A DNA stretch of 64,000 bases. It comes from Elusimicrobiota bacterium (GTDB lineage: Bacteria; Elusimicrobiota; Elusimicrobia; UBA1565). The translations under genes and the position numbers were made by a program. This document shows positions 1 through 64,000 of the stretch, in pieces (the first letter of the stretch is position 1; each line of letters begins with the position of its first letter). Location: contig JACRDO010000118.1 of the NCBI GenBank assembly GCA_016212885.1, forward strand, positions 6,296-70,295, in the 5' to 3' direction. The notes under the pieces are model-generated. The model worked only from the letters and a program-made list of their open reading frames with translations. It did not search any database and was not told the origin of the DNA.

Positions 1-1
1 A

Positions 2-2047
2 ATGAAGCGCAAACCCCTCACGGACGCCTGGAGCCGCGTCGCCATCGAGGCGGTCTCTCCGGAAATCGACGGCGGGCGCTTCCCGGTCAAGAGGACCGTC
101 GGGGAGGCCGTCCGGGTCGAAGCCGACATCTTCGCGGACGGCCACGACGTGCTCGCGGCGCGCCTGCTCCACCGCCGGGACGGATCGAAATCCTGGGCTT
201 CGGCGCCCATGATCTTCTACGACAACGACCGCTGGCGCGGCGAGTTCACGGTGAGCGAGCTCGGCTTTCATCTATACACCATCGAGGCCTGGGTGGACCG
301 CTTCGCGACCTGGAAGCGGGATCTGCGCAAGAGGATCGAAGCGGGCCAGGACGTTTCCGTCGAGCTGCAGGCGGGCGCGGAGCTCGTGGACGCCGCGGCC
401 CTGGGCGCCGCGGGCAAAGACGCGGAGCGCCTGAGGGAGTGCACGGACCTCCTGAAGAAGACCCCGGCGCGGCTCGGGGCCGTGGAAGCTGTCATGAGCC
501 CGGAGACCGCGGCGCTCATGGCCCGCCTCGGCCCGCGGGGCCGCATCACGCGCTACGACAAAGAGCTCGCCGTCGCGGTGGACCGCGAGAGAGCGCGCTT
601 TGGCGCCTGGTACGAGTTCTTCCCGCGCTCCACCGCGCCGGAGGCAGGGCGCCACGGCAACTTCAAGGACTGCGAGAAGCGCCTGGAATACGCCGCCTCG
701 ATGGGATTCGACGTGGTCTATCTTCCGCCCATCCATCCCATCGGCCGGATGCACCGGAAGGGCCGCAACAACCAGACGACCTGCCTGCCCACGGACCCGG
801 GAAGCCCCTGGGCCATCGGCTCGGAGCAGGGCGGCCACTGCGCCGTGCACCCGGAGCTCGGAACCTTGGAGGATTTCCGGGCCTTCCGCGAGAAGGCCGG
901 GAAGCTGGGCCTGGAGGTCGCGCTGGACATCGCTCTTCAGTGCTCGCCGGACCACCCCTACGCCAAGGAGCACCCGGAGTGGTTCAAGCGGCGTCCCGAC
1001 GGCACCATACGCTACGCGGAGAACCCCCCCAAGAAGTACGAGGACATCTACCCCTTCGACATGGAGTCCGAAGCTTGGACCCCGCTCTGGGAGGAGCTCA
1101 AGAACATCTTCCTGTTCTGGGGCGAGCAGGGGATCCGCATCTTCCGCGTGGACAACCCCCACACCAAGCCCTTCGCCTTCTGGGAGTGGGCCATCCAGGA
1201 GGTCAAGAGGCGCTACCCGGACGCGCTCTTCCTCTCCGAAGCCTTCACCCGGCCGAAGGTGATGTACCAGCTGGCCAAGCTGGGGTTCACGCAGTCCTAC
1301 ACCTACTTCGCCTGGCGCAGCACCAAATCGGAGCTGACCCAGTACCTCAGCGAGCTCACGCGGCCTCCGCTTTGCGAGTTCTTCCGCCCGAGCTTCTGGC
1401 CCAACACACCGGACATCCTCACCGCGGTCCACGTGGAGGGAGGCCGCCCCGCCTTCATGTCCCGCTTCGTCCTGGCGTCCACTCTGGGCGCAAGCTACGG
1501 CATCTACGGCCCGGCCTTCGAGCTGTGCGTCAAAGCGCCGCGCCAGAGCGGCAGCGAGGAGTACCTGGACTCGGAGAAGTACGAGATCAAGCATTGGAAC
1601 CTGAACGCCCCGCACAGCCTCAAGGGCCTCATCGCCAAGGTCAACCGCGCCCGGCGGGAGAACCCCGCGCTCCAGAGCGACCGCGGCCTGCGCTTCCACG
1701 GCACGGACAACGAAAGCCTCCTCTGCTACAGCAAGCAGGACGAGGGCTTAAGCAACGTCGTGCTCGTGGTCGTGAACCTCGACTGGCGCTACGTCCAGTC
1801 CGGCTGGGTGGACATCCCCGTCGCTTCCCTGGGCTTAGACCCCGCCCGGCCCTACGAGGTGCGCGACGTCCTGAGCGGGGCGCGCTACAAGTGGGGCGCG
1901 CGGAACTTCGTCAAGCTGGACCCGAACGTCATGCCGGCGCACGTGTTCCAAGTGTCCCAGCAGTCGTCCCTTGCCGCTTCCTGCATAGCGTCAAGGGACG
2001 TTGCGAGCGGAAAACAGCAGCGCAACGAAGATTTTTCGAAGGATTGA
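2..2047 (+). CDS. glgE: alpha-1,4-glucan:maltose-1-phosphate maltosyltransferase (GlgE, GH13_3)
   Basis: 681-aa ORF starting at window position 2. Contains GH13 alpha-amylase catalytic-domain blocks ('GFDVVYLPPIHPIG', 'IRIFRVDNPHTKP', 'LFLSEAFTRPK'). The GlgE-type N-terminal domain and length are recognisable. The C-terminal ~30 aa may be read-through past the true stop. Confidence 0.85.
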   Translation: MKRKPLTDAWSRVAIEAVSPEIDGGRFPVKRTVGEAVRVEADIFADGHDVLAARLLHRRDGSKSWASAPMIFYDNDRWRGEFTVSELGFHLYTIEAWVDRFATWKRDLRKRIEAGQDVSVELQAGAELVDAAALGAAGKDAERLRECTDLLKKTPARLGAVEAVMSPETAALMARLGPRGRITRYDKELAVAVDRERARFGAWYEFFPRSTAPEAGRHGNFKDCEKRLEYAASMGFDVVYLPPIHPIGRMHRKGRNNQTTCLPTDPGSPWAIGSEQGGHCAVHPELGTLEDFRAFREKAGKLGLEVALDIALQCSPDHPYAKEHPEWFKRRPDGTIRYAENPPKKYEDIYPFDMESEAWTPLWEELKNIFLFWGEQGIRIFRVDNPHTKPFAFWEWAIQEVKRRYPDALFLSEAFTRPKVMYQLAKLGFTQSYTYFAWRSTKSELTQYLSELTRPPLCEFFRPSFWPNTPDILTAVHVEGGRPAFMSRFVLASTLGASYGIYGPAFELCVKAPRQSGSEEYLDSEKYEIKHWNLNAPHSLKGLIAKVNRARRENPALQSDRGLRFHGTDNESLLCYSKQDEGLSNVVLVVVNLDWRYVQSGWVDIPVASLGLDPARPYEVRDVLSGARYKWGARNFVKLDPNVMPAHVFQVSQQSSLAASCIASRDVASGKQQRNEDFSKD

Positions 2048-2530
2048 AGCCCAGAACCCGCTGAGGCTTGATGGCGTTACCGTCGCATAGTCCTGTAAGA
2101 CTATTACATCGATTTCCTTGACGGCCCTGAAACGGAAATCGTTGGTAATAAACACATCGGCGCCCCTGCGGATTGCCGTAGCCATTTGAATGGCGTCCGG
2201 CGTCCTAAGATTATATTTCGCCCGCAATTGCGCGGCCTTTTCGGCCAGCTCTTCTTCGAGCGGGTAGAGACGCAATCCGCGGCTGTGCAACAGAATGTCT
2301 CTGTATTGCAAGGCCAAGTCACGCGCCCCTTCCTTCAGGGGCTTGACCATGACTTCCAGCAGGGTGATATAAGAAGAAATTCCGCGCGCCGCGCCTTTGT
2401 CGATTCGAGAGAAAACCTCCCGCAGGATCGGGAGATGGGCCGGACTTGCCTCAATGAAGTAGATGATGGGGCTGGTGTCGAGGCATAGCACCCTCTTTCC
2501 GTCCAGGGCGCTATTTAGCTTCCCATTCAT
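1991..2530 (-). CDS. vapC: PIN-domain toxin (VapC family)
   Basis: PIN signature 'RVLCLDTSPIIYFIE' plus acidic residues (…DAIQMATAI…NDFRF). Lies immediately downstream of, and overlapping, a small antitoxin ORF. An internal start (GTG/ATG near 2490) is possible. Confidence 0.7.
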   Translation of the reverse strand: MNGKLNSALDGKRVLCLDTSPIIYFIEASPAHLPILREVFSRIDKGAARGISSYITLLEVMVKPLKEGARDLALQYRDILLHSRGLRLYPLEEELAEKAAQLRAKYNLRTPDAIQMATAIRRGADVFITNDFRFRAVKEIDVIVLQDYATVTPSSLSGFWASILRKIFVALLFSARNVP

Positions 2531-2744
2531 CTCTTAGCGAATCCACGTACTGCTGCGGCTCGATGTTCTTCCAGATATCTTTGCCCAGTCCCTGAAGTTT
2601 GGAAAGACTCGCCGGCGCAGCGGCCTCCTGCGAAGTAATAGCGGTGTCCCGCACGGACAGAAGCCGGACAGCTTCGCTGATCACTTCTTCAGATTCGACA
2701 TAATCATAGGGTGCCTCAAGATTTGCCATCGTCACAAGCGCCAT
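2511..2744 (-). CDS. VapB-type antitoxin (small acidic protein)
   Basis: ~77-aa ORF directly upstream of, and overlapping, the PIN gene. Acidic C-terminus. Start taken at the second Met (MALVTMANLE…). Confidence 0.5.
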   Translation of the reverse strand: MALVTMANLEAPYDYVESEEVISEAVRLLSVRDTAITSQEAAAPASLSKLQGLGKDIWKNIEPQQYVDSLRDEWEAK

Positions 2745-3477
2745 TCTTGACCTCCTCAAAAAGTCCGCGAAGCCGATCCGTTATGCTGCTCTCAAAAACG
2801 GCCTCCACATTGTCATGAGCCTTAAGCAGCTCACCGCGCAAATTCTTCAAATCTAGCGGCGATTCCGGAACGAGAGTATCATAGATATCCAGCAAAAACG
2901 CGGTCGCATCGGGACCCGGGGGTTTCGCATACCCGAAGGTCGCGAGCAAAAGGTGCCCTTCGCGCAGCGGGTTGATTTCGACGCGCATGACAAAAGATCC
3001 GTGACTCGCCCCCAAATCCGCCGGTATATGCGGGTAAATCTGGAAGAAATCTTTTATCGGCGCTTTGGGGATCGCGATATGGTTGATATAGCGCAACCCT
3101 ATCTGTTTAATGCTCGAAGGCGAGGTCAAGTCCGCATACTTTGCCGCCACAGCTTCGACAACCGGCTCCCAATCCTCAAATTGCGGATAGGGCTTTAGCT
3201 GGTTGACGACGATCAAGTCCGGCGCTATTTGAATGATTCGGCTCTTGTCCGCCGTCAGAAATTGGATGCGGGGAGTCCCCCTTCTCTTCGTGATACGTTC
3301 GACCTGTGGAGAGAAATTTATCTCAATGCCGAGCTGTTCGAGCTGGCGCCTTTCGGGATATTCTTCCCTGATTTTTTCGTAGAACAACCCCGGGATTGCG
3401 GCATCCCATTGCGAGCCCTGGAAATGAATTTCGCAGAGGGCCTCAACAATCGGAGGGTTTCGGTATTTTTTGCCCAT
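2716..3477 (-). CDS. TIGR04255-family conserved hypothetical protein
   Basis: N-terminal 'YRNPPIVEALCEIHFQG' resembles the TIGR04255 family N-terminal signature as I recall it. 253-aa ORF with regional codon usage. Confidence 0.5.
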   Translation of the reverse strand: MGKKYRNPPIVEALCEIHFQGSQWDAAIPGLFYEKIREEYPERRQLEQLGIEINFSPQVERITKRRGTPRIQFLTADKSRIIQIAPDLIVVNQLKPYPQFEDWEPVVEAVAAKYADLTSPSSIKQIGLRYINHIAIPKAPIKDFFQIYPHIPADLGASHGSFVMRVEINPLREGHLLLATFGYAKPPGPDATAFLLDIYDTLVPESPLDLKNLRGELLKAHDNVEAVFESSITDRLRGLFEEVKNGACDDGKS

Positions 3478-3599
3478 AGTCAGAAAAAAGGGGATGACAA
3501 TGTGGTTTTCAAGAGCGTCCGATTATACATTATTCGTCAAAGGCCTTTGCCCGCCCGGACATGTTGCTCTAATGTCTTTTTTCCTGTCGCGCGTTTGCC

Positions 3600-3629
3600 T
3601 TGACGCCGATGCGCACAATCTAATTTAAT
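3600..3629 (+). promoter_or_regulatory. candidate sigma70-like promoter for the cyclophilin gene (TTGACG…TAATTTAAT)
   Basis: TTGACG at 3600-3605 and TAATTT/TTTAAT at 3621-3629, just upstream of the ATG at 3640. The leader would be very short, so this is tentative. Confidence 0.25.
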
Positions 3630-3639
3630 CCCTATCGCT

Positions 3640-4323
3640 ATGAACAAGCTCATGACCTGCTCGCTCGCCGCCGCCGTCATGCTCTCGGCCGTGGGGATGA
3701 GCCCCCTCCTCGCGGCCGGGAAGACCTCCGCAAAGGCCAAGGACAAGAAAATGGATCTGCTCTCGCCCGGAAAAGCCGTCGAGAAGGCGCCCGCCGTCTT
3801 CAAGGCCAAGTTCGCGACCACGAAGGGAGACTTCGTCGTCGAAGTCCACCGCGACTGGGCCCCCAACGGAGCGGACCGCTTCTACAACATCGTGAAGCTC
3901 GGCTACCTCAACGACGTCGCCTTCTTCCGGAACATCGCGGGGTTCATGGTCCAGTTCGGCATCAACGGGGACCCGGCGGTGAACGCCAAGTGGAAGGAAG
4001 CCCTCATCCCGGACGACCCGGCCGGGGTCCAATCGAACAAGCCCGGCTTCATCACCTTCGCGACCTCGGGACAGAACAGCCGCACCACCCAGCTCTTCAT
4101 CAACTTCGGCGACAACTCCAGGCTGGATTCCATGGGATTTTCGCCCTTCGGGAAGGTGGTCGAAGGGATGGGGGTCGTCAACAGCCTCTACTCGGGCTAC
4201 GGCGAAGGCGCCCCGCGCGGGGCGGGCCCGGACCAGGGCCGCATCCAGTCCGAGGGGAACGCCTACCTGAAGAAGGATTTCCCGAAGCTGGACTACGCCA
4301 AGACCGTCAAGCTCGCGAAGTAA
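3640..4323 (+). CDS. ppiB: secreted cyclophilin-type peptidyl-prolyl cis-trans isomerase
   Basis: Signal peptide (MNKLMTCSLAAAVMLSAVG…). Cyclophilin motifs: 'FFRNIAGFMVQFG', 'GFITFATSGQNSRTTQLFINF'. Confidence 0.85.
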   Translation: MNKLMTCSLAAAVMLSAVGMSPLLAAGKTSAKAKDKKMDLLSPGKAVEKAPAVFKAKFATTKGDFVVEVHRDWAPNGADRFYNIVKLGYLNDVAFFRNIAGFMVQFGINGDPAVNAKWKEALIPDDPAGVQSNKPGFITFATSGQNSRTTQLFINFGDNSRLDSMGFSPFGKVVEGMGVVNSLYSGYGEGAPRGAGPDQGRIQSEGNAYLKKDFPKLDYAKTVKLAK

Positions 4324-4330
4324 GAACGCC

Positions 4331-5635
4331 TCAGGGCTGCGGCTTAAGAGGCGAGGGCTGAACGGACTTCAGCGCCTCCCTGCGCAGATAGCGGTTGAAG
4401 GCCTTCTTCGCCGCGGGCGTATCGATCCTCGACAAGGCGAGAGCCGCGCTGTAGCGCACCGCCGCGCTCGGGTCGCGCAGGGCCTTGACGATGTCCTTCA
4501 CCGAGGCCGCGGCGGGGACCCCGATGTTCCCGAGCGCGAGGATCGCGCTGGAGCGCACCCGCGGGCTTAAGTCCCGCAGGAGCCTGCGCAGCGGTTCGAC
4601 GGCTTCGCCGGCTTTAGGCCCCATCTTCCCCAGCTCGTCGGCCGCGCGGGAGCGCGCCTTCGCGTCTGCGCTCCTGAGCGATTCCAGGAGCCCCGGCAGG
4701 GGGTCATGGGCCGGCTTGGGCGCTCCGGCGTCCTCCATCAGCGCTCCCTCGCCGTGGACCTCCGGCGAGCCCCGCATCTCGATCGGCGGCTGGGTCCGCA
4801 GAGACTCCGCGGCCGGAGGCCGCCGCTTCGGGAAGCTGTCCTCCGCCAGCAAGGCGTCGATCTCCCGGGCGCGCTGCTCGTCCAGCTCCGGAGGCTTCGG
4901 TGCCTCGGGAAAGAGGAGCTCGGGAGACTCGGTCGACGGGGGAGGAGCCTCCTCGGGAGGAGGCAGGGACTCAGCTTCAGAGGGCTTCGGAGCTTCTTCG
5001 GCGCCTTTCGTTTGCTTCGCTTTCCTCCTTGGCATCGGGCTGGAAGAGGATCGGCAGACGTTCAGATCCTCCTCCGGGTTGGCCGTGGGGGAGGGCTCGT
5101 TCCGGGGGATAACCTCCTCCTTGCGCAGCCAGTACCAGGCGTTGAGGCGCATCACCCCGCTTTCGTCCTGAAGCCCTTCTTCCACCGCGGCAAGCCCTTC
5201 CTCCCCCAGGCTGCCCAGCCAGTGGAGCGCGCTGATCCTCACGATGCGGCAGGGCTCCTCGCGGAGGGCGCGCTCAAGAGAGGGGATGGCCGGTTGGCCG
5301 ATGCGCCCGAGCCAATGCACAGCTGTGAAGCGCACCTGCCAATCCGGGTCCTCGAGCGCGAGGGCCAGCGCACCGGCCGCGGGCGCGCCCATGGCGCCCA
5401 GGGAGTGGACCGCATGGATGCGCTCGTTCCAGTCGCCCCCTCTGAGCGTGCGGGTCAAGACAGGCAGCTCATCGGGCGGAGTGGCCGGCATCCCCCCAGG
5501 GTAGGGCTCCTGAAGCTGCGTCTGCGCTCTCGCCGGGGATGCCGCGCCGATCTTGATCTTCCCGTTTTGATCCTCAGCGCGGGCCACGGCGCCGGCCCAC
5601 GCGGCCAAGGCCAACAACTGAATGGCGATCCTCAT
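4331..5635 (-). CDS. HEAT/PBS-lyase repeat protein with signal peptide
   Basis: Start chosen at 'MRIAIQLLALAAWAGAVA' (the first Met of the ORF lies inside the PP2C gene). Repeated 'VR..A..ALG.IG' HEAT-like units. Start codon overlaps the PP2C stop by 1 nt (ATGA). Confidence 0.7.
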   Translation of the reverse strand: MRIAIQLLALAAWAGAVARAEDQNGKIKIGAASPARAQTQLQEPYPGGMPATPPDELPVLTRTLRGGDWNERIHAVHSLGAMGAPAAGALALALEDPDWQVRFTAVHWLGRIGQPAIPSLERALREEPCRIVRISALHWLGSLGEEGLAAVEEGLQDESGVMRLNAWYWLRKEEVIPRNEPSPTANPEEDLNVCRSSSSPMPRRKAKQTKGAEEAPKPSEAESLPPPEEAPPPSTESPELLFPEAPKPPELDEQRAREIDALLAEDSFPKRRPPAAESLRTQPPIEMRGSPEVHGEGALMEDAGAPKPAHDPLPGLLESLRSADAKARSRAADELGKMGPKAGEAVEPLRRLLRDLSPRVRSSAILALGNIGVPAAASVKDIVKALRDPSAAVRYSAALALSRIDTPAAKKAFNRYLRREALKSVQPSPLKPQP

Positions 5636-6411
5636 CAAGCCTTTCCCTTCAGCTCCACGGCCATCGCCGTAATGTTGTCCTCGCCTCCGGCCTCGTTCGC
5701 CTCTGCGACCAGCCTTTGGCAGGCGGCTTCGGGCGAGGGTTCTTCCGCCAGGACCGCCTGGATCCTTTCGTCCGGAAGCATGCCCCAGAGGCCGTCGGTG
5801 CACAAGAGCAGCCTGCCGGGGACTTTGACCCGGACCGTCTGCACGTCGGCGATTGCATGGCCGTCCATTCCGACGTAGCGGCTGAGGCGGTGGCGCCCGG
5901 GATGGGCTTGCGCCTGCTCTGGCGTGATCTTCTTGTGCGCGAGGAGGACCGCTGTGATGGTGTGGTCCTTGCTCAGGCGCCTGAGCCGTCCCTTTTCCAG
6001 AAGATACGCCCGGCTGTCGCCCAGGTTCGCCGCATAGACGCGCCGGCCTTTGATGAAAGCCAGGACCATGGCCGCGCCCATGCCAACGAGCCGGGAGTCC
6101 TGCTTCGAGCGCTCGCGAAGCTCCGCGCTGAATTGCGCGATGGATTCTTTGAGCGCATCCTTGACCGCCTTTCCGGTCCGCTTGGGCAGGGCCGCGAGCT
6201 TTTCTTGGACTATCTTCGGCAGGACCTCGGCTGTCGCCTTGGCCGCCACCTCGCCTGAGCTCATTGCGCCCATCCCGTCCGCCACGAGGAAGAGTCCTGT
6301 TGCGGGGTCCGCGCTCCAGGCGTCCTCGTTGGAGGCCCGCACGCGGCCCGTGTCGCTGAGGCAGTGGGATGCGATAGGAGGCTCTTCGCCCATCCGGCTG
6401 GTATTATGCAA
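5635..6411 (-). CDS. PP2C-family Ser/Thr protein phosphatase
   Basis: PP2C motifs: 'DTGRVRASNEDA', 'FLVADGMGA', 'GDSRAYL', 'LCTDGLWG', and a 'GGEDNITAMAV' tail. Confidence 0.85.
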   Translation of the reverse strand: MHNTSRMGEEPPIASHCLSDTGRVRASNEDAWSADPATGLFLVADGMGAMSSGEVAAKATAEVLPKIVQEKLAALPKRTGKAVKDALKESIAQFSAELRERSKQDSRLVGMGAAMVLAFIKGRRVYAANLGDSRAYLLEKGRLRRLSKDHTITAVLLAHKKITPEQAQAHPGRHRLSRYVGMDGHAIADVQTVRVKVPGRLLLCTDGLWGMLPDERIQAVLAEEPSPEAACQRLVAEANEAGGEDNITAMAVELKGKA

Positions 6412-6428
6412 TATTGCGCGTGAAGCCC

Positions 6429-9400
6429 TCAGCGCTTCTTGTTCTCCGTCTTCTCCTGCTTCAGAGTGTTGCCCAAGTCCAGCTTCTGGAACTTGTGCCC
6501 GATCCCGCGGGAGAAGCCTTCTCCGCCGCTCAAAGGACTAAGCCCCTTGTTTTCCGCAGCATTGACCTCCTGCAAGCCCTTGACGCAGTCCATGTTGGCC
6601 GGATCCAGCTGCCTGCAGAGCCGCCACTCCTCGCGCGCTCTCTCATAATCGCCATTGCGAAAGGCCGCGAGCCCGATCCCCCAGCGCCGCTTTGCAGCTT
6701 CATTGTCCGGAGCTTTGCCCTCAACCGCGGGGATGAACGGCGGCTTCTGCTCCCCGGAATCATCCCCCGCCGCGGATTCCCCCCGAAAAATCGCCTGCCG
6801 CCCCTGCTGCAGCATGTCGAGGCTCGACTTCGGCTCAGGCGCAGCGGGCTTGCGCCCATCTTCCGGGGGCGCCGGCTTGGCGAATGCCGCTTTCCCGGAC
6901 CCCGCCCTCTCCTCCTTCGCTGCGGAAGTCTTCATCCGCATCACGCCGAAAAACGCGAGGATCACGGCTGCCGCGGCCGCGGCTGCGCCGATCCAGAAAT
7001 ATTTCGGCACGGGCCGCGCCTCGCCCCATCCCTCTTTGCCCACGGCCTCCAGCTTCCTGCGCACGCCTTCCGGCTTCAGCCACCCGAAGCCCCTTCGGCC
7101 CAGCTCCTCCAGCAGGGCCTCGAACTCCTCTTCCCCCAGGCCTTTCTCCACGGGGGACATCCCGGTCTTCCTGCGCGCAGCCAGGAAACTTTCCACATAC
7201 GGCCTCGCTTCTTTGTCCCAGTCCAAGGCCGCGGGGAAGACGTAGCTCCAATCGAGCTCCCAAACGCTCACTCCCTCGGCCCCGGCGAAAACCGCGCGCC
7301 TCGCGTCCGGCGTCAGGCAGACCGAGCTCGCCTCCCCCTGCGGACCCTCGAAGGTCCACACGCTCTCGCCCGCGGCGAGATCCCAGAGCCTGGGCTTCCC
7401 GTCCGCGCCGGCGCTCAGCGCGAACCTGCCCTCCGGCGTCGCGCAGACGCCGTGCACCGGCCCCTCGTGTCCTTCAAAGGTCCTTGCGCATCTGCCGGTC
7501 GAAAGCTCCCACAGCTTGAGAGTCTTGTCCGCGCTCGCCGACAAGGCATGGCGCCCATTCGGCAGGATGCAGGCTGAAAGCACGGCGCCTGAATGCCCTT
7601 CGAGCGCGCGGATGCGGCCGCCCCCCGGAAGGCCCCATAGGCATAGAGAGCAATCCTTGCCGCCGCTCAGCGCGAGAGCCCCGTCCGGGCTTGCGGCCAC
7701 GCACGCGACCGAGCCCGCGTGGGCCTCGACCGAAAGCTCCTGCTTCCCAAGCCAAAGGTCGAAAAGCCTGAGGGTCTTGTCCGAGTTTCCCGACAGCGCC
7801 GACGCCCCATCGGGGGTCGTGCAAATCGAGCACACCGGCCCGCCCAAGCCCTTCAACGACCGCACGGGTTTGCCGCTCGGCAGCTCCCAAAGCTTCACGG
7901 CCCCGTCCGCGCCTCCCGACACGGCGTGCTTGCCGTTGGCAGCCGCGCAGACCGCGCTCACAGGCCCCTCATGCGCCTGCAGACTCCAGAGCAGTGCGCC
8001 CGTGGAGATATGCCAAAGCCTCAGAGTCTTGTCCTCGTGGCCCGAAAGGACATGCCTGCCGTCCGGCGTCGCGCAGGCGCACAGAGCGGAGCCCGACCCA
8101 GGCAGCGACAGCTTCCGCCAAGCGGCCCGCAAGCCTTTGCGCACGCCCTTGTGCCCGAGCCTGTGCATCAGCTCCAGCGCTTGGGCGGACTGCTCGTAGC
8201 CCTGGACCCCGCGCGCCTTCGCTATCGTCTGGCACGCCTGATCCCATCGGCCCAAGGCGAGCTCCTGCTCGGCCCTCGCCATCAGGGTCCTGAACGCGGA
8301 GTCCTCCATCTTCGCGCTCTCCGCGCCCTTTGGGAACGCGACGAAGAGCTCGATGGAATCGTCGAAAGCGCCGCCTTCGGCTTTGCGCCTGGCGCGCTCT
8401 ATGAGCGGGTTTTTCTGCGACAGCTCAAGGGCGCCGTCCAATTCCTTCGCCGCCGAACCGCGGTCCTTGCCGCGCAGATGCGCCAAGCCCATCAGATAGC
8501 CGGGGATCCAATCCCTGGGCCGCGACTTGCGGCTTTCAGCCAGGCGCGAAATCAGCTCCGCGGCCTTCATCTTCCCGGCGCCCAAGAGCAGCATCCCGCG
8601 GTTGTACAAGGCCCCGGGATGGGTCGGGTCGATTTTCAACGCCTCCTCAAAGAGCCTCAGCGCTTCCTCGCTCCGGCGCAGGTCCGCCATGGACACGCCC
8701 TGGTTGTTGAGCGCGTCGGCCATCAGCGGCACGGCCTTTACCGCCTCGCGCGGGTAGGCTTCGCCCACGAGCCTTCGATACGCGGACTCCAGCCGCTCCT
8801 GCAGGAGCTTGAAGTCCTTGGGACGCTTGACGGGCTCGGGCGAGAGGCAGGAGGCGATGACCTCGCGGATGTCCGCATCCAGCTTCGCCGGCATCTTCAA
8901 GGCCCACCCGCTCTCGAGCATCCGCGCGTAGAAGGCGTCCGGAGGTTCGCCGTCATTCATCCCGAACGGCTTCCCAGCCAAAGCGAACTCATGCAGGATC
9001 ACGCCGAAAGCCCAGATGTCCGCGGCCTGAGCGGCCTTTCCGGCCTGGCGCCACTGCTCAGGCGCCATGTACTCGGGAGTGCCCAGCCGGCCGGTCATGG
9101 TCGCTTCCCGCACCTTCGCGATCTTCGCCCCCTTGTGAAGCTCTTCGGCCGATTCCGCCTCCTCCTCTTCTTCCCCGACCTTGGCCAAGCCGAAATCCGT
9201 GACCTTGAGCGTTCCCCCAGGCGTCATGAGGCAGTTGCCGGGCTTCAAGTCCCGATGCACCAGGCCCCTTGAGTGGGCGTGCTCCATCGCGCGGGCTATC
9301 TGGATGGCCGCGTCCAAGGCCGTCTTCGCGTCCTGGACCTTCCGGGATTTGAGCCAATCGGCGAGGCTCCCGCCTTCCATGTACTCGATGAAGATGCGCG

Positions 9401-10193
9401 GAAGCCCGCCGATGATGCGGACGAAGAAGCATGTCGTGATGTGCGGGTGGAGGCCGAGGCCCACCCAGGTATTGGCTTCCTGGACGAATCTTTCCAGGGC
9501 TTTGCGGTTGGCGACCCTGTCCTCTCGCGGCGACTTGACCGCAAGCTCCATGGCCCAGCCCCGGTGGTACGCCTTATGGACCGATCCGAAGCCCCCTTCG
9601 CCGAGCAGGCCTCTCACCTCATAAAGGCCCTCGATGATGGCCCCGGGGCTCCATGCCGGCGCCCGGCCCGCCTCGGCAGCCTGCGCTCCGGGGCCCAAAG
9701 TCAATGTCTCCTCGTCCCCGGGGCCCTTTGCCGCTTCCAGTTTAGCGTCAAAGTACGATGCGAGTGGAGATACGGCCTGCGCATCGCCCAAGGTCATGGT
9801 CTGGACGGATTTCCAGGCCATCAATTGCCTGAGCTGGGAGACATACATCCGCGCGGTCTCGAGATGCTTCTCATCTTTGGGCTCCGCGGCGGCGATATAT
9901 TCCTCGAAAGCCTTCAGGGCCCCGGAGTGCTCGCCCTTCGCCGTCAGGTGTTTCCCCAGGCTGTAGTGGGAGGGGGCATGTTTGGGATCCGCGGCCAAGG
10001 CTGAGCGCAGAGCCTCGATGGCCTCGTCCTTTCGCCCGAGCTTCTCCAGCGACTTGGCCAGATTGAAATGCGTTGCGGCTGATCGGGGATCTATGCGGAT
10101 CGCTTCGCGGAACTCCAGGACGGCGTCCTCGCAGCGGCCTTCTTTGTAGAACGCCGAGGCTTTCTGGAAATGCTCGCGGAAAGCGTCAGGCAT
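6429..10193 (-). CDS. Ser/Thr protein kinase with N- and C-terminal TPR units, a WD40 beta-propeller and a transmembrane segment
   Basis: Hanks kinase motifs: 'GEGGFGSVHKA', 'HRDLKPGNCLM', 'DFGLAK', 'GTPEYMAPE'. Followed by at least 7 WD40 blades ('LRLW', 'LKLWEL'…), a TM helix 'WIGAAAAAAAVILAFFGV' and a C-terminal Cys motif. Start overlaps the cyclase stop by 1 nt. Confidence 0.85.
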   Translation of the reverse strand: MPDAFREHFQKASAFYKEGRCEDAVLEFREAIRIDPRSAATHFNLAKSLEKLGRKDEAIEALRSALAADPKHAPSHYSLGKHLTAKGEHSGALKAFEEYIAAAEPKDEKHLETARMYVSQLRQLMAWKSVQTMTLGDAQAVSPLASYFDAKLEAAKGPGDEETLTLGPGAQAAEAGRAPAWSPGAIIEGLYEVRGLLGEGGFGSVHKAYHRGWAMELAVKSPREDRVANRKALERFVQEANTWVGLGLHPHITTCFFVRIIGGLPRIFIEYMEGGSLADWLKSRKVQDAKTALDAAIQIARAMEHAHSRGLVHRDLKPGNCLMTPGGTLKVTDFGLAKVGEEEEEAESAEELHKGAKIAKVREATMTGRLGTPEYMAPEQWRQAGKAAQAADIWAFGVILHEFALAGKPFGMNDGEPPDAFYARMLESGWALKMPAKLDADIREVIASCLSPEPVKRPKDFKLLQERLESAYRRLVGEAYPREAVKAVPLMADALNNQGVSMADLRRSEEALRLFEEALKIDPTHPGALYNRGMLLLGAGKMKAAELISRLAESRKSRPRDWIPGYLMGLAHLRGKDRGSAAKELDGALELSQKNPLIERARRKAEGGAFDDSIELFVAFPKGAESAKMEDSAFRTLMARAEQELALGRWDQACQTIAKARGVQGYEQSAQALELMHRLGHKGVRKGLRAAWRKLSLPGSGSALCACATPDGRHVLSGHEDKTLRLWHISTGALLWSLQAHEGPVSAVCAAANGKHAVSGGADGAVKLWELPSGKPVRSLKGLGGPVCSICTTPDGASALSGNSDKTLRLFDLWLGKQELSVEAHAGSVACVAASPDGALALSGGKDCSLCLWGLPGGGRIRALEGHSGAVLSACILPNGRHALSASADKTLKLWELSTGRCARTFEGHEGPVHGVCATPEGRFALSAGADGKPRLWDLAAGESVWTFEGPQGEASSVCLTPDARRAVFAGAEGVSVWELDWSYVFPAALDWDKEARPYVESFLAARRKTGMSPVEKGLGEEEFEALLEELGRRGFGWLKPEGVRRKLEAVGKEGWGEARPVPKYFWIGAAAAAAAVILAFFGVMRMKTSAAKEERAGSGKAAFAKPAPPEDGRKPAAPEPKSSLDMLQQGRQAIFRGESAAGDDSGEQKPPFIPAVEGKAPDNEAAKRRWGIGLAAFRNGDYERAREEWRLCRQLDPANMDCVKGLQEVNAAENKGLSPLSGGEGFSRGIGHKFQKLDLGNTLKQEKTENKKR

Positions 10194-11851
10194 TACCAGG
10201 GGGCCAAGTGCCAGACCTTCACCAGGCCGTGGCCCTTGATCTCGGCCTCGCCGCCGCTTTCGCAGCGGAACTCGGGGCCGAGGGCCTCTTTCGCCGCGTC
10301 TGAAAGGGCGATCCCGTTGGGGCGGGCCAGCTTCTCGATGCGCATGGCCTCTCCCACCGCGCCCCCTATGACGCCGTACTCAATGCGTCCTTTGAAGCCG
10401 AAGTTCCCCGCCGTCACCTCTCCGTACGCCAGGCCCGCGCGCAAAGCCATGGCGTACCATTCCTTGGGCGCGGTCCTCATCCGCCACTCGGATATGAGGT
10501 CGCGGCCTGCGCGCGCCGCCTGCGCCGCGGGGTTGGCGCGCTCCAGGGTCGACTCCTTGAAGGGGTGCGCGCCGAAAACCCCCAACGCCGAGTCGCCGAC
10601 GAACCTGTCCACGATCCCGCCGTGCCTGTGGATGCACTCAGCGGAAAGCCGGTAGAACTCGTTGAGGGCCCGCCCGAGCTCGGCCGGGGACCCTTTGTTC
10701 GCGAGGTCGCCGAAGCCCTGGATGTCCGCGCATAGGACCACCGCTTGGCGCTTGCTCAGGGCCAGGGCCGCGGGGTCTGCCCGGCATTCTTCGGCGATCT
10801 TCCAGGCCGCGTCCGAGTCGAAGTGCTCTTTGAGGTTCTCCTCGATCACCGCGAGCGCGTCCTGCTTCTCCGCCGCGAGCTGCAGAGCGGCCACCCCGGC
10901 CAGGGCGCCGGCCATGAAGAGGTCCTCCATCCCGAAGGACATGCCGTTGTCGCGGTTGTCCATGTAGAGGTAGCCGGCGGCGGAGTCGAGGCCCGCCAGA
11001 GGCAGCACCAGCCCGGAGCTGATGCCCTTGGCCGCCTGGCTCCTGGTGCGGTCCGCGATGACCGCCTCCAAGAGGTAATAGGAGCCCGGCTCGAGCTTGC
11101 GCAGGAGCCCGGAACTGAACTGGAAGTCGAAGACCTGTCCGAGGAACCGTTGGACCGCCATGCGCACGGAGATCTTCCCGCCCGAGCCTACGGCCAGGAT
11201 AGCCGCGACCCCGGCGCTCCGGATCTTCTGCTGGGCGCAGTTCAGGATCGCGAGCATGCGCTCATCCGCGCCCTGCGCCGCGATCATCTGCCGGAAGAGG
11301 CCTTCCATGTCCGCGAAGGCCCTCAGAAATCGCGGGTCCCCCGCGTCCAGCGTGCCCGACTTCCGAGCCCGGGGCTTCTCGAAGAGCTCGTCCGCGTTGA
11401 CGGAAGGTTCTTTAAGCTTCTCCACCTTCAGGCGCCAGGGGCCCAGGCCGATCTCGTCGCCCTCCGTCATGGGCTCGGGCTTCGAGATGCGCGAGCCGTT
11501 GAGCAGGGTCCCGGCTGCGCTCGGCTTGCGCGAGCCGGTCTCCGGGATGACCTGGAAGCTGCCGTCCCTGAGCAGGGGATTGCCGCCCTGCTCCACGATG
11601 TGGCAGTGCCAGCGGCTGACCCCCTTGGCGCGGGGCCCGGCGCTTGGGAAGACGAGCTGGCAGTTCAGGGCCCTTCCCAGGACGAAGGGGGACGCGTTCA
11701 CGGGGACCGACTTCTGGCCCGCCAGGCCCTCGCGCAGGACCCACTGGGAAGCCCCGGACTTCCAGAGGCAGGTGTAATCGGCGGGTAGGGCGAGCTGGAT
11801 ATTCAATTGAGCATTAGGGTCGGCCCGAGCCCGGATGGGCCGAAGACGCAT
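10193..11851 (-). CDS. FHA-domain / class III adenylate-guanylate cyclase
   Basis: N-terminal FHA hallmarks ('LGRALNCQLVF…SRWHCHI…LLNGSRI'). C-terminal CYCc block ('VVLCADIQGFGDL', 'FVGDSALGVFGA', 'GLAYGEVTAGNFG'). The middle GAF-like region is uncertain. Confidence 0.8.
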   Translation of the reverse strand: MRLRPIRARADPNAQLNIQLALPADYTCLWKSGASQWVLREGLAGQKSVPVNASPFVLGRALNCQLVFPSAGPRAKGVSRWHCHIVEQGGNPLLRDGSFQVIPETGSRKPSAAGTLLNGSRISKPEPMTEGDEIGLGPWRLKVEKLKEPSVNADELFEKPRARKSGTLDAGDPRFLRAFADMEGLFRQMIAAQGADERMLAILNCAQQKIRSAGVAAILAVGSGGKISVRMAVQRFLGQVFDFQFSSGLLRKLEPGSYYLLEAVIADRTRSQAAKGISSGLVLPLAGLDSAAGYLYMDNRDNGMSFGMEDLFMAGALAGVAALQLAAEKQDALAVIEENLKEHFDSDAAWKIAEECRADPAALALSKRQAVVLCADIQGFGDLANKGSPAELGRALNEFYRLSAECIHRHGGIVDRFVGDSALGVFGAHPFKESTLERANPAAQAARAGRDLISEWRMRTAPKEWYAMALRAGLAYGEVTAGNFGFKGRIEYGVIGGAVGEAMRIEKLARPNGIALSDAAKEALGPEFRCESGGEAEIKGHGLVKVWHLAPW

Positions 11852-11916
11852 CTGACGCTGGGATTATATGAAATCACCGCTGGGGAAGAATCAATGCTGC
11901 AGCGCCGAGGCCCTGC

Positions 11917-13557
11917 TCAAACGCTCTTGAACACCTGCGTGAGCTTCTTGGCGACGAGGTCCTGGTCCTGGATGGAGCCGGCCTGCCTTTCCACGATGGC
12001 CGCGAGGCCGAGCTCGTCCGCCAGTCCCGCCGGAGCCGTTCCCGCGCCGAGGATGAGCTTTAAGCCCTGGCTGCAGATGTTCAGGGCCGTTTCGCGCGCG
12101 TACACGCGGCTCATGGCCCTCCAGGCCTCGGCGTCGAACTTGACCGTCTCGCTGAAGCGCTCCTGGGCCGCGCTGCGGGCGAAGGCCGCGGCGGTCTCGG
12201 CCTGGGCGATGAGCTCGCCGATGCGCATGGTGACGTGCTGGTGCTGGGTCAGGCGCTGGGAGCGGCACTCCTGGAGGATGCGGCCCAAGGCCCTCAGGCC
12301 CAAGGCCGCGGCGTCCGCGCCCACGCAGGGGCAGGCGGCGTGGACCTGCTCGGCCTGGGCGGCCGCGTTCACGTAGTACTGCCCGCGCGATCTCAGATGC
12401 TCCTGCCAGCGGCCGCGGAAGATGGTCATCTCCATGATCTCGTTGGTGCCTTCGTAGATGCAGGTGATCTTCACGTCGCGCTTGATCTTCTCGACCTGGA
12501 AGTCCTTGGTGTAGCCGTAGCCGCCCAAGGCCTGGATCGAGTCCTCGGCGGCCTTGTTCCCGGCCTCGGTCGCCGCGAACTTCGCGATGGCGCCCTCGGT
12601 CTGCAGGCCGTGCTCCGTGCCGTCGAGGCGTTGAACGATCTCCTCGATGTAGGCGCGCGCGGCCTCGAGGCGGATGGCGTTGGGCACGATGAGCTTGAGC
12701 ATGTAACCCTGCTTCTCTGAGAGCGGCCCCCCGGACTGGATGCGCTGCTGGCTGTAGCGGATGGCGGTCTCGAGCGCCTCCCAGCCGGCGCCCAGCCCGA
12801 AGGCGGCGACCATCACGCGGGTGTAGCCGAAGACCGCCTGCGCCTGCCGCAGGCCCTGGCCCTCCTCCGTGCCGACGAGGCGGTCTACGGGCACGTAGAC
12901 CTCCTTCAGGTTGAGGCCGCAGGTGTCGCTCAAGCGGATGCCGTGCTTGTCCTCGTGGGGGTTGAGCGAGAATCCCTGGGCCCCCTTCTCGACGATGAAC
13001 CAGGAGGGGCCGCCGGGCGCGCGGGCGAGTATGAGGTAGACGTTCGCCACGCCGCCGTTGGAGATCCACTGCTTGTTGCCGCTGATCTTGTAGCCTGCGA
13101 CCTTGCCGCCCTCGAGCGCGTGCTCGGCCTTGGTGGTCAGGGCCACGAGGTCGCTGCCCGCGTTGGGCTCGGTCGCGCCGTAGGCCACGAGCAGGCGCTC
13201 CTCGGCGATGCGGCCCATCCAGAGCTTCTTCTGCTCCTCGGTCCCGCCCACCCGGATGGGATCCGTGCCGAGGAAGGTCGCGAAGACCGAGGTGGCGATG
13301 CCGAGGTCGATGTGGGCCAAGGCCTCGCAGACGCGGTAGATGTCGAAGGTGCTCCCGCCCAGGCCGCCGTACTCCTCGGGGATGAGCAGAAGGTGGATGC
13401 CCAGCACGTCCGGGTCGTACATCTCCTTGAGGACGTCGGCTGGGAACTCGTTGTCCCGGTCGAGCTTCCGGAGGTGTTCATAGGGCAGCTTCTTCTTGGC
13501 GTACTGCCTGAGGCTGTCGAGCACCTGGCTGCGGGATACGGCGTCGAGTCCTGGCAT
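11917..13557 (-). CDS. acyl-CoA dehydrogenase (long form with C-terminal extension)
   Basis: ACAD motifs: '[11 protein letters not shown]', '[14 protein letters not shown]', '[20 protein letters not shown]', 'IYEGTNEI'. Confidence 0.85.
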
Positions 13558-13604
13558 AGGGCAATCTCCCGTGCGAGAAGTACGCTATTCTAATAAATCC
13601 GCGC

Positions 13605-15149
13605 TCAGGGCGAAATAAGGGCTTGCGCGGCCCGCAGGATGATCGCGGTGGCCCGGGGGCCGATGGAGTTGGTCTCCTCGTAGTGGGTCCCCTGGGGCTT
13701 GGGGAGCATGAACCGGGTCCGCGCGGCCTGGAAATCGTACTCCGGGACGATGTAGCCCAGCTCGTCGTTGGCCGGCCCCACGATGAGGCCGTATTTCGAG
13801 CGGAGCTTCTGCCTGAGAAAGGGCCCCTTGGGCGCCTGGGCGAGCTTGGGCGGATTGGGGTTCGACGGCCTGATGAGCGGGCGGCCGAAAGCGTACTCGC
13901 CTCCGTAGCCTCCGATGGCCAACTCCGGGAAAAGCTCGCCCGGGATGCCAAGGATGGAGGCTTCGCCCAGCTTGATCAAGGACACCTCCGACTCGATCCA
14001 TGGCCGCAGGCGCTCGGGGAGCGGGAAGAACAGCAGGTGCCGAAGGGGCAATGTCCAGAGCCTGCGGCGGGGCAGTGGGCTCCCCTCTGCGTCGAACATT
14101 TTGTGGCCGAAGGCCATGGCGCGAAGGAACAGAAGATACCTGGAATTCTCCACCGGGACGCGCACGAGCATCGAGCGGAACAGGACTTTCCCGGCAGGGA
14201 GCTTCTCCCCTTTCTTCAGCGCCTTGAGCGCCGCGTCCGCCACGCTCTCTCCGATCCGGCGGGCCTCGTCGAACTGATCTTCCGACCGAGGGATAAGCCG
14301 AGGAAGTGCCGCCTCCGAGGTCTTGGGAGCGGCCAATCCGCCGGAGCGAAGCTTCTCCGGGCTCAGGAGCCCGCCGACCGCCCCTGAGAAGAACACGCAT
14401 GCCCCACCGGTCTCCTTTTCGACCTTGGAGCAGAGCGCGCCGGGATAGTCGGCGCTTACGGCCAGGTTCTTGGGTCCCATAACCTCCGGGTGGCAGGACC
14501 AGCGGATAATCGTCCCGATGGGGCCCTTCTTCGAGCGGAACTGCAGGGCCGGCAGCTCCGGGTCTATGACGATTGGATCGCGGGTGTCCCGGCAGAGCCC
14601 CTTCGGGTCGAGCTCGACGCGCGCGGCCACGAGGTCCGCCTCCTCGAGCCGCAAGGAGAGGGTCCGCACCAGCCCGGCGATTGCTTCCCGGACACGCCGG
14701 CGGTAGCGCGCGTCCGTCCCGTTGATCCCGGGCATGGGGCCCCAGAGACCGAGCATGTCCGGGGCGGAATGGTCGTGGGTGGCGGAGACGAAAAGGTAGC
14801 GGTCATTCCCCTGCCAGCCGAGGCCGGCCCGGATGGCCTCCACGTCGTCGCGGAAGATGCCGATGCCGTCGATCGCCACGAGCGCGGCGGTCCGCTCATT
14901 GTCCGAGACCACGACCGCGCGCGCGTAGAGGGGATCGTGGACCCCGCCCGCGCGCCGGCCCTTGGCCCCGTAGCCGGCGAGATAGATGCGCTCGCGCTCG
15001 AGGTCCGGGGTGATGTCCGCCTTGCCGGCCGCGGCGTAGAATGCGCGTTTCTTGGGTCGCTCGGCCGGGCCAAAAGCCTCTCCCCCATACACCCTGCAGG
15101 GGCCGATGGAAACAACGGCCAAGACAGCCGCCAAGCAAAGCGCAGGCAT
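13605..15149 (-). CDS. neutral/alkaline ceramidase-like hydrolase (secreted)
   Basis: Signal peptide. 'YGAKGRRAGGVHDPLYARAVVV…LVAIDGIGI…YLFVSATHDHSAPD' matches the neutral-ceramidase N-terminal catalytic block (G.G…ATHTHSGP). Confidence 0.6.
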   Translation of the reverse strand: MPALCLAAVLAVVSIGPCRVYGGEAFGPAERPKKRAFYAAAGKADITPDLERERIYLAGYGAKGRRAGGVHDPLYARAVVVSDNERTAALVAIDGIGIFRDDVEAIRAGLGWQGNDRYLFVSATHDHSAPDMLGLWGPMPGINGTDARYRRRVREAIAGLVRTLSLRLEEADLVAARVELDPKGLCRDTRDPIVIDPELPALQFRSKKGPIGTIIRWSCHPEVMGPKNLAVSADYPGALCSKVEKETGGACVFFSGAVGGLLSPEKLRSGGLAAPKTSEAALPRLIPRSEDQFDEARRIGESVADAALKALKKGEKLPAGKVLFRSMLVRVPVENSRYLLFLRAMAFGHKMFDAEGSPLPRRRLWTLPLRHLLFFPLPERLRPWIESEVSLIKLGEASILGIPGELFPELAIGGYGGEYAFGRPLIRPSNPNPPKLAQAPKGPFLRQKLRSKYGLIVGPANDELGYIVPEYDFQAARTRFMLPKPQGTHYEETNSIGPRATAIILRAAQALISP

Positions 15150-15164
15150 GCGCGTGGTTTTGCC

Positions 15165-15767
15165 TTAAAACCGGCAGCTCAGCCTGAGGCTCGGGAGAAA
15201 ATACTGAATCGGAGCGTCGTGTCTCTTCGTTAGGTTGTGGAAGCGAAAATCCAGGCCCACGAGGAACTTCTCCATGACAGGCATCTGGACCCCTCCGCCC
15301 AGGTTGAACCCGAACCAGTCGGCTTTCTCCACCGCCAACGGGCCCGGCTGAGCGTCATATGCATATGTCATCGTGCCTTCTTTTCTTGGGTTGTGGTAGT
15401 ATCCCATGCCGAAGACGGCATACGGCGTGATTCCGCCTTCGAGCGCCTTGCTCGCCCTGATGAACGGCGTGATTTGGCACACCGGGAGCTTGATGTCCGA
15501 GGTAAAGCCGTAGCCCCTGTTCTTCCCCTCCATCTTGTGCCCAAGGATGTAGCCCGCCTCCAGTCCAGCGGAGAGCATCTTGTGGAACTGGTATTCCGCC
15601 GAAGCCTGCAGGGCGAAGGAGTTCTTCATAAAGTCCTTGGTGAGCTCGGAGCCGATAATTGCGGCGTAGCCCGGATGCAAGCCAACCGTCCACTTCCCGG
15701 TCTCCGCGGCCAGCGACGGCATGGCAACACCGAGCATGACCGCGCCGGCTATAAATGCTTTTCGCAT
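15165..15767 (-). CDS. outer-membrane beta-barrel protein (OmpW/OmpA-like small barrel)
   Basis: Signal peptide 'MRKAFIAGAVMLGVAMPSLAA'. Alternating amphipathic strands. C-terminal aromatic residue (…RLSCRF). Confidence 0.65.
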   Translation of the reverse strand: MRKAFIAGAVMLGVAMPSLAAETGKWTVGLHPGYAAIIGSELTKDFMKNSFALQASAEYQFHKMLSAGLEAGYILGHKMEGKNRGYGFTSDIKLPVCQITPFIRASKALEGGITPYAVFGMGYYHNPRKEGTMTYAYDAQPGPLAVEKADWFGFNLGGGVQMPVMEKFLVGLDFRFHNLTKRHDAPIQYFLPSLRLSCRF

Positions 15768-15842
15768 ACTTTCCTCCTCTTGATTCGGATTGCGGCGCCA
15801 GGAGTCTGAAAAAATTCAGGGAAAGTCAAAAAAACCGCCAGA

Positions 15843-16190
15843 TCATTCCATGTCTTTCAGCATTATTTCTACCAAAGGCTTAACTTCAGGCACTCTTTTC
15901 TTTATCGTTTTCCATAATGTTTTGACATTAACTCCAAAGTATTCGTGGATCAACTTATCTCTCATACCTGCGATCCTTTTCCATGGAACGTCTGAATACC
16001 TACTTCTCATTCCTTCTGGAATATTCTTGACAGCCTCGCCTATAATCTCAAAGGACCTTGTTACCGCATAAATCGTCTTTTCGTCCAGGGCGAAATCATT
16101 GTAAGACAAACTCTCTGTGAACTTCTCAATCCTACCAAGCTCATCCACGATGTCCTTGACATAGTCAACATACACTCTTTTCCTAGACAT
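15843..16190 (-). CDS. hepT: HepT-family toxin (DUF86, RX4HXY motif)
   Basis: '[11 protein letters not shown]' is the R-x4-H-x-Y motif. Overlaps the upstream MntA gene. AT-rich (~40% GC) relative to the surrounding sequence. Confidence 0.75.
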
Positions 16191-16482
16191 AAACGACCTC
16201 GCGCAATATATGCTCGCCTATTTTCGGCTTCAGGGTACATTTCATGACCAAATCAACCTTTGCATCCAAAATCCTGGAAAGATACTCCTCCAGTTCCAAG
16301 AACTCAAAAAAATCAATAGGCCCCTTGAACTCCACCAGAAGGTCAATGTCACTTCTTTTATTCTGGTCATTTCTAGCGAAGGAACCAAACACACCCATCT
16401 CTTTGACCTTGAACTTTTCTTCCAATTCCTTCTTGTACATTGATAATATGGCCTGGATTTTGCTCAAGCCTAACTTGTTCAT
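16183..16482 (-). CDS. mntA: MntA-type nucleotidyltransferase antitoxin
   Basis: '[23 protein letters not shown]' is a minimal nucleotidyltransferase GS…D.D motif. Sits in the AT-rich islet. Confidence 0.75.
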
Positions 16483-16601
16483 TTCATATTCTCCCATTCG
16501 TCCCTGTCATTGTAGAAAATAGGCAATTGCGCGGGTTTCGGATAGAATGCGCCCAAGGCCTCTGAGGCGGGCCCGCGTTCCAACGATTTTAGCCGCCGGC
16601 C

Positions 16602-16772
16602 TTACGCAGCGGAGATCGCCTTCTCGGGGCAGGCCGCTTCGCAGGCGGCGCAGTCGATGCACTTCTCAGCGTCGATCTTGAATTGCTTCTCGTCCTTGAT
16701 GATGGCTTCCGACGGGCAGGTGTCGAAGCATGTCCCGCAGGCGTTGCACTTGTCGCTGATGACATAAGCCAT
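16602..16772 (-). CDS. 2x[4Fe-4S] ferredoxin
   Basis: Two CxxCxxCxxxCP motifs ('CNACGTCFDTCP', 'CIDCAACEAACP'). Start taken at MAYVISDKC. Confidence 0.8.
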   Translation of the reverse strand: MAYVISDKCNACGTCFDTCPSEAIIKDEKQFKIDAEKCIDCAACEAACPEKAISAA

Positions 16773-16839
16773 GAACTCTTCCTCCAAAATCTCCGATTAC
16801 TTAGTATACAAAATCTCCCGTCGCGCTTGAATGCGGGCG

Positions 16840-17217
16840 CTACGCCCCCTTCTTCCTTATGACCACCGCGTAATGGAAGTCCGGGGTCTTCATCAGGCGC
16901 CCCATCTTGACCAGCTCTTCGCAGGCGAGCCGGTCGGTCTCGTCGTGCGGGGTGATGAGGCCGATGGTCCCTTCCTGGGCTTGGGTGTTCTCGAGCTCCT
17001 CGAGCATCCACTTCATCCGGTGGGTGATCTCGCCGTCCTGCGGGGGACGGCGGCCTTGGGCGATGTCCTCCCGCAGGCGGTCGTTGAACTCCTTGAGGCC
17101 GAGCCGCGCGATGTCCCGCTGGTACGGCTCGTCTCCCTCGATCCAATGCTTCAACGCCCATCCGCCGATCACGACGACCACCAGCATCAGCGTGAGGAAG
17201 AGCCAGAGCGAGCTCAT
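16840..17217 (-). CDS. hypothetical single-pass membrane protein
   Basis: Start at 'MSSLWLFLTLMLVVVVIGGWAL' (TM helix). No recognisable domain. Divergent from ettA. Confidence 0.4.
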   Translation of the reverse strand: MSSLWLFLTLMLVVVVIGGWALKHWIEGDEPYQRDIARLGLKEFNDRLREDIAQGRRPPQDGEITHRMKWMLEELENTQAQEGTIGLITPHDETDRLACEELVKMGRLMKTPDFHYAVVIRKKGA

Positions 17218-17270
17218 AGGCGGATTATGGCAGAGGCGGCGCCCCCGGTCAAGAAGATATAATTCCACCC

Positions 17271-18962
17271 ATGGCAACCACGGTAGACACGAAGCAGATC
17301 ATCTTCTCGATGGCGGGCGTCAGCCGCTTCTATCCGCCCAAGAAGCAGGTCATCAAGGACATCTATCTCTCCTTCTATTACGGCGCAAAGATCGGGGTCC
17401 TGGGCGACAACGGCAGCGGCAAGAGCACGCTCCTGCGCGTCATCGCGGGCAAGGACAAGGACTTCGCCGGGCAGGTCTCCTTCTCGAAGGGCTACACGGT
17501 CGGCATGCTGGACCAGGAGCCCCGGCTCGACGCGCAGAAGTCGGTGCGCGAGATCGTGGAGGAGGGCGCGGCGGAGACGATCAAGCTCCTGAAGGAATAC
17601 GAGGACGTCGGCTCGAAGATCACACAGAGCACGCCCCCGGAGGAGATGGAGAGGCTCCTGAACCGGCAGGGGACCCTGCAGGAGAAGATCGAGGCGGCCG
17701 GCGCCTGGGAGCTCGACAACAAGCTCGAGATCGCCATGGACGCCCTGCGCTGCCCTCCAGCGGACATGAAGGTCGGCCTGATCTCGGGCGGGGAGAAGCG
17801 CCGCGCGGCCCTCTGCCGCCTGCTTCTCGAGGAGCCGGACGTCCTGCTCTTAGACGAGCCCACCAACCACCTCGACGCGGAGTCCGTGGAGTGGCTGGAG
17901 GAGCACCTGCGCCGCTACAAGGGCACCATCATCGCGGTCACGCACGACCGCTACTTCCTCGACAACGTCGCGGGCTGGATCCTCGAGCTCGACCGCGGCG
18001 AAGGCATTCCTTGGAAGGGGAACTACGCCTCCTGGCTCGAGCAGAAGAACAGCCGGCTCGCCCGCGAGGCCAAGGCGGAGTCCCGCTACCAGAAGACCCT
18101 CGAGCGCGAGCTCGAGTGGGTGCGCATGGGGGTCAAGGGCCGCCAGGTCAAGAGCAAGGCGCGCCTCTCCGCTTACGAGATCATGCTCGAGGATGCCCCG
18201 GAGAAGCGCGAGTCGGAGCTCGAGATCTACATCCCGCCGGGGCCGCGCCTGGGCGAGTCGGTCATAGAGGCGAAGAGCCTCTCGAAATCCTACGGGGACA
18301 AGCTGCTCTTCGAGGGCCTGAGCTTCCGCCTGCCGCGCAACGGCATCGTCGGCATCATCGGCCCAAACGGCGCCGGCAAGACGACCCTCTTCAAGATCCT
18401 CACCGGCAAGGAGAAGCCGGATTCAGGCGAGATCCTCATCGGCGACTCGGTCAAGCTGAGCTATGTGGATCAGGACCGGGCCCAGCTCGACGAGGGCAAG
18501 AACGTCTGGGAGGCCATCACGGACGCCTTAGACCTGGTGAGCCTGGGCAAGCTCCAGGTCAACTCGCGCCACTACGTCTCGCGCTTCGGCTTCTCGGGCC
18601 AGGACCAGCAGAAGCCTGTCCAGGGGCTCTCGGGCGGCGAGCGCAACCGGCTCTACCTCGCCCGGATGCTCAGAGAATGCGGCAACATCCTGCTCTTAGA
18701 CGAGCCGACCAACGACCTCGACGTGCACACCATCCGCGCCCTGGAGGAGGCCATCGCGAACTTCGCGGGCTGCTGCGTCATCATCACCCACGACCGCTGG
18801 TTCCTAGACCGCCTCGCCACGCACATTCTCGCCTTCGAGGGAGAGAGCCAGGCGCGCTGGTTCGAGGGAAACTACTCTGCCTACGAGGAGGACCGCAAGC
18901 GCCGCCTGGGAGAGGACGCCGCGCGGCCCCGCCGCATCCACTACAAGAGCCTGACGAGATGA
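17271..18962 (+). CDS. ettA: energy-dependent translational throttle protein EttA (ABC-F ATPase)
   Basis: Two ABC cassettes (Walker A 'GDNGSGKST' and 'GPNGAGKTT'; signatures 'LSGGEKRR' and 'LSGGERNR'). The N-terminus 'IIFSMAGVSRFYPPKK' is typical of EttA. Confidence 0.9.
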   Translation: MATTVDTKQIIFSMAGVSRFYPPKKQVIKDIYLSFYYGAKIGVLGDNGSGKSTLLRVIAGKDKDFAGQVSFSKGYTVGMLDQEPRLDAQKSVREIVEEGAAETIKLLKEYEDVGSKITQSTPPEEMERLLNRQGTLQEKIEAAGAWELDNKLEIAMDALRCPPADMKVGLISGGEKRRAALCRLLLEEPDVLLLDEPTNHLDAESVEWLEEHLRRYKGTIIAVTHDRYFLDNVAGWILELDRGEGIPWKGNYASWLEQKNSRLAREAKAESRYQKTLERELEWVRMGVKGRQVKSKARLSAYEIMLEDAPEKRESELEIYIPPGPRLGESVIEAKSLSKSYGDKLLFEGLSFRLPRNGIVGIIGPNGAGKTTLFKILTGKEKPDSGEILIGDSVKLSYVDQDRAQLDEGKNVWEAITDALDLVSLGKLQVNSRHYVSRFGFSGQDQQKPVQGLSGGERNRLYLARMLRECGNILLLDEPTNDLDVHTIRALEEAIANFAGCCVIITHDRWFLDRLATHILAFEGESQARWFEGNYSAYEEDRKRRLGEDAARPRRIHYKSLTR

Positions 18963-19723
18963 AAGCCTCGGACGCGTGCGGCCGGAGCTTCACGGACTTC
19001 TACCGGAACAAGGCGCGCTTCGAGGTCATCGAGCGCGACGACGGCCACATCAGCGCGACGGACGGGCGGGCGTGGTACCTCTCCGGCTTCGCCCGCTGGC
19101 CGGCTCGGGAGAGGAAGGCGATGAGCTTCGTCCGCGGCCGGGTGCTCGACATCGGCTGCGGCATGGGCAGGCACGCCCTGCATCTCCAGAAGAAGGGATT
19201 CTCCGTCACGGGGCTCGACCTCTCCCCCGCCAACATCCGGCTCTGCCGCCTGCGCGGCCTCAAGAGGACCCTCTGCATGCCGGTGGAGGGCATCGCCGGA
19301 TTGCGCCGCGGCTCCTTCGATACCCTCCTCATGATGGGCAACAACTTCGGGCTCTTCTCCAGCTTCAAGAAGGCCCGGAAGCTCCTGCGCGAGATGCTCA
19401 GGATCACCTCGGAAGGCGCCCGGATCATCGCGGAGACGCTCGACCCCTACCGGACCCAGGAGCCCGACCACCTCGCCTACCACAAGAGGAACCGCCGGCG
19501 CGGACGCATGGGCGGCCAAGTGAGGATCCGGGTGCGCTACGCGAAGTCCGTTGGGCCGTGGCACGACTACCTGTTCGTATCCCGGAAGGAGCTGGTCCGG
19601 ATACTGGAAGGCACGGGCTGGAGGCTCTGGAAGACCTTCCGGTCAGGGGGGCCGCAATACGCGGCAGTGATCAGGAAGCTGGCCGGCGCGCAGCGCGGCC
19701 GTAGTCGTCCTCCAGCCGGATGA
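18959..19723 (+). CDS. class I SAM-dependent methyltransferase
   Basis: 'VLDIGCGMGRHALHLQKKGFSVTGLDLS' SAM-binding motif. Start overlaps the ettA stop (ATGA). Confidence 0.7.
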   Translation: MKASDACGRSFTDFYRNKARFEVIERDDGHISATDGRAWYLSGFARWPARERKAMSFVRGRVLDIGCGMGRHALHLQKKGFSVTGLDLSPANIRLCRLRGLKRTLCMPVEGIAGLRRGSFDTLLMMGNNFGLFSSFKKARKLLREMLRITSEGARIIAETLDPYRTQEPDHLAYHKRNRRRGRMGGQVRIRVRYAKSVGPWHDYLFVSRKELVRILEGTGWRLWKTFRSGGPQYAAVIRKLAGAQRGRSRPPAG

Positions 19724-20054
19724 TGTCGTCCTCCCCGAGGTAGCCGCCCAAGGCGACTTCGATCAGCACGAGGTCCTCGGCGCCCGTGTTCGCCACGCGG
19801 TGGGCCGCCTTCAGCGGAATCTCCATGGAATCTCCGAGCTCGAGCCGGATGCCGCGGCCCTCCAGGGTGGCGAGAGCCGAGCCCTTGGCCACGAACCAGT
19901 GCTCCTTACGGCGCCGGTGCTTCTGGTAGCTCAAGCGCTGGCCTGGATGGACCGTGATCCGCTTGACCTTGTAGTCCGGGGTCTCAGCCAGGATCTCCCA
20001 GCCGCCCCAGGGCCGCTTGTCGGATTTCTTTCGAGACTGGGTTTTTCTGGCCAT
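19671..20054 (-). CDS. cupin-domain protein (mannose-6-phosphate-isomerase-like cupin_2)
   Basis: 'ITVHPGQRLSYQKHRRRKEHWFVAKGSA…' is a cupin beta-barrel motif with His ligands. Confidence 0.6.
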   Translation of the reverse strand: MARKTQSRKKSDKRPWGGWEILAETPDYKVKRITVHPGQRLSYQKHRRRKEHWFVAKGSALATLEGRGIRLELGDSMEIPLKAAHRVANTGAEDLVLIEVALGGYLGEDDIIRLEDDYGRAARRPAS

Positions 20055-20280
20055 TTCAAACCTGCCTCATTTCGCCGGGCACCGGCCTATCCTTAATGCC
20101 GAGGAAGCACTCGACCTGCTGTTCGACGTTGATGTCGCCGGCCGGGATGGCGCGGCGGCAATGGGGGCAGCTGAGCTGCATGGGATTTAGAGTTTATGCG
20201 CGCTGGGAAGGCGTGTCAAGCGGCCGGGCGGAAACTATTTCCACGCTCGATCGTATTACTCTTTAGGACTATCGCGAGAT

Positions 20281-20520
20281 TTGACAGGCGGTATCATAAA
20301 TGATACTATTATAGAGGCCGATGTGGGGATCAAGCGCGTCGGCGGCTTTCTGTTCGTCACGTATATCGGGGACCACGCTCCTATGTACGTCCATGTGCGA
20401 ATCCCGGGCGGGCGCGAGCTGGGGCGATGGGACATCCAGGATCAGAAGCCGCTGGACCGCGGACTCAAGGTGACGAATAGGCTGCGCAAAGCTCTGGCGA
20501 AGGCGGGGTATCTTCGATGA
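20281..20520 (+). CDS. DUF4160-family small protein
   Basis: 'FLFVTYIGDHAPMYVHVR' resembles the DUF4160 core (…DH.P.H.HV). Stop overlaps the next start (ATGA). Confidence 0.5.
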   Translation: MTGGIINDTIIEADVGIKRVGGFLFVTYIGDHAPMYVHVRIPGGRELGRWDIQDQKPLDRGLKVTNRLRKALAKAGYLR

Positions 20521-21146
20521 GAGCGAACAAGACGCTTTTTGTCCTATTGACCGATGAACCCCTGGCATTGAAGGGCATCCTCCGCAACGGCTCCTGCGTC
20601 GCGCAGGCAGTGAAGCGGCATGCCTCGGATTCGGACTTCAAGGCTTTGACCAAGCTTGCCTGCAGCCTGGCCAGCCACGATGCCGCCAAAAGGATGCGGA
20701 GGGCCGTCATCGAGGCCGATGCGAAGACATTGCAGGTGGAATTCCATAACGGCGAGACATTCCGTGTCCACAAGGGCGCACTCGCCGGACTCGATGCTTC
20801 TCCTCTTTCCCGCGTCAGCCTGTCCAAATGGGGTTATGACTTCACGGTCTTTCAGGCGTCGGGCCGAAAAGTCCGTGTGCCCTGGGACGCAGTCCGGCAT
20901 CTGTGCGACCCGGATTACGAGCATTCCCCTGAGAGAGCGCCGGTCGAACCCAAGCCGAGGGTCGCCGCGAATATCCGGGCCTTGAGGAAAGCGCGCGGGA
21001 TATCGAGCTACGAGCTGGCGCGGCGGACGGGCATCGCCCGGCCGAACATCGCGCGGATCGAGAATGCCAGGACATCGCCGTCTCTGACGACGCTGGAGAA
21101 GATCGCGAAGGCGCTGGGAGTGCCGGTGGCCGGGCTGTTTGAGTGA
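20517..21146 (+). CDS. DUF2442-like domain fused to an XRE-family HTH
   Basis: C-terminal 'IRALRKARGISSYELARRTGIARPNIARIENARTSPSLTTLEKIAKALG' is a canonical HTH_XRE. The N-terminal ~120 aa are DUF2442-like, the usual partner of DUF4160. Confidence 0.55.
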   Translation: MRANKTLFVLLTDEPLALKGILRNGSCVAQAVKRHASDSDFKALTKLACSLASHDAAKRMRRAVIEADAKTLQVEFHNGETFRVHKGALAGLDASPLSRVSLSKWGYDFTVFQASGRKVRVPWDAVRHLCDPDYEHSPERAPVEPKPRVAANIRALRKARGISSYELARRTGIARPNIARIENARTSPSLTTLEKIAKALGVPVAGLFE

Positions 21147-21350
21147 CCGGCTGCAGCGTCGTCGCCTCGCAGGAGATTTATGCTGGAAATATCTGTATTT
21201 AATGTGTGCTTCCCCGGAATTTCCGGGCAAGTCCATCCATCCCGCTGAAGAACCGACTAGCTGACTCGCTGGACTCCTGTTTGAGACTGGCATCCAAAAC
21301 AAGGAGGAAACGCTGATCTTCCTGGCGGACGCGGCGGCGGCTTCAAGTCT

Positions 21351-24300
21351 TTACTTCGGCAGGCCGTAGATCTCGGTCATGTAGTCGCCGAGGGTTCGCG
21401 CCTGGATCCGGTCGTTCTCGATGCGCAGGATGAGTGTGTCCGGAGTCGCGCCTTGGCGCACAAGGCGGCCCAAGCTCGCGATGGGCGGCAGGTCAAAATC
21501 CTGGCCGTAGTAGGCGATGGCGTCGATGGCCGGCGCGCGAAGCATCCCGGCCAGGCGCTCCTCAAGCCGCAAGGCGTGGAAAGTCGCCCGGTCGAGTAAG
21601 CGCACGGCCCGCAGGATGCGCGCGCGCAGCCTGGCCGCGCGCTCCAGCGCCGAGGCCGCGGCCTGCAGGTCCTCGGCCTCGGTGAAGCGGGGCGCCCACT
21701 GGAAGCGGACCGCGCTCGCCCGGCCGAAGGGGGCGAGCCGCACGGCCGCGGCCGAGGGTTTGGCGGAGAACTGCTCGGCCGCGCCGCGCTCGTAGGCCCG
21801 GCGGGCGACTTCCATAAGGCTCTTCAGATCCGACTTCGAGTAGCCGTTGCGCCGGGCCGCGTTCTCGCTCAAAGCCACCTCCAGGGACCCCACGGGCCGC
21901 TGGGTGGTCGAGGGCAGGCGCCCCGTCTGCATGTGGAAAGGGAGGATGGACTTGAGCGCGCGGATGCGCAGGTTGAAGCGCCCGCTGACCGGATCGCGCG
22001 AAACGCTGACGATCTGGGTGTCGGGGGTGAAGAACTTGCCGGTGGCCAGCCAGCTTAGGCACTCGGCGCATAGCTTTTTGAAATCCCCGCCGCTGTTGCT
22101 GACCACGATGGCGCGGACCTTGGCCGCTGTCCCGGCCGCGGCGAGGGCCGCGAGGATGGCGGCGCGCTCGGCGCAAAGAGTGACCTCGCGGCTGAGCTCC
22201 ACGTTGGGGGCCGAGGCCCAGCGTCCGTCCGAGAGCTCGACCGCGGCGTGCACGTGGAAGCCCGAGAAATTCGGCTGATCGCGGGCCTCGTCCTGCACCG
22301 CGGCGTAGGTCTCCAGGGCCTTGGCAACCAAGACCTTGAGGCGTCCCGGGCCCGGCACTTCGCCGGATACGTCCACCTGGCTCAGGGCTTTCTCCAGGTC
22401 CCCGGCAGGCAACGGGCTCGGGGTGCGGTCGGCTTCTATGGAAGCGCTCAGCATCTTGAGGAAAAGCTCGGTGGCGCGGGCGTCGCGGCCGTTGGCGGCC
22501 CATTCCTGGGCCAGCAGCTCGGCGTAGGCCTGCGGGAGGCGCTCGAGCTCCTGGGCGCTCATGAGGTTCAAGACCACGTCGGCCTTCTCGCGCAAAGGCA
22601 GGATGTTCGCGCGCTCGTTGACCAGCAGATGCGCCCACCCCCGCAGGTTCTGTCCCACCGCAATGCCGCGTTCGGTCTTATCGCGCTTCAAGCGCCTCGC
22701 CAGGCGCACCGCGGTCGGCGCGGCCAGGTAGACGTTGAGCGAGCTGTGGCCCTCGATGGCCTTGAGGAAGGCCTCGTGGGAGGCGAAGATCGAGTCCACG
22801 ATGACGACGTCGTCGGGGCCGAGCTGGAGGAACTCTCCGCTGTCGAAAGTGGTCGGGCCGTCGATGACGTGCCGGGGCAGCTCGATGCGGCCTCCCGCCA
22901 GCAAGGTCTTGAGGTCCTGCGCCGCGCGGTCGAGATAGAGCGCGTCTGGACGGTCGTAGTCCGGGCGGCCCTGCGGGTCCGGGGCGATCTCGTTGGGCGG
23001 CTTGAAGTAGCGGTCCACCGGGAATACCGCGATGCGGCCCTTGAGGGTCTTATGGATCTGCTCGGCCAGGGTGGATTTTCCGGCCGCTGTCGGGGCCTCG
23101 AGGAGGATGGCGCTGCGGCCGGGGAGCGCCTGGACGCGGTCGAGGAGGGAGGCGAGCTTCTCGTCAGCGTCCGCGCTCTTGAAGCGCGGGTAATCCGTGC
23201 CCCGGAACTCCCGCTTCACCAGGGCCTGGGCGTCGGCCAGGAGGCCGTCGGCGGGGGCCGAGGTCTTGCCCCGGCCCAAGGCGCCGGCTTTCTCGGCGGC
23301 CCGCACCACCGGCCCGAGCGCCGCGTTCGCGGCGCGCGGCAGGTACATCTGGGCCAGCACCGTGCCGCCCATCACGACGGCCACGATCGCGTTGAAGGCC
23401 CAGCGCAGATCCCCGCCCATCAGCGCCGCGAAGAGGTGCATGAGGCTTCCCGCGATGAGCAGGATCTTGTAGAGCGGCGAGATGCCTTTCGGGGCCCGCC
23501 CTTCGTTCCTGAAGATGAGGTAGTTCCGGCGTATCTGGGGAGCGTCGAGCACCCACAGGATGCCCATGGCCGCGGTGAACGCGGCAGTGAGCCCCGCGGA
23601 GAGCGGCAGCAGGGCTTGGGTCGCGATCAGCGCCACCGGGATCGCAGTGCCGATTATCGCGGCCAGGGTCGCCTTCAGGGCCCGGGCATCGCGCTTGAAA
23701 TAGTTCAGCTGCCCGATGACGGCCAGGCTCTCGACCACGCCGGCTACGTTGGCGGCGTTCCACCAGAGGCTCGAGCCCTGGCCGATGGAGACCAGGGACA
23801 GCAGGCTCGCGGCCGCGAACCACATGAGCGGCCCGCTCAGGACCACGTCCTTGACGCCTTCGCGGCCCATCTTGAAATTGGTGATGATCTGCGGGATGCC
23901 GATGACGCTCAGGGTGATAGAGCCGGCGGCCGCGACCAGCCCGACATGCGCGGCCAGGAGGGGCGCCGTTGCGGCCAGAGCGGCCGCGGCCAAAGCGCCG
24001 GCGGCCAACCGGACCGCGGGCTTCTGCCAGAAGGTCTTGGCCTGGGCCGGAGCAGGCGCCGCGGAAAGAACGGGCACGGTCTCGGAGACGGCAACGGGCC
24101 CAGCCTGGAGCTTGGCGGGCTGAAGGCCCGAAGGCCGCAGATCGGCCGTGAGCGTTTCCGGAGCCTGGGCCGCGGCCTCGCTTTCGATTCCGGATACCAG
24201 CTTGTCGCCGTGCAGATCCGCGAAAACCTTCTCGGCCGAGCCCTTGGAGGATTCGGCCGGGGCGTCTTTCTTGAAGCCCGGCTGCTCCAGGCTCTTTTGG

Positions 24301-24758
24301 ACCTGCTCGGAAACCGTTTGAAGGGCCGGGATCTCGCGGCGGACATCGTGCTTTGCGGGAGCCGGCTTAGATACATCCGCCGGGACATGGGCCGCGACCC
24401 GGGTCTCCCCGATGACTGGAGCGACCAAGCGCGCGACCGCCTGAACCGGCTGCGCCTTGGCCGTTGTTTGCGGGGCGAGAACCGGCTTAACGACGTCTGT
24501 ATGGGATCTGGCCGGGGCCGGCAGATAGAGCGACGCAAGCCCTGAGACCGGCGCCAGCGCCGTGTTCTGAATCGGATTGGAGAGCCCGTTGACGGGCACT
24601 CCGATAGTGAGGGCCTGGACAGGAACGATCTGAACCGGTGAAGCGCTTGCCTGGACGTTCCCCGCGTTCGTGACGACGGCTTGTGCCGCGGCCGGAGCGA
24701 CCTCCCAGGCCAGCTGCACCAGCGCCATCAGGATCGAGAACCAGCGCTTCATATTCAC
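21351..24758 (-). CDS. membrane protein: signal peptide + low-complexity region + 7-TM PQ-loop domain + uridine-kinase-like P-loop domain + cytidine-deaminase-like zinc domain
   Basis: Two PQ-loop motifs ('GIPQIITNFKMG', 'DAPQIRRNYLIF') within roughly 7 TM helices. Walker A 'LLEAPTAAGKSTLAEQI' with a Udk-like fold ('VFPVDRYF', 'VVIVDSIFA'). Deaminase motifs 'LCAERAAILAA' and 'KLCAECLSWL' (H/C-A-E and C-x-x-C zinc ligands). Confidence 0.6.
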   Translation of the reverse strand: MNMKRWFSILMALVQLAWEVAPAAAQAVVTNAGNVQASASPVQIVPVQALTIGVPVNGLSNPIQNTALAPVSGLASLYLPAPARSHTDVVKPVLAPQTTAKAQPVQAVARLVAPVIGETRVAAHVPADVSKPAPAKHDVRREIPALQTVSEQVQKSLEQPGFKKDAPAESSKGSAEKVFADLHGDKLVSGIESEAAAQAPETLTADLRPSGLQPAKLQAGPVAVSETVPVLSAAPAPAQAKTFWQKPAVRLAAGALAAAALAATAPLLAAHVGLVAAAGSITLSVIGIPQIITNFKMGREGVKDVVLSGPLMWFAAASLLSLVSIGQGSSLWWNAANVAGVVESLAVIGQLNYFKRDARALKATLAAIIGTAIPVALIATQALLPLSAGLTAAFTAAMGILWVLDAPQIRRNYLIFRNEGRAPKGISPLYKILLIAGSLMHLFAALMGGDLRWAFNAIVAVVMGGTVLAQMYLPRAANAALGPVVRAAEKAGALGRGKTSAPADGLLADAQALVKREFRGTDYPRFKSADADEKLASLLDRVQALPGRSAILLEAPTAAGKSTLAEQIHKTLKGRIAVFPVDRYFKPPNEIAPDPQGRPDYDRPDALYLDRAAQDLKTLLAGGRIELPRHVIDGPTTFDSGEFLQLGPDDVVIVDSIFASHEAFLKAIEGHSSLNVYLAAPTAVRLARRLKRDKTERGIAVGQNLRGWAHLLVNERANILPLREKADVVLNLMSAQELERLPQAYAELLAQEWAANGRDARATELFLKMLSASIEADRTPSPLPAGDLEKALSQVDVSGEVPGPGRLKVLVAKALETYAAVQDEARDQPNFSGFHVHAAVELSDGRWASAPNVELSREVTLCAERAAILAALAAAGTAAKVRAIVVSNSGGDFKKLCAECLSWLATGKFFTPDTQIVSVSRDPVSGRFNLRIRALKSILPFHMQTGRLPSTTQRPVGSLEVALSENAARRNGYSKSDLKSLMEVARRAYERGAAEQFSAKPSAAAVRLAPFGRASAVRFQWAPRFTEAEDLQAAASALERAARLRARILRAVRLLDRATFHALRLEERLAGMLRAPAIDAIAYYGQDFDLPPIASLGRLVRQGATPDTLILRIENDRIQARTLGDYMTEIYGLPK

Positions 24759-24845
24759 AGTGTATGCGGCGATTAGGCTTGGAACCTGGGTCTAATAGGG
24801 AAGGGAACGGGCGGTAAAAGGACTATGCCTTGGTGGGCCGTCAAA

Positions 24846-24872
24846 AAGGCCCCAGTTTCCCGGGGCCCTTTG
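24846..24872 (-). terminator. putative Rho-independent terminator downstream of cas3
   Basis: On the minus strand: GGCCCC-gggaaact-GGGGCC stem-loop followed by TTTTT. Located ~180 nt after the cas3 stop. Confidence 0.45.
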
Positions 24873-25053
24873 AGGTCGTCTATGCGCTGTCCGTCAAACA
24901 ATATCACCTCCCAGCGACCGCTTTTGTCCGGGCCGACTTTCCCGCGGGCCTGCGGCAGGAAACTTTTCGACCGGACACTCGTATTACTCTTTACGGGGAA
25001 GGGCGCATGACACGAATCTCGGTCCACCCCAGCTCCGCCGGCTTTCCCTTGCC

Positions 25054-27321
25054 TCACCCCACCCAAGTCGACGGGTCCGCGGCCGGGACACTCTCATCGG
25101 CCGTGAGCCCGAACTCCTCGGTGTAGAGGGCCTTGCGCTCCGGCTTGAGGATCAGGAAGAGATTCTGCACGGCATAGAGTACCCCGGCCTTCAGCCAGTC
25201 CTCCGCCTGCTTGCTCGGGATGTTGACGGAGTAGCCCTGCAGGCGCCTTGCCAGGGCCCTAAGGACCGCCGGGGACTTCACGTATTCGGCCTGCTTGAGC
25301 ATCTCGGTGGACAGGCCGCGGTTGTCCGGAGGCCCCCACGGCACGATGATGGCGGCCTGCCGGCAGCCGTCGATGGACTTAAACGCCTTGGCCGCGTCTT
25401 CGAACCGGAACTGCTCGCGCATCGCCAGGATCCCCAGGGGATCTTGAGCCCGGTGGAGGCTCTGGTGGAGCCTTGCGCAGGTGTCCGGAGCCAGGAAATC
25501 GATCTTTGAATCCATCGTGTAGAGTGTCCTGGCCAGGTCCGCGGCCTTGCGCAGATGCTCGACCATGGGCTTGCTCGGGGAGTCGAAGAGGACCACGCGG
25601 CCCTCCATCAGCCGGCTCTCGCGGTTGCAGCGGCCGGCCGACTGGACGACGGAATCCAGCCCGGCCATGGCCCGGAAGACGACCGGGAAATCCATGTCCA
25701 CTCCCGCCTCGACCGGCTGGGTCAGGACGGCCCGGACCGGCTTGCCCGCGGCGGCCAAAGCCTTCTTGATCTCCATGAGCCTCTCCCGGCGGTGCCGGGC
25801 GCACATCAAGGCCGAGAGGTGGAACACGGGCTCGTCGGGATAGCGCGCTTTCACGAGCTTGATCAAGGCGCGCGCGTCCTCCGGCCGATTGACGATCGCC
25901 AGGACTCTTTTCTCGGCGTAGACCGCTTCCGCGGCCTCCCCCAGGGTCTTCGCCGGCGAATGATCGACGCGGACGCGCAGCGAGGCGAAGGATTCTTCCA
26001 CCTCCTCCGGGGTCCCGGCCAGCTCCGTGATCCTCTTGAACCCCAGGATCTTCTGGGCGCCCGCCGAGGAACTCCCGAGCAGGTCCGGCTGGACGGAAGC
26101 GGACAGGACGATGCTCGAGCCGTGATGCTCCGCGAGGCTCTCGAGCATGTCCAGCGCCGGCGCCAGGAAGGCGCTCGGCAGGGCCTGCGGCTCCTCGAGG
26201 ATGATGACGCTGCGCGCGAGGTTGTGGAGCCTCCGGCACTCCGAGGGGCTCCTTGCGAAGAGGCTTTCGAAGAACCGGAGGGCGGTGGTGACGATGAGCG
26301 GAGCGTCCCAGTTCTCCGCCGCCAGCCGGGTCCGGCGGTGCTCTTTCACAAGCTCCATGCCGCCGTGCTCTTCGATGAAGGCCGGCTCATAGACCTTCGC
26401 TCCGGGGACGATGAGCGCCTTCCGGAAGGCGGCAACGGTCTGGTCCGGGATGGTCATGAACGGCACGACCACGATGATGCGCTCGAGCTTGTGGGCCAAG
26501 GCGTGGCCTAATGCGAAGGCCAGGCCGGCGTAGGTCTTCCCCCCTCCGGTCGGGACCCTGAGGCTGAAGACCCCTGGCGGCTGCGCCGCACAGCCGCGGC
26601 AGCGGTCCAGGATTCGGCGGCGGCGGACATTGATGGGCCTCTCATCCGCCTCGCCCAGGACCCTCCGCATATATTTGTCGAACCGGTCCGCCAGCTCGCG
26701 CAGCGGCGGATAGGCCTCCTGCGCGGCCGGCTTCCCCTCCGAATAGAAGGCCTCGGTATCCAGGAAGTCCGCGTCCGCCAGCGCCGAGAACAGCAGGCGG
26801 GTCTTCAGCTCCATATAGCGCAGGAGCTCCTCCCCCGGGAGCTTCAGCGAGGCGGGATAGAACGGAGGCAAGCCTTTCCGGAAAGGCTCCTGCAGGCTCT
26901 TTGGGAACGCGCCCGGCTCGAACTCGGAGAGGATGGACCTGCTCAGCTGGTAGCGGACGTCCTGCCACTCGCTCAAGTTCGGGAGTCCGCCGTGATGGCC
27001 GGCGATAGCCATGGCCAGCGGGGTGCCGCTCGGCCCGAGCCTCTCGACCGCATAGACCGCGCCGGCCGAGGAGTGGTCTATCGCCCCGGGGACCCCCTCC
27101 AAGTGCGCGCTCTCGCCGCCCGCGGCCCGGATGCGGTCTTGGAACTTCGGGTGGTACTTCCCCAGGTCGTGGAGCAGGCCCGCGGCCCTGCCCCAGTCCC
27201 CGGCCGAGAACTTCGCGGCGAAGGCCGCGGCGCGCTCCCCGACCTCCTTGAGATGCTCGTCGAGGGAATGCTCCCGATTGGCCTGAGGTTCGATGTGAGC
27301 GAGGGCGCCCACGGCAGTCAC
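25054..27321 (-). CDS. cas3: CRISPR-associated helicase/endonuclease Cas3 (HD nuclease + DExH helicase), orphan
   Basis: HD motifs 'HSLDEH', 'LLHDLGKY', 'IAGHHGGL'. Helicase motif I 'LRVPTGGGKTYAG', motif II 'VIILEEPQAL', motif VI 'QSAGRCNRE'. Start placed at GTG/TTG around 27321-27324 because the upstream M2 peptidase gene ends at 27318. The first 130 aa of the listed ORF overlap that gene and are not coding. Confidence 0.75.
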   Translation of the reverse strand: MTAVGALAHIEPQANREHSLDEHLKEVGERAAAFAAKFSAGDWGRAAGLLHDLGKYHPKFQDRIRAAGGESAHLEGVPGAIDHSSAGAVYAVERLGPSGTPLAMAIAGHHGGLPNLSEWQDVRYQLSRSILSEFEPGAFPKSLQEPFRKGLPPFYPASLKLPGEELLRYMELKTRLLFSALADADFLDTEAFYSEGKPAAQEAYPPLRELADRFDKYMRRVLGEADERPINVRRRRILDRCRGCAAQPPGVFSLRVPTGGGKTYAGLAFALGHALAHKLERIIVVVPFMTIPDQTVAAFRKALIVPGAKVYEPAFIEEHGGMELVKEHRRTRLAAENWDAPLIVTTALRFFESLFARSPSECRRLHNLARSVIILEEPQALPSAFLAPALDMLESLAEHHGSSIVLSASVQPDLLGSSSAGAQKILGFKRITELAGTPEEVEESFASLRVRVDHSPAKTLGEAAEAVYAEKRVLAIVNRPEDARALIKLVKARYPDEPVFHLSALMCARHRRERLMEIKKALAAAGKPVRAVLTQPVEAGVDMDFPVVFRAMAGLDSVVQSAGRCNRESRLMEGRVVLFDSPSKPMVEHLRKAADLARTLYTMDSKIDFLAPDTCARLHQSLHRAQDPLGILAMREQFRFEDAAKAFKSIDGCRQAAIIVPWGPPDNRGLSTEMLKQAEYVKSPAVLRALARRLQGYSVNIPSKQAEDWLKAGVLYAVQNLFLILKPERKALYTEEFGLTADESVPAADPSTWVG

Positions 27322-29258
27322 CAAGCGCAGGATCGGCCCGAGTTCTCTTTCTTGAGAAACTCGGTCAGGGGCTCGAAGTAGTCCATCATCGCCTTGGTGC
27401 TGAGGTCCGAGCCGGTCTTCTCGCGCAGGAGCTCGCGCCAGTCGCGGGTCGCGCCCGCGGACAGGAGCCCCTTGAGGAAGGCGCCCGCTTCCTTGCTGTT
27501 GGAATAATCGCAGGTGCGCGGGTCCTGCTTGGCGATGTTGCGGCAGATGTAGGTATGCAGGTGGTACTTGAGAACCGTGGCGATCGCGTAGTTGTAGTAG
27601 TAGACGGGGTTGTCGTTGAGGTGGGTCTTGGTGCAGGCGTCGCAGTACTCCTCTGCGCGGGGCGAAGGTGGCTTCACGCCCTGGTATTTGGCGACATGCT
27701 CCCACCAGCGCGCGTTCCACTGCGCGGTGGACAGGTTGTTCTCGTAGATGTCGCGCTCCCAGGCGGACACCGTTCCGGCGGCCCAGGGCAGGAAGGAAAC
27801 GGTCTCCACGAGGGCTTCGTTGAGCAGCCAGCGGGTCTGGTCGATCTCCTTGCCGGCCGGGAGCACCCCCAGGCGGCGGAGATAGGACTGCCGCATGGAG
27901 GCGAGGGAGCCCAATTCCGCGATGCCCTCATGGAAGGCGCGGTTCGCGCCCTCGCGCAGGAGGAATGGCACATCGGGCCGCGTGTAGGCCTGGTAGTAGA
28001 AGATGTGCCCCAGCTCATGGTGGGCAGTCATGAACCATTCCCTGTCCGGCTTGATGTTCATGAGGGAGCGCATGTCGCCGGACAAGTCGATGTTCCACGC
28101 CGAGGCGTGGGTATTCTTCTTGCGCTTGGAGTCCAGGGGCAGGGCGTAGAGGTCCGACTTCTTCCAGAACGACTCCGGCAGGCGGTCGAACCCCAGCGAG
28201 ACATAGTAGTCTTCCGCGGCCTTGACGAACCACGACGGTTTTCTGTCCTTGAAATAGGGGTCGAGGTCCATGCCCTCCACGATCCCGGGCCATTCCTGGG
28301 ACCAGCGGTTGCCGAGCCAATGGGCCGGGATGAGCTTGGGCGGGGGCTGCCCGTAGCGCTTGGCCAGCTCATACTTGGTCCAGCAATGGAGCTGTTCGTA
28401 GAGCGGCCGTATGTCGCGCAGGAAGCCGTCCAGGAGCGCGGACATCTCGGCAGCTGTCATCCCGTAGTCCGCGGTCTGCAGGCCGAAGTAGGAGCTGAAG
28501 CCGAAGCTCTTCGCGACCGCGTTGCGCAGGGCCCTCAACTCGGCGAGGCCCGGCTTGAGGACCGGGCCGATCTCCTTGGAGGCTTCCCAGACCTTCAGGC
28601 GCACGGAGAGGTCTCTCGTCGAGACGAGGAGGTCGTCGATCTCGTTGGCCGTGGTCGGCTTGGCGCAGGAGCCGTCCAAACTTTCCAAACTTCGTAGGTT
28701 TGGACGTATCGAACCTACGCCGTTTGGAAGGTTCGATGCGTCGGGGTTCTTCTCCAGGCAGAAAACGAAGGAGTCCATGGCGCTCGACTGCCGGCCTTCA
28801 GCCTCGACGCGCTTGGCCGCGATCTCCGGCAGGGTGGCGGGGTTTTCGGCAGCTGCGAGGCGGATCTTCTCCAACTGGCGCACCGTCAAAGGCTGGAGGT
28901 CCCCCTTCCTGGCGAGGAAGCGCTGGACCTGCTCGATGACATAGCGGCTTCCGGTGAAGGAGGCCATGGCCTTGTTGGCCGCGATGCGGCCCCCGTCGTG
29001 CTCGGGCGTCACGTCGGTCGAGGCGTCCCAGGACGCTTCCTGGGACACGGCGTAGAGGCCTTGATAGTAGCCGTTATGCGCTTTAACGAAAGCCTCGGCC
29101 TCCTTTTCGATGTCTCCGGCCGGGGAGCTGGAGCACTCTTCGGTCACGATGACTTTCACGCCGGCCTTGATCATTTTCCCGGCGCCCGGCGAAGGGGCGG
29201 CGGAGAGCGGCGCGGCCAGCAGGATGGAGATCAGGAACCCCGGGATTTGCCTTTGCAT
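27318..29258 (-). CDS. secreted peptidase family M2 (angiotensin-converting-enzyme-like dipeptidyl carboxypeptidase) with N-terminal extension
   Basis: Zinc motifs 'HHELGH' … 'HEGIAE' at ACE-like spacing. Signal peptide 'MQRQIPGFLISILLAAPLSAAP'. An in-frame copy of the palindromic repeat lies at 28674-28742. Confidence 0.7.
   Translation of the reverse strand: MQRQIPGFLISILLAAPLSAAPSPGAGKMIKAGVKVIVTEECSSSPAGDIEKEAEAFVKAHNGYYQGLYAVSQEASWDASTDVTPEHDGGRIAANKAMASFTGSRYVIEQVQRFLARKGDLQPLTVRQLEKIRLAAAENPATLPEIAAKRVEAEGRQSSAMDSFVFCLEKNPDASNLPNGVGSIRPNLRSLESLDGSCAKPTTANEIDDLLVSTRDLSVRLKVWEASKEIGPVLKPGLAELRALRNAVAKSFGFSSYFGLQTADYGMTAAEMSALLDGFLRDIRPLYEQLHCWTKYELAKRYGQPPPKLIPAHWLGNRWSQEWPGIVEGMDLDPYFKDRKPSWFVKAAEDYYVSLGFDRLPESFWKKSDLYALPLDSKRKKNTHASAWNIDLSGDMRSLMNIKPDREWFMTAHHELGHIFYYQAYTRPDVPFLLREGANRAFHEGIAELGSLASMRQSYLRRLGVLPAGKEIDQTRWLLNEALVETVSFLPWAAGTVSAWERDIYENNLSTAQWNARWWEHVAKYQGVKPPSPRAEEYCDACTKTHLNDNPVYYYNYAIATVLKYHLHTYICRNIAKQDPRTCDYSNSKEAGAFLKGLLSAGATRDWRELLREKTGSDLSTKAMMDYFEPLTEFLKKENSGRSCAW
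28674..28742 (+). repeat. palindromic repeat family, copy A (in frame inside the M2 peptidase CDS)
   Basis: GTCCAAAC…CGTAGGTTTGGACGTATCGAACCTACGCCGTTTGGAAGGTTCGATGCG. Nested inverted repeats. Encodes …SNLPNGVGSIRPNLRSLESLDG… in the host frame. Confidence 0.7.
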
Positions 29259-29309
29259 GTATGGGAATGTACCACATTTTATGCAGTGCTGTTTTGATAG
29301 AATCCGGCC

Positions 29310-31133
29310 ATGGCCGGCTCCATCTTCAGGCTTCCGGACCAGGCCCCGTTCGGCCTGCTCGCCCGCGCCTATCCAGGCAGATTCAGCCTCTCGCAGGGGC
29401 TCCGCATAGAGGCCCGAAAGCGAGGGCGCATGGGCTACCGCATCGAACCTCAAAGCGGCAAATTGCTCATCGAGCACGGCGAGCGCTCGGACATAATGCG
29501 GGCTTTGGGCTCTCTGCTGAGCCGCCCGGACATCAAGAAAGAGCTGGGCGAGCCGCCTCTCGCCTTCCGCGGCTTGATGCTGGATGTGAGCCGCAACGGG
29601 GTCATCCGGGTTCCGGCCCTGAAGACGGTCCTTCTGCGCTTGGCGCTTTTGGGCTACAACCGCTTCTGCCTCTACACGGAGGACACCTGCGAGGTCAAAG
29701 GCCATCCGCTGATAGGATACCGGAGAGGGAGATACAGCCAAAGGGAGCTCAGCGAGCTCGACGCATTCGCCCGGGCCCTGGGCATCGAGATGTTCCCCTG
29801 CATCCAGACCCTGGGCCATCTGGAGCAGGTGATCAAGCACGAGCGGTATTGGCCCCTGCGGGACAACGAGCGGGTGCTGTCCGTCGAGCATCCGCGCTCC
29901 CGCAAGCTGGTCGAGACCCTCATCCGCCAAGCGCGCAAGCCTTACCAAAGCGGCCTCATCCACCTAGGCTTAGACGAGACCTGGGGCATCGGACGCGGCG
30001 AGACCTTCATCCACAAGAAGCCCATGGACCCGCGCTGGATGTACCTGCGCCATGTCCGCTGGCTGGCCTCGGTCTGCCGCAGATTGAAGCTCAAGCCCAT
30101 GATGTGGGGCGACGTGGTGGTCGGCTGCCATGAGAAGGCCATGGACCCGGCTCAGCGCAAAGCACTGCCCAAGGGCATGACCATGGTCTATTGGGACTAC
30201 TACCGCGAGCAGGCGGCGCTCTACGAGAAGCGCATCGAAGAATACCGGAAGATGGGCTATGAGCCGCTTTGCTCTCCAGGCATCTGGAATTGGGGCTGCC
30301 TATGGCCCTCCTACCGAAAGGTCAGCCGGACCCTGCCGGTCTTCATGAAAAAGGCGAAGGAAATGGGAATCAAGCGCATGATGGCGACGGCCTGGGGCGA
30401 CGACGGGCAGGAAAGCCCCTTCGACGCGAATTGGCCGGCCCTCTGCCTTTTCGCGGAGGAGGCTTACGAACGCGCGGACGGCGCAGAAGGCGCGAAAGCG
30501 CGCATGCGGGCCGTCTGCGGCGCGGATTACGACGCCGTAGTCCGAGTCGGAGACCTGGAGCTCTATCCCGGGAAGGAGAGCCTCTGCGGCTCCCTTGGGA
30601 AAGCCTTGCTCTGGGAAGACCCCATGGCTGGGCGGATCTCGCACGGCCTGGGGAAGCTCCGTCTATCGGCGCGCTTCAGGCGCCTCGCCGGCCGCATCCG
30701 CTCCGACGCGAGGAAGATGCCTTCGGATTTCCACGACCTCTTCGCCTACGCCTGCGCGCTCGCCGAGTTCCTTGTTCTCAAAGCGGACATCTTCAACGAG
30801 ACCCGCTCGGCTTATGTCCGGCGCGACAAAGCGGCCTTGAGGAAAATCGCTTCGAGCATCCCGGCGCGCGTCCGGGCCCTGGACGACCTCCACGCTGCGC
30901 GCAAGAAGCTGTGGTTTGCTGAATTCAAGCCTTTCGGCTGGGAGGTGCTGGACGGCCGCTTCGGTGGGCTGAGGGCCAGGCTCTTGACGATGAAGGAGCG
31001 CCTGGACGCCTATCTGGCCGGCAGGCTCCCCGCGATCGAGGAGCTGGATGAGAAGCCCGCGCAAGAATTCGCGTCCCTTGCCGGCAAACAGCTCACTCAC
31101 GCGAAGCTCCATACGGCGTCATGGATTCATTGA
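29310..31133 (+). CDS. glycoside hydrolase family 20-like beta-N-acetylhexosaminidase
   Basis: 'FRGLMLDVSRN', 'LGYNRFCLYTEDT' and 'IHLGLDETWG' (HxGGDE-like catalytic pair) resemble the GH20 TIM-barrel. Confidence 0.55.
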   Translation: MAGSIFRLPDQAPFGLLARAYPGRFSLSQGLRIEARKRGRMGYRIEPQSGKLLIEHGERSDIMRALGSLLSRPDIKKELGEPPLAFRGLMLDVSRNGVIRVPALKTVLLRLALLGYNRFCLYTEDTCEVKGHPLIGYRRGRYSQRELSELDAFARALGIEMFPCIQTLGHLEQVIKHERYWPLRDNERVLSVEHPRSRKLVETLIRQARKPYQSGLIHLGLDETWGIGRGETFIHKKPMDPRWMYLRHVRWLASVCRRLKLKPMMWGDVVVGCHEKAMDPAQRKALPKGMTMVYWDYYREQAALYEKRIEEYRKMGYEPLCSPGIWNWGCLWPSYRKVSRTLPVFMKKAKEMGIKRMMATAWGDDGQESPFDANWPALCLFAEEAYERADGAEGAKARMRAVCGADYDAVVRVGDLELYPGKESLCGSLGKALLWEDPMAGRISHGLGKLRLSARFRRLAGRIRSDARKMPSDFHDLFAYACALAEFLVLKADIFNETRSAYVRRDKAALRKIASSIPARVRALDDLHAARKKLWFAEFKPFGWEVLDGRFGGLRARLLTMKERLDAYLAGRLPAIEELDEKPAQEFASLAGKQLTHAKLHTASWIH

Positions 31134-31160
31134 ACCCTTTCGTGCTATCCTATCTTCCGC

Positions 31161-31604
31161 ATGGCTGAACCGCAAGAGCTGGACAAGCAGGTGGCCGAGT
31201 CCCTTCGGCTGGCGCTCAAGCTCGAGAAGTTCTTCCCCCAGAAGCTCGGCGTCGACACCGTTCGGATACTCTTTCCCTTGAGCCGCCTCAACCTCTATGC
31301 GAAGGACGAGTACATCCTCTGCCAAGGGGACGAGTCGAAGGACCTCTACGTCGTCTATTCAGGCTCGGTCGCCATCACCCAGACCCAGGGGACCGCCGGG
31401 GCCCAGCTCGCCACTCTCGGGCCGGGCGCCATCTTCGGCGAGATCGCCTTGATCCGCGACGGGGTCCGGGTCGCGAGCGCGATCGCGGCCGAGGAAAGCC
31501 GGGCCTTCCGCATCGAGTACCGGGACATCCAATCCCTCATGGACGGCAACCCGGAACTGGCCGAGCACTTGAAGGATCTCGCCCGGCAGCGCTCCGGCGG
31601 CTGA
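31161..31604 (+). CDS. cyclic-nucleotide-binding (CAP-effector) domain protein
   Basis: 'GAIFGEIALIRDGVRVASAIAAEESRAFRI' is the cNMP-binding phosphate-binding cassette. Single-domain 147 aa. Confidence 0.7.
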   Translation: MAEPQELDKQVAESLRLALKLEKFFPQKLGVDTVRILFPLSRLNLYAKDEYILCQGDESKDLYVVYSGSVAITQTQGTAGAQLATLGPGAIFGEIALIRDGVRVASAIAAEESRAFRIEYRDIQSLMDGNPELAEHLKDLARQRSGG

Positions 31605-31613
31605 AGCCCGCCG

Positions 31614-32306
31614 TCAGACCTTCAGGATCTTCGTGATCTCGTTGTAGGCCGCGAGGGAGGCGGAGTAGACGTAGTCCGCGCCGAGCTTCTCGAGCACCCC
31701 CACCAGGTTGTCCATGGCGCACCGGGCCGCGATATGGACCTCCGGGTTCGCGTCGCGGGCGTTCTTGGTCACGATGATCGCGGTCTCGATGTTGTTGGAC
31801 GCGAGGATGACCTGGCGGGCGTGCTTGATGTTGGCGGAGGGGAGCGCGTCCGGCGTGCAGGCGTCGTCGACGACCACCGGCTCGCCCTTGCGCAGGAGAT
31901 CGTCGACCAAGGCGCGGTTCTTCTCGATGAGGCAGTAGGGGATCTTGTTGTTGATGCAGTGGCCCACGAGCCTCTTCCCCAGATGGGTGTAGCCGATGAT
32001 GATGGTGTGGTCTCTCAAGAGTCCTGCCATAAGTCGGCACCTCTCCGCGTAATTTTCCATGGTCTCGCGCAGGATCAGGGCGATGACGACCCCGAAGACG
32101 AAGGACTGCCCCCAGAAGGAGTAGCCCTGGCTGAAGGCGTCGGGCTGCACCTTAAGATAGAGGGCGCTGAGCAGGGCGTCGTGCCAGCTCAGCCGCCCGA
32201 AGAACCGGAAGGCCAGGGCCGCGGCGGCCAGCCAGAGCGCGAGGACGGCCAGCAGGCGGCGCATGCGGTAGAGCGAAGCCCGAGCCTTGAGCGTCCAGAG
32301 GCGCAT
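31614..32306 (-). CDS. membrane protein with RCK/TrkA-N NAD-binding domain (ion-channel-like)
   Basis: Two or three N-terminal TM helices, then 'HTIIIGYTHLGKRL' Rossmann motif (TrkA-N). No clear GYG selectivity filter. Confidence 0.55.
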   Translation of the reverse strand: MRLWTLKARASLYRMRRLLAVLALWLAAAALAFRFFGRLSWHDALLSALYLKVQPDAFSQGYSFWGQSFVFGVVIALILRETMENYAERCRLMAGLLRDHTIIIGYTHLGKRLVGHCINNKIPYCLIEKNRALVDDLLRKGEPVVVDDACTPDALPSANIKHARQVILASNNIETAIIVTKNARDANPEVHIAARCAMDNLVGVLEKLGADYVYSASLAAYNEITKILKV

Positions 32307-32377
32307 GAGAGGGGTTCCTCAGTTCTCGAACGGGCAGGGCCAGAGCGCGCGGAAGGATCGGCCGGGCTTGAAAGCCC

Positions 32378-33241
32378 TCAAAGCTCCAGCTCCTGCCCTT
32401 CCTTGGCGGCGAAGAGCTCGAAGGCGCCCCCCAGCCCCTTGGCCAGGGCCTTCGACTGCTCGACCGTCTTGTCGATCCCGTCGTCGCTGCGCGTCGGCTC
32501 GTGGTGGAAGAGGGCCAGCCGCTTGACCTTGGACTCCACGGCCAGCCGGACCGTGTCGCGCCAGCGGCTGTGCCCCCAGCCCCGCTTGATCTTGTAGTCC
32601 TCGTCGTCGTACTGCGCGTCGCAGATCAGCAGGTCGCAGCCCTTGCAGAACTCGGCCACCAGCCGGTCCTGGCCCGAGTAGAAATCCTGCTCGCCGCCCA
32701 GGGCCCGGTTGCACTCGTGGTCCGTCAGGTAGACGACGCTCGCCCCGGAGAATTCGAAGCGGTAGCCCACGTCCACGCCCGGATGGTTCGTGAAGATGAC
32801 CCCCACCGGCACCCCGCGGGCCTCGAAGGGCCTGTCCACGCGGATGAACTCGAGCTTGGCCGCCATGTCGTTGACTTCGACGGGGAAGAAGTTGTGCGCC
32901 ATCTGGGAGCGGAAGATCTCCTCGAAGCCCGCGCCGACTCCATGCGCGCTGTGGATCCTCATGCGGTTCTTCGGGCCGTAAGCGGGCAGGAAGAAGGGCC
33001 AGCCCTGGATGTGGTCCCAGTGGGTATGGGTGATGAAGACGTCGGCCTCCATGGGCCGGCCGGCGAACTCCTTGAACAGCTTGACCCCGAGCTCGCGGAT
33101 GCCGGTCCCGCTGTCGCAGATGAAGACGTTCCCGTTCTCGCGCAGCTCCACGCAGGGGGTGTTGCCGCCGTAGCGCAGGGTCGTGGGCCCGGGCACCGGG
33201 ATCGAGCCGCGCACGCCCCAGAACCTTATCCGTACGCTCAT
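32378..33241 (-). CDS. MBL-fold metallo-hydrolase (class II cNMP-phosphodiesterase/RNase Z-like)
   Basis: 'HTHWDH' H-x-H-x-D-H motif, later 'LTDHE' and 'LFHHEP'. Start overlaps the upstream receiver gene's stop (ATGA). Confidence 0.7.
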   Translation of the reverse strand: MSVRIRFWGVRGSIPVPGPTTLRYGGNTPCVELRENGNVFICDSGTGIRELGVKLFKEFAGRPMEADVFITHTHWDHIQGWPFFLPAYGPKNRMRIHSAHGVGAGFEEIFRSQMAHNFFPVEVNDMAAKLEFIRVDRPFEARGVPVGVIFTNHPGVDVGYRFEFSGASVVYLTDHECNRALGGEQDFYSGQDRLVAEFCKGCDLLICDAQYDDEDYKIKRGWGHSRWRDTVRLAVESKVKRLALFHHEPTRSDDGIDKTVEQSKALAKGLGGAFELFAAKEGQELEL

Positions 33242-33738
33242 TTATCCCCGTCCAAACCTTCCGAACGTCGTAGGTTTGGACGTATCGAACCTGCGCCGTT
33301 TGGAAGGTTCGATACGTCCAAAGATGCGCCGCTCCCGCCCCCAAGAGCCTCCTTCACGGCCTCGAGCAGGGCTTCCAGCGAATAGGGCTTGGTGAGATAC
33401 GCGTCGGCCCCCAGGCGCATGGCCGCCTTCTTGTCGACGCCGAAAGACTTGCCTGAGGAGATGATGATCTTCACGCCCTTGAGCCTGCCGTCCTCGCGGA
33501 TCCTCTGGCAGACCTCGAAGCCGTGCATGTCCGGCATCATCAGGTCGAGGATGATGATATCCGGCTTCGTTTCGCCGGCCAAGTCGCAGCCCCTCTTGCC
33601 GTTGAAAGCGATGAAGACTTCGTGCTGCTGCGAACGGAGGCATTGAGAGATGAATTCGACGATGCCGACGTCGTCGTCGACCACCAGGACGCGGGCCACG
33701 GGCGTATTATGGCAAAAAAAAAGGCCCCTCAATCGCAA
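33238..33738 (-). CDS. single-domain response regulator receiver (CheY-like) with repeat-encoded C-terminal tail
   Basis: 'VLVVDDD…IIILDLMMPDMHGFEV…ISSGKS…ADAYLTKP' receiver motifs. Likely GTG/ATG start. The last ~25 aa are encoded by repeat copy B. Confidence 0.75.
   Translation of the reverse strand: MRLRGLFFCHNTPVARVLVVDDDVGIVEFISQCLRSQQHEVFIAFNGKRGCDLAGETKPDIIILDLMMPDMHGFEVCQRIREDGRLKGVKIIISSGKSFGVDKKAAMRLGADAYLTKPYSLEALLEAVKEALGGGSGASLDVSNLPNGAGSIRPNLRRSEGLDGDK
33250..33323 (+). repeat. palindromic repeat family, copy B (forms the 3' end of the receiver CDS and the MBL gene start region)
   Basis: GTCCAAACCTTCCGAACGTCGTAGGTTTGGACGTATCGAACCTGCGCCGTTTGGAAGGTTCGATACGTCCAAAG. Encodes …SNLPNGAGSIRPNLRRSEGLDGDK*. 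Confidence 0.7.
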
Positions 33739-33758
33739 GGATCAAGGGGCCTTTCCGG

Positions 33759-36700
33759 CTACTTCTTCGCGCCGTTCCCCGCTGCCCCGCTATTCGCGGG
33801 ACTGCGAGGCTCGACATTGCCTGTAGCCTCGACCGCCTTCTGCATGTCGTGCAGGCGCTGGATGCGCAGCGTCGTGTCCGGATGGGTGATGAAGAGGTTG
33901 AAGAAGAAGTTGTCCTCCTTGCCCACGGCCAGGCGGGTCAGAAGGTCGAACTCCGGGAGGGCGCCCGCCCGGTAGAGCTGTTCGACCGGGTTGACCGTCA
34001 TCAGGTGCGCCTGGGAGGCGAGCCTGGGCAGGTCTTCCTTCGGCAGGACGAAGCCGGATGGCGGCTGCCAGGTCGTCAGCAGGCTCAGGCCGAGGGCGAG
34101 CGCGGCCGGGTCCATGGTCAGCAGGGCCCCGTCCTCGTCGGCCCCTCCCTCGCGCACGCGCGAGGACGCCATCTGGAGGATCGTCGCGATGATCGGCCCC
34201 CAGAGCGCGGCGAAGATGCGCAGCAGCCCGAGCGCGGTCTGGACCGCCGCCCCCACGGTGACCGGCTCGACGACGGCCTCCGGCTTGACGGAAGCCTTAT
34301 CCCTGCCGCCGAAGACGTCCAAACCTGCGCCGTTTGGAGAGTTCGATGCGCCGGATGGCCGGCACAGGAGGATCTCCTTGAGCTTCTTGGCGGCCGCTTT
34401 GGCGTGGCCCACGGCCCAGAGGACCCCGTAGGAGGAGAACGCGATCGCAGATGACATCGCCCCGGCCACGGCCCCGATGATCATATCGCGGTTCATGACG
34501 TGGCTGAACTCATGCCCGAGGACCCCGCGCAGGGCGCGGTAGCCCAGCGCCTTGAGCTCGGCGGAGGATGCCTTCTCAAGCGCCTCCCGCAGCTCGGCCT
34601 GAGAGGCGTTCTCAGAGATGCCCGAGATGGAGCCGCGGATGGCGGCCCGGAACACGGCGAAGGGCTTGCCGGAGGGATCCGTGAGCGCCACAAGGCGGAT
34701 GAGCCCCGGGCGCAGGAACTCCGGCTCCAGGAGCATCTGCTTGATCTCGTAGGTCACGCCCACCATGGCCTTATGCGGGCTCATGCCGGTCGCGAAGGCG
34801 TTGGGGACGCCCATTTTCACATTGATGATCTCCGGCATCGGGATGGGCTTCTTGCCCTTAGCCACGAGGCCGCGGTTGATGATCTCGCGGAGCTCGGTCA
34901 TGATGGAGAAGACCTCTGGGTCCTTCTGCGCGTCGGTCGGCTCGCCTTTCATGACCTTCTTGATGAGCTGACGGCTGAAAACGACCTGCAGGCCGGTGAT
35001 CACGCCGATGAAGGCGAGGTTGCCGAGGAAAGACGTGATGGTGAAGACCGCGGAGGTCATGGCCGCGCTGAGCGCGACCAGGCCGCCGAGCGCCGCGCCG
35101 GTCCTCAGCCAGAAATGAAAGACGGGCCAGCGGGACGGCTTGGAGCTCTCCGCCTGCTCCTCCTGGGGGGCGGCCGAGGAAGGCGAAGCCTGGCGGGCCG
35201 GGAAGAGCTTCCCCAGCAGAGCCTCGGTCCAGACCGCGGCCCGCTCTGGCGCGAAGGCGAGCATGAGGAAGGTCACCGGCGCGGCGAAGCCGGTCGCAGC
35301 TGCCCATAGGGCCACCGCGGCGTAGGCCCAGTTGAAGATCTTCGACTTCCCGGTGAACATCCATGCGGCGAACGCCGCGTTGACCCAGATCGGGGAGTAG
35401 CCGGTCAGCAGGGCGAACACGACCCCGGTCAGCACCCAGGTGTAGATCGGGAAGCGCAGCGGCGCAAGCCCGCCCGGCACGCGGAAGGGCCGGCCGGTCT
35501 CCGCCGAGCGGATGAGGTAGCCCAGGAAGAAGGAGACGGTCGTCATGGCCGGCAGGGCCATGAGGGCGAAGATCGAGGCCAGGGTCAGGGGCGCGGCTGC
35601 GGCGACGCCGATCAAGGGGGCGACCAAGGTTAGCGAGGCCCAGGCCAGCAGCTTGTCGAAGAGGCCTCCTGCGGGCCCGCCTTCCTTCCGCGCCGCTTTG
35701 GCCGCGGCGAAGGACGCCAGCGACACGAAGGGCAGGGCGAGCGCCAGATGGCCGATGGCGGCGCCGCCTACGAACGCCGGGGCTGTGACCGCGACGGCGC
35801 CGAGGAACGCGCCGATGAAGAGGTCTAAGGCGAGCTTGACGCCGGCGAGCCTTGCCGAGTCGCGCAGGCCCAGGCGGTAGCGCGAGTAAACGGCTACGGG
35901 CAGAAGCAGGGCCCCGGAGCTGACGGCCCAGAGGGCCGCCACCGGCATCAGCCCGAAGATCGCGGGCAGGAGCGCCACGGCCGCGGCCTGCAGACCTATG
36001 ACCGCCGCGGCGGAAGCCGCGATGCGCGCGATGGAGATCGCGGCCCGGATGGGACGGCTGAGAGTCTTCTGCGGCTTGGACTCCTGGGCCAGGATGGAGA
36101 CCCTCTCGATGCTCGGCGCGGCATCAACAGTTCGCTCCTGCGGGGCTTGGAGCTGACTGCCTGAGTTCGAGCCTTCGACGGCGGAAACTGGAGCTTCGAC
36201 GTCCGCTGAAACCTTGATGGATCTCACGCCGAGGATCTTGTCCATCATGGCCGCGCCGGCTTCGCGCGCAACCCCTTGCGGCATCTGGGCGATCTCTTCA
36301 GCCGGGAGGGCGACCGAGCGCTGGTCAGAAACGAGGGTCTTAAAGGAAGGGGCCTGGCCTGGGACCTCGGCCTGCTGTTTGACCGCGAAGGCGTTCGCTT
36401 TGACCTCTACTGCGGCGGCTTTGACGTTCGCCGGAGTCTGGCTTATGGGGGAGGCCACGACTGACTTGATGCCGACGGCTTTTGGGGTGATCAGATTTCC
36501 GGACACCTTCGATACTATGGGAGCCTGCACCCCCGGTATGACACTGGTCTTCAAGCTGAGGTCGGAGGAATCGAGCCGGATGGAGGATTGGACCCCGCCT
36601 ATTGGGATGGCCGCTCCGACCTGACCTCCCGGGAGCATGGCGCCGGTCGGGACAGTCTGGACGTGGACTTGCGCAAAAAGTTGATAGCCCTCGAAGCCGG

Positions 36701-36776
36701 GCGATATCGTCAGGATCGCGAAAGCAAGCGAAGCGGCGACGAATTTCTTGCAGAGGCAGGAATAGCGCGGAATCAT
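33759..36776 (-). CDS. large polytopic membrane protein with M48 (HtpX-like) zinc-metallopeptidase domain
   Basis: 'VLGHEFSHVMNRD' is an HExxH motif in HtpX-like context ('GMSPHKAMVGVTYEI…'). More than 10 predicted TM helices. Long N-terminal secreted region with signal peptide (start at MIPRYS…). Repeat copy C lies in frame at 34316-34352. Confidence 0.65.
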   Translation of the reverse strand: MIPRYSCLCKKFVAASLAFAILTISPGFEGYQLFAQVHVQTVPTGAMLPGGQVGAAIPIGGVQSSIRLDSSDLSLKTSVIPGVQAPIVSKVSGNLITPKAVGIKSVVASPISQTPANVKAAAVEVKANAFAVKQQAEVPGQAPSFKTLVSDQRSVALPAEEIAQMPQGVAREAGAAMMDKILGVRSIKVSADVEAPVSAVEGSNSGSQLQAPQERTVDAAPSIERVSILAQESKPQKTLSRPIRAAISIARIAASAAAVIGLQAAAVALLPAIFGLMPVAALWAVSSGALLLPVAVYSRYRLGLRDSARLAGVKLALDLFIGAFLGAVAVTAPAFVGGAAIGHLALALPFVSLASFAAAKAARKEGGPAGGLFDKLLAWASLTLVAPLIGVAAAAPLTLASIFALMALPAMTTVSFFLGYLIRSAETGRPFRVPGGLAPLRFPIYTWVLTGVVFALLTGYSPIWVNAAFAAWMFTGKSKIFNWAYAAVALWAAATGFAAPVTFLMLAFAPERAAVWTEALLGKLFPARQASPSSAAPQEEQAESSKPSRWPVFHFWLRTGAALGGLVALSAAMTSAVFTITSFLGNLAFIGVITGLQVVFSRQLIKKVMKGEPTDAQKDPEVFSIMTELREIINRGLVAKGKKPIPMPEIINVKMGVPNAFATGMSPHKAMVGVTYEIKQMLLEPEFLRPGLIRLVALTDPSGKPFAVFRAAIRGSISGISENASQAELREALEKASSAELKALGYRALRGVLGHEFSHVMNRDMIIGAVAGAMSSAIAFSSYGVLWAVGHAKAAAKKLKEILLCRPSGASNSPNGAGLDVFGGRDKASVKPEAVVEPVTVGAAVQTALGLLRIFAALWGPIIATILQMASSRVREGGADEDGALLTMDPAALALGLSLLTTWQPPSGFVLPKEDLPRLASQAHLMTVNPVEQLYRAGALPEFDLLTRLAVGKEDNFFFNLFITHPDTTLRIQRLHDMQKAVEATGNVEPRSPANSGAAGNGAKK
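34316..34352 (+). repeat. palindromic repeat family, copy C (partial, in frame inside the M48-like CDS)
   Basis: GTCCAAACCTGCGCCGTTTGGAGAGTTCGATGCGCC, the right half of the element. Encodes …SNSPNGAGLDVFGG…. Confidence 0.55.
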
Positions 36777-36953
36777 TTTCCCTCCGGGCACAAAGCCATG
36801 TTTCCAGGGATTATAGACCCTCATGCCCATGCGGCGGAATGGCCCATGGGCCCGGCAGGGGGCTGATTTTTGGCCCAGCTTCGGCCTGGGCAGGAGGGTT
36901 CACTCCTGGGGGGCAAAAAGGACTAGATGGCGGAAATCGTGTAGAATTGAGCT

Positions 36954-37739
36954 ATGCGGATGCGCTATGGCTGGACAGCCGTTCTGCTTTTCACGCTCTG
37001 CGGCGGAGCCTTCGCGGCCTCGCGCACCGAGGACCTGCGGGCCAAGCCGCCGGAGCGGTGGGCCCCGGTGAAGAATTACGGCTTGGACCTGGAGCTCGGA
37101 GGCCTGCGCCAGCAGGGGAACGTGGACCAGACCAACGTCCATTCCGGCCTGAAATTCAGGACAGTATTCCAGGAGCGGCATCAGTTCTTCGTGGAGTGGA
37201 ACTCGGACTATACGTCTTTCGGCGGGGCCCGGAAGGTGGACAAGATGCTGGGCTCCTTCCTTTATGCCTATTCCGCGGCGCCGCACGTGAATCTCTTCTT
37301 CCATACCACGCACGGCCATAACGACGCGATCAAGCTGGACTACAGGACCAAGAACGGACTGCCGGGAGTGTGCCTCCACGGCTTCTTCAAGCCGTACCTG
37401 GACACGTTCATGGCGAGCACGTCCTTGGTGACGGAGCACGAGTCCTACCAGAACGGGGAGAATCGCACGAACACGCGCGCGGGAAACCGCCTGAACTTCT
37501 CAGGGCCGATCTCGCAGTACGCCTCGTTCAGCGGGGATTTCTACTACGTGCCCAAGCTCAACCGCATCGGGGATTACTGGCTCTCCTGGGAAGGCTGGGT
37601 CCAGTTCAAGCTCACGCCGGAGAGGGTCTCATTCCGGGTGACGGTCACCGACGAGTACGAGTCCCGGCCCGTGGTCACTGGAGTGCGGCGCAACGACTTC
37701 GGGATGATGTACTCGGTCGTCGTGCACCTGTGGAAGTGA
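36954..37739 (+). CDS. DUF481-family outer-membrane beta-barrel protein
   Basis: Signal peptide 'MRYGWTAVLLFTLCGGAFAA'. 'GLDLELGGLRQQGNVDQTNVHSGLKF…' beta-strand periodicity resembles DUF481 (YdiY-like). Confidence 0.55.
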   Translation: MRMRYGWTAVLLFTLCGGAFAASRTEDLRAKPPERWAPVKNYGLDLELGGLRQQGNVDQTNVHSGLKFRTVFQERHQFFVEWNSDYTSFGGARKVDKMLGSFLYAYSAAPHVNLFFHTTHGHNDAIKLDYRTKNGLPGVCLHGFFKPYLDTFMASTSLVTEHESYQNGENRTNTRAGNRLNFSGPISQYASFSGDFYYVPKLNRIGDYWLSWEGWVQFKLTPERVSFRVTVTDEYESRPVVTGVRRNDFGMMYSVVVHLWK

Positions 37740-37754
37740 AGCCGGGTCAGGCGT

Positions 37755-40700
37755 TCACGGCGAAGCAGGCAGCTGGTTGATATCCGCTTTCCAAGGCTCC
37801 AACTTCCTTTTGAGCTTGTACCACTCCTTGGCGGGGATCGCCTCACGCTCGCCCCGGTCGTTGATCCTGGAGAGGCTGGCCAGTTGGGCCATCATCAGCA
37901 GCTTTTGAGGCGACACATCCTGATTAAGCCAAGAGACATCCCAAAGCCGGGCGGTTGCGTCCGGGCTTCCGGTTACGATCTCTCTTCCATCCGGACTGAA
38001 GGCGCCGGTGCATACCATGTTATCATGCCGCATGACCTTGCCTATAGGTTCGCCGGAAAAGGCATCCCAGAGCCGAGCGGTCTTGTCATCGCTTCCTGTA
38101 AGCACGCTTCTGCCATCCGGGCTGAAATCCACCGCTTTAACTGAGTCATCATGGCGCATGACCCTGCCAATCGGCTCGCCGGTCTTGGCATCCCAAAGCT
38201 GTGCGGTCTTATCCATGTTGCCCGTAAGCACATGCTTCCCGTTTGAACTGAAAGCTACCCCCATTACGGGCTTGACACGATGCATGGCCTTGCCTATCGG
38301 CTTATCCATGCGGATATCCCAGAGCTGCTCGGTCCTATCCGTAGTTTTCACAAGCGCAGTTCTTCCGTCCCGGCTGAAGGCCTCAAGCTGAGCCCAACTT
38401 TCATGCTTTATGACCTTGCCGATGGGCTCGCCGGTCTTGGCATCCCAAAGTCGAATAGCACCATAGGCGCTTCCCGTCAGCAAGCAGCTGACGTCAGGGC
38501 TGAAGGCAACCAGGGAAACGGCGTCCCCATGCGGCATGATTTTTCCTACCGGCTCCCCAGTCTTGGCATCCCAGAGCCTGGCGGTATTGTCCCGGCTTCC
38601 TGTAAGCACCGATTTCCCGTCTGGACTGAAGGCAACCGCGGAAACTCCGCCCCCATGCGGCATGATTTTGCCTGCCGGCTCCCCAGTCTTGGCATCCCAG
38701 AGCCTGGCGGTATTGTCCCGGCTTCCTGTAAGCACCGATTTCCCGTCCGGGCTGAAGACGGCGCACATCACCCGATCTTCATGCCGCATGACCTTTCCCA
38801 CCGGCTGACCCATATCGGCATCCCAAAGCCGGGCGGTGTTGCTCCAACTTCTCGAGAGCACGCGCTTCCCATCCGGGCTGAAAGCGACTGCCGCAACTGC
38901 GTCGCCATGCTTCAGAATCTTGTATGCGGGTCCCGCAGGATTCACATCCCAGAGGCGAGCGATTCCATCTTGATCGCCAGAGAGCACGCTTCTCCCATCG
39001 GGACTGAAGGCGAGTGCCGCAACTGCGTCATCATGCCGCATGACCTTGCCTGTCGGCTCGCCGGTTGTGGCATCCCAAAGTCGAGCGGCTTTGTCCCGAC
39101 TTCCTGTAAGCACGTGCTTCCCATCCGGACTGAAAGCGACCGCCACGACTACGTCATCATGCCGCATGGCTTTGCCTATCGTCTCGCCGGTTTTGGCATC
39201 CCAAAGCCGGGCGGTGTTGTCCCAACTTCCCGTCAGCACGCTCTTCCCATCCGGGCTGAAGGCGACCGCCGTAACTGCGCCATCATGCCGCAGAGCCTTG
39301 CCCATCAACTTGCCGGTCTTGGCATCCCAGAATCGGGCGGTCCTGTCCCAGTTTCCCGTCAGCACGACCTTCCCATCCGGACTGAAGGCGACTGCCGCAA
39401 CCGCGTCCGTATGCGGCAAAACCTTGCCTATCGGCTCGCCGGTTTCGGCATTCCAGAACCAGACGGTGCCGCTGCTTACCGTAAATATGCGCTTCCCGTC
39501 CGAACTGAAGGCAACTCCCCTAACGCTGTCATCATGTTGCATGACCTTGCCTATCGGCTCGCCTGTATTGGCGTCCCAAAGTCGGGCGATTTTGTCCCAA
39601 CTCCCCATAAGCATACGCTTCCCATCCGGACTGAAAACAGCCGCCTCAACTCCTGCATCAGCATGCATGATCTGGCCTGCCGGCTCGCCTGTACTCGCAT
39701 CCCAGAGCTGGGCGAGCGAAATGGTGTCTGCCGTCAATGCGCGCTTGCCGTCCGGACTGAAGGCAACGGCGGAAATTCCGAAGGGATGTTGAAATACGAG
39801 CCTCGGAATCCCCGCCGCCTCCACATGCGCCAGCGCGTTCGCTCGCGCCATATAAGAAGGAGATAGCCTGTTGGACTCCGCGTAATAGAGCGCGGCGAGG
39901 GCATCTTCGCCTTTCTCCGAGTACTGCCTCCCCTGCATCGCGTACGACATCGCAAGCTGCTGTTTTAGGGCCTGCTGCTGGCGATAGACTTTGATCCCTG
40001 TCAGAAGAAGGCCGGCGAATGCGACGCCGCACAGCACAGCCAGCGCGGCCCTGCGCCGCGCGAACTTCTTGAACCTGTAGAACGGCCGGTAGGCAAGCGG
40101 GCTCACCGGCCTGTGCTCGCGCCTCGCCGTCAGATCTTCCAGAATCTCGGCCGCGGTCGCATAGCGCTTGCCCGCATCGGCCTGCGCGCACTTGTCGATG
40201 ATCGCCCCGATGTCCTCGTCCACCCTGCCATGCGTGACTTCGCGGCAGCCTTTGAGCGGCTGCTTATCAGGTATTTCTCCGGCCAACGCCGCGTACATCG
40301 TGCGGCCCAGCCCGTAGATGTCCCCCCTCACATCCGGCTTAAGAGGCCGGCCGAAATCCGCCACGCGCGCATGCTCCTCTTCATCCAAGAGCACGTTGGC
40401 CGGCTTCAGGTTGCAGTGGAGGATGCCCTTCGAGTGGACGTAGGCGAGCGCCTGCGCGATCTCCTCCAGCCACTGGGCGGCCTTCTCGGCCGGCGCGGGC
40501 TTCTTCATGCAGACGAACAGCTCAAGAGACCCGCGCTTCAAGTAATCCATGACGTAGTAGGGCGGATCGCCGGTCAAGTCCACGTCCAAGATGGAAACGA
40601 TGTTCGGGTGCTTGTCCAGGCGGACGAGCTGCTCGATCTGGCGCTGGAGAGAAGGCCAGTCCACGCCGCCCTTCTGCAAAAACACCTTCAACGCCACCCA

Positions 40701-40832
40701 TCTCCGGGCGCGGACCTGCCAGGCCTTCCAGACCTGCGAAAACGCGCCGCGGCCCAAGGGCCAGGTCAGGATGTAGCCGGGGATCTTCGGGGCTTGCGGG
40801 TCCTGCTCTGGAAGCTGAGCCTCTCCTTCCAT
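37755..40832 (-). CDS. Ser/Thr protein kinase with TM segment and ~16 WD40 repeats (paralog of 6429-10193)
   Basis: Kinase subdomains ('LGRGAFSQVWKA', 'LHCNLKPANVLL', 'ADFGRP'). TM 'ALAVLCGVAFAGLLLTGI'. Repeated 'FSPDGK.VLTGS.D.TARLWDA.TGEP.GK' blades. Confidence 0.8.
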   Translation of the reverse strand: MEGEAQLPEQDPQAPKIPGYILTWPLGRGAFSQVWKAWQVRARRWVALKVFLQKGGVDWPSLQRQIEQLVRLDKHPNIVSILDVDLTGDPPYYVMDYLKRGSLELFVCMKKPAPAEKAAQWLEEIAQALAYVHSKGILHCNLKPANVLLDEEEHARVADFGRPLKPDVRGDIYGLGRTMYAALAGEIPDKQPLKGCREVTHGRVDEDIGAIIDKCAQADAGKRYATAAEILEDLTARREHRPVSPLAYRPFYRFKKFARRRAALAVLCGVAFAGLLLTGIKVYRQQQALKQQLAMSYAMQGRQYSEKGEDALAALYYAESNRLSPSYMARANALAHVEAAGIPRLVFQHPFGISAVAFSPDGKRALTADTISLAQLWDASTGEPAGQIMHADAGVEAAVFSPDGKRMLMGSWDKIARLWDANTGEPIGKVMQHDDSVRGVAFSSDGKRIFTVSSGTVWFWNAETGEPIGKVLPHTDAVAAVAFSPDGKVVLTGNWDRTARFWDAKTGKLMGKALRHDGAVTAVAFSPDGKSVLTGSWDNTARLWDAKTGETIGKAMRHDDVVVAVAFSPDGKHVLTGSRDKAARLWDATTGEPTGKVMRHDDAVAALAFSPDGRSVLSGDQDGIARLWDVNPAGPAYKILKHGDAVAAVAFSPDGKRVLSRSWSNTARLWDADMGQPVGKVMRHEDRVMCAVFSPDGKSVLTGSRDNTARLWDAKTGEPAGKIMPHGGGVSAVAFSPDGKSVLTGSRDNTARLWDAKTGEPVGKIMPHGDAVSLVAFSPDVSCLLTGSAYGAIRLWDAKTGEPIGKVIKHESWAQLEAFSRDGRTALVKTTDRTEQLWDIRMDKPIGKAMHRVKPVMGVAFSSNGKHVLTGNMDKTAQLWDAKTGEPIGRVMRHDDSVKAVDFSPDGRSVLTGSDDKTARLWDAFSGEPIGKVMRHDNMVCTGAFSPDGREIVTGSPDATARLWDVSWLNQDVSPQKLLMMAQLASLSRINDRGEREAIPAKEWYKLKRKLEPWKADINQLPASP
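38527..38778 (+). repeat. near-identical 126-bp tandem duplication (two WD40 blades) inside the kinase-WD40 gene
   Basis: Two consecutive 126-nt units differing at only a few positions. Encoded blades 'DNTARLWDAKTGEPAGKIMPHGGGVSAVAFSPDGKSVLTGSR' and 'DNTARLWDAKTGEPVGKIMPHGDAVSLVAFSPD…'. Confidence 0.7.
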
Positions 40833-40836
40833 CCGC

Positions 40837-42666
40837 CTACTCCCTCCTCGCCGCTCTTCTCTCGTCCTCGCTCTCGAGCTGCAGGTTTCTCACCGCCTCG
40901 AAATAGCCCCTCGCCCCTTCCAGCATAATCCTGGCGAAGAGGTCTTTGCCGCTTTCGCTCAGCAGCATCTCCTCCTGCGCGGGGAGCATCACGTAGGCCG
41001 ACTCGGTGAGGACCGCGGGCATCTGCAAGGTCCGGCAGACGTGGAGGTCGCCCCAATGGATGGCCTCATCGGGCAGCGGGGAGTTCCGGCCGTAGGCCGC
41101 GTGCATGGCGTCGGCGAGGGGCCGGCTGTGCGGCTGGTAGTAGAGGTTCATGAAGCCGCGCGGGGACTCGAAGGGGTCGTCTGTGACCGCAAGGGCGTTG
41201 TTGTGGATGCTGATGAGCATGTCCCCCTTCAGGGACCAGGCTATGCCCGGGCGTTCGTAGAGAGGAGGCCCAGCTGAGCTTGCGCGCGTGAGGAACACCT
41301 CGGCCCCTTCTTTCTCAAGAAGCTTCTTCAGAGAAAACGCCAGCGCGAGGTTGATGTCCTGCTCCTGCGAGCCCATGGGGCCGAGCGCGCCGCGGTCCGG
41401 GCCGTGGCCGGGGTCGAGCACGATGCGGCGCCCGGCGAGCACGTTCAAATCACCTGAGAGCGCCGGAGGCCGCCGGATCTCCAGCACGAAGCGGCCTTTT
41501 TCATAGTAAGCGTCGTATCCGCAGCCCCACTTAAGGCGCGTCTGGATTGTAAGCTTGACGACCTGAGAGGTTTCCTGCTTCCAGCGCACCTCGCGCAGGA
41601 TTGAATCGCCCGGAGCGTAGCGGATGCGGTCGATGCGCTGCTGGGCCCCGTAGAAGCGCACCTCGAAAGCCAGCGGCTCGATGGTCTCATACACCTCGAA
41701 CGGGAGATTCTTGTCCACCTGCACGCTGAGCCGGACCGAGCCTGAAGAGACCGCCGTGCTCAGGTATTTCCCGACCGTGCCGGAGGGCGGCGGAGTCCCC
41801 TTCGGCAGGATCCGCACCTGCGCGGAGTCCACCCAAGCCTCGTCCTCGGGCGAGAGGGCGATGCGCAGGCTCGACCCGGCGCTGCCGCTGACCGCGAGCT
41901 GTATCCCCGGGGGCATGAACAGGTCGTAGCCGCCGGCCGCGGACTTGAGGATCGTGGTCTTGGCCGTGCTGAGGGCCACTTGATAGCGCCCGCCCTCAAG
42001 GAGAGAGAGCTTGCCCGGAGCTTCGGCCTTGAGCTTCCCATCCTTGCTCTTGAACTGGATGAGGATCTTGCGGTTCTTCCCCTCCTTCCCTCCCGGGATG
42101 CGCCAGCGGCCCTCGTAGAGTCCGTTCTCCAGCTCTTCCATGGACTGGTCCTTGGATAGGTCATGGACCCGGAAATGGGCCTCCGCGCCGGCCGGCCCGC
42201 GGCAGCGGACCGTCAGCCAATCGCCGGAATGAAGCGTCAGATCCTCCTTGGGCTCGAGGACCAGGATGCGCTTCTCCGCAAGCGCCTCGAATACGTCCGA
42301 GACGCTGACCGCTCTGACCGCCTCGGTGGAGACGCCGTTGAGCTGGGCCGAGAATCGCAGCTCGAAGGGCCCGGTCGAGAAATCGACCATGGCAAGGAAG
42401 GCGCCGCTGGCGCGCGGCTGGATGGGCTGGCCGTTGACCGTGAGGGTCGAGCCCGGGGTCACATTGCCGAAGGTGTAGGAGCGCTTCAAATACGGGTATT
42501 TTGCGCCTTCGGCGGGCCAGATGACGCGGATCTCGGGGATTACGGCGGCCGCCTGGGTGGAGAGCGACACAGGAGCCGTTGAAACGCTCGTGACCGCTGC
42601 CGTCGAAGCGTCTTGGGCGTAGGCCGCGGCGGGAAGCGCCGCCAGGAGGATCGCCAAGAGAATCAT
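40837..42666 (-). CDS. N-acetylmuramoyl-L-alanine amidase (Amidase_3, AmiC-like) with long N-terminal domains
   Basis: C-terminal 'RIVLDPGHGPDRGALGP…DINLALAF…LISIHNNA' is the Amidase_3 zinc site. Signal peptide start chosen at MILLAILLAALPAAAYA. Confidence 0.75.
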   Translation of the reverse strand: MILLAILLAALPAAAYAQDASTAAVTSVSTAPVSLSTQAAAVIPEIRVIWPAEGAKYPYLKRSYTFGNVTPGSTLTVNGQPIQPRASGAFLAMVDFSTGPFELRFSAQLNGVSTEAVRAVSVSDVFEALAEKRILVLEPKEDLTLHSGDWLTVRCRGPAGAEAHFRVHDLSKDQSMEELENGLYEGRWRIPGGKEGKNRKILIQFKSKDGKLKAEAPGKLSLLEGGRYQVALSTAKTTILKSAAGGYDLFMPPGIQLAVSGSAGSSLRIALSPEDEAWVDSAQVRILPKGTPPPSGTVGKYLSTAVSSGSVRLSVQVDKNLPFEVYETIEPLAFEVRFYGAQQRIDRIRYAPGDSILREVRWKQETSQVVKLTIQTRLKWGCGYDAYYEKGRFVLEIRRPPALSGDLNVLAGRRIVLDPGHGPDRGALGPMGSQEQDINLALAFSLKKLLEKEGAEVFLTRASSAGPPLYERPGIAWSLKGDMLISIHNNALAVTDDPFESPRGFMNLYYQPHSRPLADAMHAAYGRNSPLPDEAIHWGDLHVCRTLQMPAVLTESAYVMLPAQEEMLLSESGKDLFARIMLEGARGYFEAVRNLQLESEDERRAARRE

Positions 42667-42844
42667 GATGGAAATAGTATCTTGAGCGGAGCGCACGCGC
42701 AAGGCAGGCAGAGACGACGGCAGCGTCTCAGGCCGCATGCAGGCGGAGCTTTTCGAGGATTGTCACCTTTTCCTGACAAAATAGAAAATTCCATACCTGC
42801 CCAGACGGCAACTGGACCGGATTGGCCATTTATAAAATTGGCCA

Positions 42845-44590
42845 GTGCATTGGCCAATTGACGGGCGTTCCCTGCAAGCATATTATCTCCCTGTGGCCGC
42901 CTTTTTCCACACCGCCATCCTGAGCCTCATCGCCGGGGCCGCCCAATTTTTGCCGGTCTCCGGCTCGGCCCACCGGATCCTCTATCCTTGGATGCTGCAG
43001 TGGGGCGGCCTGGGCCCCGGCTTCGAGGCCGCGGCGCTCTGGGGCTCCCTGCTCGCCCTGCTCGCCTATTTGGGGCCTCAGCGTCAGCGGCTTCTTGCCG
43101 ACAAGACCCTGCTCCGCGGCCTCGCCCTGGCGTCGCTCCCCGCAGCCTTGTCCGCGTGGCTGACATACGGCCGGCTGGACGGCTTTCAAAAGAGCGAGCC
43201 CATCGCTTTTGCCCTGATCTTCTTCGCGATCCTGCTCTTCATCGCGGATCGCAGGGGGCGTAAAGCCCGGGACGCTTCGCAATTGTCCCCCGCCGAGTTC
43301 CTGGTGATCGGCTGCGCGCAGGCGATGGCCCTCATCCCCGGCGCATCGCTCATCGGGCTCTCCATGACCGCGACCCTGGTGCTGGGCCTGCGCCGAGCCG
43401 AGGCGGGCCGCCTCGCCTTCCTGCTCTCAACACCGCTCCTAATGGGCCTGACCCTGCTCAAGCTCAAGGGAGTTCCCGCAGGCAGCCTCGGCCTGCAGTT
43501 CTGGGCCGCCCTTGCGCTCTCAGCCTGCGCCGGAACCGCCGCCATCCGCTTCCTTCTCCGCTATCTCGAGACCAAGGACATCGGGATCTTCTGCCTCTAC
43601 CGGGTGGGGCTCGGCCTGCTGGCCTTGCTGCTCGCCGCGGCCCAGCCTCCGGTCCATTCGGCGAGAGAGCTGAAGCTCCCTCCCCCCCAGCGCGCGGACC
43701 CGGCAACGCTCTCCCCGGATGCCGCAAAACTCAGGACGCACGTCCTGGCCCTGGCGCGGGACCTCGGCAAGCGGAGCGCCGTGCGCCCCGGCCAGCTGGA
43801 GCTGAACCGCGCCCGCGATTACGTCATGGCGGAATTCAAGCGCTGCGGCTGCAAGCCTGAGATGGAAACCTACACCTCCCAATGGATGGGCGCGGTCAAG
43901 AACGGCACGACCTTCCACAACGTCGTCGCGGCGATCGGGGACACGTCGGCTGGCGGCGTATGGGTCTTGGGGGCCCACTACGACAGCGCCGAGGGCACCC
44001 CCGGCGCGGACGACAACGCGAGCGGAGTCGCGGTCATTCTGGAGCTGGCCTGCGCCTTGAAGGAGCGGCCCCCCAAGATGCCCGTGCGCCTCGTGGCCTA
44101 CTCCACCGAGGAGCCGCCGGCCTACGGCACCGTCAACATGGGCAGCGCCCACGACGCGAAGAGGCTGAAGTCCGAGGGCGTGAAGGTGGCCGGCATGATC
44201 AGCCTGGAGATGCTCGGCTACTACGACTCAAGGCCCGGCTCCCAGATCTACTTCCCTTTCCTCAAATGGTTCATCCCGGATCGGGGCGATTTCCTGGCCC
44301 TGGTTTCGAACTTCAAGAGCCGGCCGTTCCTCAAGAGAGTCAGCCGCTCCTGGCGCAGGCATTCCGATTTCCCGCTCCTGCCGCTGGCGCTGCCTGAGTT
44401 CGAGGCGATCCGCCCATCGGACCACCAGGGCTACTGGGACCAAGGCTTCCGAGCCCTGATGCTGACGGACAGCGCCAGCTACCGCAACCCGCATTATCAT
44501 GAGCCGACGGACCTGCCCGACACCTTGGATTATGAGGCCATGGCCCGAGTCAAGCGGGCCCTCGCGAACGTGCTCAGCTCGGACGACTGA
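42845..44590 (+). CDS. uppP: fusion protein: undecaprenyl-diphosphatase (UppP/BacA) + M28 family peptidase
   Basis: N-terminal polytopic half with BacA motif 'AQFLPVSGSAHRIL'. C-terminal 'VWVLGAHYDSAEGTPGADDNASGVAVILELA' M28 zinc site. Exact start uncertain. Confidence 0.65.
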   Translation: MHWPIDGRSLQAYYLPVAAFFHTAILSLIAGAAQFLPVSGSAHRILYPWMLQWGGLGPGFEAAALWGSLLALLAYLGPQRQRLLADKTLLRGLALASLPAALSAWLTYGRLDGFQKSEPIAFALIFFAILLFIADRRGRKARDASQLSPAEFLVIGCAQAMALIPGASLIGLSMTATLVLGLRRAEAGRLAFLLSTPLLMGLTLLKLKGVPAGSLGLQFWAALALSACAGTAAIRFLLRYLETKDIGIFCLYRVGLGLLALLLAAAQPPVHSARELKLPPPQRADPATLSPDAAKLRTHVLALARDLGKRSAVRPGQLELNRARDYVMAEFKRCGCKPEMETYTSQWMGAVKNGTTFHNVVAAIGDTSAGGVWVLGAHYDSAEGTPGADDNASGVAVILELACALKERPPKMPVRLVAYSTEEPPAYGTVNMGSAHDAKRLKSEGVKVAGMISLEMLGYYDSRPGSQIYFPFLKWFIPDRGDFLALVSNFKSRPFLKRVSRSWRRHSDFPLLPLALPEFEAIRPSDHQGYWDQGFRALMLTDSASYRNPHYHEPTDLPDTLDYEAMARVKRALANVLSSDD

Positions 44591-44799
44591 TTCAGCTTTC
44601 GCAAGTCACTCCCCTAACCGCGTCCAACCTTTACTCCGCTTTGGAAAGCCGCCATTTCTCCCAGCCTTCGAGCCCGAACACGGTCGGCGTCTGTTTGTCT
44701 CCGAGATCGTCCAGCATGTGTTTCCTGCTGAATTCGAAAGCCTCGCCAGGGCTCCAGCAGCATCGCTTCTTCGACCTCTCGAAGTTGATCCCCGGGCTC

Positions 44800-45096
44800 T
44801 CACCGCCCTATTGTGTGCAAGGCGGAATATTCGGGCACGCCGATGTACCTGTCCGGACGATACCGATGATGCTCGGCCAAGAAGTGGTCAAGCCTCCCCG
44901 AAACTTTGGCGGAGATGTATGCCTCGTCGCACTGCCGGCATACGTCAGCCGGCACGTCTTTAATGACGAGCAACTCCCCGCCGATCCATAACTCCAGGGT
45001 GGTTTCGCCGCGCCTCAACTCCCCCCCACACAAGTCGCACCGGTCTACTATCTTCCTTGTCTTTTGACCTTTCGAGTTCTGTAGTCGCTTTCCCAT
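44800..45096 (-). CDS. YgiT-type zinc-finger protein (MqsA-like antitoxin N-domain)
   Basis: 'CDLCGGELRRGETTLELWIGGELLVIKDVPADVCRQCDEAY' is a CxxC…CxxC zinc ribbon. Overlaps the upstream DUF4258 gene. Confidence 0.6.
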   Translation of the reverse strand: MGKRLQNSKGQKTRKIVDRCDLCGGELRRGETTLELWIGGELLVIKDVPADVCRQCDEAYISAKVSGRLDHFLAEHHRYRPDRYIGVPEYSALHTIGR

Positions 45097-45389
45097 AGGG
45101 TATCCTCCGGCTCATATACCGTCACAATGCGCAGTGCTGGTTCCACGTCTCCCCTTGAACAAACGACGTGCAGCGGATCGCCCGAAGCCCCCCGCCCAAG
45201 CACCAAACAAGATGGATACGGCGTGTCATCCGGATATCGTTCGATGATCTCCCCTTTGAGCAGTGCTCGTTCCAATTCATTAACTCCGATACCTCGTTCC
45301 AGCCGGATGATGGTGGCATGCTTTGTCAGTCGATACCGTTTGGCCCGGACGTGGCTGTGGATGAAGTGTAGACTGGGCGCTTCGGGCAT
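45048..45389 (-). CDS. DUF4258-like putative toxin
   Basis: 113-aa ORF 'HFIHSHVRAKRYRLTKHATIIRLERGIGVNELERAL'. Typical partner of zf-YgiT genes. Confidence 0.45.
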   Translation of the reverse strand: MPEAPSLHFIHSHVRAKRYRLTKHATIIRLERGIGVNELERALLKGEIIERYPDDTPYPSCLVLGRGASGDPLHVVCSRGDVEPALRIVTVYEPEDTLWESDYRTRKVKRQGR

Positions 45390-45492
45390 AACCCACGTTC
45401 TCCTTGCTTACGCCAAATTCAAGTCATTTTGCCATTTTTTGGGAACTTCGCTGCTGGCGACGGACTTAGACGACTGAGAAGCCGCGGGCCCG

Positions 45493-47501
45493 CTACTTCT
45501 TCTTCAGCACGATCCACTTCTCCGTGAAGCGGGCCATCTCCTCGCGGTAGCGCTTGTGCTTGGGGTACTCCTGGGCCGCAATCTCGGTCAGGTTCCGGAC
45601 CCACTCCTCGCTGAAGGCCAGGGCCCCCTCGGCCGGCGCGTAGGCCGCGCGGTAGACGCTGCCCGGCCCTTCCAGGCGCACGGCCTCGGGCGCATAGTAG
45701 AGCTCATAGCCTGCCGGCAGGGTGATGCCGACCTCCTTGCTCAGGCGGTCGCGCTGGTACCAGAACAGCGGGGATTCCCGGCTCGGCTGCCCCACGTCGG
45801 CGGCGGAGTGCTCGACCCAAGGGATGCGGAACGCGAGGAATCCGCCCGCGGCCGTGATGGCGTAGTCCTTGACCGAATACCTGAGGGGCTGATCTCGTTG
45901 ACACGGTTCTGGAACACCTTCTTCTGCTCGCTCTCCTTGATGCTCTTGTAGTAGCCGCGCAGCTCGCCTTCGCGCGCTCCGATGTAGCGCGCCGAATAGC
46001 CCACGTCCGCGTCGCCGGCCGAGCTCAGGCGCGCCGAGTACTCGTAGCGGCTGGAGTTGCCTTCCGGCTTGGGCGCCTCGACCATCTCCATGTCCTTGGC
46101 GAACACGTTGAGGGCCTTTACCCCGTGATCCATGGTCGGGAACGCCGGATAGCGGTAGTCGTAGCCTGTGGAATCCAGGAAGAAGCCCCGGCCGGCGAGC
46201 TTGAGGTAGGTGATGGCATGCTCGAACCAGATGTCCGGGACCCGGAAATCGTGATCCGCGGCGTGGTTGGTGTCCAGCAGGACGGGCGAGGAATAGATTC
46301 CCGCGGCCTTGAGCATGGCCGTAAACAGCAGGGCCTTGTCTATGCAGCAGCCGTAGCGCCTCTTCCAGGTCAGGTTGGCGTCGTAGCCTCCCCAGCCCGA
46401 GGCCACGCCCATCTTGACCGCGACGTAGCGGACCTGCTTCTGGATATAGTGGTAGATGGCGGCCGTCTTCTCTTCGTCCGTCCTGCAGTCCTTGATGAGC
46501 TCCAAGGCGAACTGCGCGAGCTCCGTGCCGGGGTTGGACCTCTCCTTGTACATCTGCGCGAGCCAGTCGAAGATGCGGTCCCAGTCCTTGAAGAGCGCGG
46601 CTTTTAAGCCCGGCGCGTAATCCCAGTACTGCGCCATCAGGGGTTCTCCCACGATCTGGGGCACGTCGCGCAGCTCCCAGGAGTAGGCGCGGGCCTTCTC
46701 ATCCGAAATGATCCGGGGCTCGGCCTGCTTCTTCCAAGGCCCGGTGAAGTTCCTGACCGCGTAGAAGAGCTTCTGGGATTTGGGGACCGTGATGCTGAAG
46801 CGCGACACGAGCACCGGGGATGCGCTCTGGAAGCCCCAGCGCGGGAAGAAGAAATCCTTGCGGAAGGGGTTGTAGGTCTCCTTCTCGATCTCCCATTCCA
46901 CGATGGAGCCCACCTCCACCTGGGGCAGAGGATAGCTGATGGTGTGGTATTCCGTGAAGAAAAGGGCTTGCCCTTGCGGCTTGGAGGTCTTGATCTTCTC
47001 GGGCTCCAAGGGGAAGACCTTCCCATCCGGGTGATAGACCGTGGCTTTCACGATGCGGACGCGCTCGCGGCCTTCCTCGAAATAGCCGGCGGCCTCGCCC
47101 CAGGACTGCTTGAGCGCTTCCTTGAGGATCCTGCCCGCGAAGCGCGTGCGCTCGACCCATGTCCCGTCGTCCCTGACTACGTACTCCCCCTCGTCGAGCA
47201 GGACCAGGCCGTCGGTGCCCTGGTGGCGCTTGCCGAACTCCTCGGCTTGGCTGAACAGGTCCTTGCCGCGCTGCACGGCCGCGTGGTCCGCCGCTGCCGC
47301 GGCCTGCTCGGGCTTCTTCATGGCGAACTGTATCTCCAAGACGTCCTCGCGGGGCAGGCTTCGCCCGTCCTCCAGGAGGAGCTTCCCTGCGTCCAGCGAC
47401 GAGACTCCGGCATGGATGTCCGTGCCGGAACGCATCTTGAGCGTCTCCGAGGATGCGCTCGTCTGAGCCGCGAAAAGAAGAAGGATGGCCGTACCAAACA
47501 T
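45493..47501 (-). pseudogene. secreted transglutaminase-like cysteine-protease-domain protein (DUF3857-like N-terminus), frameshifted near the 3' end
   Basis: The 45741-47633 frame carries the signal peptide (MFGTAILLLFAAQTSA) and the transglutaminase core 'YGCCIDKALLFTAMLKAAGIYS'. The C-terminal ~130 aa continue in another frame (45493-45795 ORF '…QPLRYSVKDYAITAAGGFLAFRIPW…'). The frame switch is near 45893-45900 at a C-run (gatcagcccc). Confidence 0.6.
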
Positions 47502-47580
47502 CGGAAATGCGTTGGTTTGGCACGTCCCAAACCTACGTCGTTTGGAAAGTTCGATACGTCGTCTGGATGTTTGGGACATC
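47493..47580 (+). repeat. palindromic repeat family, copy D (5' leader of the transglutaminase-like gene / islet border)
   Basis: …CCAAACATCGGAAATGCGTTGGTTTGG CACGTCCCAAACCTACGTCGTTTGGAAAGTTCGATACGTCGTCTGGATGTTTGGGACATC. Same core as copies A-C plus extra inverted repeats. Confidence 0.65.
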
Positions 47581-47669
47581 AATAGTCGCATAGAGTTCCT
47601 CTCAATAGTTGGCTTGCGACGTCCCTTTCTCATGCCCGCGCGGATGCCGCGCCCTTGCCGCCCATTATA

Positions 47670-48062
47670 CTACGAACCACAGAGCCGCAACCCTGGGACG
47701 CTGCGGAAATGAGCGTCGTAGCTTACTAGGACCGAACCCGTCTCCACGGCCTGCGCGGCCAGCCAAAGGTCATTGACCGGTATCGGCGTCCCGGCGCGCT
47801 TGAGGCGGTCTTTGATCTCGCCGAAGATCTCCGCGGTATCGAGGGTCAGGAGCAGGGAGGAGACGGTCGGCTTGGCCAGGAACTCCCCCAGTATCCGTTC
47901 ATTTTCCTCCCGCCTGCCGCTTCCTCGGAATCCAGCGTGCAGCTCCCCAAGAACGATGACGGACAGGTAGACGGCCTCGGCGCCGGCCAGGATATCGAGC
48001 ATGCGCCGGTCCCCGGAGCAGAAGGCGGCGTAAGCGTTGGTGTCCAGCAGGACCCGAGTCAT
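47670..48062 (-). CDS. vapC: PIN-domain toxin VapC
   Basis: 'MTRVLLDTNAY…' with later acidic residues (ELHAG…, YDAHF). Overlaps the antitoxin gene. Confidence 0.75.
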   Translation of the reverse strand: MTRVLLDTNAYAAFCSGDRRMLDILAGAEAVYLSVIVLGELHAGFRGSGRREENERILGEFLAKPTVSSLLLTLDTAEIFGEIKDRLKRAGTPIPVNDLWLAAQAVETGSVLVSYDAHFRSVPGLRLCGS

Positions 48063-48313
48063 GCCCAATCTTCAGGATCGACGCGTTCGAGCTCTTGGAT
48101 CGCTTTCCTGAAGTTCGCTCCTTCCTTTTGGGACCAGACGCCGCACAGCGGCTCGAAGTCCTTCCGGCGGTCGGTCCGGGAGGAGGAAAGGCCGAGGGCC
48201 TTGGCAAGAAGTTTCTTGATGAGCTTGTTGAGGCTCAGCCCCCCCTCGATGGCCTGCCGCTGAAGACGCGCCGCCAATTCGTCGTCCATGCCGTGGATGG
48301 TGAGGGATTTCAT
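48059..48313 (-). CDS. VapB/FitA-like antitoxin
   Basis: 84-aa ORF 'MKSLTIHGMDDELAARLQRQAIEGGLSLNKLIKKLL' is an RHH-like plasmid-stability antitoxin N-terminus. Immediately upstream of the PIN gene. Confidence 0.65.
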   Translation of the reverse strand: MKSLTIHGMDDELAARLQRQAIEGGLSLNKLIKKLLAKALGLSSSRTDRRKDFEPLCGVWSQKEGANFRKAIQELERVDPEDWA

Positions 48314-48330
48314 CGCAGCCCTCTCGACTC

Positions 48331-48370
48331 ATCAATATGGTTCATATCGCACCATATTATGGTTCATTTA
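48331..48370 (+). promoter_or_regulatory. candidate operator/promoter of the vapBC-2 operon (two TATGGTTCAT direct repeats)
   Basis: TATGGTTCAT at 48336-48345 and 48358-48367. Partly palindromic (ATATGGTTCATAT). Directly upstream of the antitoxin start. Confidence 0.35.
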
Positions 48371-48653
48371 TCCCTGGTTGTCAAGACCCCCGACCAATGC
48401 TGAGCTGAGAGCATTGTTTGCCCATCTTCGAAAATCTCGCCGATTGCGCCAATATAATCGTTTTTCAAGAGCCATAATCAACTCGCTTGCATAAGGTCAA
48501 AATTTAATCAATAATCTTGTTGCATAAGCGTTCTATTCGATATTTCTATGCAGGTAAGCAATTCAAGTCAACACTCACCCCAACCTGCCGGCTACGCAGC
48601 CCTGATCAAACGGTACGGCCTCAAGGTCATGCCAAACTGGCACGAATCCTACG

Positions 48654-49472
48654 TTGCCGCCAATGGGATCCACCAGCCTGATCGACCTTCAGAATCGGAT
48701 CGTGGACCCGCGTTTCGCCGCCGCGGATTTTCGCAAGACACAGAGCTATGTCGGAGAGACGCTCGCCCTGCGCCAGGAGCGCGTCCACTTCGCATGCCCA
48801 AAGCCCGAGGACTTGCCTGACTTGATGGACGGCCTCACGGCCATGCATCCAAAGGTCGCCGCAGGAGGGGTTCCACCTTTGATCCACGCTGCTATTGTCG
48901 CATACGGTTTCGTGTTCCTGCACCCGTTCGAGGATGGCAACGGAAGGATCCACCGCTTCCTCATCCACAATATCCTGGCGCTCGGCGGTTTCTGGCGGGA
49001 CGAGGGGATTATTCTGCCCATCTCGGCCGCCATGCTGAAGAACCCAGCCGACTACGACGCTTCGCTGGAGGCATTCTCCCGCCCGCTCATGCAGCTGGTG
49101 GAGTATTCGCTGGACGACGAAGGACGCATGACCGTCAACAACGACACCGCCCTCTGGTATCGCTACATCGACATGACGCCCCAGGCCGAGGCCCTATCCG
49201 CCTTCGCCGAAAAGGCCATCGACACGGAGCTCGCCGGCGAACTGGCTTTCCTAGCCGGCTACGACCGCGCCAAGACGGCCATCCAGGGCATAGTGGATAT
49301 GCCGGATCGCCAGATCGATTTGTTCATCCGCTTCTGCCTTCAGAACCAGGGCAGGCTGTCGGCCCGCAAGCGGACCAGCCATTTCGACTTTCTGAGCAAC
49401 GACGAGGTCGGGAGGCTGGAGCAAGCCGTGCAAGAGGCCTCTGGGCAGAAACCAACCCAGGGAGCCTCTTGA
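48654..49472 (+). CDS. Fic/DOC family protein, possibly N-terminally truncated
   Basis: Fic motif 'HPFEDGNGRIHRF'. The motif lies only ~95 aa from the ORF start, and an out-of-frame 90-aa ORF (48548-48820) overlaps the 5' end. Lower GC than the surrounding sequence. Confidence 0.6.
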   Translation: MPPMGSTSLIDLQNRIVDPRFAAADFRKTQSYVGETLALRQERVHFACPKPEDLPDLMDGLTAMHPKVAAGGVPPLIHAAIVAYGFVFLHPFEDGNGRIHRFLIHNILALGGFWRDEGIILPISAAMLKNPADYDASLEAFSRPLMQLVEYSLDDEGRMTVNNDTALWYRYIDMTPQAEALSAFAEKAIDTELAGELAFLAGYDRAKTAIQGIVDMPDRQIDLFIRFCLQNQGRLSARKRTSHFDFLSNDEVGRLEQAVQEASGQKPTQGAS

Positions 49473-49511
49473 GCGACGCCATACATCCAGCGAGGCCATT
49501 CGAGCCGCCGG

Positions 49512-52500
49512 TCAATCCATCGGCACGAGGAACAGCGTGAAGAGCGGCAGCACCCACCGCTTGAGCACCGCGCCCAGGGCTGAGATCGGATTCATCCGCA
49601 TCCCCTTGGCGGGCTTGGCCGGCTGATCGCCGTACTTCGCGCGGGCCGCCTGCATCATGACGTTCGATTCCGCGGCGACCTTGGCCGGGTCCTTGAGCGC
49701 CTCATCTAAGGCCGCCAGGGCCTTGGTTTCGTCGATCAGGCCCGCGCCGACCTCGTAGGGCCGGCCGGGCATGGGGGAGGCGGTGGACTGGATGATACCC
49801 TCCAGGAAGAAGCTGTAGCCGTCCGGGAGCCGGCCAAACTTGGCCGCCATGACGGAGGCCATCCTCTCGATGAGCGCCGCGAACTTCCCGGTCGAGTGCG
49901 GCGCGGCCATGGAGGTCCCGGACATCGTCTGATAGAGCGCCTTGTCCTTCCAGGTCACGGTGGTCGGCGCGTCCCGCAGGGACTCCACGAGCTTCGTGGC
50001 CAAAGTCGAGACGATCTCGTAGGGATTGGGCAGGTTGAAGGCCACGGCGCCGCCGAAGTCCACCCAGGAGATGTCGAGCTTGCCCGGCACGCCCCGCGAG
50101 GAGTAGAAGGTCAGGCCCTTCGCCTTGTCCGCCGCGCCGATGCGGATGGCTAGGGCGGCGTTGGCCGGGGAGCCGACCGTGCCCTCCGCCGGGCCCTCGT
50201 TGCCGGCCGCGGCGATGACCGTGATGTTCTTGAGCCTCAGCTTGTTGACGAGCAGGCTCAGCGGGTCGTCCGGATTGCCCGGCCCGCCCAGGCTCATGTT
50301 GACGACCACCGGGGTCTTGAGGGGGTCATCCACCAGGCTCGCCGCCCATTCCATGCCGGCCATGACCATGGCGTCGGTGCCGCCGTTGGCGCCGAGCACC
50401 TTGCCGATCGCGAAGTCCACGTCCGGGGCCATGCCAACGTAAGGAGAGCCGTCCACGCTGCGCGCCCCCACGATGCCCATGCCGTGCGTGCCGTGGCCGA
50501 TGCTCTCGTCCGCGACCTCGTCCTCCTTGCCCTCGCCGGAGAAGTTCTTCTTGAACTTGATGCGGGAGGCGTCGATCGCCGGATGCGCGGTGTCGCCGCC
50601 TTCGTCCAGATAGGCGATGAGCACGCCCTTGCCGGTGGGGCCGCCGTTGCGGCGGATCTCCGGCATGCCCGAGAGCGGGCCCGTCTCGTGGATCAAGCCG
50701 TAGAAGGGCCGCGCGCGCCGCACCTTGTAGCCTTTCGCCTCCAGCTCGGCCGTGAACGCCGCAGCCTTCGCCTCCGGGACGTTGACCCAGAGGGCCTGGG
50801 CGTTGGGCATCGCGACCTGGAGCTTGGCCTCGAACCTCTTGAGGGTCTCGGTCTCCAGGCCGTACTCGCCCGCCGCGGAGAGGGCCTCGTCTTTCGAATC
50901 GGTCCGGAAGTCCCTGAACTTCTCGATGCGCGGCAGGCTTTGGCCCTTCCGAAGCGGGCCGGAAGGCATCTCGACGAGCAGGTGGATCGGGCCGAGGTTC
51001 GGGTCCACCCCCGGCACGCCCGAGCCGTTCTTATCCGGCGCAGGGGTCGGCAGGTCCAGCGGGACGTTCACGATGCGGGCGAGCAGCTGGACCATCTCGC
51101 CGAGCGCTCCCGGCCGGTTCGCGGCGCCCTTGTGCTTCTGGATGAAGCCGAGGACAGAGGACTTCAGCGCCTCTCCCTTGAGCCTCTCGCGGAATTCCGG
51201 CTTGCGGGCCGCGGTCTTAAAGAACTTGGAGACGGTCCTCGTGAGCGCGAAATTCTGCGGACCTGAGGAGTCGAGCATCGCTACCACGGCCTTGTCGGTG
51301 ACGGATGCGGCCTTCGAGTCCGCCATTTCCGTCAGGGACGCGACGCAGAGGTGGCGGATGTTGCCGCGCTCGGCCTCGTCCGCCAAGCGCCCCGCCAGCG
51401 CGTCGGAGGCCTCCGTGGTGGCGCGGCTGCCGGCCTGTCCGAGCAGCCAGGCCGCGCTGAAGCGGACTTTCTTGTCGGCGCTTTGCAGCCCCATGATGAT
51501 GCGCCGGATGCCGGAGGCGTCGCCATGGCGGGCGAGGACGTAGGCCGAATACATCCCGATGTCCTGGGAATCCTCGCCTAGCGCCTTGCGCAGGAGCTCG
51601 TCCGCGGCGAAGCCCGGGGTCTCGGCGATGGCGAGGAAGGCCGCCTGCCGCACGCGGCCGTCCGGGTCATTCAAGGCCGCCTCGGCGAGGTCAAGGGCGG
51701 CTTCCGGGGCCTTCAGGTTCATGAGGGCGAAGGCCGCGTAGAACCGCACCAGCCAGACCTCGTCCTTAAGGGAGGCCAGCAGCTTCGGCAGAGCCTGCGC
51801 TCGCGCTTCGGCGAAGCTTTTGAGCATCGCGTCGCTCGCGGCCTGGGCGTCCGGGCCGGCCTGGCCGGGCTTCTGCTCGGAAGGCTCCTCAGGGTTGTCG
51901 GCGGCTTGGGCCGATTCCTGCCGGGCGCTCTGCGCCCCTTTCCACGCCGCCTCGGCCGCGTCGAAGACCTGGTCTTCGAGCTTCCAGACCTGCTCCGCGC
52001 GGGAGATCCAGTCCCAGCTTGAGGCGGGCGCCGCCGCGGGCGCCGCTGCAAGTCCCGCGGCCGCAGCCAAGGCCCGGGCGGCGCGGGCGAGAGCGCCGAG
52101 CTTGGAGCCGAATGTCCGGGCGGCCAGCTTGACGGCCGCGAGGGCGTCGACGAATCCCGCCCCCTGGAAGAAGACCGGCACGCGCATGTCCGCGGCCGAG
52201 CGCATCAGGATCATCTTCACGGAGAAGGGCAGATGCTCCAGGAAATAGCCGGCGGCCTCCGAGCCGGCGGCCATCCCCATCTTCACGGCCTGCTTGACGA
52301 GAAGCGCGATCCCGGCGATCTGCGGGTTGGACATCGAGGTGCCGGACATCCGCGTGTGAAGGGCGTCCTTCGTGTCGGAGGGGCCGGGCGGCATGTTCAC
52401 GGATTTGACCGACTCGATGCCGTGCTCGTAGACGTCCTTGACGCCCGGAGGAGTCGTGACGTCTCCGCCCAAGGCCGTGATCTCCGGCTTCATGCGGACG

Positions 52501-55500
52501 CGCCGGATATGGTAGCGGTTGTCGAGAGCGGGCCCCACCGAGGAGTAGAAGGCGATCTCCGGCTCCGCGTCGTCGCGGCTCTTGGCCGCGGCCGCCACCG
52601 AGATCATGTTCACGCCGACCGAGGGCTGGCTCAGCGTGCGGTTGAAGGGCCCGGAGTTCCCGGCCGAGCCGGTCCCGATGGGGAACTCCCCGGCGTCGGT
52701 CTTCTTCCGGGTCAGGTCAGAGAAGAACTCGGCCAAGGGCGAGTCCGCGGTCCCGGGGCTGCCGAGGCTGAGGCTGACCACGTCCGCCCCCCACTTCAGC
52801 GCGTCCACCGCGGCCGCCATGATGTCGCCGTCCGAGGCGCCCAAGCCGCTCCGCGAGAAGACCTTGCCCATGCGGCCGAGCGCCGCCGGGGCCATGCCCT
52901 TGTAGATGGTCCCGTTCGCGTAGGAGATGCCGGCCTTGTGCGTGCCGTGGCCGATCCAGTCCTCCGGCCCCTCGTTGACGAAGTCGATGCTTTGCAGGGC
53001 CCGGTCCGCGAAGTCCGGGTGCGATGCGTCGAGCCCGGTGTCGATGTCGTAGATGCGGCCGCCCTCGCCGCGGATGCGCAGCTTCCAGACCGGCGCGACG
53101 TTCTGGACCCCGGGGCTCTCGATGAGGTGCAGGGCGTAGCCGCCGCGGGAGGGCTCAAAGCGGATGCCGGCCGTGTCGGCGTAGCGCCTAATGGCCTTCG
53201 CGTGCGCTTTATGAACCGTGACATAAGCGCGGTTCTGCCCGACGTCCGCGCCGAAGACGTGCCGGACCTTCATCCCGGCCTTGCCAAACCGCTCGATCTC
53301 CCGCTCAGAGAAGCCCATCGTGCGCAGGACCCCCTCCTGGTCCGCCTCCGGCGCGGCGTCCAAGTTCGTCTCGGACCGGGCGATGCTCGCGCCGCTCACC
53401 GGCTTGAGCCAGAGGCTCACGCGCGGCTCGATCTTCCTCGCCACGAGAACATGCCCGCCCTCGGCGAGATCGACCCGCTGGACCAGGAAATGCCCGGAAT
53501 CCGAGGCCTCCCAATAGCGGAGGAGCTTCTCCACGACCGGCAGGCCCGGGTCTCCTTCCGCGAAGGGCAGGAAGGCCGCCCCGCGGTCCTGCAGGCCGCG
53601 GTAGAGGCCTTCGATGAGGCGCATGAGGGCGAATCCCTTGAGGCGCTCCTGCGCGAATTCCCGGTAGAGCTGGGCCACGACCTCATTGACCGCGCCCGAG
53701 CTCAAACTGGCGGGCAGAGAGATGCCGGCCTGATGGGCGAGGGCCCTGAGCCGGGCGGCCTCCACGCTGCCCGGCGGCGCCTTTTCCGCGCTGCCCTCTC
53801 CGGGAGAGGAGACCGGCCGCCCTCCGAGGACGGCGCTTCCCAGCGCGCCGCTGAAGCGGGCGCTGTGGGCGAGCATGTAGATGTCGTCTAGGATCTTGAG
53901 CGCCTGGTCGAGGCGCTTGCTCTCGAGCGTCCCGTCGGCCGGCAGGGCCCCGTGGGCCTGCGGGAGCACGATGAAGCGGAAGCGGCCCTGGTTGGCGTCC
54001 TTGCCGAAATAGTCCGAAACGTCGCTCGCAGACACCGCAAGCTGAGCGCCTTCCGCGGTCCGCAGGGCGGTGACCTTGGCCCGGCCGCTGGAGAGCTCGC
54101 GATAGGTGGCCGGGTCGCGCAGGTCTTCTGAAGAAGGATGTACGACCAGGACCTCGTAGGGCCCTTTGAGCTTCAAGGAAATCTGGGCTTCGTTCAGGAC
54201 ACGATCTATGACCGGGATGCGCAGGGTCTTCATGGAGGAGTTCGTGCGCCACTCGCCCAGCCGCGCGCCGACTTCCTGGATCACGTAGTCGAAGAACTTC
54301 CCTGTGTGCGACCGGGCCGCGGGAGGAGCCCGGCTGCGCTGGGAGAGATAGTGCTTGATCTCATGCTTGAGCACCCAGCGGAAAAGCCTGGGCGCGCGCG
54401 CGAGCTCCGGCCGGACGTAGATGGAGCCGCCCTGGGTCAAGCCGAGGGAGAAGCCGGAGAAGCGCCCGCTGTTGGGCCGATAAGTCTTCAGGATGCCGCG
54501 CCCCGGCGCATAGCCCAGGAACCCGGAGACGACGCTCGGGTGCAGGCCCCATCTCTGGAGCTCCTTCTTCGCGAAAGTCCGGAACTGCGCGTCGCTGACC
54601 TTGGCGCCGCGGGCCACCGTGGCGACGAACAAGCCGATGTCCCAGGCCGCCCAGACTCCCAGGAGCCCCGTGGACACGGCCAAGGCCGCGGAGGCGGCTG
54701 TGAAGATGGGGCCGAGGATCGAACCGGCCGCGACGACAGGGAGAGCTTGCGCGGCCGCATGCGGCAGAAGGGCCGTCGCCGCCCAATGGAGGGTTGTGAT
54801 GAGAGCCAGGCCTGCCGCGGAGAGCCCGGTCATGAGCGCCGGGAAGAGGGCCCAGCGCCGCTGCCGGCCCTGAGCCGGAGCGGCCTGCGGCTTGCGCTCC
54901 TCGATGGGAGAGGCGGACTCGGATTCGGCAGGGTTTTCCGCCGGATCAAGAAGCCGCTCAGCAGGCTGAGCTTGGCTGTCCTGCTGGCTGAGCGCAGGCT
55001 CTCCTTCATGGAGGGCATCGGCGGGCTTGGCGGACTCCCCTGTGCGGAGCCCGAAGTCCTTGGCCGCGGCGCGGCGGGCGTCTTCGATGCCGGCGCCGGC
55101 CTTGAGCCCGTTGATGAGAGAAGGCAGGGCCAAACGGCTGAGGAGAGATTTCTCTTGGGGCTGGCCGGCTTCAGCCGCCGCGGCTCCTATCTCCTTCGGC
55201 TTTCCCATATCCCGGACCGGCTCTGATTTCCGGATCTGGGAAAGCTGCGGGGCTTTAAAAGCCTGGATTTCCGTCTTTACGGCCGCGTCCGGATGCGCCG
55301 TTTGGATGGACGGCACGGCGCTGCGACTGATGACCTTGGCGGCAGGACCCGAAACCGTGGAAGCTGGAAGGGCCAGAGCCGCGGCAGGGCTTCTTACTGA
55401 GATATTCGAAACGGTCGGAAGGAAGGAAGCAGGGCCTGTCTTGAGGATCTGCTGGGAGATCTGCGACTGCGCTCCGCCGGGGCTCACGGGCACGCCGAGA

Positions 55501-55634
55501 GCAGGGATATTCCCGGGAGTCTGGGCGGTCTGGATCCGGACGACTTCCTGGGCCAGCAGCTCGTAGGGCCGCAAGCCCGGCGCGAGCGCCACGAGCAAGG
55601 CTGAGAGGGACCCGGCGATGATTCGTCTGATCAT
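49512..55634 (-). CDS. 2040-aa secreted/membrane mosaic protease: TM region + HExxH motif + subtilisin S8 domain + HEAT repeats + second subtilisin S8 domain
   Basis: Signal peptide. TM helices near residues 270-340. 'VLKHEIKHYL' HExxH motif. S8-1: 'DTGLDASHPDF' / 'GHGTHKAG' / 'GTSMSNPQIAG'. HEAT repeats: 'DPDGRVRQAAFLAIA', 'DKKVRFSAAWLLGQAG'. S8-2: 'YLDEGGDTAHPAI' / 'GHGTHGMGI' / 'MSGTSMAAPHSTG'. Confidence 0.75.
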   Translation of the reverse strand: MIRRIIAGSLSALLVALAPGLRPYELLAQEVVRIQTAQTPGNIPALGVPVSPGGAQSQISQQILKTGPASFLPTVSNISVRSPAAALALPASTVSGPAAKVISRSAVPSIQTAHPDAAVKTEIQAFKAPQLSQIRKSEPVRDMGKPKEIGAAAAEAGQPQEKSLLSRLALPSLINGLKAGAGIEDARRAAAKDFGLRTGESAKPADALHEGEPALSQQDSQAQPAERLLDPAENPAESESASPIEERKPQAAPAQGRQRRWALFPALMTGLSAAGLALITTLHWAATALLPHAAAQALPVVAAGSILGPIFTAASAALAVSTGLLGVWAAWDIGLFVATVARGAKVSDAQFRTFAKKELQRWGLHPSVVSGFLGYAPGRGILKTYRPNSGRFSGFSLGLTQGGSIYVRPELARAPRLFRWVLKHEIKHYLSQRSRAPPAARSHTGKFFDYVIQEVGARLGEWRTNSSMKTLRIPVIDRVLNEAQISLKLKGPYEVLVVHPSSEDLRDPATYRELSSGRAKVTALRTAEGAQLAVSASDVSDYFGKDANQGRFRFIVLPQAHGALPADGTLESKRLDQALKILDDIYMLAHSARFSGALGSAVLGGRPVSSPGEGSAEKAPPGSVEAARLRALAHQAGISLPASLSSGAVNEVVAQLYREFAQERLKGFALMRLIEGLYRGLQDRGAAFLPFAEGDPGLPVVEKLLRYWEASDSGHFLVQRVDLAEGGHVLVARKIEPRVSLWLKPVSGASIARSETNLDAAPEADQEGVLRTMGFSEREIERFGKAGMKVRHVFGADVGQNRAYVTVHKAHAKAIRRYADTAGIRFEPSRGGYALHLIESPGVQNVAPVWKLRIRGEGGRIYDIDTGLDASHPDFADRALQSIDFVNEGPEDWIGHGTHKAGISYANGTIYKGMAPAALGRMGKVFSRSGLGASDGDIMAAAVDALKWGADVVSLSLGSPGTADSPLAEFFSDLTRKKTDAGEFPIGTGSAGNSGPFNRTLSQPSVGVNMISVAAAAKSRDDAEPEIAFYSSVGPALDNRYHIRRVRMKPEITALGGDVTTPPGVKDVYEHGIESVKSVNMPPGPSDTKDALHTRMSGTSMSNPQIAGIALLVKQAVKMGMAAGSEAAGYFLEHLPFSVKMILMRSAADMRVPVFFQGAGFVDALAAVKLAARTFGSKLGALARAARALAAAAGLAAAPAAAPASSWDWISRAEQVWKLEDQVFDAAEAAWKGAQSARQESAQAADNPEEPSEQKPGQAGPDAQAASDAMLKSFAEARAQALPKLLASLKDEVWLVRFYAAFALMNLKAPEAALDLAEAALNDPDGRVRQAAFLAIAETPGFAADELLRKALGEDSQDIGMYSAYVLARHGDASGIRRIIMGLQSADKKVRFSAAWLLGQAGSRATTEASDALAGRLADEAERGNIRHLCVASLTEMADSKAASVTDKAVVAMLDSSGPQNFALTRTVSKFFKTAARKPEFRERLKGEALKSSVLGFIQKHKGAANRPGALGEMVQLLARIVNVPLDLPTPAPDKNGSGVPGVDPNLGPIHLLVEMPSGPLRKGQSLPRIEKFRDFRTDSKDEALSAAGEYGLETETLKRFEAKLQVAMPNAQALWVNVPEAKAAAFTAELEAKGYKVRRARPFYGLIHETGPLSGMPEIRRNGGPTGKGVLIAYLDEGGDTAHPAIDASRIKFKKNFSGEGKEDEVADESIGHGTHGMGIVGARSVDGSPYVGMAPDVDFAIGKVLGANGGTDAMVMAGMEWAASLVDDPLKTPVVVNMSLGGPGNPDDPLSLLVNKLRLKNITVIAAAGNEGPAEGTVGSPANAALAIRIGAADKAKGLTFYSSRGVPGKLDISWVDFGGAVAFNLPNPYEIVSTLATKLVESLRDAPTTVTWKDKALYQTMSGTSMAAPHSTGKFAALIERMASVMAAKFGRLPDGYSFFLEGIIQSTASPMPGRPYEVGAGLIDETKALAALDEALKDPAKVAAESNVMMQAARAKYGDQPAKPAKGMRMNPISALGAVLKRWVLPLFTLFLVPMD

Positions 55635-55644
55635 AACCTGCTCC

Positions 55645-56751
55645 TCAACGGATGAAAATCAGCTCCTCTTTCCGGCCGTATCGGCGCGCCGGCGTCCGTC
55701 GCTTGGCGGAGGCCCGCGGCGCCTTGCGGACCGTCCTACCTGCGTCAAAAACGAGCCCTTCTTCCTCATCCGCGATCCGGCGCTTCTTGTCCCGGCCCGA
55801 AAGGATGCTGCTCGCGGCGCCGATGCGGAACGGCGCGGCGATGCCTGTCATGAGAACGAACGCCCTGCCTGCCTGGGCGCCGGTGGCCTTGATCTCGCTG
55901 TTGACGAAGAAGCTCGCGATTGAGCCGTCCCGCTGCACCCCCAGGACCATGCGCCCCGCGGCCGGCTCCGGCTTGCCGCTCGCCATGCCGATGGATGGCT
56001 CGATCAGCGGCGTCTGCCAGCGGCCCTCCAGCCTGCCGGAAACCGCGCCGAACATATGGTTGAGGCCCGCGCCGGCGAACGGGGTCCAGCGGCCGAAGGC
56101 TTGGCTCACCACGGCGTTCAAGCCGAGGCTGCAGACGTCCCATTCGAGCCGCCCGGTGTTGACGCTGTCTGCGATCAGCCCGGGGGTCAGCTCGACGTTC
56201 TTGAACTGGTTCATGAAGTTGAAATGCCCGAAGACGCGGTTGTAGGCCAGCGCCATGCTGAGAAGAGGCCGGCGCCCCCCGAAGAAATGCCTGCGCAAGC
56301 CCACGCCTATGGTGTTGATCTGGCCGTCGCCTGAGGTCGAATCGGAGAGGCGGTGGCCTCTTGGTATGGTCACGTTCACGAAGCGAAGGCCCATATCCAT
56401 CCTTTGCGGCAGGCCCAGGCGCACATGCGCCGTCAGGTTCGGGTACATCACCTTGTCCGGCAGCATGGCGGCGGGGTCCTTCTCCGCCAGGGCGGAAACC
56501 TGCATGGCCGGGAACGCCGTCTTGTCGTAGGGGATGACGCCGAGGCCGAAGCTGATGTCCGGCTGCATCCGCCAGACCTTCATCTCGTTGGGCGGGTCGA
56601 AGGTGGACCCGGCGTTGAAAGCGAGGCTGCGCGCCGTCTGCCTGGTCAGCCACTCCATGATGCGGGTGAAATCGTCGGACATGCTGGGGTTGGACCAGGC
56701 GGGGGCCGCGGCGAAGAGCGCGGACGCCAAGGCCAGCCCTGAAGCGGTCAT
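55645..56751 (-). CDS. putative outer-membrane protein (hypothetical)
   Basis: Start at 'MTASGLALASALFAAAPAWS' (signal peptide). Amphipathic beta-strand pattern. No recognisable domain. Confidence 0.45.
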   Translation of the reverse strand: MTASGLALASALFAAAPAWSNPSMSDDFTRIMEWLTRQTARSLAFNAGSTFDPPNEMKVWRMQPDISFGLGVIPYDKTAFPAMQVSALAEKDPAAMLPDKVMYPNLTAHVRLGLPQRMDMGLRFVNVTIPRGHRLSDSTSGDGQINTIGVGLRRHFFGGRRPLLSMALAYNRVFGHFNFMNQFKNVELTPGLIADSVNTGRLEWDVCSLGLNAVVSQAFGRWTPFAGAGLNHMFGAVSGRLEGRWQTPLIEPSIGMASGKPEPAAGRMVLGVQRDGSIASFFVNSEIKATGAQAGRAFVLMTGIAAPFRIGAASSILSGRDKKRRIADEEEGLVFDAGRTVRKAPRASAKRRTPARRYGRKEELIFIR

Positions 56752-56919
56752 GTTCGCTACTAGTGTAGGGCGCGCAGGCTTAGGCCGCCTGAACCGGAGG
56801 GCCCAGCGGAAAGGCATTAAATGGCCTAACTCGGATTTCCCTTTTGGACTAAAATAAGACCGGGCCCTCAAAAGGGGCCCGGGTCTTCCGTTTTGGAACC
56901 GTCCGGCGCGCCGGCTTCT

Positions 56920-57597
56920 TTAGGACCCCGTGCCTTCCTCGGCGCAGATGATGCCCATCTCGATGCCCTTGACGACCGCCTCGGTGCGGTTGCTGACGTC
57001 GAGCTTCTGGAAGACGCTGTTGAGGTGGTTCTTGACCGTCTTGACGCTGCACTCGAGACCCGCCGCGATCTCCTTGTTCGCCTGGCCGCGGCCGAGCAGG
57101 GCCAGCACGCGGATCTCGGTCTTGGTAAGGGCCACCAGGGTCGCTTCGGCCGTTGCGCTCGACATCTGCCGCAGGCCCTGGATCAGCTTGCCCATGACCG
57201 GCTGCGGGATCATCACGCCCTCGTTGGCGAAGGTCTTGAGCGCGTTGACGAGCTCGGAGGCCGGAAGCATCTTGGAGAGGTAGCCGTTGGCGCCGGCCTG
57301 GATCGACTCCATGACGTGGGCCTCGTCCTCGTAGGAAGAGAGGATCAGGACGTTCGTGTCCGGGCACTCCTTGCGGATCTGCCGCGTCGCGCTGACGCCG
57401 TCCATGTGCGGCAGCTTGATGTCCATCAGGATGACGTTCGGCTTGAGCTTCTTCGCCATCCGGACGGCCTCGTTCCCGTCGGCGGCCTCCCCGACGACCT
57501 CTATCGATTTCTCGTTCTCGAGCAGGTCCTTGATGCCTTCGCGAAACAGCGTCTGGTCGTCCGCGATCAGGACCGTCAATCTCTTCTTGCCTGCCAT
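56920..57597 (-). CDS. NarL/FixJ-family response regulator (receiver + LuxR-type HTH)
   Basis: 'LIADDQ…ILMDIKLPHMDG' receiver. C-terminal 'LTKTEIRVLALLGRGQANKEIAAGLECSVKTVKNHL' HTH_LuxR. Confidence 0.85.
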   Translation of the reverse strand: MAGKKRLTVLIADDQTLFREGIKDLLENEKSIEVVGEAADGNEAVRMAKKLKPNVILMDIKLPHMDGVSATRQIRKECPDTNVLILSSYEDEAHVMESIQAGANGYLSKMLPASELVNALKTFANEGVMIPQPVMGKLIQGLRQMSSATAEATLVALTKTEIRVLALLGRGQANKEIAAGLECSVKTVKNHLNSVFQKLDVSNRTEAVVKGIEMGIICAEEGTGS

Positions 57598-57645
57598 GAT
57601 GCCTCCGTTGGGTAGTCTAATCTACCAAAAATGCCCGCACGACTT

Positions 57646-58773
57646 CTATCGCGCGCCCTTCTTTTCCTTCATCGCCGGCACCGTGAAGAAGAACGTCGCC
57701 CCCTTGCCGAGGCCCTCGGAGTCCACCCAGATGCGCCCGCCGTGGCTCTGCACGATCTCCTTGGAGATGGACAGGCCCAAGCCCAAACGCCCCTGATTGC
57801 CTGCGCTCGACTGGTAGAAGCTGTTGAAGATCTTCTTGATCTCCTCCGGAGCGATGCCCTCGCCGGTGTCTTTGACCGCGAACTGGACGCCCCCGTCGCC
57901 CGCCTGGACCGCCACGCTGACCTTCCCCCCCTTCGGCGTGTGCCGCAGGGCGTTCTCCAGCAGGTTGCAGAGCACCTGGCCGAGCCTCCGCTTGTCCGCC
58001 TCGATCTGCGGCAGAGACGATGCAACCTGGGTGGACAGGGCCACGCCGCGCTGCTGGGCCTTGGCGGAGGGCCCTTCGATCATGTCTTCGATGAGCTTGG
58101 CCGGGGAGAGCGGGACCTTCTCAAGACGGAATTTTCCCTGCTCGATCGAGGCCCAGTCGACTAAGTCCTCGATGAGGCGCGAGAGCTGGGAGATGCTGCT
58201 CACGATGTACGTCAGCCGCTTCTTCTGCTCCCCGTCCGGCTTGAAGCTCTGCTGGAGCATCTCAAAGGAGACCTGGAGCGTCATCAGGGAGTTCGACAGG
58301 TCGTGCGAGGACATCGAGAGGAACTTCGATTTCATGTTCGAGAGGTAGAGCAGCTGCTCGTTGGCCTTCTGGAGGTCCTCGAGCAGCCTCTTATTGTCCT
58401 GCTGGAGCCGCAGGTTCTCGATCGCCTTCGCGATGTCGCGCCGGAGGTGGTCGAAATCCACCGGCTTGACCAGGAAGTCGTAGACCGACTCCTGGATGGC
58501 CTTCAGCGCCGTATCGAGCGAGGCGTGGGCCGTGAGCATGAGGATCCGGCTGTCCGTGTTCACCCGCCGGATCTGCCGGATGACGTCGATGCCCGTCGAG
58601 TCGGGGAGATTATAGTCCATCAGGATCACGTCGAAGAAGTTCGTCACGACGGCCTTCATCGCCTCGGCGCCGGTGCCGGCCTCCTCCACCGCGTAGCCAT
58701 CCAGCTCCAGGTTGTCGCGGATGCTGTCTCTCAGGTGGGCGTCGTCGTCGACGATCAGGATCTTGGCGTTCAT
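57646..58773 (-). CDS. hybrid response-regulator/histidine kinase (REC-HisKA-HATPase, no sensor domain)
   Basis: Receiver 'ILIVDDD…ILMDYNLPDSTG'. H-box 'SMSSHDLSNSLMTL'. N/G boxes 'LLENALRHTP', 'DTGEGI', 'GLGLGLSISK'. Confidence 0.8.
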   Translation of the reverse strand: MNAKILIVDDDAHLRDSIRDNLELDGYAVEEAGTGAEAMKAVVTNFFDVILMDYNLPDSTGIDVIRQIRRVNTDSRILMLTAHASLDTALKAIQESVYDFLVKPVDFDHLRRDIAKAIENLRLQQDNKRLLEDLQKANEQLLYLSNMKSKFLSMSSHDLSNSLMTLQVSFEMLQQSFKPDGEQKKRLTYIVSSISQLSRLIEDLVDWASIEQGKFRLEKVPLSPAKLIEDMIEGPSAKAQQRGVALSTQVASSLPQIEADKRRLGQVLCNLLENALRHTPKGGKVSVAVQAGDGGVQFAVKDTGEGIAPEEIKKIFNSFYQSSAGNQGRLGLGLSISKEIVQSHGGRIWVDSEGLGKGATFFFTVPAMKEKKGAR

Positions 58774-60782
58774 AGCGTTGGGCGGATCTGCGTCTGGGGG
58801 ATCACGCGGCCCTCGGCGGCCGGGTCCTGGGACGGGGAATACTGCGAGGGCTCAGGCGGCTTTGGAGCGGCCGCGGAGAGGGGCCCGGCTCCCGGCGCGG
58901 GGACATTGCTCGCCAGGGGCAGATAGATCTTGAAGGTCGTGCCCTTGCCGACGGCGCTCTCGACGTCCACTCTGCCCTGGTGGCGGTCGATGACCTTCCG
59001 GACCACGGCAAGCCCCAGGCCCGTGCCCCGCGCTTTCGTGGTGAAGAACGGGGCGAAGATCTTCTCCAGGATGTCCGGGGGGATGCCGCTGCCGTTGTCT
59101 CCGACGTCGATGCGGACCCAGCCCGCGTCCACGACCTCGGTCGTGAGCTTGACCCTGCCGCCGTTGGGCATCACCTCGATGCCGTTGCCGATGAGGTTGC
59201 GGACCGCCTGGCGCATCTCGTCCTGGTCGATATTGACGGTCGCGTCGCGCGGATCGAAGCTCTTGACCGCCTCGATGTGCGGCGGGAACGGATAGACCGA
59301 GACGAGATCTTCCAGGAAGCGGTTGAGGGATAGGACTTCGCATTTCATCTCGCGAGAGCGGGAGTAAGTCAGGATCTCGCTGATGATGCCGTTGGCCTGC
59401 TTGATCTCCGACTCGATGATGGCGATGTGCTTCTCGACCTTCGGGTCCACCTGGCCGGCCTTGCCGAGCTTCGTCTTGATGAAGAAGGTCGAGTTGTTGA
59501 TGACGGCCAGGGGATTGCGTATCTCGTGGCCGACCACGGAGGCCATCGAGCCGATCGCCGCCAGCCGCTCCTTCTTGATCAGCTCGTCCTGCGCTGCCTT
59601 GAGCTCCCGCGTGCGGGCCTCCACGCGCTTCTCGAGGAACTTCGTGAACTTCTCCAGCTCCTCCTTGGCGTGCACGAGCTCTCCAGTCTTGTCCTTGAGC
59701 GACTCGCTCATCTGCACGAACGACTGCGCCAGGTCGCCGATCTCGTCGTTCGTCGTCATCATCTCCGGCAGGTCCTCGAACTGCCCGGCCTTGAGCCTGT
59801 CGGCCGCCTGCTTCAAGGCGCGGACCGGCTGGGTGATGTGGCTCGCCACCGCCCATGCCAGCAGGGCCGTCACCCCGATGACCCAGCAGATGACCCGGTA
59901 AATCTGGCGCCGCATCTCATGGGCGGCCAGATAGGCGGTCTCGACCGGCTGCTGGATGTAGACGACCCAGCCGAGGTCCTTGACCGTCGCAAAGGAGCCC
60001 AGGACCGTCGCGCCGTCCTTGAGGTCGATCTTGCCGCCGCCCTTGTCCGAGACCTGCGTCGTGATGACGTCGAGGACCTCCTTCGGGATCTTGGCGTTCT
60101 TGCGGTACACCTCTTCCGGGTTCGAGTCGGCCACCAGGAAGCCGTCCACGGCCACGACGGAGGCGACCGTCCGGCTTTTCTCCGGGAACTGCTGGTGGAG
60201 CATCTGCGAAAGCCCGTTGAGGCTGATGAGGCCCAGAAGCACGCCCTTGCGCGGAGACAGGGCGGCCTGCGTCGGGTCTAAGATCGATACGGCGATCGTC
60301 AAGGTCGGGTAGAGGTCCTGGAAGCGCTCCAAAGACCCCAGGTACTCGCCGGCCTGCAGAGCCGTCTGGAACGAGGCCTTCTCCGCGAAGCTGCGCATCT
60401 CGGGCGCGGGCCCCAGGAAGCGGCCCATGCGCAGGGTCTCCTTGCCGTTGAGGTCGAAGACCGACAGCTCGAGGAAGGCGGCGTGCTGCTGCATGACGCG
60501 GTTGAGATGCCGCTGCTGCTGGACGGGATCCATCGTCGAGAAGCCTTCGAGCTTGGAGGCGACCGCCAGCACGTTCTTGAAGGTCGAGATGTAGCTGTAG
60601 ACCGTCTCGGCGAACCCCACGGCCTGCGACTGCTGGTTGCGCAGGGATTCTTCCTTGAGGACGTTCTGGGAGATGGCGACGAGCTGCCACCCGACCACCG
60701 CGATGGGCGCGATGGAGATCGTCAAGAACCAGAAGAGAAACTTGTAGGCGAGTCTGCCTCGCCGGACCGACTCCGAGGCCAT
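58770..60782 (-). CDS. sensor histidine kinase with periplasmic Cache-like domain, HAMP, HisKA, HATPase
   Basis: Two TM helices flank a ~250-aa periplasmic region. H-box 'SVVGHEIRNPLAVI'. HATPase 'NLIGNGIEVMPNGG…GDNGSGI…GTGLGLAV'. Overlaps the downstream gene by 4 nt. Confidence 0.8.
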   Translation of the reverse strand: MASESVRRGRLAYKFLFWFLTISIAPIAVVGWQLVAISQNVLKEESLRNQQSQAVGFAETVYSYISTFKNVLAVASKLEGFSTMDPVQQQRHLNRVMQQHAAFLELSVFDLNGKETLRMGRFLGPAPEMRSFAEKASFQTALQAGEYLGSLERFQDLYPTLTIAVSILDPTQAALSPRKGVLLGLISLNGLSQMLHQQFPEKSRTVASVVAVDGFLVADSNPEEVYRKNAKIPKEVLDVITTQVSDKGGGKIDLKDGATVLGSFATVKDLGWVVYIQQPVETAYLAAHEMRRQIYRVICWVIGVTALLAWAVASHITQPVRALKQAADRLKAGQFEDLPEMMTTNDEIGDLAQSFVQMSESLKDKTGELVHAKEELEKFTKFLEKRVEARTRELKAAQDELIKKERLAAIGSMASVVGHEIRNPLAVINNSTFFIKTKLGKAGQVDPKVEKHIAIIESEIKQANGIISEILTYSRSREMKCEVLSLNRFLEDLVSVYPFPPHIEAVKSFDPRDATVNIDQDEMRQAVRNLIGNGIEVMPNGGRVKLTTEVVDAGWVRIDVGDNGSGIPPDILEKIFAPFFTTKARGTGLGLAVVRKVIDRHQGRVDVESAVGKGTTFKIYLPLASNVPAPGAGPLSAAAPKPPEPSQYSPSQDPAAEGRVIPQTQIRPTL

Positions 60783-60804
60783 GATTGCCTGCCCGGCCCT
60801 TGCC

Positions 60805-61194
60805 TTACGCGGCTGGCCCCCTCGACAGCAGCTGCCGGATGCGGACCGATAGTTCCTGGAGATCGAAGGGCTTGGTGATGTACTCGTCGGCGCCGAGCTG
60901 GAAGCCCTGCGTCTTCTCCTCCGAAGAAAGGAAGCGGCCGGTCATCATGATCAGGATGACCTCGCGCGAGTTCTTGCGCAGCGTCTGGAGTATCTGGAAT
61001 CCGCTGGAGTCGGGCAGCTGGATGTCCATGATGACGACCTCGGGGTTGTGCTTCCGGGCGGCCTCGATGCCGTCTTTGGCCGTGGCCGCCTGGACGCACT
61101 GATAGCCCTCCATCTCCAGCACCTCGGCGAGGCTCTCGCTCAGATGGAGGTCGTCATCGATGATCAGCAGCTTCGTAGGGGGCGTTGCGCTCAC
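60805..61194 (-). CDS. single-domain CheY-like response regulator
   Basis: 'LLIIDDD…VIMDIQLPDSSG…IMMTG…ADEYITKP'. Confidence 0.8.
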   Translation of the reverse strand: MSATPPTKLLIIDDDLHLSESLAEVLEMEGYQCVQAATAKDGIEAARKHNPEVVIMDIQLPDSSGFQILQTLRKNSREVILIMMTGRFLSSEEKTQGFQLGADEYITKPFDLQELSVRIRQLLSRGPAA

Positions 61195-61195
61195 G

Positions 61196-62014
61196 TTAAA
61201 CCTCCGATCCCGGAGGGATCAGCTTATATCCGACGCACGGCACCGTCGTGATGAACTTCGCGGCCTTGCCGAGCTTCTCCCGGAGGCGGCGCACATGCAC
61301 GTCCACCGTCCGCGGCGAGCCGAAATAGTTGTAGCCCCAGACCCGCTCGATCAGGTAGGGCCGGCTGAGGACCCGATTGGGGGAGCTGAGGAAGACGTAG
61401 AGCAGGTCGAGCTCCTTGGAGGTCAGCGGGACCACCTTGCCGAGGACCTTGAGCGTATAGCTGGTCAGATTGAGCTCGATGGGGCCCAACCGGAGGATCT
61501 CCTCCTGCGGCTTGACCATCACGCGGGTCAGCACGGCCTTGATGCGCGCGAGGCATTCGGCCACGTCCTGGTCAAGCGAGAGGCACTCGTCGGCGCCGGC
61601 CTGGAAGAAGGCCAGGCGCGCGGAGGTCTTCGCCGCCGACACCCCGCCCGGGGACAGGGGCTGGAACTGGGATTGCGGCCGGATCTGCCCGGAGGTGGTC
61701 CCGTAAGCGGGGACCCTGCGCAGGATCACCGGGTCAGAGGTCTGCTGCGGCACAGGAGCGGGATCGACGATGGCCACGATCGGGAGCTGCCTCGTCGGCC
61801 CACGGGAGCGGAGCAGCTTCACGAGGTCAAGGCCGTCTCCGTCGGCCAGCGTCTGGCTGACGAGCAGCAGGTCGCAGCCGCGCTGGGAGAGCAGGCCGAT
61901 GACCTCCTTCGTCCGTTGGACCACGGTCAGAACGAAGCCGTTGCGGCTGAGCGCCTCCAGGAAGACGCTGGCGCGGTTGGGGTCGCGCGCCGCGCAGAGG
62001 ATGTTGATTCTCAA
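61196..62014 (-). CDS. OmpR/PhoB-type winged-helix regulator with degenerate receiver (phospho-acceptor Asp apparently replaced by Ser)
   Basis: C-terminal 'LTSKELDLLYVFLSSPNRVLSRPYLIERVWGYNYFGSPRTVDVHVRRLREKL' is the Trans_reg_C domain. The N-terminal receiver-like fold has 'ILCAARD' instead of the DD pair and 'DLLLVSQTLADGDG' where D-x-x-x-x-D is expected. Confidence 0.65.
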   Translation of the reverse strand: MRINILCAARDPNRASVFLEALSRNGFVLTVVQRTKEVIGLLSQRGCDLLLVSQTLADGDGLDLVKLLRSRGPTRQLPIVAIVDPAPVPQQTSDPVILRRVPAYGTTSGQIRPQSQFQPLSPGGVSAAKTSARLAFFQAGADECLSLDQDVAECLARIKAVLTRVMVKPQEEILRLGPIELNLTSYTLKVLGKVVPLTSKELDLLYVFLSSPNRVLSRPYLIERVWGYNYFGSPRTVDVHVRRLREKLGKAAKFITTVPCVGYKLIPPGSEV

Positions 62015-62017
62015 GTC

Positions 62018-62446
62018 TTACCCCTCCCCCTCCGCCGGGCCCGTCGGCTCGATCTCGATGTTGAGGCCGCCGAGGCTGCCTGCGAAGAAGTTGTAGAGAA
62101 CGGCGACTACCAGGATCAAGGCGTCCATGAGGACCATGTAAAGGATCGAGAACAGCGCCGTGGAGATGAGCTTCATCAATATGGACATGTCGGCCGTGTT
62201 CGCGCTCGGCATGAAGACGAACGTCACGAGCCCGCCGAAGAACCCGAGGCAGCCGAGGACCGCGGAGATCGCGGGCTTCGCCGCCAGCAGGATGCCGACG
62301 GCCATGACCGCCGCCCCGACGATGGCGACCGTCATGTTCTGGCGCGCATAGCCGAACATCGCGACCAAGGCCCCCAGCAAGGCGACGGTCAAGACGAGCG
62401 GGCTGGCCTTCCAGAACGGATCGATGCGACGGACATGGTATCCCAT
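62018..62446 (-). CDS. hypothetical 4-TM membrane protein
   Basis: 142-aa ORF with four hydrophobic helices. Sits in the two-component cluster. No recognisable domain. Confidence 0.5.
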   Translation of the reverse strand: MGYHVRRIDPFWKASPLVLTVALLGALVAMFGYARQNMTVAIVGAAVMAVGILLAAKPAISAVLGCLGFFGGLVTFVFMPSANTADMSILMKLISTALFSILYMVLMDALILVVAVLYNFFAGSLGGLNIEIEPTGPAEGEG

Positions 62447-62519
62447 GACCCCCCCTAGAAAATGCGGATAACCTTACCGGCGCTTGACTTTTTAGCAGTT
62501 AAATCGGCTCTTCGCAAGT

Positions 62520-62596
62520 GGGGTCAGGTCTGGACAATAGACATTGGCACGATCCACTACTGATGCTAACAATGTCTATTGTCCAGACCTGACCCC
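62520..62596. repeat. perfect 27-bp inverted repeat (hairpin) with 23-nt loop, abutting the stop codon of the HAMP-protein gene
   Basis: GGGGTCAGGTCTGGACAATAGACATTG (62520-62546) and its exact reverse complement at 62570-62596. No flanking U-run. Lower GC than the surrounding sequence. Confidence 0.8.
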
Positions 62597-63723
62597 TAAA
62601 CGGGCCCGATGGCCGCCCTCTTGGGCTCGAAGAGGATCAGGGTGCGCCGGAGCTCCCCCTCCTCCTCCAGGTGGACGGCCCGGACGTGGCAGGGCTCCTG
62701 ACGGAACATAGTGTCGGTTTCGACGGCCTGATTCGGGCGGTCGAGCGCGACCCCGACCAGACGCAGCACGTCCTGCTGCTGGCTGTCGATGACGTCGAGC
62801 AGGTGCAGGCGCGCGTTCGGATCGCTCGTCGCCGCCACCGGGAAATTCGTGTAGAGGACGGAGTTGTCCTCATCGACCACGATCGCGCGATGGGTCTTGG
62901 CGACGATGGTGGTCAGGATGGACTGCCACCACCTCTGCTCCGCGACGCCCCGCTGCTTCTCCTTGACCATCGTGTTTGCGCGGTCGGCCTTGACCTTCTG
63001 AAGGAACACCCCGACCACGCCGGCGATCTCCCCGATCTCGTCCTTCCTGGCCGGGAATTTGAGGTCCAGGTTCTTGAAGGAGATCGCCTCGATGGAGTCG
63101 CGCAGATGGAGCATCGGGTTGATGACGAAGTGATGCAGGAAGAAGTAGAGCGGGATGCCGAGCAGGAACAGGACCCCGACTGCGCCGAGGACGTACTTGC
63201 GCATGGCCTGGGCGATGACCTCCTGGACCCCCTCCCGGGAGACCTGCATGTCCACGATTCCCACGACTTCGCCCCGCACCGCCAAGGGGATCGCGATCTC
63301 GTAGAGCGCCTGGCCCGGCACGGCCCGCACCTTCGGCGTCTTCGTGAGGTAAGCCTGCTCGACCGAATCGGTCGGCAGGGGGATGTTCTTGGTGAACTCG
63401 TCGAATGATTTTCCGATGAAGTTCGGATCCTTGAACCAGCGGACCTCGCCGTAGCGGTTGAAGTACACGAGCGCCGCGACCCGCTCGTCCTTCGCGAGCC
63501 CCTCGCTGATGATCTGGTACTCGTCCATCGTAATCGCGCTCTGGCGCGTGCTCAGCCCGCGGATGAGCTGGAACACCTGGGCCTTGACGAGGTCGATGGC
63601 CTCCTGCTTGAGCTTCTCGTCGAAAGTCCATTTGAACAGGTTGTAGTAGAAGATGCCGCCGAGGAACATCACGTAGACGCCGATCGTCACGTACCAGAGA
63701 AACCACTTCGTCGCGAGTCTCAT
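62596..63723 (-). CDS. membrane HAMP-domain protein (no output domain)
   Basis: N-terminal TM, periplasmic region, second TM 'VLGAVGVLFLLGIPLYFFL', then HAMP 'LRDSIEAISFKNLDLKFPARKDEIGEIAGVVGVF'. C-terminal ~140 aa of unknown function. Confidence 0.65.
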   Translation of the reverse strand: MRLATKWFLWYVTIGVYVMFLGGIFYYNLFKWTFDEKLKQEAIDLVKAQVFQLIRGLSTRQSAITMDEYQIISEGLAKDERVAALVYFNRYGEVRWFKDPNFIGKSFDEFTKNIPLPTDSVEQAYLTKTPKVRAVPGQALYEIAIPLAVRGEVVGIVDMQVSREGVQEVIAQAMRKYVLGAVGVLFLLGIPLYFFLHHFVINPMLHLRDSIEAISFKNLDLKFPARKDEIGEIAGVVGVFLQKVKADRANTMVKEKQRGVAEQRWWQSILTTIVAKTHRAIVVDEDNSVLYTNFPVAATSDPNARLHLLDVIDSQQQDVLRLVGVALDRPNQAVETDTMFRQEPCHVRAVHLEEEGELRRTLILFEPKRAAIGPV

Positions 63724-63729
63724 GTCTGT

Positions 63730-64000
63730 CTACTTCCCGCCGCCGTACGCGTTGTCGATGCGCTGCAGTCCAGCCGCGCAGTCGCTGTTCGCCGGATCGT
63801 ACCGCCTGCACAGCAGCCACTCATCGCGCGCCTTCGCATAATCGCCTTTCTGGAAAGCGACCACGCCCATCGTCCAATGCCGGCCCGCCTCTTTCTTGTC
63901 CGGGGCCCCACCCCCCATCTGCATGCTTGCCTCAGCCTGCGGCTCCGCAGGCGCCTGGGCGGCGGGGGGCTTTTGAAACGCCGGCCGCTCCATCGGCTTT
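63730..64000 (-). CDS. 3' end of a gene encoding a TPR-like C-terminal Cys-motif module (5' part lies beyond the window)
   Basis: 'WTMGVVAFQKGDYAKARDEWLLCRRYDPANSDCAAGLQRI' is paralogous to the C-terminus of the 6429-10193 kinase ('GIGLAAFRNGDYERAREEWRLCRQLDPANMDCVKGLQEV'). Truncated by the window edge. Confidence 0.5.
   Translation of the reverse strand, partial: KPMERPAFQKPPAAQAPAEPQAEASMQMGGGAPDKKEAGRHWTMGVVAFQKGDYAKARDEWLLCRRYDPANSDCAAGLQRIDNAYGGGK

Follow-up and report, generated by a model that had tools for sequence, protein, structure and literature searches.

Layout of the fusion gene and its product

The window, by which we mean the whole 64,000-nt stretch of DNA that was analysed, carries a single unbroken gene on the minus strand (21351–24752; 1133 codons plus the stop codon at 21351–21353) whose product is deposited as MBI5244271.1, a "hypothetical protein" from an Elusimicrobia MAG. 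The mechanically called ORF (21351–24758, minus strand) comprises 1135 codons with a GTG start at 24758; the deposited start is the ATG at 24752, two codons further in, and the 1133-aa protein is 100% identical to the translation. The initial annotation had raised the possibility of an undetected frameshift; there is none, and seven other proteins from independent assemblies (1022–1134 aa) were found to be collinear across 96–100% of the query. A 765-aa, Arg/Gly-rich ORF on the plus strand is an antisense shadow of this gene.

From the N to the C terminus, the protein consists of a leader, a linker, an extra hydrophobic helix (TM0), a 7-TM core, a helical connector, a kinase, a "mid" segment, a cytidine deaminase (CDA) and a C-terminal CDA-like domain. 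All of the motifs on which the initial annotation had based its three-domain proposal were located in the 1133-aa numbering, namely GIPQIITNFKMG (285–296) and DAPQIRRNYLIF (403–414), the kinase motifs LLEAPTAAGKSTLAEQI (550–566), VFPVDRYF (576–583) and VVIVDSIFA (649–657), and the deaminase motifs LCAERAAILAA (859–869) and KLCAECLSWL (893–902). Fold searches on AlphaFold models, the kind of model that had been proposed as a check along with these motifs, returned all three folds (PQ-loop-type, kinase and deaminase), and Foldseek with the full model recovered UCK, CDA and cystinosin. We concluded that the transporter, kinase and deaminase domains of MBI5244271.1 are all real. Our literature search found no description of a fusion in which a SWEET/PQ-loop-type transporter is joined to both a cytidine deaminase and an enzyme resembling uridine kinase.

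The N-terminal leader (aa 1–25, MKRWFSILMALVQLAWEVAPAAA/QA; 24678–24752, minus strand) looks like a Sec signal peptide, and its n/h/c regions and A-x-A site, as read from the sequences, are kept throughout the family. It is followed by a low-complexity, A/V/P/S/Q-rich linker (aa 26–239; 24036–24677, minus strand; A 18%, V 13%, P 11%, S 8%, L 8%, Q 7%) that, short helices apart, is predicted to be disordered (pLDDT ~30), and that contains a conserved short motif (aa 172–186, SAEKVFADLHGDKLV; 24195–24239, minus strand; family consensus GAAxxFAALxGExLI). TM0 (aa 245–267; 23952–24020, minus strand) lies just behind a conserved FWxKPAVR, and in the models only a 2-residue turn separates it from TM1. 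The linker had been described as a periplasmic, Ala/Pro/Gln-rich stretch of ~230 aa; we found such a stretch, of ~215 aa, but placing it in the periplasm would conflict topologically with TM0.

Transporter, kinase and deaminase domains

The 7-TM core (aa 270–470; 23343–23945, minus strand) was identified as a PQ-loop/SWEET fold from profile scores, models and fold searches. It has the 3+1+3 arrangement, with two three-helix bundles, a linker helix and a Pro-Gln motif kinking each of TM1 and TM5 (PQ motifs at 23865–23900 and 23511–23546, minus strand). The proposed seven-helix block was thus recovered, with TM0 as one helix in addition. The PQ-loop model PF04193 has a cut-off of 22 bits; MBI5244271.1 scored 15.4 bits as a whole protein, and its isolated TM domain 20.1 bits, so both stayed under the threshold for this sequence. 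Across the family, 17 of 21 TM domains matched PF04193 at E ≤ 0.1 (best 5.1e-11). A precomputed PF04193 match is also present on many homologues. Alignment of the family TM domains revealed invariant polar residues (W, N, Q, H and S) within the helices, including a W/N pair in TM3 (LWWNAAN, 23748–23768, minus strand) and another in TM7 (RWAFNA, 23388–23405, minus strand).

Counting the leader, TM0 and seven further segments places the C-terminus outside, which clashes with a cytoplasmic C-terminus. Three points support the cytoplasmic location. Lys and Arg are far more frequent on the PQ-loop side of the family TM alignment (about 15–18 versus about 1 on the opposite side), kinases require ATP, and in the relative P0036 a 9-segment CdsA lies behind the kinase; as the catalytic loop of CdsA has to be cytoplasmic, the kinase of P0036 would be so as well. 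How the leader and TM0 are to be reconciled with a kinase in the cytoplasm is a small membrane-topology puzzle of its own.

Behind TM7, models and homologue comparison delineated an amphipathic helix and helical connector (aa 471–545; 23118–23342, minus strand) leading to a Udk/PRK-family nucleoside-kinase-like domain (aa 546–745; 22518–23117, minus strand; HMM, alignment and fold). As the initial annotation had anticipated, this domain exceeded the PRK cut-off (PF00485, 39.4 bits against 22). With the NCBIfam udk model it scored 74.2 bits, where 180 are required, and across MBI5244271.1 our NCBIfam search reached none of the equivalog cut-offs; the fused kinase is therefore a member of the PRK family and not an equivalog. 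T. thermophilus UCK was matched at E 1e-14 to 1e-15, and NRK1 and cyanobacterial PRK-like proteins were also among the matches. The P-loop (APTAAGKST, 23070–23096), the catalytic Asp (VDRYF), the DxPDA element (DYDRPDA, 22941–22961) and the RRxxRDxxERG LID motif (RRLKRDKTERG, 22665–22697, all on the minus strand) align with ttCK and UCK1, and are near-invariant in a 64-sequence family alignment.

The domain shares the fold of ttCK (3ASY/3W8R) and human UCK1/UCK2 (Foldseek TM about 0.7), together with their P-loop, catalytic Asp, DxPDA ribose contact and Arg-rich LID, but differs from them in its sequence (about 25–27% identity), its N- and C-terminal helical extensions and its tether to a membrane domain. 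It also differs in the base-reading segment. We looked by alignment for the UCK base-contacting Tyr and His (P-V-Y-D-F-x-x-H/Y) and found them replaced, with L-P-R-H-V-I-D-G-P-T-T at this position in MBI5244271.1 and L-P-x-H-D-M as the family consensus. Base recognition in uridine-cytidine kinases falls to Tyr112, Phe114 and His117 (UCK2 numbering; UCK2 and ttCK structures), and with these replaced, the substrate of the fused kinase may be something other than uridine or cytidine. The canonical Udk encoded at locus L008 reads P-V-Y-D-F-K-L-Y; the presence of such an enzyme beside the fused kinase in one lineage suggests that the two are non-redundant.

A conserved helical "mid" segment (aa 746–815; 22308–22517, minus strand; model and homologue comparison), common to all kinase-carrying family members, precedes the point at which variable C-terminal modules attach. 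In MBI5244271.1 this module is a cytidine-deaminase catalytic domain (aa 816–945; 21918–22307, minus strand; HMM, alignment and fold). Its N-V-E (22185–22205), C-A-E-R (within 22146–22178) and C-A-E-C (within 22047–22076, all minus strand) motifs are invariant in 8/8 aligned homologues and align with solved CDAs. By eye, these residues are also kept in P0074, P0075 and P0076, and P0077 has CGER and CADC, so that the catalytic Glu and the two Cys pairs are still there. When the CDA module was searched as a profile, it matched tetrameric CDAs, the NVE, CAER and CxxC motifs being aligned and invariant, and Foldseek matched the EfCDA, mouse and B. subtilis enzymes (target-normalised TM 0.6–0.7). 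Scores with curated models were low: 13.5 bits with PF00383 (cut-off 25) and 41.2 bits with TIGR01354 (NCBIfam cyt_deam_tetra; cut-off 113.65, E 1.8e-10). The Pfam match expected from the deaminase motifs therefore stayed under its cut-off, while the expected alignment of the zinc ligands and the CDA fold were both recovered.

The C-terminal domain (aa 946–1133; 21354–21917, minus strand) gave a weak hhalign match (E 0.009). Because it shows a CDA-like order of secondary structure without the zinc ligands, it is probably a pseudo-CDA domain as found in two-domain CDAs of the E. coli type, an assignment that is weak and model-based. The deaminase part would thus combine the zinc site (C-A-E-R ... 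C-x-x-C) and the ribose-contacting N-x-E of tetrameric CDAs (B. subtilis/human) with the second, zinc-less domain of the E. coli type. It differs from known CDAs in this pairing of tetrameric-type ligands with a two-domain layout, in having LCAEC for PCGxC, in scoring under all curated cut-offs and in the "mid" helical segment in front.

A modular family in Elusimicrobia

The family is very small: a profile search with the TM domain retrieved 51 cluster representatives among 1.84 billion, and all named or located members belong to Elusimicrobia. The TM core is the best-conserved and the sole constant part of these proteins, and its invariant polar residues are the same across different fusions. 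Partners on the C-terminal side are the Udk-like kinase alone, or the kinase followed by the divergent CDA, by a canonical two-domain CDA of the other type (H-A-E / PCGGC) behind the same "mid" helix, by an adenylate-kinase-like NMP kinase or by CdsA. At the N-terminal end there can be a HAD phosphatase, a DEDD exonuclease or both. There are at least six kinds of fused module, all but one of which act on nucleic acids, nucleosides or nucleotides, the exception being a beta-lactamase-like domain at the C-terminal end of P0094. Since paralogues exchange the last module or add N-terminal ones, the transporter would be the fixed element of a modular family with a probable role in nucleic-acid and nucleoside scavenging. 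Proteins with the same leader and a CDA, without any TM domain, also exist. Among the homologue neighbourhoods that we examined there was no conserved operon context; in one lineage, canonical udk and adenosine deaminase genes, both over their NCBIfam cut-offs, lie directly downstream of the core gene.

Proposed function and its alternatives

We consider it probable, on balance, that MBI5244271.1 is a self-contained inner-membrane unit in which facilitated nucleoside uptake would be coupled to cytoplasmic phosphorylation and deamination. In such a unit, the PQ-loop/SWEET-fold core would pass a ribonucleoside through the membrane by facilitated diffusion, and the Udk-like domain at the cytoplasmic end of TM7 would phosphorylate it with ATP, so that the charged product would be trapped inside and the inward gradient sustained, a metabolic trapping of the kind shown for Pnu-family carriers and kinases. 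The fused CDA would deaminate cytidine (or deoxycytidine) to its uridine counterpart, which would supply the kinase or keep the C and U pools in balance. The kinase and deaminase motifs are present; the activities are predicted from them. A capture-and-trap salvage device of this type had been suggested in the initial annotation, and it is the best-supported explanation of our results, strengthened by the joining of the same transporter to other nucleotide-metabolism modules in paralogues, by the fusion of two unrelated CDA types at an identical position and by the canonical udk and adenosine deaminase genes that adjoin the core gene in one lineage. That the cargo would be a nucleoside is suggested by the fusion (Rosetta-stone) partners of this TM domain.

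The nearest parallels are the Pnu transporters, in which a SWEET-like core of seven TM segments, preceded in some cases by an additional N-terminal one, mediates facilitated diffusion and co-localised kinases trap the substrate (PMC5749112). As in PnuC-NadR and PnuT-thiamine kinase, where riboside or vitamin uptake is made directional by a genetically linked cytoplasmic P-loop kinase, the Elusimicrobia protein combines a 3+1+3 core and an extra N-terminal helix with a kinase, and it could be viewed as a fused analogue of PnuC-NadR. It differs in that carrier and kinase form a single polypeptide, the kinase is of the Udk/PRK family, a deaminase is attached and the carrier scores as a PQ-loop protein (PF04193); no Pnu match was found by sequence or fold, and PnuC was absent among the fold matches listed. 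The core itself comes closest to the PQ-loop/SWEET/KDEL-receptor superfamily (cystinosin, OsSWEET2b, AtSWEET13, KDELR and SemiSWEET). Members of this superfamily are known to carry sugars, amino acids or peptides rather than nucleosides, and none is reported as an enzyme fusion; TM0, the leader and the long linker are additional features of the Elusimicrobia family. Most seven-helix members come from eukaryotes, and bacterial ones are rare, with 20 in UniProt in 2018 (PMC5972207). The proposed sequence of uptake, cytidine deamination and phosphorylation to the monophosphate resembles pyrimidine nucleoside salvage in E. coli, where the proton-driven carriers NupC and NupG (CNT and NHS/MFS families) act with Udk and Cdd. 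The carrier families are unrelated, however, and separate soluble proteins in E. coli correspond here to one polypeptide with a uniporter-type fold.

The cargoes and ligands of the characterised fold relatives (sugars, amino acids, bound peptides), along with the existence of leader-bearing CDAs that can evidently work unfused, would suit a membrane-tethered salvage complex in which the PQ-loop domain is only an anchor or scaffold, or a carrier of some unrelated cargo, a sugar or an amino acid for instance, and nucleosides enter otherwise. We regard this as unlikely, given that the TM core is the most conserved portion of the family, that its invariant intrahelical polar residues would be unnecessary for an anchor, and that the attached modules, P0094 excepted, share a nucleic-acid or nucleotide theme. 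Equally improbable is that the enzymes handle something other than a standard ribonucleoside (a modified nucleoside, an antibiotic or analogue to be detoxified, nicotinamide riboside or a sugar), which would make the labels "uridine kinase" and "cytidine deaminase" misleading. The altered base-contacting residues, the scores far under equivalog cut-offs, the matches to NRK1 and cyanobacterial PRK-like proteins and the coexisting canonical Udk point in that direction; the retained Udk ribose-binding and catalytic motifs, the CDA N-x-E ribose contact, the canonical CDA that takes the place of the divergent one in some paralogues, and the NMP-kinase and CdsA fusions, which suit ordinary nucleotides, point away from it.

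We think it very unlikely that the carrier exports nucleosides released by the attached enzymes, or that a true signal peptide and a spanning TM0 leave all soluble modules in the periplasm. The classical family-wide leader, the segment count, the CDA-only proteins bearing the same leader and the P0094 beta-lactamase-like end (a domain type that is often periplasmic) would fit such an arrangement, but the periplasm supplies no ATP for kinases, and both the charge bias and the CdsA fusion favour the opposite orientation. Deaminases and kinases acting on nucleotide pools also occur in defence systems, and the gene upstream, on the same strand and with ~300 bp between it and the start of the fusion gene, encodes a genuine type I-C Cas3, a proximity from which a nucleotide-pool-modifying defence effector tied to this orphan cas3 had been suggested. 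Our results spoke against this link, to which we now assign hardly any likelihood: PADLOC gave no match for MBI5244271.1, none of the 31 fetched homologous loci (about 28 distinct) adjoined a cas3, the homologues lie among housekeeping genes, the syntenic relative L013 lacks cas3 at the corresponding position, and the window contains no CRISPR array. In addition, a terminator-like hairpin (GGGCCCC-GGGAAACT-GGGGCC then TTTTT; approximately 24842–24868, minus strand), which was read directly and was not in the consensus scan, separates the start of the fusion gene from the cas3 stop (25054).

Returning to nucleoside uptake and salvage, a broader but more tentative possibility, which we hold to be doubtful, is that the whole family forms a covalent scavenging line around the first bacterial PQ-loop nucleoside carrier, with N-terminal modules outside and C-terminal modules in the cytoplasm. 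The DEDD exonuclease, the HAD phosphatase and the separate leader-bearing CDA would turn external nucleic acids into nucleosides, and the nucleoside kinase, NMP kinase, CDA and CdsA would receive the product at the cytoplasmic mouth of the carrier. If true, nucleosides would undergo substrate channelling, or group translocation, and the protein would have to insert into the membrane in an unusual way, with the hydrophobic TM0 not crossing it.

Nucleosides are a concrete substrate prediction for a bacterial PQ-loop/SWEET clade, the prokaryotic members of which are largely uncharacterised, and the protein would be a natural case in which a single chain unites a uniporter-type carrier with the enzymes for trapping and converting what it transports. 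A carrier that recurs with different modules could show how transport is coupled to metabolism, and might, in adapted form, be of use in engineering nucleoside uptake. For the organisms themselves, the family suggests that some groundwater Elusimicrobia invest in nucleoside scavenging.

Reading frame and enzyme domains of the tri-fusion

The tri-fusion gene (21351..24752 (-)), which encodes a leader, a linker, an extra hydrophobic helix (TM0), a seven-helix PQ-loop core, a Udk-like kinase, a "mid" helix and a cytidine deaminase (CDA) domain, is one unbroken open reading frame (ORF). The translation of the mechanical ORF (21351..24758 (-)) is that of an ordinary-looking protein and contains all of the motifs quoted in the initial annotation; its product is on record as MBI5244271.1, a "hypothetical protein" of 1133 aa with identical sequence from a 73-kb contig of an Elusimicrobia MAG, whose deposited start (ATG 24752) lies 2 codons inside the mechanical ORF. 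Seven further proteins (1022–1134 aa) share 57–72% identity with the tri-fusion and are collinear with 96–100% of it, and since these come from independent assemblies, both a frameshift and an assembly chimera are ruled out. An eighth homologue ends early, within the deaminase. Broken down by part, identity to the collinear homologues is 33–40% in the N-terminal region, where alignable, 57–74% in the TM block, 62–82% in the kinase, 65–77% in the catalytic part of the deaminase and 52–67% in its C-terminal part, indicating that all structured parts of the protein are conserved. No paralogue was found elsewhere in the window, and a promoter/terminator scan found no promoter.

The uridine-kinase-like domain read from the sequence was borne out by Pfam, where it scored 39.4 bits against the PRK/Udk model (cut-off 22), while the NCBIfam uridine kinase model gave E = 1e-20 and 74 bits, short of its cut-off of 180. 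The best PDB match was T. thermophilus uridine-cytidine kinase (ttCK; E = 1e-14 to 1e-15), with which the P-loop APTAAGKST, VDRYF (containing the catalytic Asp), DYDRPDA and RRLKRDKTERG could be aligned, and these positions are near-invariant across a 64-sequence family alignment. In place of the base-reading segment of UCK2 and ttCK, P-V-Y-D-F-x-x-H/Y, the tri-fusion has L-P-R-H-V-I-D-G-P-T-T. By its model scores, the domain is a member of the PRK/Udk family but not a Udk equivalog.

For the deaminase, the expected PF00383-type Pfam match fell below cut-off, but the assignment held at the level of the zinc and catalytic motifs, which align with those of tetrameric CDAs. The NCBIfam model cyt_deam_tetra matched with E = 1.8e-10, and a profile built from eight homologous deaminase modules matched tetrameric CDAs (7ZOB, 4e-5); FS.F.V.AA, N-V-E, C-A-E-R and C-x-x-C were aligned with these enzymes and are invariant in all eight modules. 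We therefore regard the domain as a putative divergent CDA with its active-site motifs intact. The C-terminal 190 residues have a CDA-like predicted order of secondary structure, lack zinc ligands and show weak similarity to the catalytic half in a profile-profile comparison (E = 0.009); they probably form a pseudo-domain like that of two-domain CDAs.

The G+C content of the window is about 65%, which accounts for long ORFs on both strands; a 765-aa ORF opposite the tri-fusion has an Arg/Gly-rich translation and was set aside as antisense noise. G+C is clearly lower at 2001–4000 (0.545) and 16001–18000 (0.575), compared with about 0.65, and is also reduced (about 0.59–0.62) around a gene for a 1025-aa WD40 beta-propeller protein (37755–40832 (-)), whose repeats explain a tandem repeat of 126-bp period at 38517–39714.

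Family modules and membrane topology

When 1.84 billion cluster representatives were searched with a TM-domain profile, only 51 proteins were retrieved at E ≤ 0.001, and all named or located members come from Elusimicrobia MAGs, mostly from groundwater. The TM domain is the constant element of the family, with invariant polar residues identical in every subtype. The commonest form carries the Udk-like kinase alone (about 750–800 aa). In others, the TM domain and kinase are followed by the divergent CDA, as in the tri-fusion, by an adenylate-kinase-like NMP kinase, or by a canonical two-domain CDA with H-A-E and PCGGC motifs, a different type of CDA that joins after the same "mid" helix and was thus fused independently; a further form has the NMP kinase without Udk. 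The divergent CDA is also found alone: in P0074–P0076 it follows the family leader and linker without a TM domain, and in a single case, P0077, the leader is missing. Assembly GCA_038060535.1 carries both a TM-kinase gene and a separate leader-CDA gene.

A single protein, P0036 (one ORF on a 5.9-kb ENA contig), joins the TM domain and Udk-like kinase to a complete nine-segment CdsA (4Q2G, E = 2e-18). CdsA is phosphatidate cytidylyltransferase, and this fusion links the family to CTP use, although it could alternatively reflect loss of a stop codon between adjacent genes. In another group (P0086, P0092, P0094, P0084, P0090 and the gene at 4468–6774 of locus L013), the leader and the PQ-loop domain are separated by a DEDD (RNase T/DnaQ-like) exonuclease, a HAD-IIB-like phosphatase or both, which suggests that nucleic-acid breakdown is coupled to the same carrier; P0094 alone has, in addition, a C-terminal beta-lactamase-like serine hydrolase domain. 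The sole PDB sequence match of the HAD module is weak (trehalose-6-phosphate phosphatase, E = 0.15) and its Pfam ISN1 match spans motif I only, so that it is at most a putative "nucleotidase".

Three points favour a cytoplasmic C-terminus of the tri-fusion. Lys and Arg residues of the TM domain are biased to the PQ-loop side (about 15–18, vs. about 1 on the other side), and the kinases need ATP. In P0036, moreover, the CdsA that follows the kinase has to have its catalytic loop on the cytoplasmic side, and by parity of segments the kinase would then be cytoplasmic as well. TM0 fits an in-to-out span: its hydrophobicity matches that of the core helices (Hessa-scale estimate), its positive charges lie on its N-terminal side, an acidic 33-residue loop separates it from TM1 in P0080, and one stand-alone member begins right at TM0. 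At the same time, every long member opens with a conserved leader (aa 1–25; 24678–24752 (-); consensus KKxLAxLLAxLQVAWSFSxGAYEAxAQ) whose basic n-region, h-region, Pro/Gly and A-x-A look like a cleavable Sec signal peptide, which would point to export of the N-terminus.

An exported N-terminus, a spanning TM0 and a cytoplasmic C-terminus cannot be true together, which leaves two arrangements. In the first, TM0 fails to cross the membrane and everything N-terminal to it is periplasmic; in the second, the leader has no export function and the protein is entirely cytoplasmic in its soluble parts with eight TM helices, like some PnuC. A periplasmic N-terminal region would suit the exonuclease and phosphatase paralogues and would resemble the e(P4)/NadN-PnuC-NadR route of H. 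influenzae. The leader is unusually strongly conserved for a signal peptide, and it is kept, together with a linker motif (24195–24239 (-); GAAxxFAALxGExLI), in paralogues whose enzyme modules differ widely, among them the CDA proteins that lack a TM domain. Searched by regular expression in all six frames, the window yielded the leader in the tri-fusion gene only, and we rejected the idea that it serves as a general sorting signal. Crude Hessa-scale free energies and hydrophobic moments failed to separate leader, TM0 and core helices, and neither measure therefore settles the topology.

cas3 and the gene neighbourhoods

The tri-fusion lies directly downstream of a full-length type I-C cas3 (25054–27300 (-); PADLOC Cas3c, 578 bits; HD, DEAD and Cas3 C-terminal domains), and this position had suggested a defence effector. 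Because the mechanical cas3 ORF (to 27720) runs into the 3′ end of the M2 peptidase gene, cas3 itself probably starts below 27318. No other cas genes were found directly downstream of cas3. The PADLOC scan gave no defence-model match for the tri-fusion, TRF found no CRISPR array in the 64-kb window, and cas3 adjoined no homologue in any of the 31 fetched loci (about 28 distinct). Between the two genes, a GC-rich hairpin followed by TTTTT was read by eye (it is absent from the list of the promoter/terminator scan). In L013 (UBA9639 contig DMEZ01000033.1), the order M2 peptidase, family gene, ABC-F is shared with window positions 17271–29963, with an HAD-TM paralogue where the window has the tri-fusion and two ORFs of unknown function where it has cas3; either family members have been swapped in place or the stretch itself is variable. 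Taking these five observations together, we regard the position of the tri-fusion next to cas3 as most likely incidental. An L013 ORF at 6851–8278, considered as a downstream gene, showed neither family match nor CDA similarity and was discarded as a shadow ORF.

Beyond the L013 synteny, no recurrent neighbour emerged when the neighbouring genes in the window were compared by tblastn with every locus fetched. The sole conserved-looking functional neighbourhood was that of L008 (143–4515) and the near-identical L024, in which a gene for the TM and Udk-like core has, 56 bp downstream, a gene for a canonical uridine kinase and, next to it, one for adenosine deaminase. Both products exceed their NCBIfam cut-offs, and a large serine recombinase is encoded just past the cluster. 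Elsewhere, family genes sit among unrelated housekeeping genes. Near one another in the window are genes for an angiotensin-converting-enzyme-like M2 peptidase (27318–29963 (-), E = 6e-98), a neutral-ceramidase-like protein (13605–15149 (-)) and a GH20 hexosaminidase (29310–31133 (+)), families better known from eukaryotes or host-associated bacteria.

Proposed nucleoside capture by a fused carrier, kinase and deaminase

By modelled structure, the carrier belongs to the PQ-loop/SWEET fold class. Bacteria have few seven-helix MtN3/PQ-loop proteins, and the survey reporting this mentions no enzyme fusions of them (PMC5972207). Pnu carriers combine a SWEET-like core of seven helices with, in some cases, an extra N-terminal helix, and work by facilitated diffusion, their cargo being trapped by co-localised kinases (PMC5749112). 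By analogy, the tri-fusion would share the working logic of PnuC-NadR with its parts in one chain, without being a member of the Pnu family. We found no published description of a transporter-kinase-deaminase architecture in the literature searched, and the automatic JGI label "uridine kinase/cytidine deaminase" misses one part of the three, the transporter.

What the analysis establishes is the fold of each of the three parts, the conservation of their catalytic motifs and the modular way in which family members are fused. As to the base, the CDA and CdsA modules suggest cytidine, whereas the NMP kinase, like the adenosine deaminase encoded near the core gene in L008 and L024, would fit purines too; the base-reading segment of the tri-fusion kinase differs from that of Udk. 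In line with the salvage role first suggested, we propose that the carrier would let nucleosides flow down their gradient, that the kinase, attached where TM7 reaches the cytoplasm, would phosphorylate and so trap them, and that the deaminase alongside would turn cytidine into uridine.

Follow-up and report, generated by a model that had tools for sequence, protein, structure and literature searches.

Results

The locus lies in a 64-kb stretch of DNA, which we refer to as the window. Its centrepiece is a cas3 coding sequence of the type I-C lineage on the minus strand (positions 25054–27321), which runs unbroken over 755 codons from a GTG at 27321 to a TGA stop at 25054–25056. Upstream on the same strand lies a gene for an M2 (ACE-like) zinc peptidase (27318–29258, minus strand; 646 amino acids from the ATG at 29258; Pfam Peptidase_M2), and the two genes meet in a GTGA junction (27318–27321, minus strand) where the cas3 GTG candidate start overlaps the peptidase TGA (27320–27318). 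Downstream, a 295 bp gap containing a terminator-like hairpin separates cas3 from a fusion gene. The genes around cas3 are chromosomal ones for housekeeping and signalling, and none from a phage or plasmid adjoins it; the GC3 of cas3 is 0.80, and both GC3 and base composition are host-like.

The product was identified by profile searches. Pfam detects Cas3_HD (34.9 bits, cutoff 23.1), DEAD (27.7 bits, cutoff 26) and Cas3-like_C_2 (49.8 bits, cutoff 27); the TIGR01596 cas3_HD model scores 96.7 bits (cutoff 43.45), and the TIGR01587 cas3_core model scores 93.4 bits, which is under its cutoff of 102.45. The top PADLOC profile is Cas3c (580.9 bits, E = 1e-174; another Cas3c score is 517.8), compared to 295.8 for the best Cas3b profile, 105.6 for Cas3e and 90.5 for Cas3g. 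The nearest solved proteins are the type I-C Cas3 structures 8ZNS and 8G9U (chain P), with phmmer E-values of 2e-106 and 2e-102. The top Cas3 relatives are 52% identical and are located in complete I-C operons; no relative exceeding 52% identity was found among the 5.8 billion proteins searched, and a scan of a genome collection returned relatives of at most 41% identity. Judged by its sequence, the gene thus encodes a genuine type I-C Cas3.

The HD nuclease domain (approximately residues 1–200; 26722–27321, minus strand), which scores above the TIGR01596 cutoff, was compared residue by residue with 81 Cas3 proteins from comparison loci and 116 database relatives. The motifs HSLDEH, LLHDLGKY and IAGHHGGL, quoted in the preliminary description of this DNA, are all present in the 755-codon frame, and the set of catalytic residues is complete (H9, H23, H51, D52, H109, H110, S179, D183 and D188). 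The residues probed by mutation in NlaCas3 (H8/H25/H52/D53/H118/H119/S192; PMC11417383) are likewise all kept.

The SF2 helicase core (RecA1 and RecA2, approximately residues 230–600; 25522–26634, minus strand) was delimited by Pfam and TIGR matches and by conserved-column comparison. Of its motifs, Walker A (GGGKT) and motif VI (QSAGRCNR) are unaltered, as is W338, while motifs II and III are off pattern. At the Walker B Asp site of motif II the protein has Glu376 (codon GAG, 26194–26196, minus strand) and reads L-E-E-P-Q instead of L-D-E-x-Q; Asp occupies this site in every one of the 116 database relatives and the 81 comparison-locus proteins, and the site aligns with NlaCas3 D392 and TfuCas3 D451. 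NlaCas3 D392 is an ATPase residue (cf. TfuCas3 D451), and the D392A mutant retained some nuclease activity (PMC11417383). No usable data on Walker B Asp-to-Glu replacements in Cas3 or DEAD-box proteins turned up in literature searches. Motif III (codons GCT TCC GTC, 26092–26100, minus strand) encodes A408-S409-V410 in place of the [T/S]-A-[T/S] of relatives: the three positions are T/S, A and T/S, each in 81/81 comparison-locus proteins, and T-A-T in 99–100% of the 116 database relatives. The changes D376E, T408A, A409S and T410V therefore all fall at sites that are invariant or T/S-only in the 81 independent relatives, and further changes at near-invariant sites are Q349R, R480P and L536P. 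The earlier assignment of a bona fide Cas3 from its HD and SF2 motifs stands as regards Cas3 identity and the HD motifs, but not as regards a fully canonical set of SF2 motifs, given LEEPQ and ASV at motifs II and III. The possibility raised there that the motifs might prove degenerate, which would speak against its reading, is borne out for these two helicase motifs and not for the HD motifs, which are intact.

We next quantified deviation across the whole protein, defining a highly conserved column as one at least 95% conserved among a reference set of 116 Cas3 relatives (162 columns). The window protein deviates at 20 of these columns and keeps 142, while the relatives deviate at a mean of 1.68 (sd 1.82, max 9, n = 116). 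By domain, the deviations number 3/44 in HD, 17/108 in the helicase core and 0/10 in the C-terminal domain (approximately residues 601–755; 25057–25521, minus strand); the apparent enrichment of the helicase over HD is not significant (Fisher p = 0.19). Approximately half of the replacements are conservative (D>E, A>S, K>R, V>I, I>L). So far, a cas3 without partners and with an altered motor is a single instance.

Acceleration of the protein as a whole is modest, with a root-to-tip distance of 0.548 compared to 0.468 ± 0.033, and Tajima relative-rate tests with true outgroups gave p = 0.001–0.8, that is, weak acceleration. Strongly significant tests using members of the P0002–P0016 clade as outgroups were discarded as invalid, since in the tree the window protein branches as the sister of this entire clade. 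In a neutral simulation with substitutions only, matched to the excess changes, about 10% of replicates remained stop-free; because indels were ignored, the true stop-free fraction would drop below this value. An open reading frame without stops is thus improbable under neutrality, and some selection may persist on cas3, which favours a retained function.

As the preliminary description had stated, cas3 has no other cas gene or array for company in the 64 kb. A Pfam search of some 45 large ORFs identified no other cas genes in the window, tblastn with type I-C Cas5c, Cas8c, Cas7c, Cas4, Cas1 and Cas2 gave a best E-value of 0.13, relaxed tblastn for cas pseudogene debris returned only dispersed chance-level matches, and neither CRISPR-like repeats nor Rfam matches were found in the window. 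Such solitude is unusual for type I-C. Directly after cas3, 79 of the 84 comparison loci carry cas5c-cas8c-cas7, and the other five end at contig edges; 9 of 15 sister-clade Cas3 proteins, as contigs of equal length indicate, appear to share a contig with Cas8c. Among 11 Cas3c loci on viral contigs, most have cas5c/cas8c adjoining, and two of the three that do not are cut at the contig end. The best 120 matches to the closest Elusimicrobia Cas8c include no second annotated Elusimicrobia Cas8c, the unannotated entries carrying no accession.

The upstream gene is indeed, as first described, that of a putatively secreted ACE-like M2 peptidase. It matches PF01401 with 329.5 bits over profile positions 4–581 of 581, contains the zinc site HHELGH with a downstream HEGIAE, and has a hydrophobic, signal peptide-like leader at its N-terminus. 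Three cas3 start codons (TTG 27324, GTG 27321 and GTG 27312) are each compatible with homologue N-termini, so that the overlapping pair at 27321–27324 cannot be the only plausible start, as had been claimed: the NCBI version of the protein (MBI5244272.1, 752 aa) begins at GTG 27312, 5 nt past the peptidase stop. Since all three starts fall within 12 nt, an intergenic promoter could not fit between the genes, and a simple promoter scan detected no sigma-70-like promoter. The arrangement is not conserved. Neither cas3 nor any other window neighbour accompanies the M2 peptidase in 43 M2 loci (0/43), and an M2 peptidase is found in none of 84 Cas3c loci (0/84); the adjacency is unique to this contig.

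At the other end of the gene, the PQ-loop/kinase/deaminase fusion does come next, in agreement with the preliminary description, but the two genes are set apart by the 295 bp and a putative terminator. This hairpin (GGGCCCCGG-GAAA-CUGGGGCC followed by UUUUU; 24843–24868, minus strand) begins 186 nt past the stop codon of cas3, with about 85 nt left before the start of the fusion gene; a folded 71-nt segment containing it has an MFE of −27.6 kcal/mol (z = −2.9). A simple terminator scan had missed the hairpin, which was found by direct folding. With the 0/43 and 0/84 counts and the hairpin with its U5 tract in front of the fusion gene, the suggestion that cas3 forms a non-CRISPR module with its neighbours is not supported, and comparison with other loci gives no backing to a functional link between cas3 and the ACE-like peptidase.

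Discussion

The window cas3 is most likely what remains of a CRISPR locus since lost, rather than a new system. More specifically, and with roughly even confidence, we read its sequence and setting as those of a stranded type I-C cas3, its motor relaxed or disabled, that would be co-transcribed by accident with the peptidase gene. The ancestor would have been a canonical I-C operon, cas3-cas5c-cas8c-cas7-cas4-cas1-cas2 plus array, from all of whose other members cas3 later parted, to end up as the final gene of a presumed two-gene unit behind an unrelated gene for a secreted M2 peptidase. Once Cascade was gone, constraint on ATP-driven translocation would have relaxed, and the protein would no longer be a processive nuclease-helicase of CRISPR interference; metal-dependent ssDNA nuclease activity and ATP binding are probably the most that would remain. 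Its expression would rely entirely on the peptidase gene, by way of read-through or coupling, and the adjacency itself would be an accident of rearrangement with no functional module behind it. Among the options offered in the preliminary description, a remnant fits best because the relatives checked are linked to Cascade and only the window copy is altered at invariant helicase residues. The option of a regulatory or repair helicase is weakened, since the Walker B Asp and motif III, which an ATP-driven helicase needs, are both changed. Several observations count against a remnant: the intact reading frame, stop-free in only about 10% of neutral replicates, the 142/162 columns kept and the host-like composition, as well as the chemically conservative nature of an Asp-to-Glu change and the modest acceleration in rate.

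The unbroken frame also lends some weight to exaptation, that is, to a solo Cas3 expressed from the peptidase operon and selected for a non-CRISPR role in repair, turnover, stress response or another form of defence, which we regard as possible but doubtful. Such a role would call on the HD nuclease and might also require ATP binding, whereas processive unwinding would be dispensable. Under neutrality on substitutions alone the chance of a stop-free frame is about one in ten, and less with indels; the HD catalytic residues are all kept, as are Walker A, motif VI and the conserved C-terminal columns; roughly one deviant replacement in two is conservative, cas3 joins the upstream peptidase gene tidily, and NlaCas3 with a dead Walker B Asp retains some nuclease activity (PMC11417383). 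However, the closest relative among 5.8 billion proteins is 52% identical, which gives no sign that a solo lineage has been conserved; partner genes are not conserved either, and the difference in deviation between HD and helicase is not significant (p = 0.19). In its narrower form, in which selection would maintain an HD nuclease on an ATP-binding scaffold deficient in hydrolysis or coupling, the proposal is rather unlikely; such a protein could serve in the repair or turnover of DNA, or as a nuclease that acts on its own in defence or regulation.

Type I systems all rely on a Cas3 that works in trans, at R-loops bound by Cascade, so physical linkage is mechanistically unnecessary, and a working cas3 could have been displaced from an I-C Cascade, adaptation genes and an array located elsewhere in the genome, with the protein recruited in trans. 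The intact conserved columns of the C-terminal domain would suit this, as would the fact that the contig is 73 kb of a metagenome-assembled genome. We nevertheless consider it unlikely: the informative relatives all have cas3 in cis, and this copy departs from working systems at two places where those do not vary, the Walker B Asp and motif III. That the 120 best Cas8c matches include no further annotated one from Elusimicrobia weighs only weakly in the same direction, given the unannotated entries without accession. Changes in the motor motifs combined with intact interaction surfaces would also suit a dominant-negative protein, one that binds Cascade or crRNA and blocks interference, and orphan viral cas genes including the Cas3 homologues AcrVIA2 and AcrVIA2.1 are anti-CRISPRs (bioRxiv 10.1101/2023.06.24.545427). 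Such a decoy is very improbable in this case, as the setting is an ordinary chromosomal one with no phage or plasmid genes adjoining cas3, the known anti-CRISPR homologues have no HD domain and match Cas3 at only about 24% identity, AcrVIA2 requires its DEAD box, and in most of the 11 viral-contig loci the Cas3c relatives carry cas operons. A viral or anti-CRISPR origin was rejected on the strength of this operon context.

If the gene is a stranded remnant, it would offer a view of a CRISPR effector soon after the loss of its partners, in which the invariant residues of the motor are lost first and the reading frame and nuclease site outlast them. It also calls for caution in automated CRISPR typing, as a lone cas3 call here does not equal a working system. 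If selection maintains the gene, we would instead be looking at a Cas3 nuclease that has been exapted for a role outside CRISPR.

Compared to the type I-C Cas3 proteins of known structure (Neisseria lactamica 8ZNS; 8G9U), the window protein has the same domain order (HD, two RecA-like domains, C-terminal domain) and shares the HD residues, Walker A, W338 (NlaCas3 W354) and motif VI. It differs in the Walker B Glu (NlaCas3 D392), in ASV instead of TAT at motif III and in the 20/162 changed columns; its gene has no adjacent cas5c, cas8c, cas7, cas4, cas1 or cas2, no array within 64 kb and no promoter region of its own, beginning instead where an unrelated gene stops. The closest Cas3 proteins, 51–52% identical over the full length, come from two Elusimicrobia I-C loci that share the phylum label with the window (L001, JGI Ga0531532_0011694; L003, GCA_013044195.1 JABEUV010000055.1). 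Their cas3 genes lead complete I-C operons and have canonical DExQ and TAT motifs, whereas the window cas3 is alone and altered in both, and their flanks (an aminotransferase and a small hypothetical protein) are unrelated to the neighbours in the window. Zhang and Ye (2017; PMC5294841) read isolated cas loci without an array as remnants or as systems with remote partners and defined them by at least three cas genes; absence of an array is common to both cases, but the window has a single cas3 with eroded motor motifs. AcrVIA2 and AcrVIA2.1, like the window protein, are Cas3 homologues found away from cas operons. Unlike these phage or mobile-element proteins, which are about 24% identical to Cas3 and have no HD domain (bioRxiv 10.1101/2023.06.24.545427), the window Cas3 has its HD domain and a chromosomal setting, and its motif II is altered where AcrVIA2 needs an intact DEAD box.

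A type I-C Cas3 without partner genes within 64 kb

The product of the minus-strand cas3 gene (25054-27321) is matched best by Cas3c, the PADLOC profile for type I-C Cas3 (580.9 and 517.8 bits), then by Cas3b (295.8 bits), with Cas3e and Cas3g far lower. Its closest solved relatives are the Neisseria lactamica type I-C Cas3, NlaCas3 (PDB 8ZNS, E=2e-106), and the Cas3 chain of 8G9U. While orphan Cas3 calls can be false positives (PMC10333696), the 581-bit Cas3c match rules this out here and confirms the preliminary description of a genuine Cas3. The protein, NCBI MBI5244272.1 ('MAG: CRISPR-associated endonuclease Cas3'' [Elusimicrobia bacterium]'), is a singleton cluster from a 73,246-bp contig, and the nearest of 5.8 billion proteins is only 52% identical to it. 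Two of these nearest relatives, whose metagenome contigs are Elusimicrobia-labelled or related, are encoded at the head of canonical cas3-cas5c-cas8c-cas7-cas4-cas1(-cas2) operons. In a neighbour-joining tree the window Cas3 is sister to a clade of 15 database relatives (P0002-P0016), nine of which have a Cas8c match on the same contig (contigs paired by equal length); its terminal branch is the longest in the tree (0.44), and its root-to-tip distance is modestly increased (0.548 versus 0.468 ± 0.033). For another Cas3c relative, P0115 (1078 aa, 40% identity), precomputed Pfam hits (PF01656, PF13614) indicate a fusion with a ParA/CbiA-like ATPase region.

For comparison, 80 loci with Cas3c relatives were sampled from one-genome-per-species contigs and searched with the six partner proteins of an Elusimicrobia type I-C locus; four further loci were added (n=84). 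cas5c follows cas3 in 79 of the 84, and the remaining five (L006, L023, L045, L054, L072) end 0-800 bp past cas3. Several Gallionellaceae and Sulfuricella loci have a 0.7-1.1 kb insert between cas3 and cas5c, which accounts for L006; the carriers are L014, L015, L018 and L032 (Sulfuricella, Novimethylophilus and Gallionellaceae MAGs), the other loci being free of it. Of 11 viral-contig loci bearing Cas3c-like genes, most hold partner genes too, and two of the three without them are cut by the contig end.

Searching the window with the type I-C partner proteins gave zero matches at E ≤ 1e-3 and, under relaxed settings, scattered chance-level matches only (E ≥ 0.13). Pfam scans of ~45 window ORFs detected no further cas family, and no repeat-spacer structure was found. 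The reported lack of any other cas gene or array in the 64 kb stands in these searches. The sole sizeable tandem repeat (38517-39714) was rejected as a CRISPR array, being a WD40 coding repeat; in the coding sequence of the 1025-aa WD40 protein (37755-40832, minus strand), a 126-bp unit is repeated 9.5 times in tandem (72% matches).

The window has a high GC content (~65%) and appears chromosomal. Small toxin-like genes are dispersed in it (one DUF4258, two PIN-domain, one Fic/DOC; 45048-45389 (-), 47670-48071 (-), 48606-49472 (+) and 1991-2530 (-)). It also encodes a 2048-aa protein (49512-55658, minus strand) that combines HEAT repeats with a subtilase (Peptidase_S8) domain at its C terminus, and a eukaryote-like signalling cluster in which a 1316-aa Ser/Thr kinase bearing TPR and WD40 repeats adjoins an FHA-adenylate/guanylate cyclase protein (6429-10379 and 10193-11863, minus strand) and a PP2C phosphatase (5635-6537).

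Gene neighbours and the cas3 start

cas3 lies second among three consecutive minus-strand genes. The first encodes an M2 (ACE-like) peptidase (27318-29258; Pfam Peptidase_M2, 329.5 bits, whole model covered) with the zinc site HHELGH...HEGIAE and a hydrophobic leader, MQRQIPGFLISILLAAPLSAAPS. The third is a fusion gene of 1135 codons (21351-24758), whose product has an N-terminal region rich in Ala, Pro and Val and a membrane region that matches PQ-loop weakly (19.6 bits; cutoff 22). These are joined by a P-loop domain resembling uridine kinase (Pfam PRK 39.4 bits; NF004018 74 bits, under cutoff) and by a region weakly resembling cytidine deaminase (TIGR01354 41 bits, under cutoff), an unusual joining of pyrimidine-salvage-type domains to a membrane domain.

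One candidate cas3 start, GTG (27321-27319), overlaps the peptidase TGA stop (27320-27318) as GTGA. To call an overlapping start the only plausible one was too strong: the cas3-frame sequence (...CTG CGC TTG GTG ACT GCC GTG GGC GCC CTC GCT CAC) also offers TTG 27324 and GTG 27312, the latter being where the 752-aa NCBI protein begins, 5 nt beyond the peptidase stop. Since homologues have a conserved 'LAH' 3-15 residues past the start, all three candidates fit. A long upstream ORF extension to 27720 is unsupported by the homologue alignment. What does hold of the proposed coupling is that there is no intergenic room for a promoter, and cas3 would most simply be expressed together with the peptidase gene. 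The fusion gene probably has its own transcript, since the 295 bp 3′ of cas3 hold a hairpin, GGGCCCCGG-GAAA-CUGGGGCC, followed by UUUUU (24843-24868).

A scan of metagenome contigs for the M2 peptidase yielded 43 loci (30-73% identity, many with 10 kb each side) containing no Cas3, type I-C Cas protein or other window neighbour; the sole other matches were three weak ABC-ATPase ones. The peptidase is likewise absent from all 84 Cas3c loci, and PADLOC returned no defence-system match for it or the fusion protein. The suggested non-CRISPR module with the neighbours is thus left without comparative support. The fusion protein has a single match in the vicinity of a cas3, an opposite-strand uridine-kinase-like domain (24% identity) ~1.3 kb upstream of the type I-C cas3 of an Elusimicrobiales MAG (JBAYJD010000012.1; locus L043, 8205-8681, minus strand), a proximity that is probably coincidence.

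Eroded motor motifs, complete nuclease site

Among 116 full-length relatives aligned with the window Cas3, 162 columns are at least 95% conserved; it deviates at 20 of these, the relatives at 1.68 on average (sd 1.82, maximum 9). The picture was unchanged in a second, independent set, 81 Cas3 proteins translated from the sampled loci. Numbering from GTG 27321, the Walker B Asp at position 376 (D in 81/81) is Glu (GAG, 26194-26196), and motif III (408-410) reads A-S-V where all 81 relatives have T/S, A and T/S. Arg replaces Q at 349 (79/81), Pro replaces R/K at 480 (81/81), and in motif V Pro replaces L at 536 (77/81). The helicase motifs invoked in the preliminary description therefore survive in part, with Walker A (K262), W338 and motif VI (Q560, R564, R567) retained, whereas its HD motifs are borne out in full, every ligand being present (H9, H23, H51, D52, H109, H110, S179, D183). 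The higher share of deviations in the helicase is not significant (17/108, versus 3/44 for HD; p = 0.19).

In SF2 helicases the role of the motif II Asp is to position Mg-ATP, and that of motif III is to link hydrolysis with strand movement. Judged from these residues, the motor would be weakened or uncoupled, and the nuclease site could still work. The corresponding NlaCas3 residues are H8/H25/H52/D53/H118/H119/S192 (nuclease), W354 (helicase) and D392 (ATPase), and its D392A mutant kept some nuclease activity (PMC11417383).

Remnant or retained gene

The best explanation, to which we give about an even chance, is a type I-C cas3 that became stranded away from its partners, its motor motifs eroding while its nuclease site stayed whole. 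The ORF is unbroken and retains 142 of the 162 conserved columns. In a simple neutral simulation, limited to substitutions and with the 18 excess replacements at conserved sites as target, ~0.053 changes per site were needed and ~10% of runs stayed stop-free, a fraction that indels would reduce further. This argues mildly that some selection on cas3 persists, and for that reason we keep the stranded gene at even odds and give real weight to an exapted solo Cas3 maintained by selection, which the intact ORF, the retained columns and the simulation favour but which we still consider rather unlikely. Less probable again is a displaced cas3 serving a distant Cascade that lacks its own copy. The best 120 matches to the closest Cas8c included no other Cas8c annotated as Elusimicrobia, but this list is short and unannotated NCBI entries in it bear no accession.

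Some viral homologues of Cas3 act as anti-CRISPRs, but these have no HD domain and reside on mobile elements (bioRxiv 10.1101/2023.06.24.545427); the window Cas3 shares neither trait, and an anti-CRISPR reading was rejected. Isolated cas loci are common and have been interpreted either as leftovers or as loci partnered with distant arrays (PMC5294841). Among them, the present cas3 would be a genuine but unexceptional case, a stranded gene of type I-C, to which our analysis adds the erosion of motor motifs beside an intact nuclease site.

Follow-up and report, generated by a model that had tools for sequence, protein, structure and literature searches.

The window analysed here is a 64,000-nucleotide (64-kb) stretch of one contig from an Elusimicrobiota bacterium. 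It carries four same-strand copies of a short palindromic repeat (Table 1). Copies 1 to 3 lie inside genes of the opposite strand that encode an M2 family metallopeptidase, a single-domain response-regulator receiver and a large membrane M48 peptidase, and copy 4 falls at the 5' end of a gene for a DUF3857/transglutaminase-like protein. The toxin-antitoxin islet that neighbours copy 4 lies outside the element and encodes no transposase.

Table 1. Repeat copies, host genes and neighbouring islet, in window coordinates.
Feature	Position	Strand	Details
Copy 1, full type-A, 66 nt	28674..28739	+	units a1 28674-28705, a2 28706-28739
Copy 2, full type-A, 66 nt	33250..33315	+	units a1 33250-33281, a2 33282-33315
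Copy 3, single-unit derivative, 33 nt	34317..34349	+	
Copy 4, composite, 87 nt	47491..47577	+	units d1 47491-47523, d2 47524-47577
M2 family metallopeptidase, 646 aa	27318..29258	-	equal to P0001
Single-domain response-regulator receiver, 153 aa	33238..33699	-	equal to P0143
Large membrane M48 peptidase	33759..36830	-	
DUF3857/transglutaminase-like protein	45741..47591	-	annotated start 47501
Lower-GC toxin-antitoxin islet	47670..49472		PIN 47670-48068 (-), RHH antitoxin 48059-48313 (-), Fic 48654-49472 (+)

The number of copies is far beyond chance. With up to three mismatches allowed, the core pattern AAACCTRCGYCGTTTGGARRGTTCGATRCG matched four times, always on the plus strand (at 28711, 33287, 34321 and 47529), versus zero expected, since none of 100 dinucleotide shuffles of the window contained a match. 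The arrangement CCAAAC-N4-30-GTTTGG occurred six times versus 0.04 expected. The window copies were grouped by a repeat search at 88-93% identity, and an nhmmer model built from five full copies found no further copy in the window. The repeat has a G+C content of 47-53% versus about 65% for the window as a whole. A CRISPR-like array was rejected because the copies have no regular spacing, and an assembly artefact was rejected because the element is present in independent NCBI, ENA, JGI and Logan assemblies.

The 66-nt type-A element is a pair of 33-nt stem-loop units, one inverted relative to the other. The basic unit, a stem-loop of 32-34 nt (GT-xxxx-AAC, a 15-16-nt loop with CTACG...T(T/C)TGGA, then GTT-xxxx-AC) with a stem of 8-9 bp, is a short imperfect palindrome. 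The two units of a doublet stand head to head with different stems and mutually complementary loops, the a2 loop being the reverse complement of the a1 loop; this allows the doublet to form either two hairpins or a single long one, as in a REP doublet (REPIN). In copy 1, unit a1 reads GTCCAAAC-loop-GTTTGGAC and unit a2 GTATCGAAC-loop-GTTCGATGC, and the minimum-energy fold is the one long hairpin. Copy 2 is followed by GTCCAAAG at 33316-33323. In copy 3, the 5' arm of unit a1 (GTCCAAAC) runs directly into the loop and 3' arm of a2 (CTGCGCCGTTTGGAGA-GTTCGATGC), the product that a deletion between the AACCT direct repeats would leave. Copy 4 is a sister, type-B-like two-unit element whose d2 loop contains a 21-nt type-A remnant (47538-47558), a layout matched in the related Elusimicrobia MAG L002 by a complete A element inside a B element. 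The motif CGTAG/CTACG was found in 13 of 14 type-A units as well as in the B units, and is located inside the loop beside the stem, not outside the stem.

On both strands, the folding z-scores of full copies ranged from -3.3 to -5.0. Thus the nested inverted repeats described in an earlier sequence-only reading were confirmed, as were its four copies in a single orientation. Across nine stem variants 98.8% of cells were paired, compensatory changes kept the pairing in six variants, five of the nine pairs changed on both sides and none of 500 shuffles reached this, in a test that is partly circular because the pairs were counted on an arms-only alignment with arms chosen by eye. The arms-only alignment was used for these counts because a whole-unit MAFFT alignment misplaced gaps. 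Within type A, the stem of L002 reads GTCCAAATC/GATTTGGAC.

Four of the six reading frames of the element are open, and the one closed frame on each strand is stopped by the TAG of CGTAGG. The element is 22 codons long, a multiple of three, and each unit corresponds to about 11 codons; stop-free frames and a length in whole codons together mean that insertions keep the host frame. As the earlier reading had proposed, copies 1, 2 and 3 are translated in one common minus-strand frame, as ASNLPNGVGSIRPNLRSLESLD, VSNLPNGAGSIRPNLRRSEGLD and ASNSPNGAGLDV, respectively. All four intragenic copies from the nucleotide search (window copies 1-3 and L010) share orientation and frame. The common frame is used in six proteins, five of which are exported or membrane proteins (M2, M48, the L010 protein and alpha-amylase twice), with the alpha-amylase matches biased to that frame because the peptide search was run with one frame only. 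The alpha-amylase (P0264) holds two more in-frame copies, known here from the protein sequence alone; these probably lie on another contig of the same MAG, the NCBI protein accession being a neighbouring one. A further match of the peptide search, P0265, was rejected as a chance match to a repetitive protein.

In the M2 peptidase, copy 1 contributes 22 residues that are absent from all 12 aligned homologues. Comparison with the empty DNA site of L005 (AAGAGCACGGAC^GGGGCC, where ^ marks the junction) versus the filled site of the window (CCCGAC^66 nt^GGCTCC) demonstrates an insertion of exactly 66 nt. This copy had been taken for an inter-domain linker; instead it forms a loop within the single Peptidase_M2 domain, between two conserved cysteines. 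In the AlphaFold model the insertion appears as a low-confidence loop (pLDDT <50 over residues 176-194) between strands 165-167 and 201-203, with the rest of the fold confident (pTM 0.79). The PDB alignment begins after the insertion, so the loop is not placed by it.

In the receiver, the copy 2 peptide stands three codons ahead of the stop, and the resulting tail of about 22 residues is absent from 11 of 11 homologues. The stop overlaps the start of an MBL-fold gene (32378-33241). The suggestion that the repeat itself supplies this stop was not upheld, as the codon lies 10 nt outside the repeat and is ancestral: L014, an orthologous syntenic cluster, lacks the repeat yet has the ATGA stop/start overlap. 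Alignment of the receiver DNA with L014 and L013 makes the insertion visible, with the ATGA overlap kept in both.

The two remaining copies occupy sites of other kinds. Copy 3 is read as SNSPNGAGLDV in the M48 peptidase, within a linker of variable length among homologues, and so does not give a clean indel. For the DUF3857 gene, the start annotated by NCBI is an ATG at 47501-47499, inside unit d1 of copy 4. An in-frame ATG at 47591, preceded by a good Shine-Dalgarno sequence (AGAGGA), is likely the ancestral start, and copy 4 is fully in frame with it. Removal of the 87 nt yields MRLLM^AILLLFAAQTSASS, a canonical signal peptide. Copy 4, which the earlier reading saw as the 5' leader of this gene, thus contains the annotated ATG and is also fully in frame with the upstream one.

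Copies of the element were also found elsewhere, contrary to the possibility that the repeat might be confined to this stretch: further ones are present in Elusimicrobia MAGs other than this one, in metagenomes and on a second contig, probably from the same MAG. Four copies are known from the window and two from that second contig. Seven full copies from at least four assemblies average 92.6% identity, whereas host orthologues as proteins are only 66-73% identical. An exact 20-base pattern gave three matches over 185,579 representative genomes (one or two in each representative MAG assembly with the pattern) and four in JGI metagenomes, counts that are lower bounds because a pattern search misses diverged copies. 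A scan of viral contigs gave no matches. The known copies are mostly intragenic; they are found in either orientation to transcription, inside pseudogenes and, in one case, split by an IS. This is an IS110-family IS in L008, inserted at a CGTAG^G junction; REPs are known IS110 targets (PMC1525189). The L001 and L009 copies lie between or downstream of genes in sense orientation.

Filled and empty sites, which show that the element is mobile, could also be compared between L002 and a second related MAG, L003, which have in common an IS91-like remnant that is about 95% identical. L003 alone has an A element at GAAGCC^GTCCTCC, and L002 alone has one at CCTAC^GACGTC, within a B-element loop; each is an insertion of exactly 66 nt relative to the other MAG. 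The B element is absent from the paralogous fragment AAGGTCTT^GAGGT. At the resolved DNA sites (M2 and L002/L003) the inserted segment was always the 66-nt pair, and no target-site duplication was found at the two resolvable L002/L003 sites. To the right of the element stands a tetranucleotide with an invariant initial G; in four of eight copies it is GTCC or GTCG, such that the first 3-4 nt of the element (GTCC) recur directly after it; otherwise it is variable (GTCC, GTCG, GACG, GCCG and GGGG were seen overall). No transposase of any kind was found in the 64-kb window or beside the copies in L002 and L003. Pfam scans that covered 47 ORFs (most GC3-supported ones among them) and the L002/L003 flanks gave no Y1 or DDE transposase; the only matches were toxin-antitoxin modules, the IS91-like remnant (L003) and the IS110 element (L008).

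Together the results lead us to conclude that the copies very probably belong to a family of small non-autonomous mobile elements of Elusimicrobia that inserts in frame. The sites compared show that the element inserts as an exact 66-nt block without duplicating its target, and that an insertion within a gene preserves the frame. The hydrophilic segment that is added, with many Pro, Asn, Gly, Ser and Arg residues, is tolerated in surface loops, termini and signal peptides. Copies within genes then decay by internal deletion, as seen in copy 3 and in the remnant within copy 4. Movement may proceed through single-stranded hairpin DNA, with catalysis in trans by an HUH-type transposase, for which a RAYT or IS200/IS605-like Y1 enzyme or an IS91-like Y2 enzyme would be candidates. 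The inserted peptides themselves are most likely neutral passengers.

This conclusion must be weighed against a functional structured RNA (a cis-regulatory hairpin, an mRNA-stability or terminator element, or a small RNA) conserved for its fold, with mobility secondary. The strong folding of full copies (z-scores of -4 to -5), the covarying stems, the sense copies of L001 and L009 and the view that many REPs act as RNA hairpins (PMC3733652) are all in keeping with such an RNA. We nevertheless consider it improbable: no Rfam 15 match at E<=1 was found over any copy (28000-48000), both strands fold about equally, with G-T wobbles that consistently favour neither, and the one copy scanned, copy 4, had neither a T-run nor a terminator-like site nearby. 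Moreover, copies stand antisense in four unrelated ORFs, in pseudogenes, nested and IS-split, and orthologous genes do without the element. The sequence-only reading had offered an RNA motif as its alternative, for which positive support was thus not obtained. A selected peptide module or ancestral linker, in which SNLPNGxGSIRPNLR was kept or spread as useful and the palindromy is incidental, would fit the recurrence of one frame in six proteins, all but one of which are exported or membrane proteins. We find this hardly credible, because the M2 and receiver homologues lack the segment, because nucleotide identity is about 92% with third codon positions included, and because the same DNA is also found untranslated, in another frame (copy 4) and in opposite orientation; the bias of the alpha-amylase matches further weakens the frame argument. 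Orthologues carrying the same peptide without palindromy of the DNA had been named as grounds for abandoning a mobile repeat, and those seen here lack the peptide. The proposal that the element inserts into ORFs without disrupting them is sustained, the SNLPNG...IRPNLR segment being an insertion that orthologues do not have.

A classical MITE, derived by deletion from a DDE-transposase IS, bounded by terminal inverted repeats and inserted with a target-site duplication, is very improbable. The element is small, non-coding and palindromic, its sites are polymorphic, and the recurrence of GTCC in half of the eight copies could be read as a target duplication. The flanks of the nested L002 insertion (CCTAC^...^GACGTC, compared with L003) make a duplication of more than 1 nt impossible, however, and complementarity between the element ends GTCCAAAC and GTTCGATAC is limited to GT-C-AAC, as opposed to long inverted repeats of 15-30 bp. 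Additionally, no related IS with matching ends was seen. Hence the earlier label of MITE/REP-like holds for its REP-like half, with the insertion absent from orthologues, and fails for a MITE in the strict sense.

The mobile element favoured here resembles several known systems. Like REP doublets and REPINs (Bertels & Rainey 2011, PMC3116915; PMC3733652), it is built from short, imperfectly palindromic units (stems of 8-9 bp) that are paired head to head and can form one long hairpin, with a GTAG/CTAC motif conserved beside the stem, compensatory stem variants, no target duplication and use as a target by the IS110 family. Unlike in REPs, the GTAG is at the loop-stem junction rather than in an unpaired tag at the end, no spacer separates the two units, and no RAYT was found in the 64-kb window or the L002/L003 flanks. 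REP/REPIN families usually number tens to hundreds per genome. The present copies, in contrast to such mostly extragenic families, are apparently few and mostly intragenic. Elusimicrobia are not among the eight phyla listed in PMC3733652. Intragenic REP dimers, tagged with GTAG or CGTC and encoding 20-30 residues, are reported from Opitutus terrae and Rickettsia conorii (Di Nocera et al. 2013, PMC3733652). Rickettsia palindromic elements (RPEs) inserted in frame are documented as well (PMC3733652, PMC10969869); similarly to the present element, RPEs are palindromic repeats in frame in unrelated functional genes, with a peptide that fits the fold (PMC10969869; PMC3733652). RPEs of the RPE-1 type are about 100-150 bp and belong to obligate intracellular Alphaproteobacteria, whereas the Elusimicrobia element has 66 nt and a clear two-unit architecture. 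On the basis of host and length, we would regard it as an analogue of the RPEs and not a member. PARCELs (palindromic amphipathic repeat coding elements) are longer, encode amphipathic segments and form intragenic tandem arrays in Mollicutes and some eukaryotic microbes. They share with the present element palindromy, translatability on both strands and location within ORFs (PMC2996958).

The IS91 family of rolling-circle elements (HUH Y2 transposase) offers a further comparison. Its members insert beside a tetranucleotide, GTTC, CTTG or, for IS1294b, GTCC (bioRxiv 10.1101/2025.01.24.634351). The likeness extends to the lack of target duplication, to subterminal palindromes at both ends, to the GTCC that starts type-A with GTC(C/G) following in four of eight copies, and to IS91-like Y2_Tnp remnants in related MAGs. 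Unlike IS91, the element is without a transposase gene and its flanking tetranucleotide is variable. We infer a possible link to a Y2 enzyme.

A more speculative extension, which we think unlikely, is that the family is specialised for coding sequence, possibly driven by an as yet undescribed HUH transposase of Elusimicrobia, such that the 11/22-codon sizes, the insertion without duplication and the four stop-free frames with their flexible, hydrophilic loops are adaptations rather than accidents. If so, the element would persist in a gene-dense genome and repeatedly give rise to new surface loops, tails and extended signal peptides, chiefly in exported enzymes.

The in-gene behaviour described here is already known from Rickettsia and REP elements, and the Elusimicrobia case is a new example. 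With it, the known range of in-frame palindromic mobile elements, for which Rickettsia and a few REP-rich genomes are the best-known sources, comes to include an uncultured phylum. It is also an unusually clean case, with exact 66-nt blocks, empty sites for comparison, a nested element and identifiable decay products. For annotation, extra loops, tails and shifted starts in these MAGs, as in the DUF3857 gene, can stem from such insertions. If the mobilising enzyme is identified, the family would provide a compact model for the movement of hairpin elements and for the gain of protein loops.

All four copies that the sequence-only reading had placed in one orientation are present on the + strand, and they belong to or derive from two sister elements, type A and type B. 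Full-length type A is exactly 66 nt and consists of two stem-loop units, a1 (GTCCAAAC(C), loop, (G)GTTTGGAC) and a2 (GTATCGAAC, loop, GTTCGATAC). The a2 loop, CTACGCCGTTTGGAAA, is reverse-complementary to that of a1, so the pair can form either two hairpins or a single long one; minimum-energy folding of copy 1 gives the long form, and the two full window copies, 1 and 2, gave fold z-scores of -4.1 and -5.0 on their + strands. Type B, found in related loci, is also 66 nt and reads GTCCCGAAC-loop-GTTCGGGAC in its first unit and GTCCAAAAC-loop-GTTTTGGAC in its second. Set in one orientation, the units share the pattern GT-xxxx-AAC-CTACG-nnn-T(T/C)TGGA-GTT-xxxx-AC. Stem pairing holds at 98.8% of positions over nine stem variants, and 5/9 stem pairs carry changes on both sides, matched in 0/500 shuffles, a comparison that is partly circular since the arms were chosen by eye. 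Copy 3 has the chimeric structure that would result if the sequence between AACCT direct repeats were lost by deletion.

Locations of the repeat copies and of other features in the window and in related loci (L)
Feature	Location	Strand	Size	Remarks
Copy 1	28674-28739	+		in M2 peptidase gene (-)
Copy 2	33250-33315	+		in receiver gene (-)
Copy 3	34317-34349	+	33 nt	in M48 peptidase gene (-); chimera, a1 5' arm with a2 loop and 3' arm
Copy 4	47491-47577	+	87 nt	in DUF3857/transglutaminase-like gene (-); B-like pair, second-unit loop contains 21-nt A remnant
Type B	L003 5094-5159		66 nt	
Third palindromic insert	L003 5427-5490 and about 5205-5265		~60 nt	also in homologous L002 part
Split type-A halves	L008 216-240 and 1744-1787			
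IS110 transposase	L008 295-1443			between the halves
Second hairpin repeat	1968-2011 and 9725-9768		44 nt	copies 82% identical
GlgE-like gene	2-2047	+		
Kinase-TPR-WD40 gene	6429-10193	-		
Cas3-like gene	25054-27720	-		HD domain, DEAD helicase, Cas3 C-terminal domain
DUF3857 ORF	45741-47633	-		
Overlapping ORF	45493-45795		100 codons	other frame, GC3 0.94
Lower-GC islets	1991-2530, 15843-16497, 44800-45389, 47670-48313, 48654-49472			toxin-antitoxin modules
Tandem periodicity	37937-39783 and 7376-8047		126 nt (42 residues)	

A degenerate core of the repeat matched four times in the window and never in 100 dinucleotide shuffles, CCAAAC-N4-30-GTTTGG occurs six times against 0.04 expected, and a repeat search clustered the window copies at 88-93% identity. 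The G+C content of the repeat is 47-53%, compared with about 65% for the window. An nhmmer profile of five full copies returned no extra copy in the window and, across ~110 kb of related loci, nothing beyond the copies described here; scanning for hairpins of the form GT....AAC, loop, reverse complement recovered no others either. Matches to the exact 20-base core pattern are rare in public data: 185,579 representative genomes yielded three, confined to the Elusimicrobia MAGs UBA9639 and UBA9634, JGI metagenomes yielded four and viral contigs none. Mean identity is 92.6% among seven full copies drawn from four or more assemblies; host orthologues are only 66-73% identical at the protein level. 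The M2 peptidase (P0001), the receiver (P0143) and the DUF3857 protein (P0263, MBI5244286.1) match exactly NCBI proteins of an Elusimicrobia MAG.

The M2 insert of 22 residues, DASNLPNGVGSIRPNLRSLESL, is absent from 12/12 aligned homologues, including a 73%-identical UBA9639 protein, and at the DNA level an empty site, AAGAGCACGGAC/GGGGCC, stands against the filled site CCCGAC/66 nt/GGCTCC. Similarly, only a few residues follow the GGG(S/A) motif in all 11 receiver homologues, and the product of the window gene is ~22 residues longer. The segment is thus an insertion in these proteins rather than an ancestral linker. In another genome (L014), the syntenic M48-receiver-MBL cluster lacks the element and has a 4-nt stop/start overlap identical to that of the window, so the receiver stop codon does not come from the repeat, contrary to the sequence-only reading. 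Copy 3 lies within a variable-length linker of the M48 peptidase and shows no clean indel relative to homologues.

Two related loci, L002 and L003, have in common the remnant of a transposase gene of IS91-like type (Y2_Tnp), ~95% identical between them. An A element is present at GAAGCC^GTCCTCC in L003 only, and another, restricted to L002, is nested in a B-element loop at CCTAC^GACGTC; each insertion is exactly 66 nt. The nested L002 site rules out a target-site duplication longer than one base. Type B, in turn, is missing from a paralogous fragment in L003. The remnant also carries a third palindromic insert, CACCCTCCGCGCCCCTAGGCGCTTCGGGTGCGG..., and thus bears three distinct types of small palindromic element. 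In L001 and L009, copies are located between genes or downstream of them, in sense orientation.

Each strand of the element has one stop-containing frame (TAG of CGTAGG), leaving four frames open. Copies 1-3 agree with the earlier claim that they are read within genes in one frame, and together with a copy in an L010 secreted protein they encode (V/A)SNxPNxxGSIRPNLRxxExLD in the same orientation. When 1.84 billion representative proteins were searched for the peptide, a single carrier was added to these, an alpha-amylase (P0264, MBI5244661.1) with two in-frame copies, one immediately behind the signal peptide (residues 21-42) and one at residues 506-527. Given how near its accession lies to that of the DUF3857 protein, it probably belongs to the same MAG, on a different contig. 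The M2 insert had been taken for an inter-domain linker. Conserved cysteines lie on either side of it within the one Pfam M2 domain of the protein, and an AlphaFold model (pTM 0.79) renders it as a low-confidence loop (pLDDT <50 over residues 176-194).

The annotated DUF3857 start codon lies inside copy 4. An upstream ATG at 47591, after the Shine-Dalgarno sequence AGAGGA, is in frame across the whole copy, and removal of the 87 nt restores MRLLM/AILLLFAAQTSASS; from these two features we infer an in-frame insertion into the signal peptide, and the current start may be either 47591 or the annotated one at 47501. At the other end of this ORF, the last ~50 residues form a Ser/Arg/Pro-rich tail that overlaps a second ORF, which could reflect a frameshift, an assembly error or a gene fusion.

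Several other features of the window were observed. The second hairpin repeat, with stems CCCTTG-N18-CAAGGG and CCTTTG-N18-CAAAG and a compensatory change between them, appears intragenic in the GlgE-like and kinase-TPR-WD40 genes and may represent another intragenic palindromic family. The Cas3-like gene directly adjoins the M2 peptidase, and Pfam scans of the window found no further cas genes. The islet modules comprise PIN, HepT/MNT, DUF4258 with an MqsA-like partner, PIN/RHH and Fic. Two large minus-strand genes encode WD40 beta-propeller repeats, the source of the tandem periodicity; one of the two also carries a fused Ser/Thr kinase and TPR repeats.

Three other explanations of the repeat were weighed. 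Selection for the encoded peptide is unlikely, since M2 and receiver homologues do without it, conservation extends to third codon positions and the same DNA also occurs untranslated. The structured RNA suggested by the sequence-only reading finds no positive support: there is no Rfam match, both strands fold alike and the copies occupy heterogeneous contexts. The reading as a classical MITE fails as well, because the element has neither the long terminal inverted repeats of that class nor, at the sites that could be resolved, its target duplication.

The family most resembles two known kinds of element: REP dimers that lie inside genes and encode 20-30 residues, and the palindromic elements of Rickettsia (PMC3733652, PMC10969869). 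In contrast to these, the Elusimicrobia family has a differently positioned GTAG motif, units without a spacer, an apparently low copy number and another host phylum. Elusimicrobia are not mentioned in PMC3733652, and no account of such repeats in this phylum turned up in our literature search. REPs are documented targets of IS110 (PMC1525189). In L008 and L011 an IS110-family element splits a type-A copy at the CGTAG/G junction, i.e. CGTAG/(AG)GTTTGG; the type-A repeat, like REPs, serves as an IS110 target.

Transposition would proceed as single-stranded hairpin DNA, by an HUH transposase acting in trans. One candidate is a RAYT or IS200/IS605-type Y1 enzyme, proposed as the mover of REPs and REPINs (PMC3116915, PMC3733652). 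Another candidate is an IS91-type Y2 enzyme; IS91-family elements create no duplication, have subterminal palindromes and insert beside GTTC, CTTG or GTCC (bioRxiv 10.1101/2025.01.24.634351). The 5' end of the A element is GTCC. In 8/8 A copies, as in the single B site examined, the insertion point is followed by G, and in 4/8 A copies the element is followed by GTC(C/G). No transposase was found among the 47 window ORFs scanned (most GC3-supported ones included), in any of the five lower-GC islets or adjoining the copies in L002 and L003. What the sequence comparisons do show is movement in blocks of exactly 66 nt without target duplication, nesting, and decay via internal deletion.
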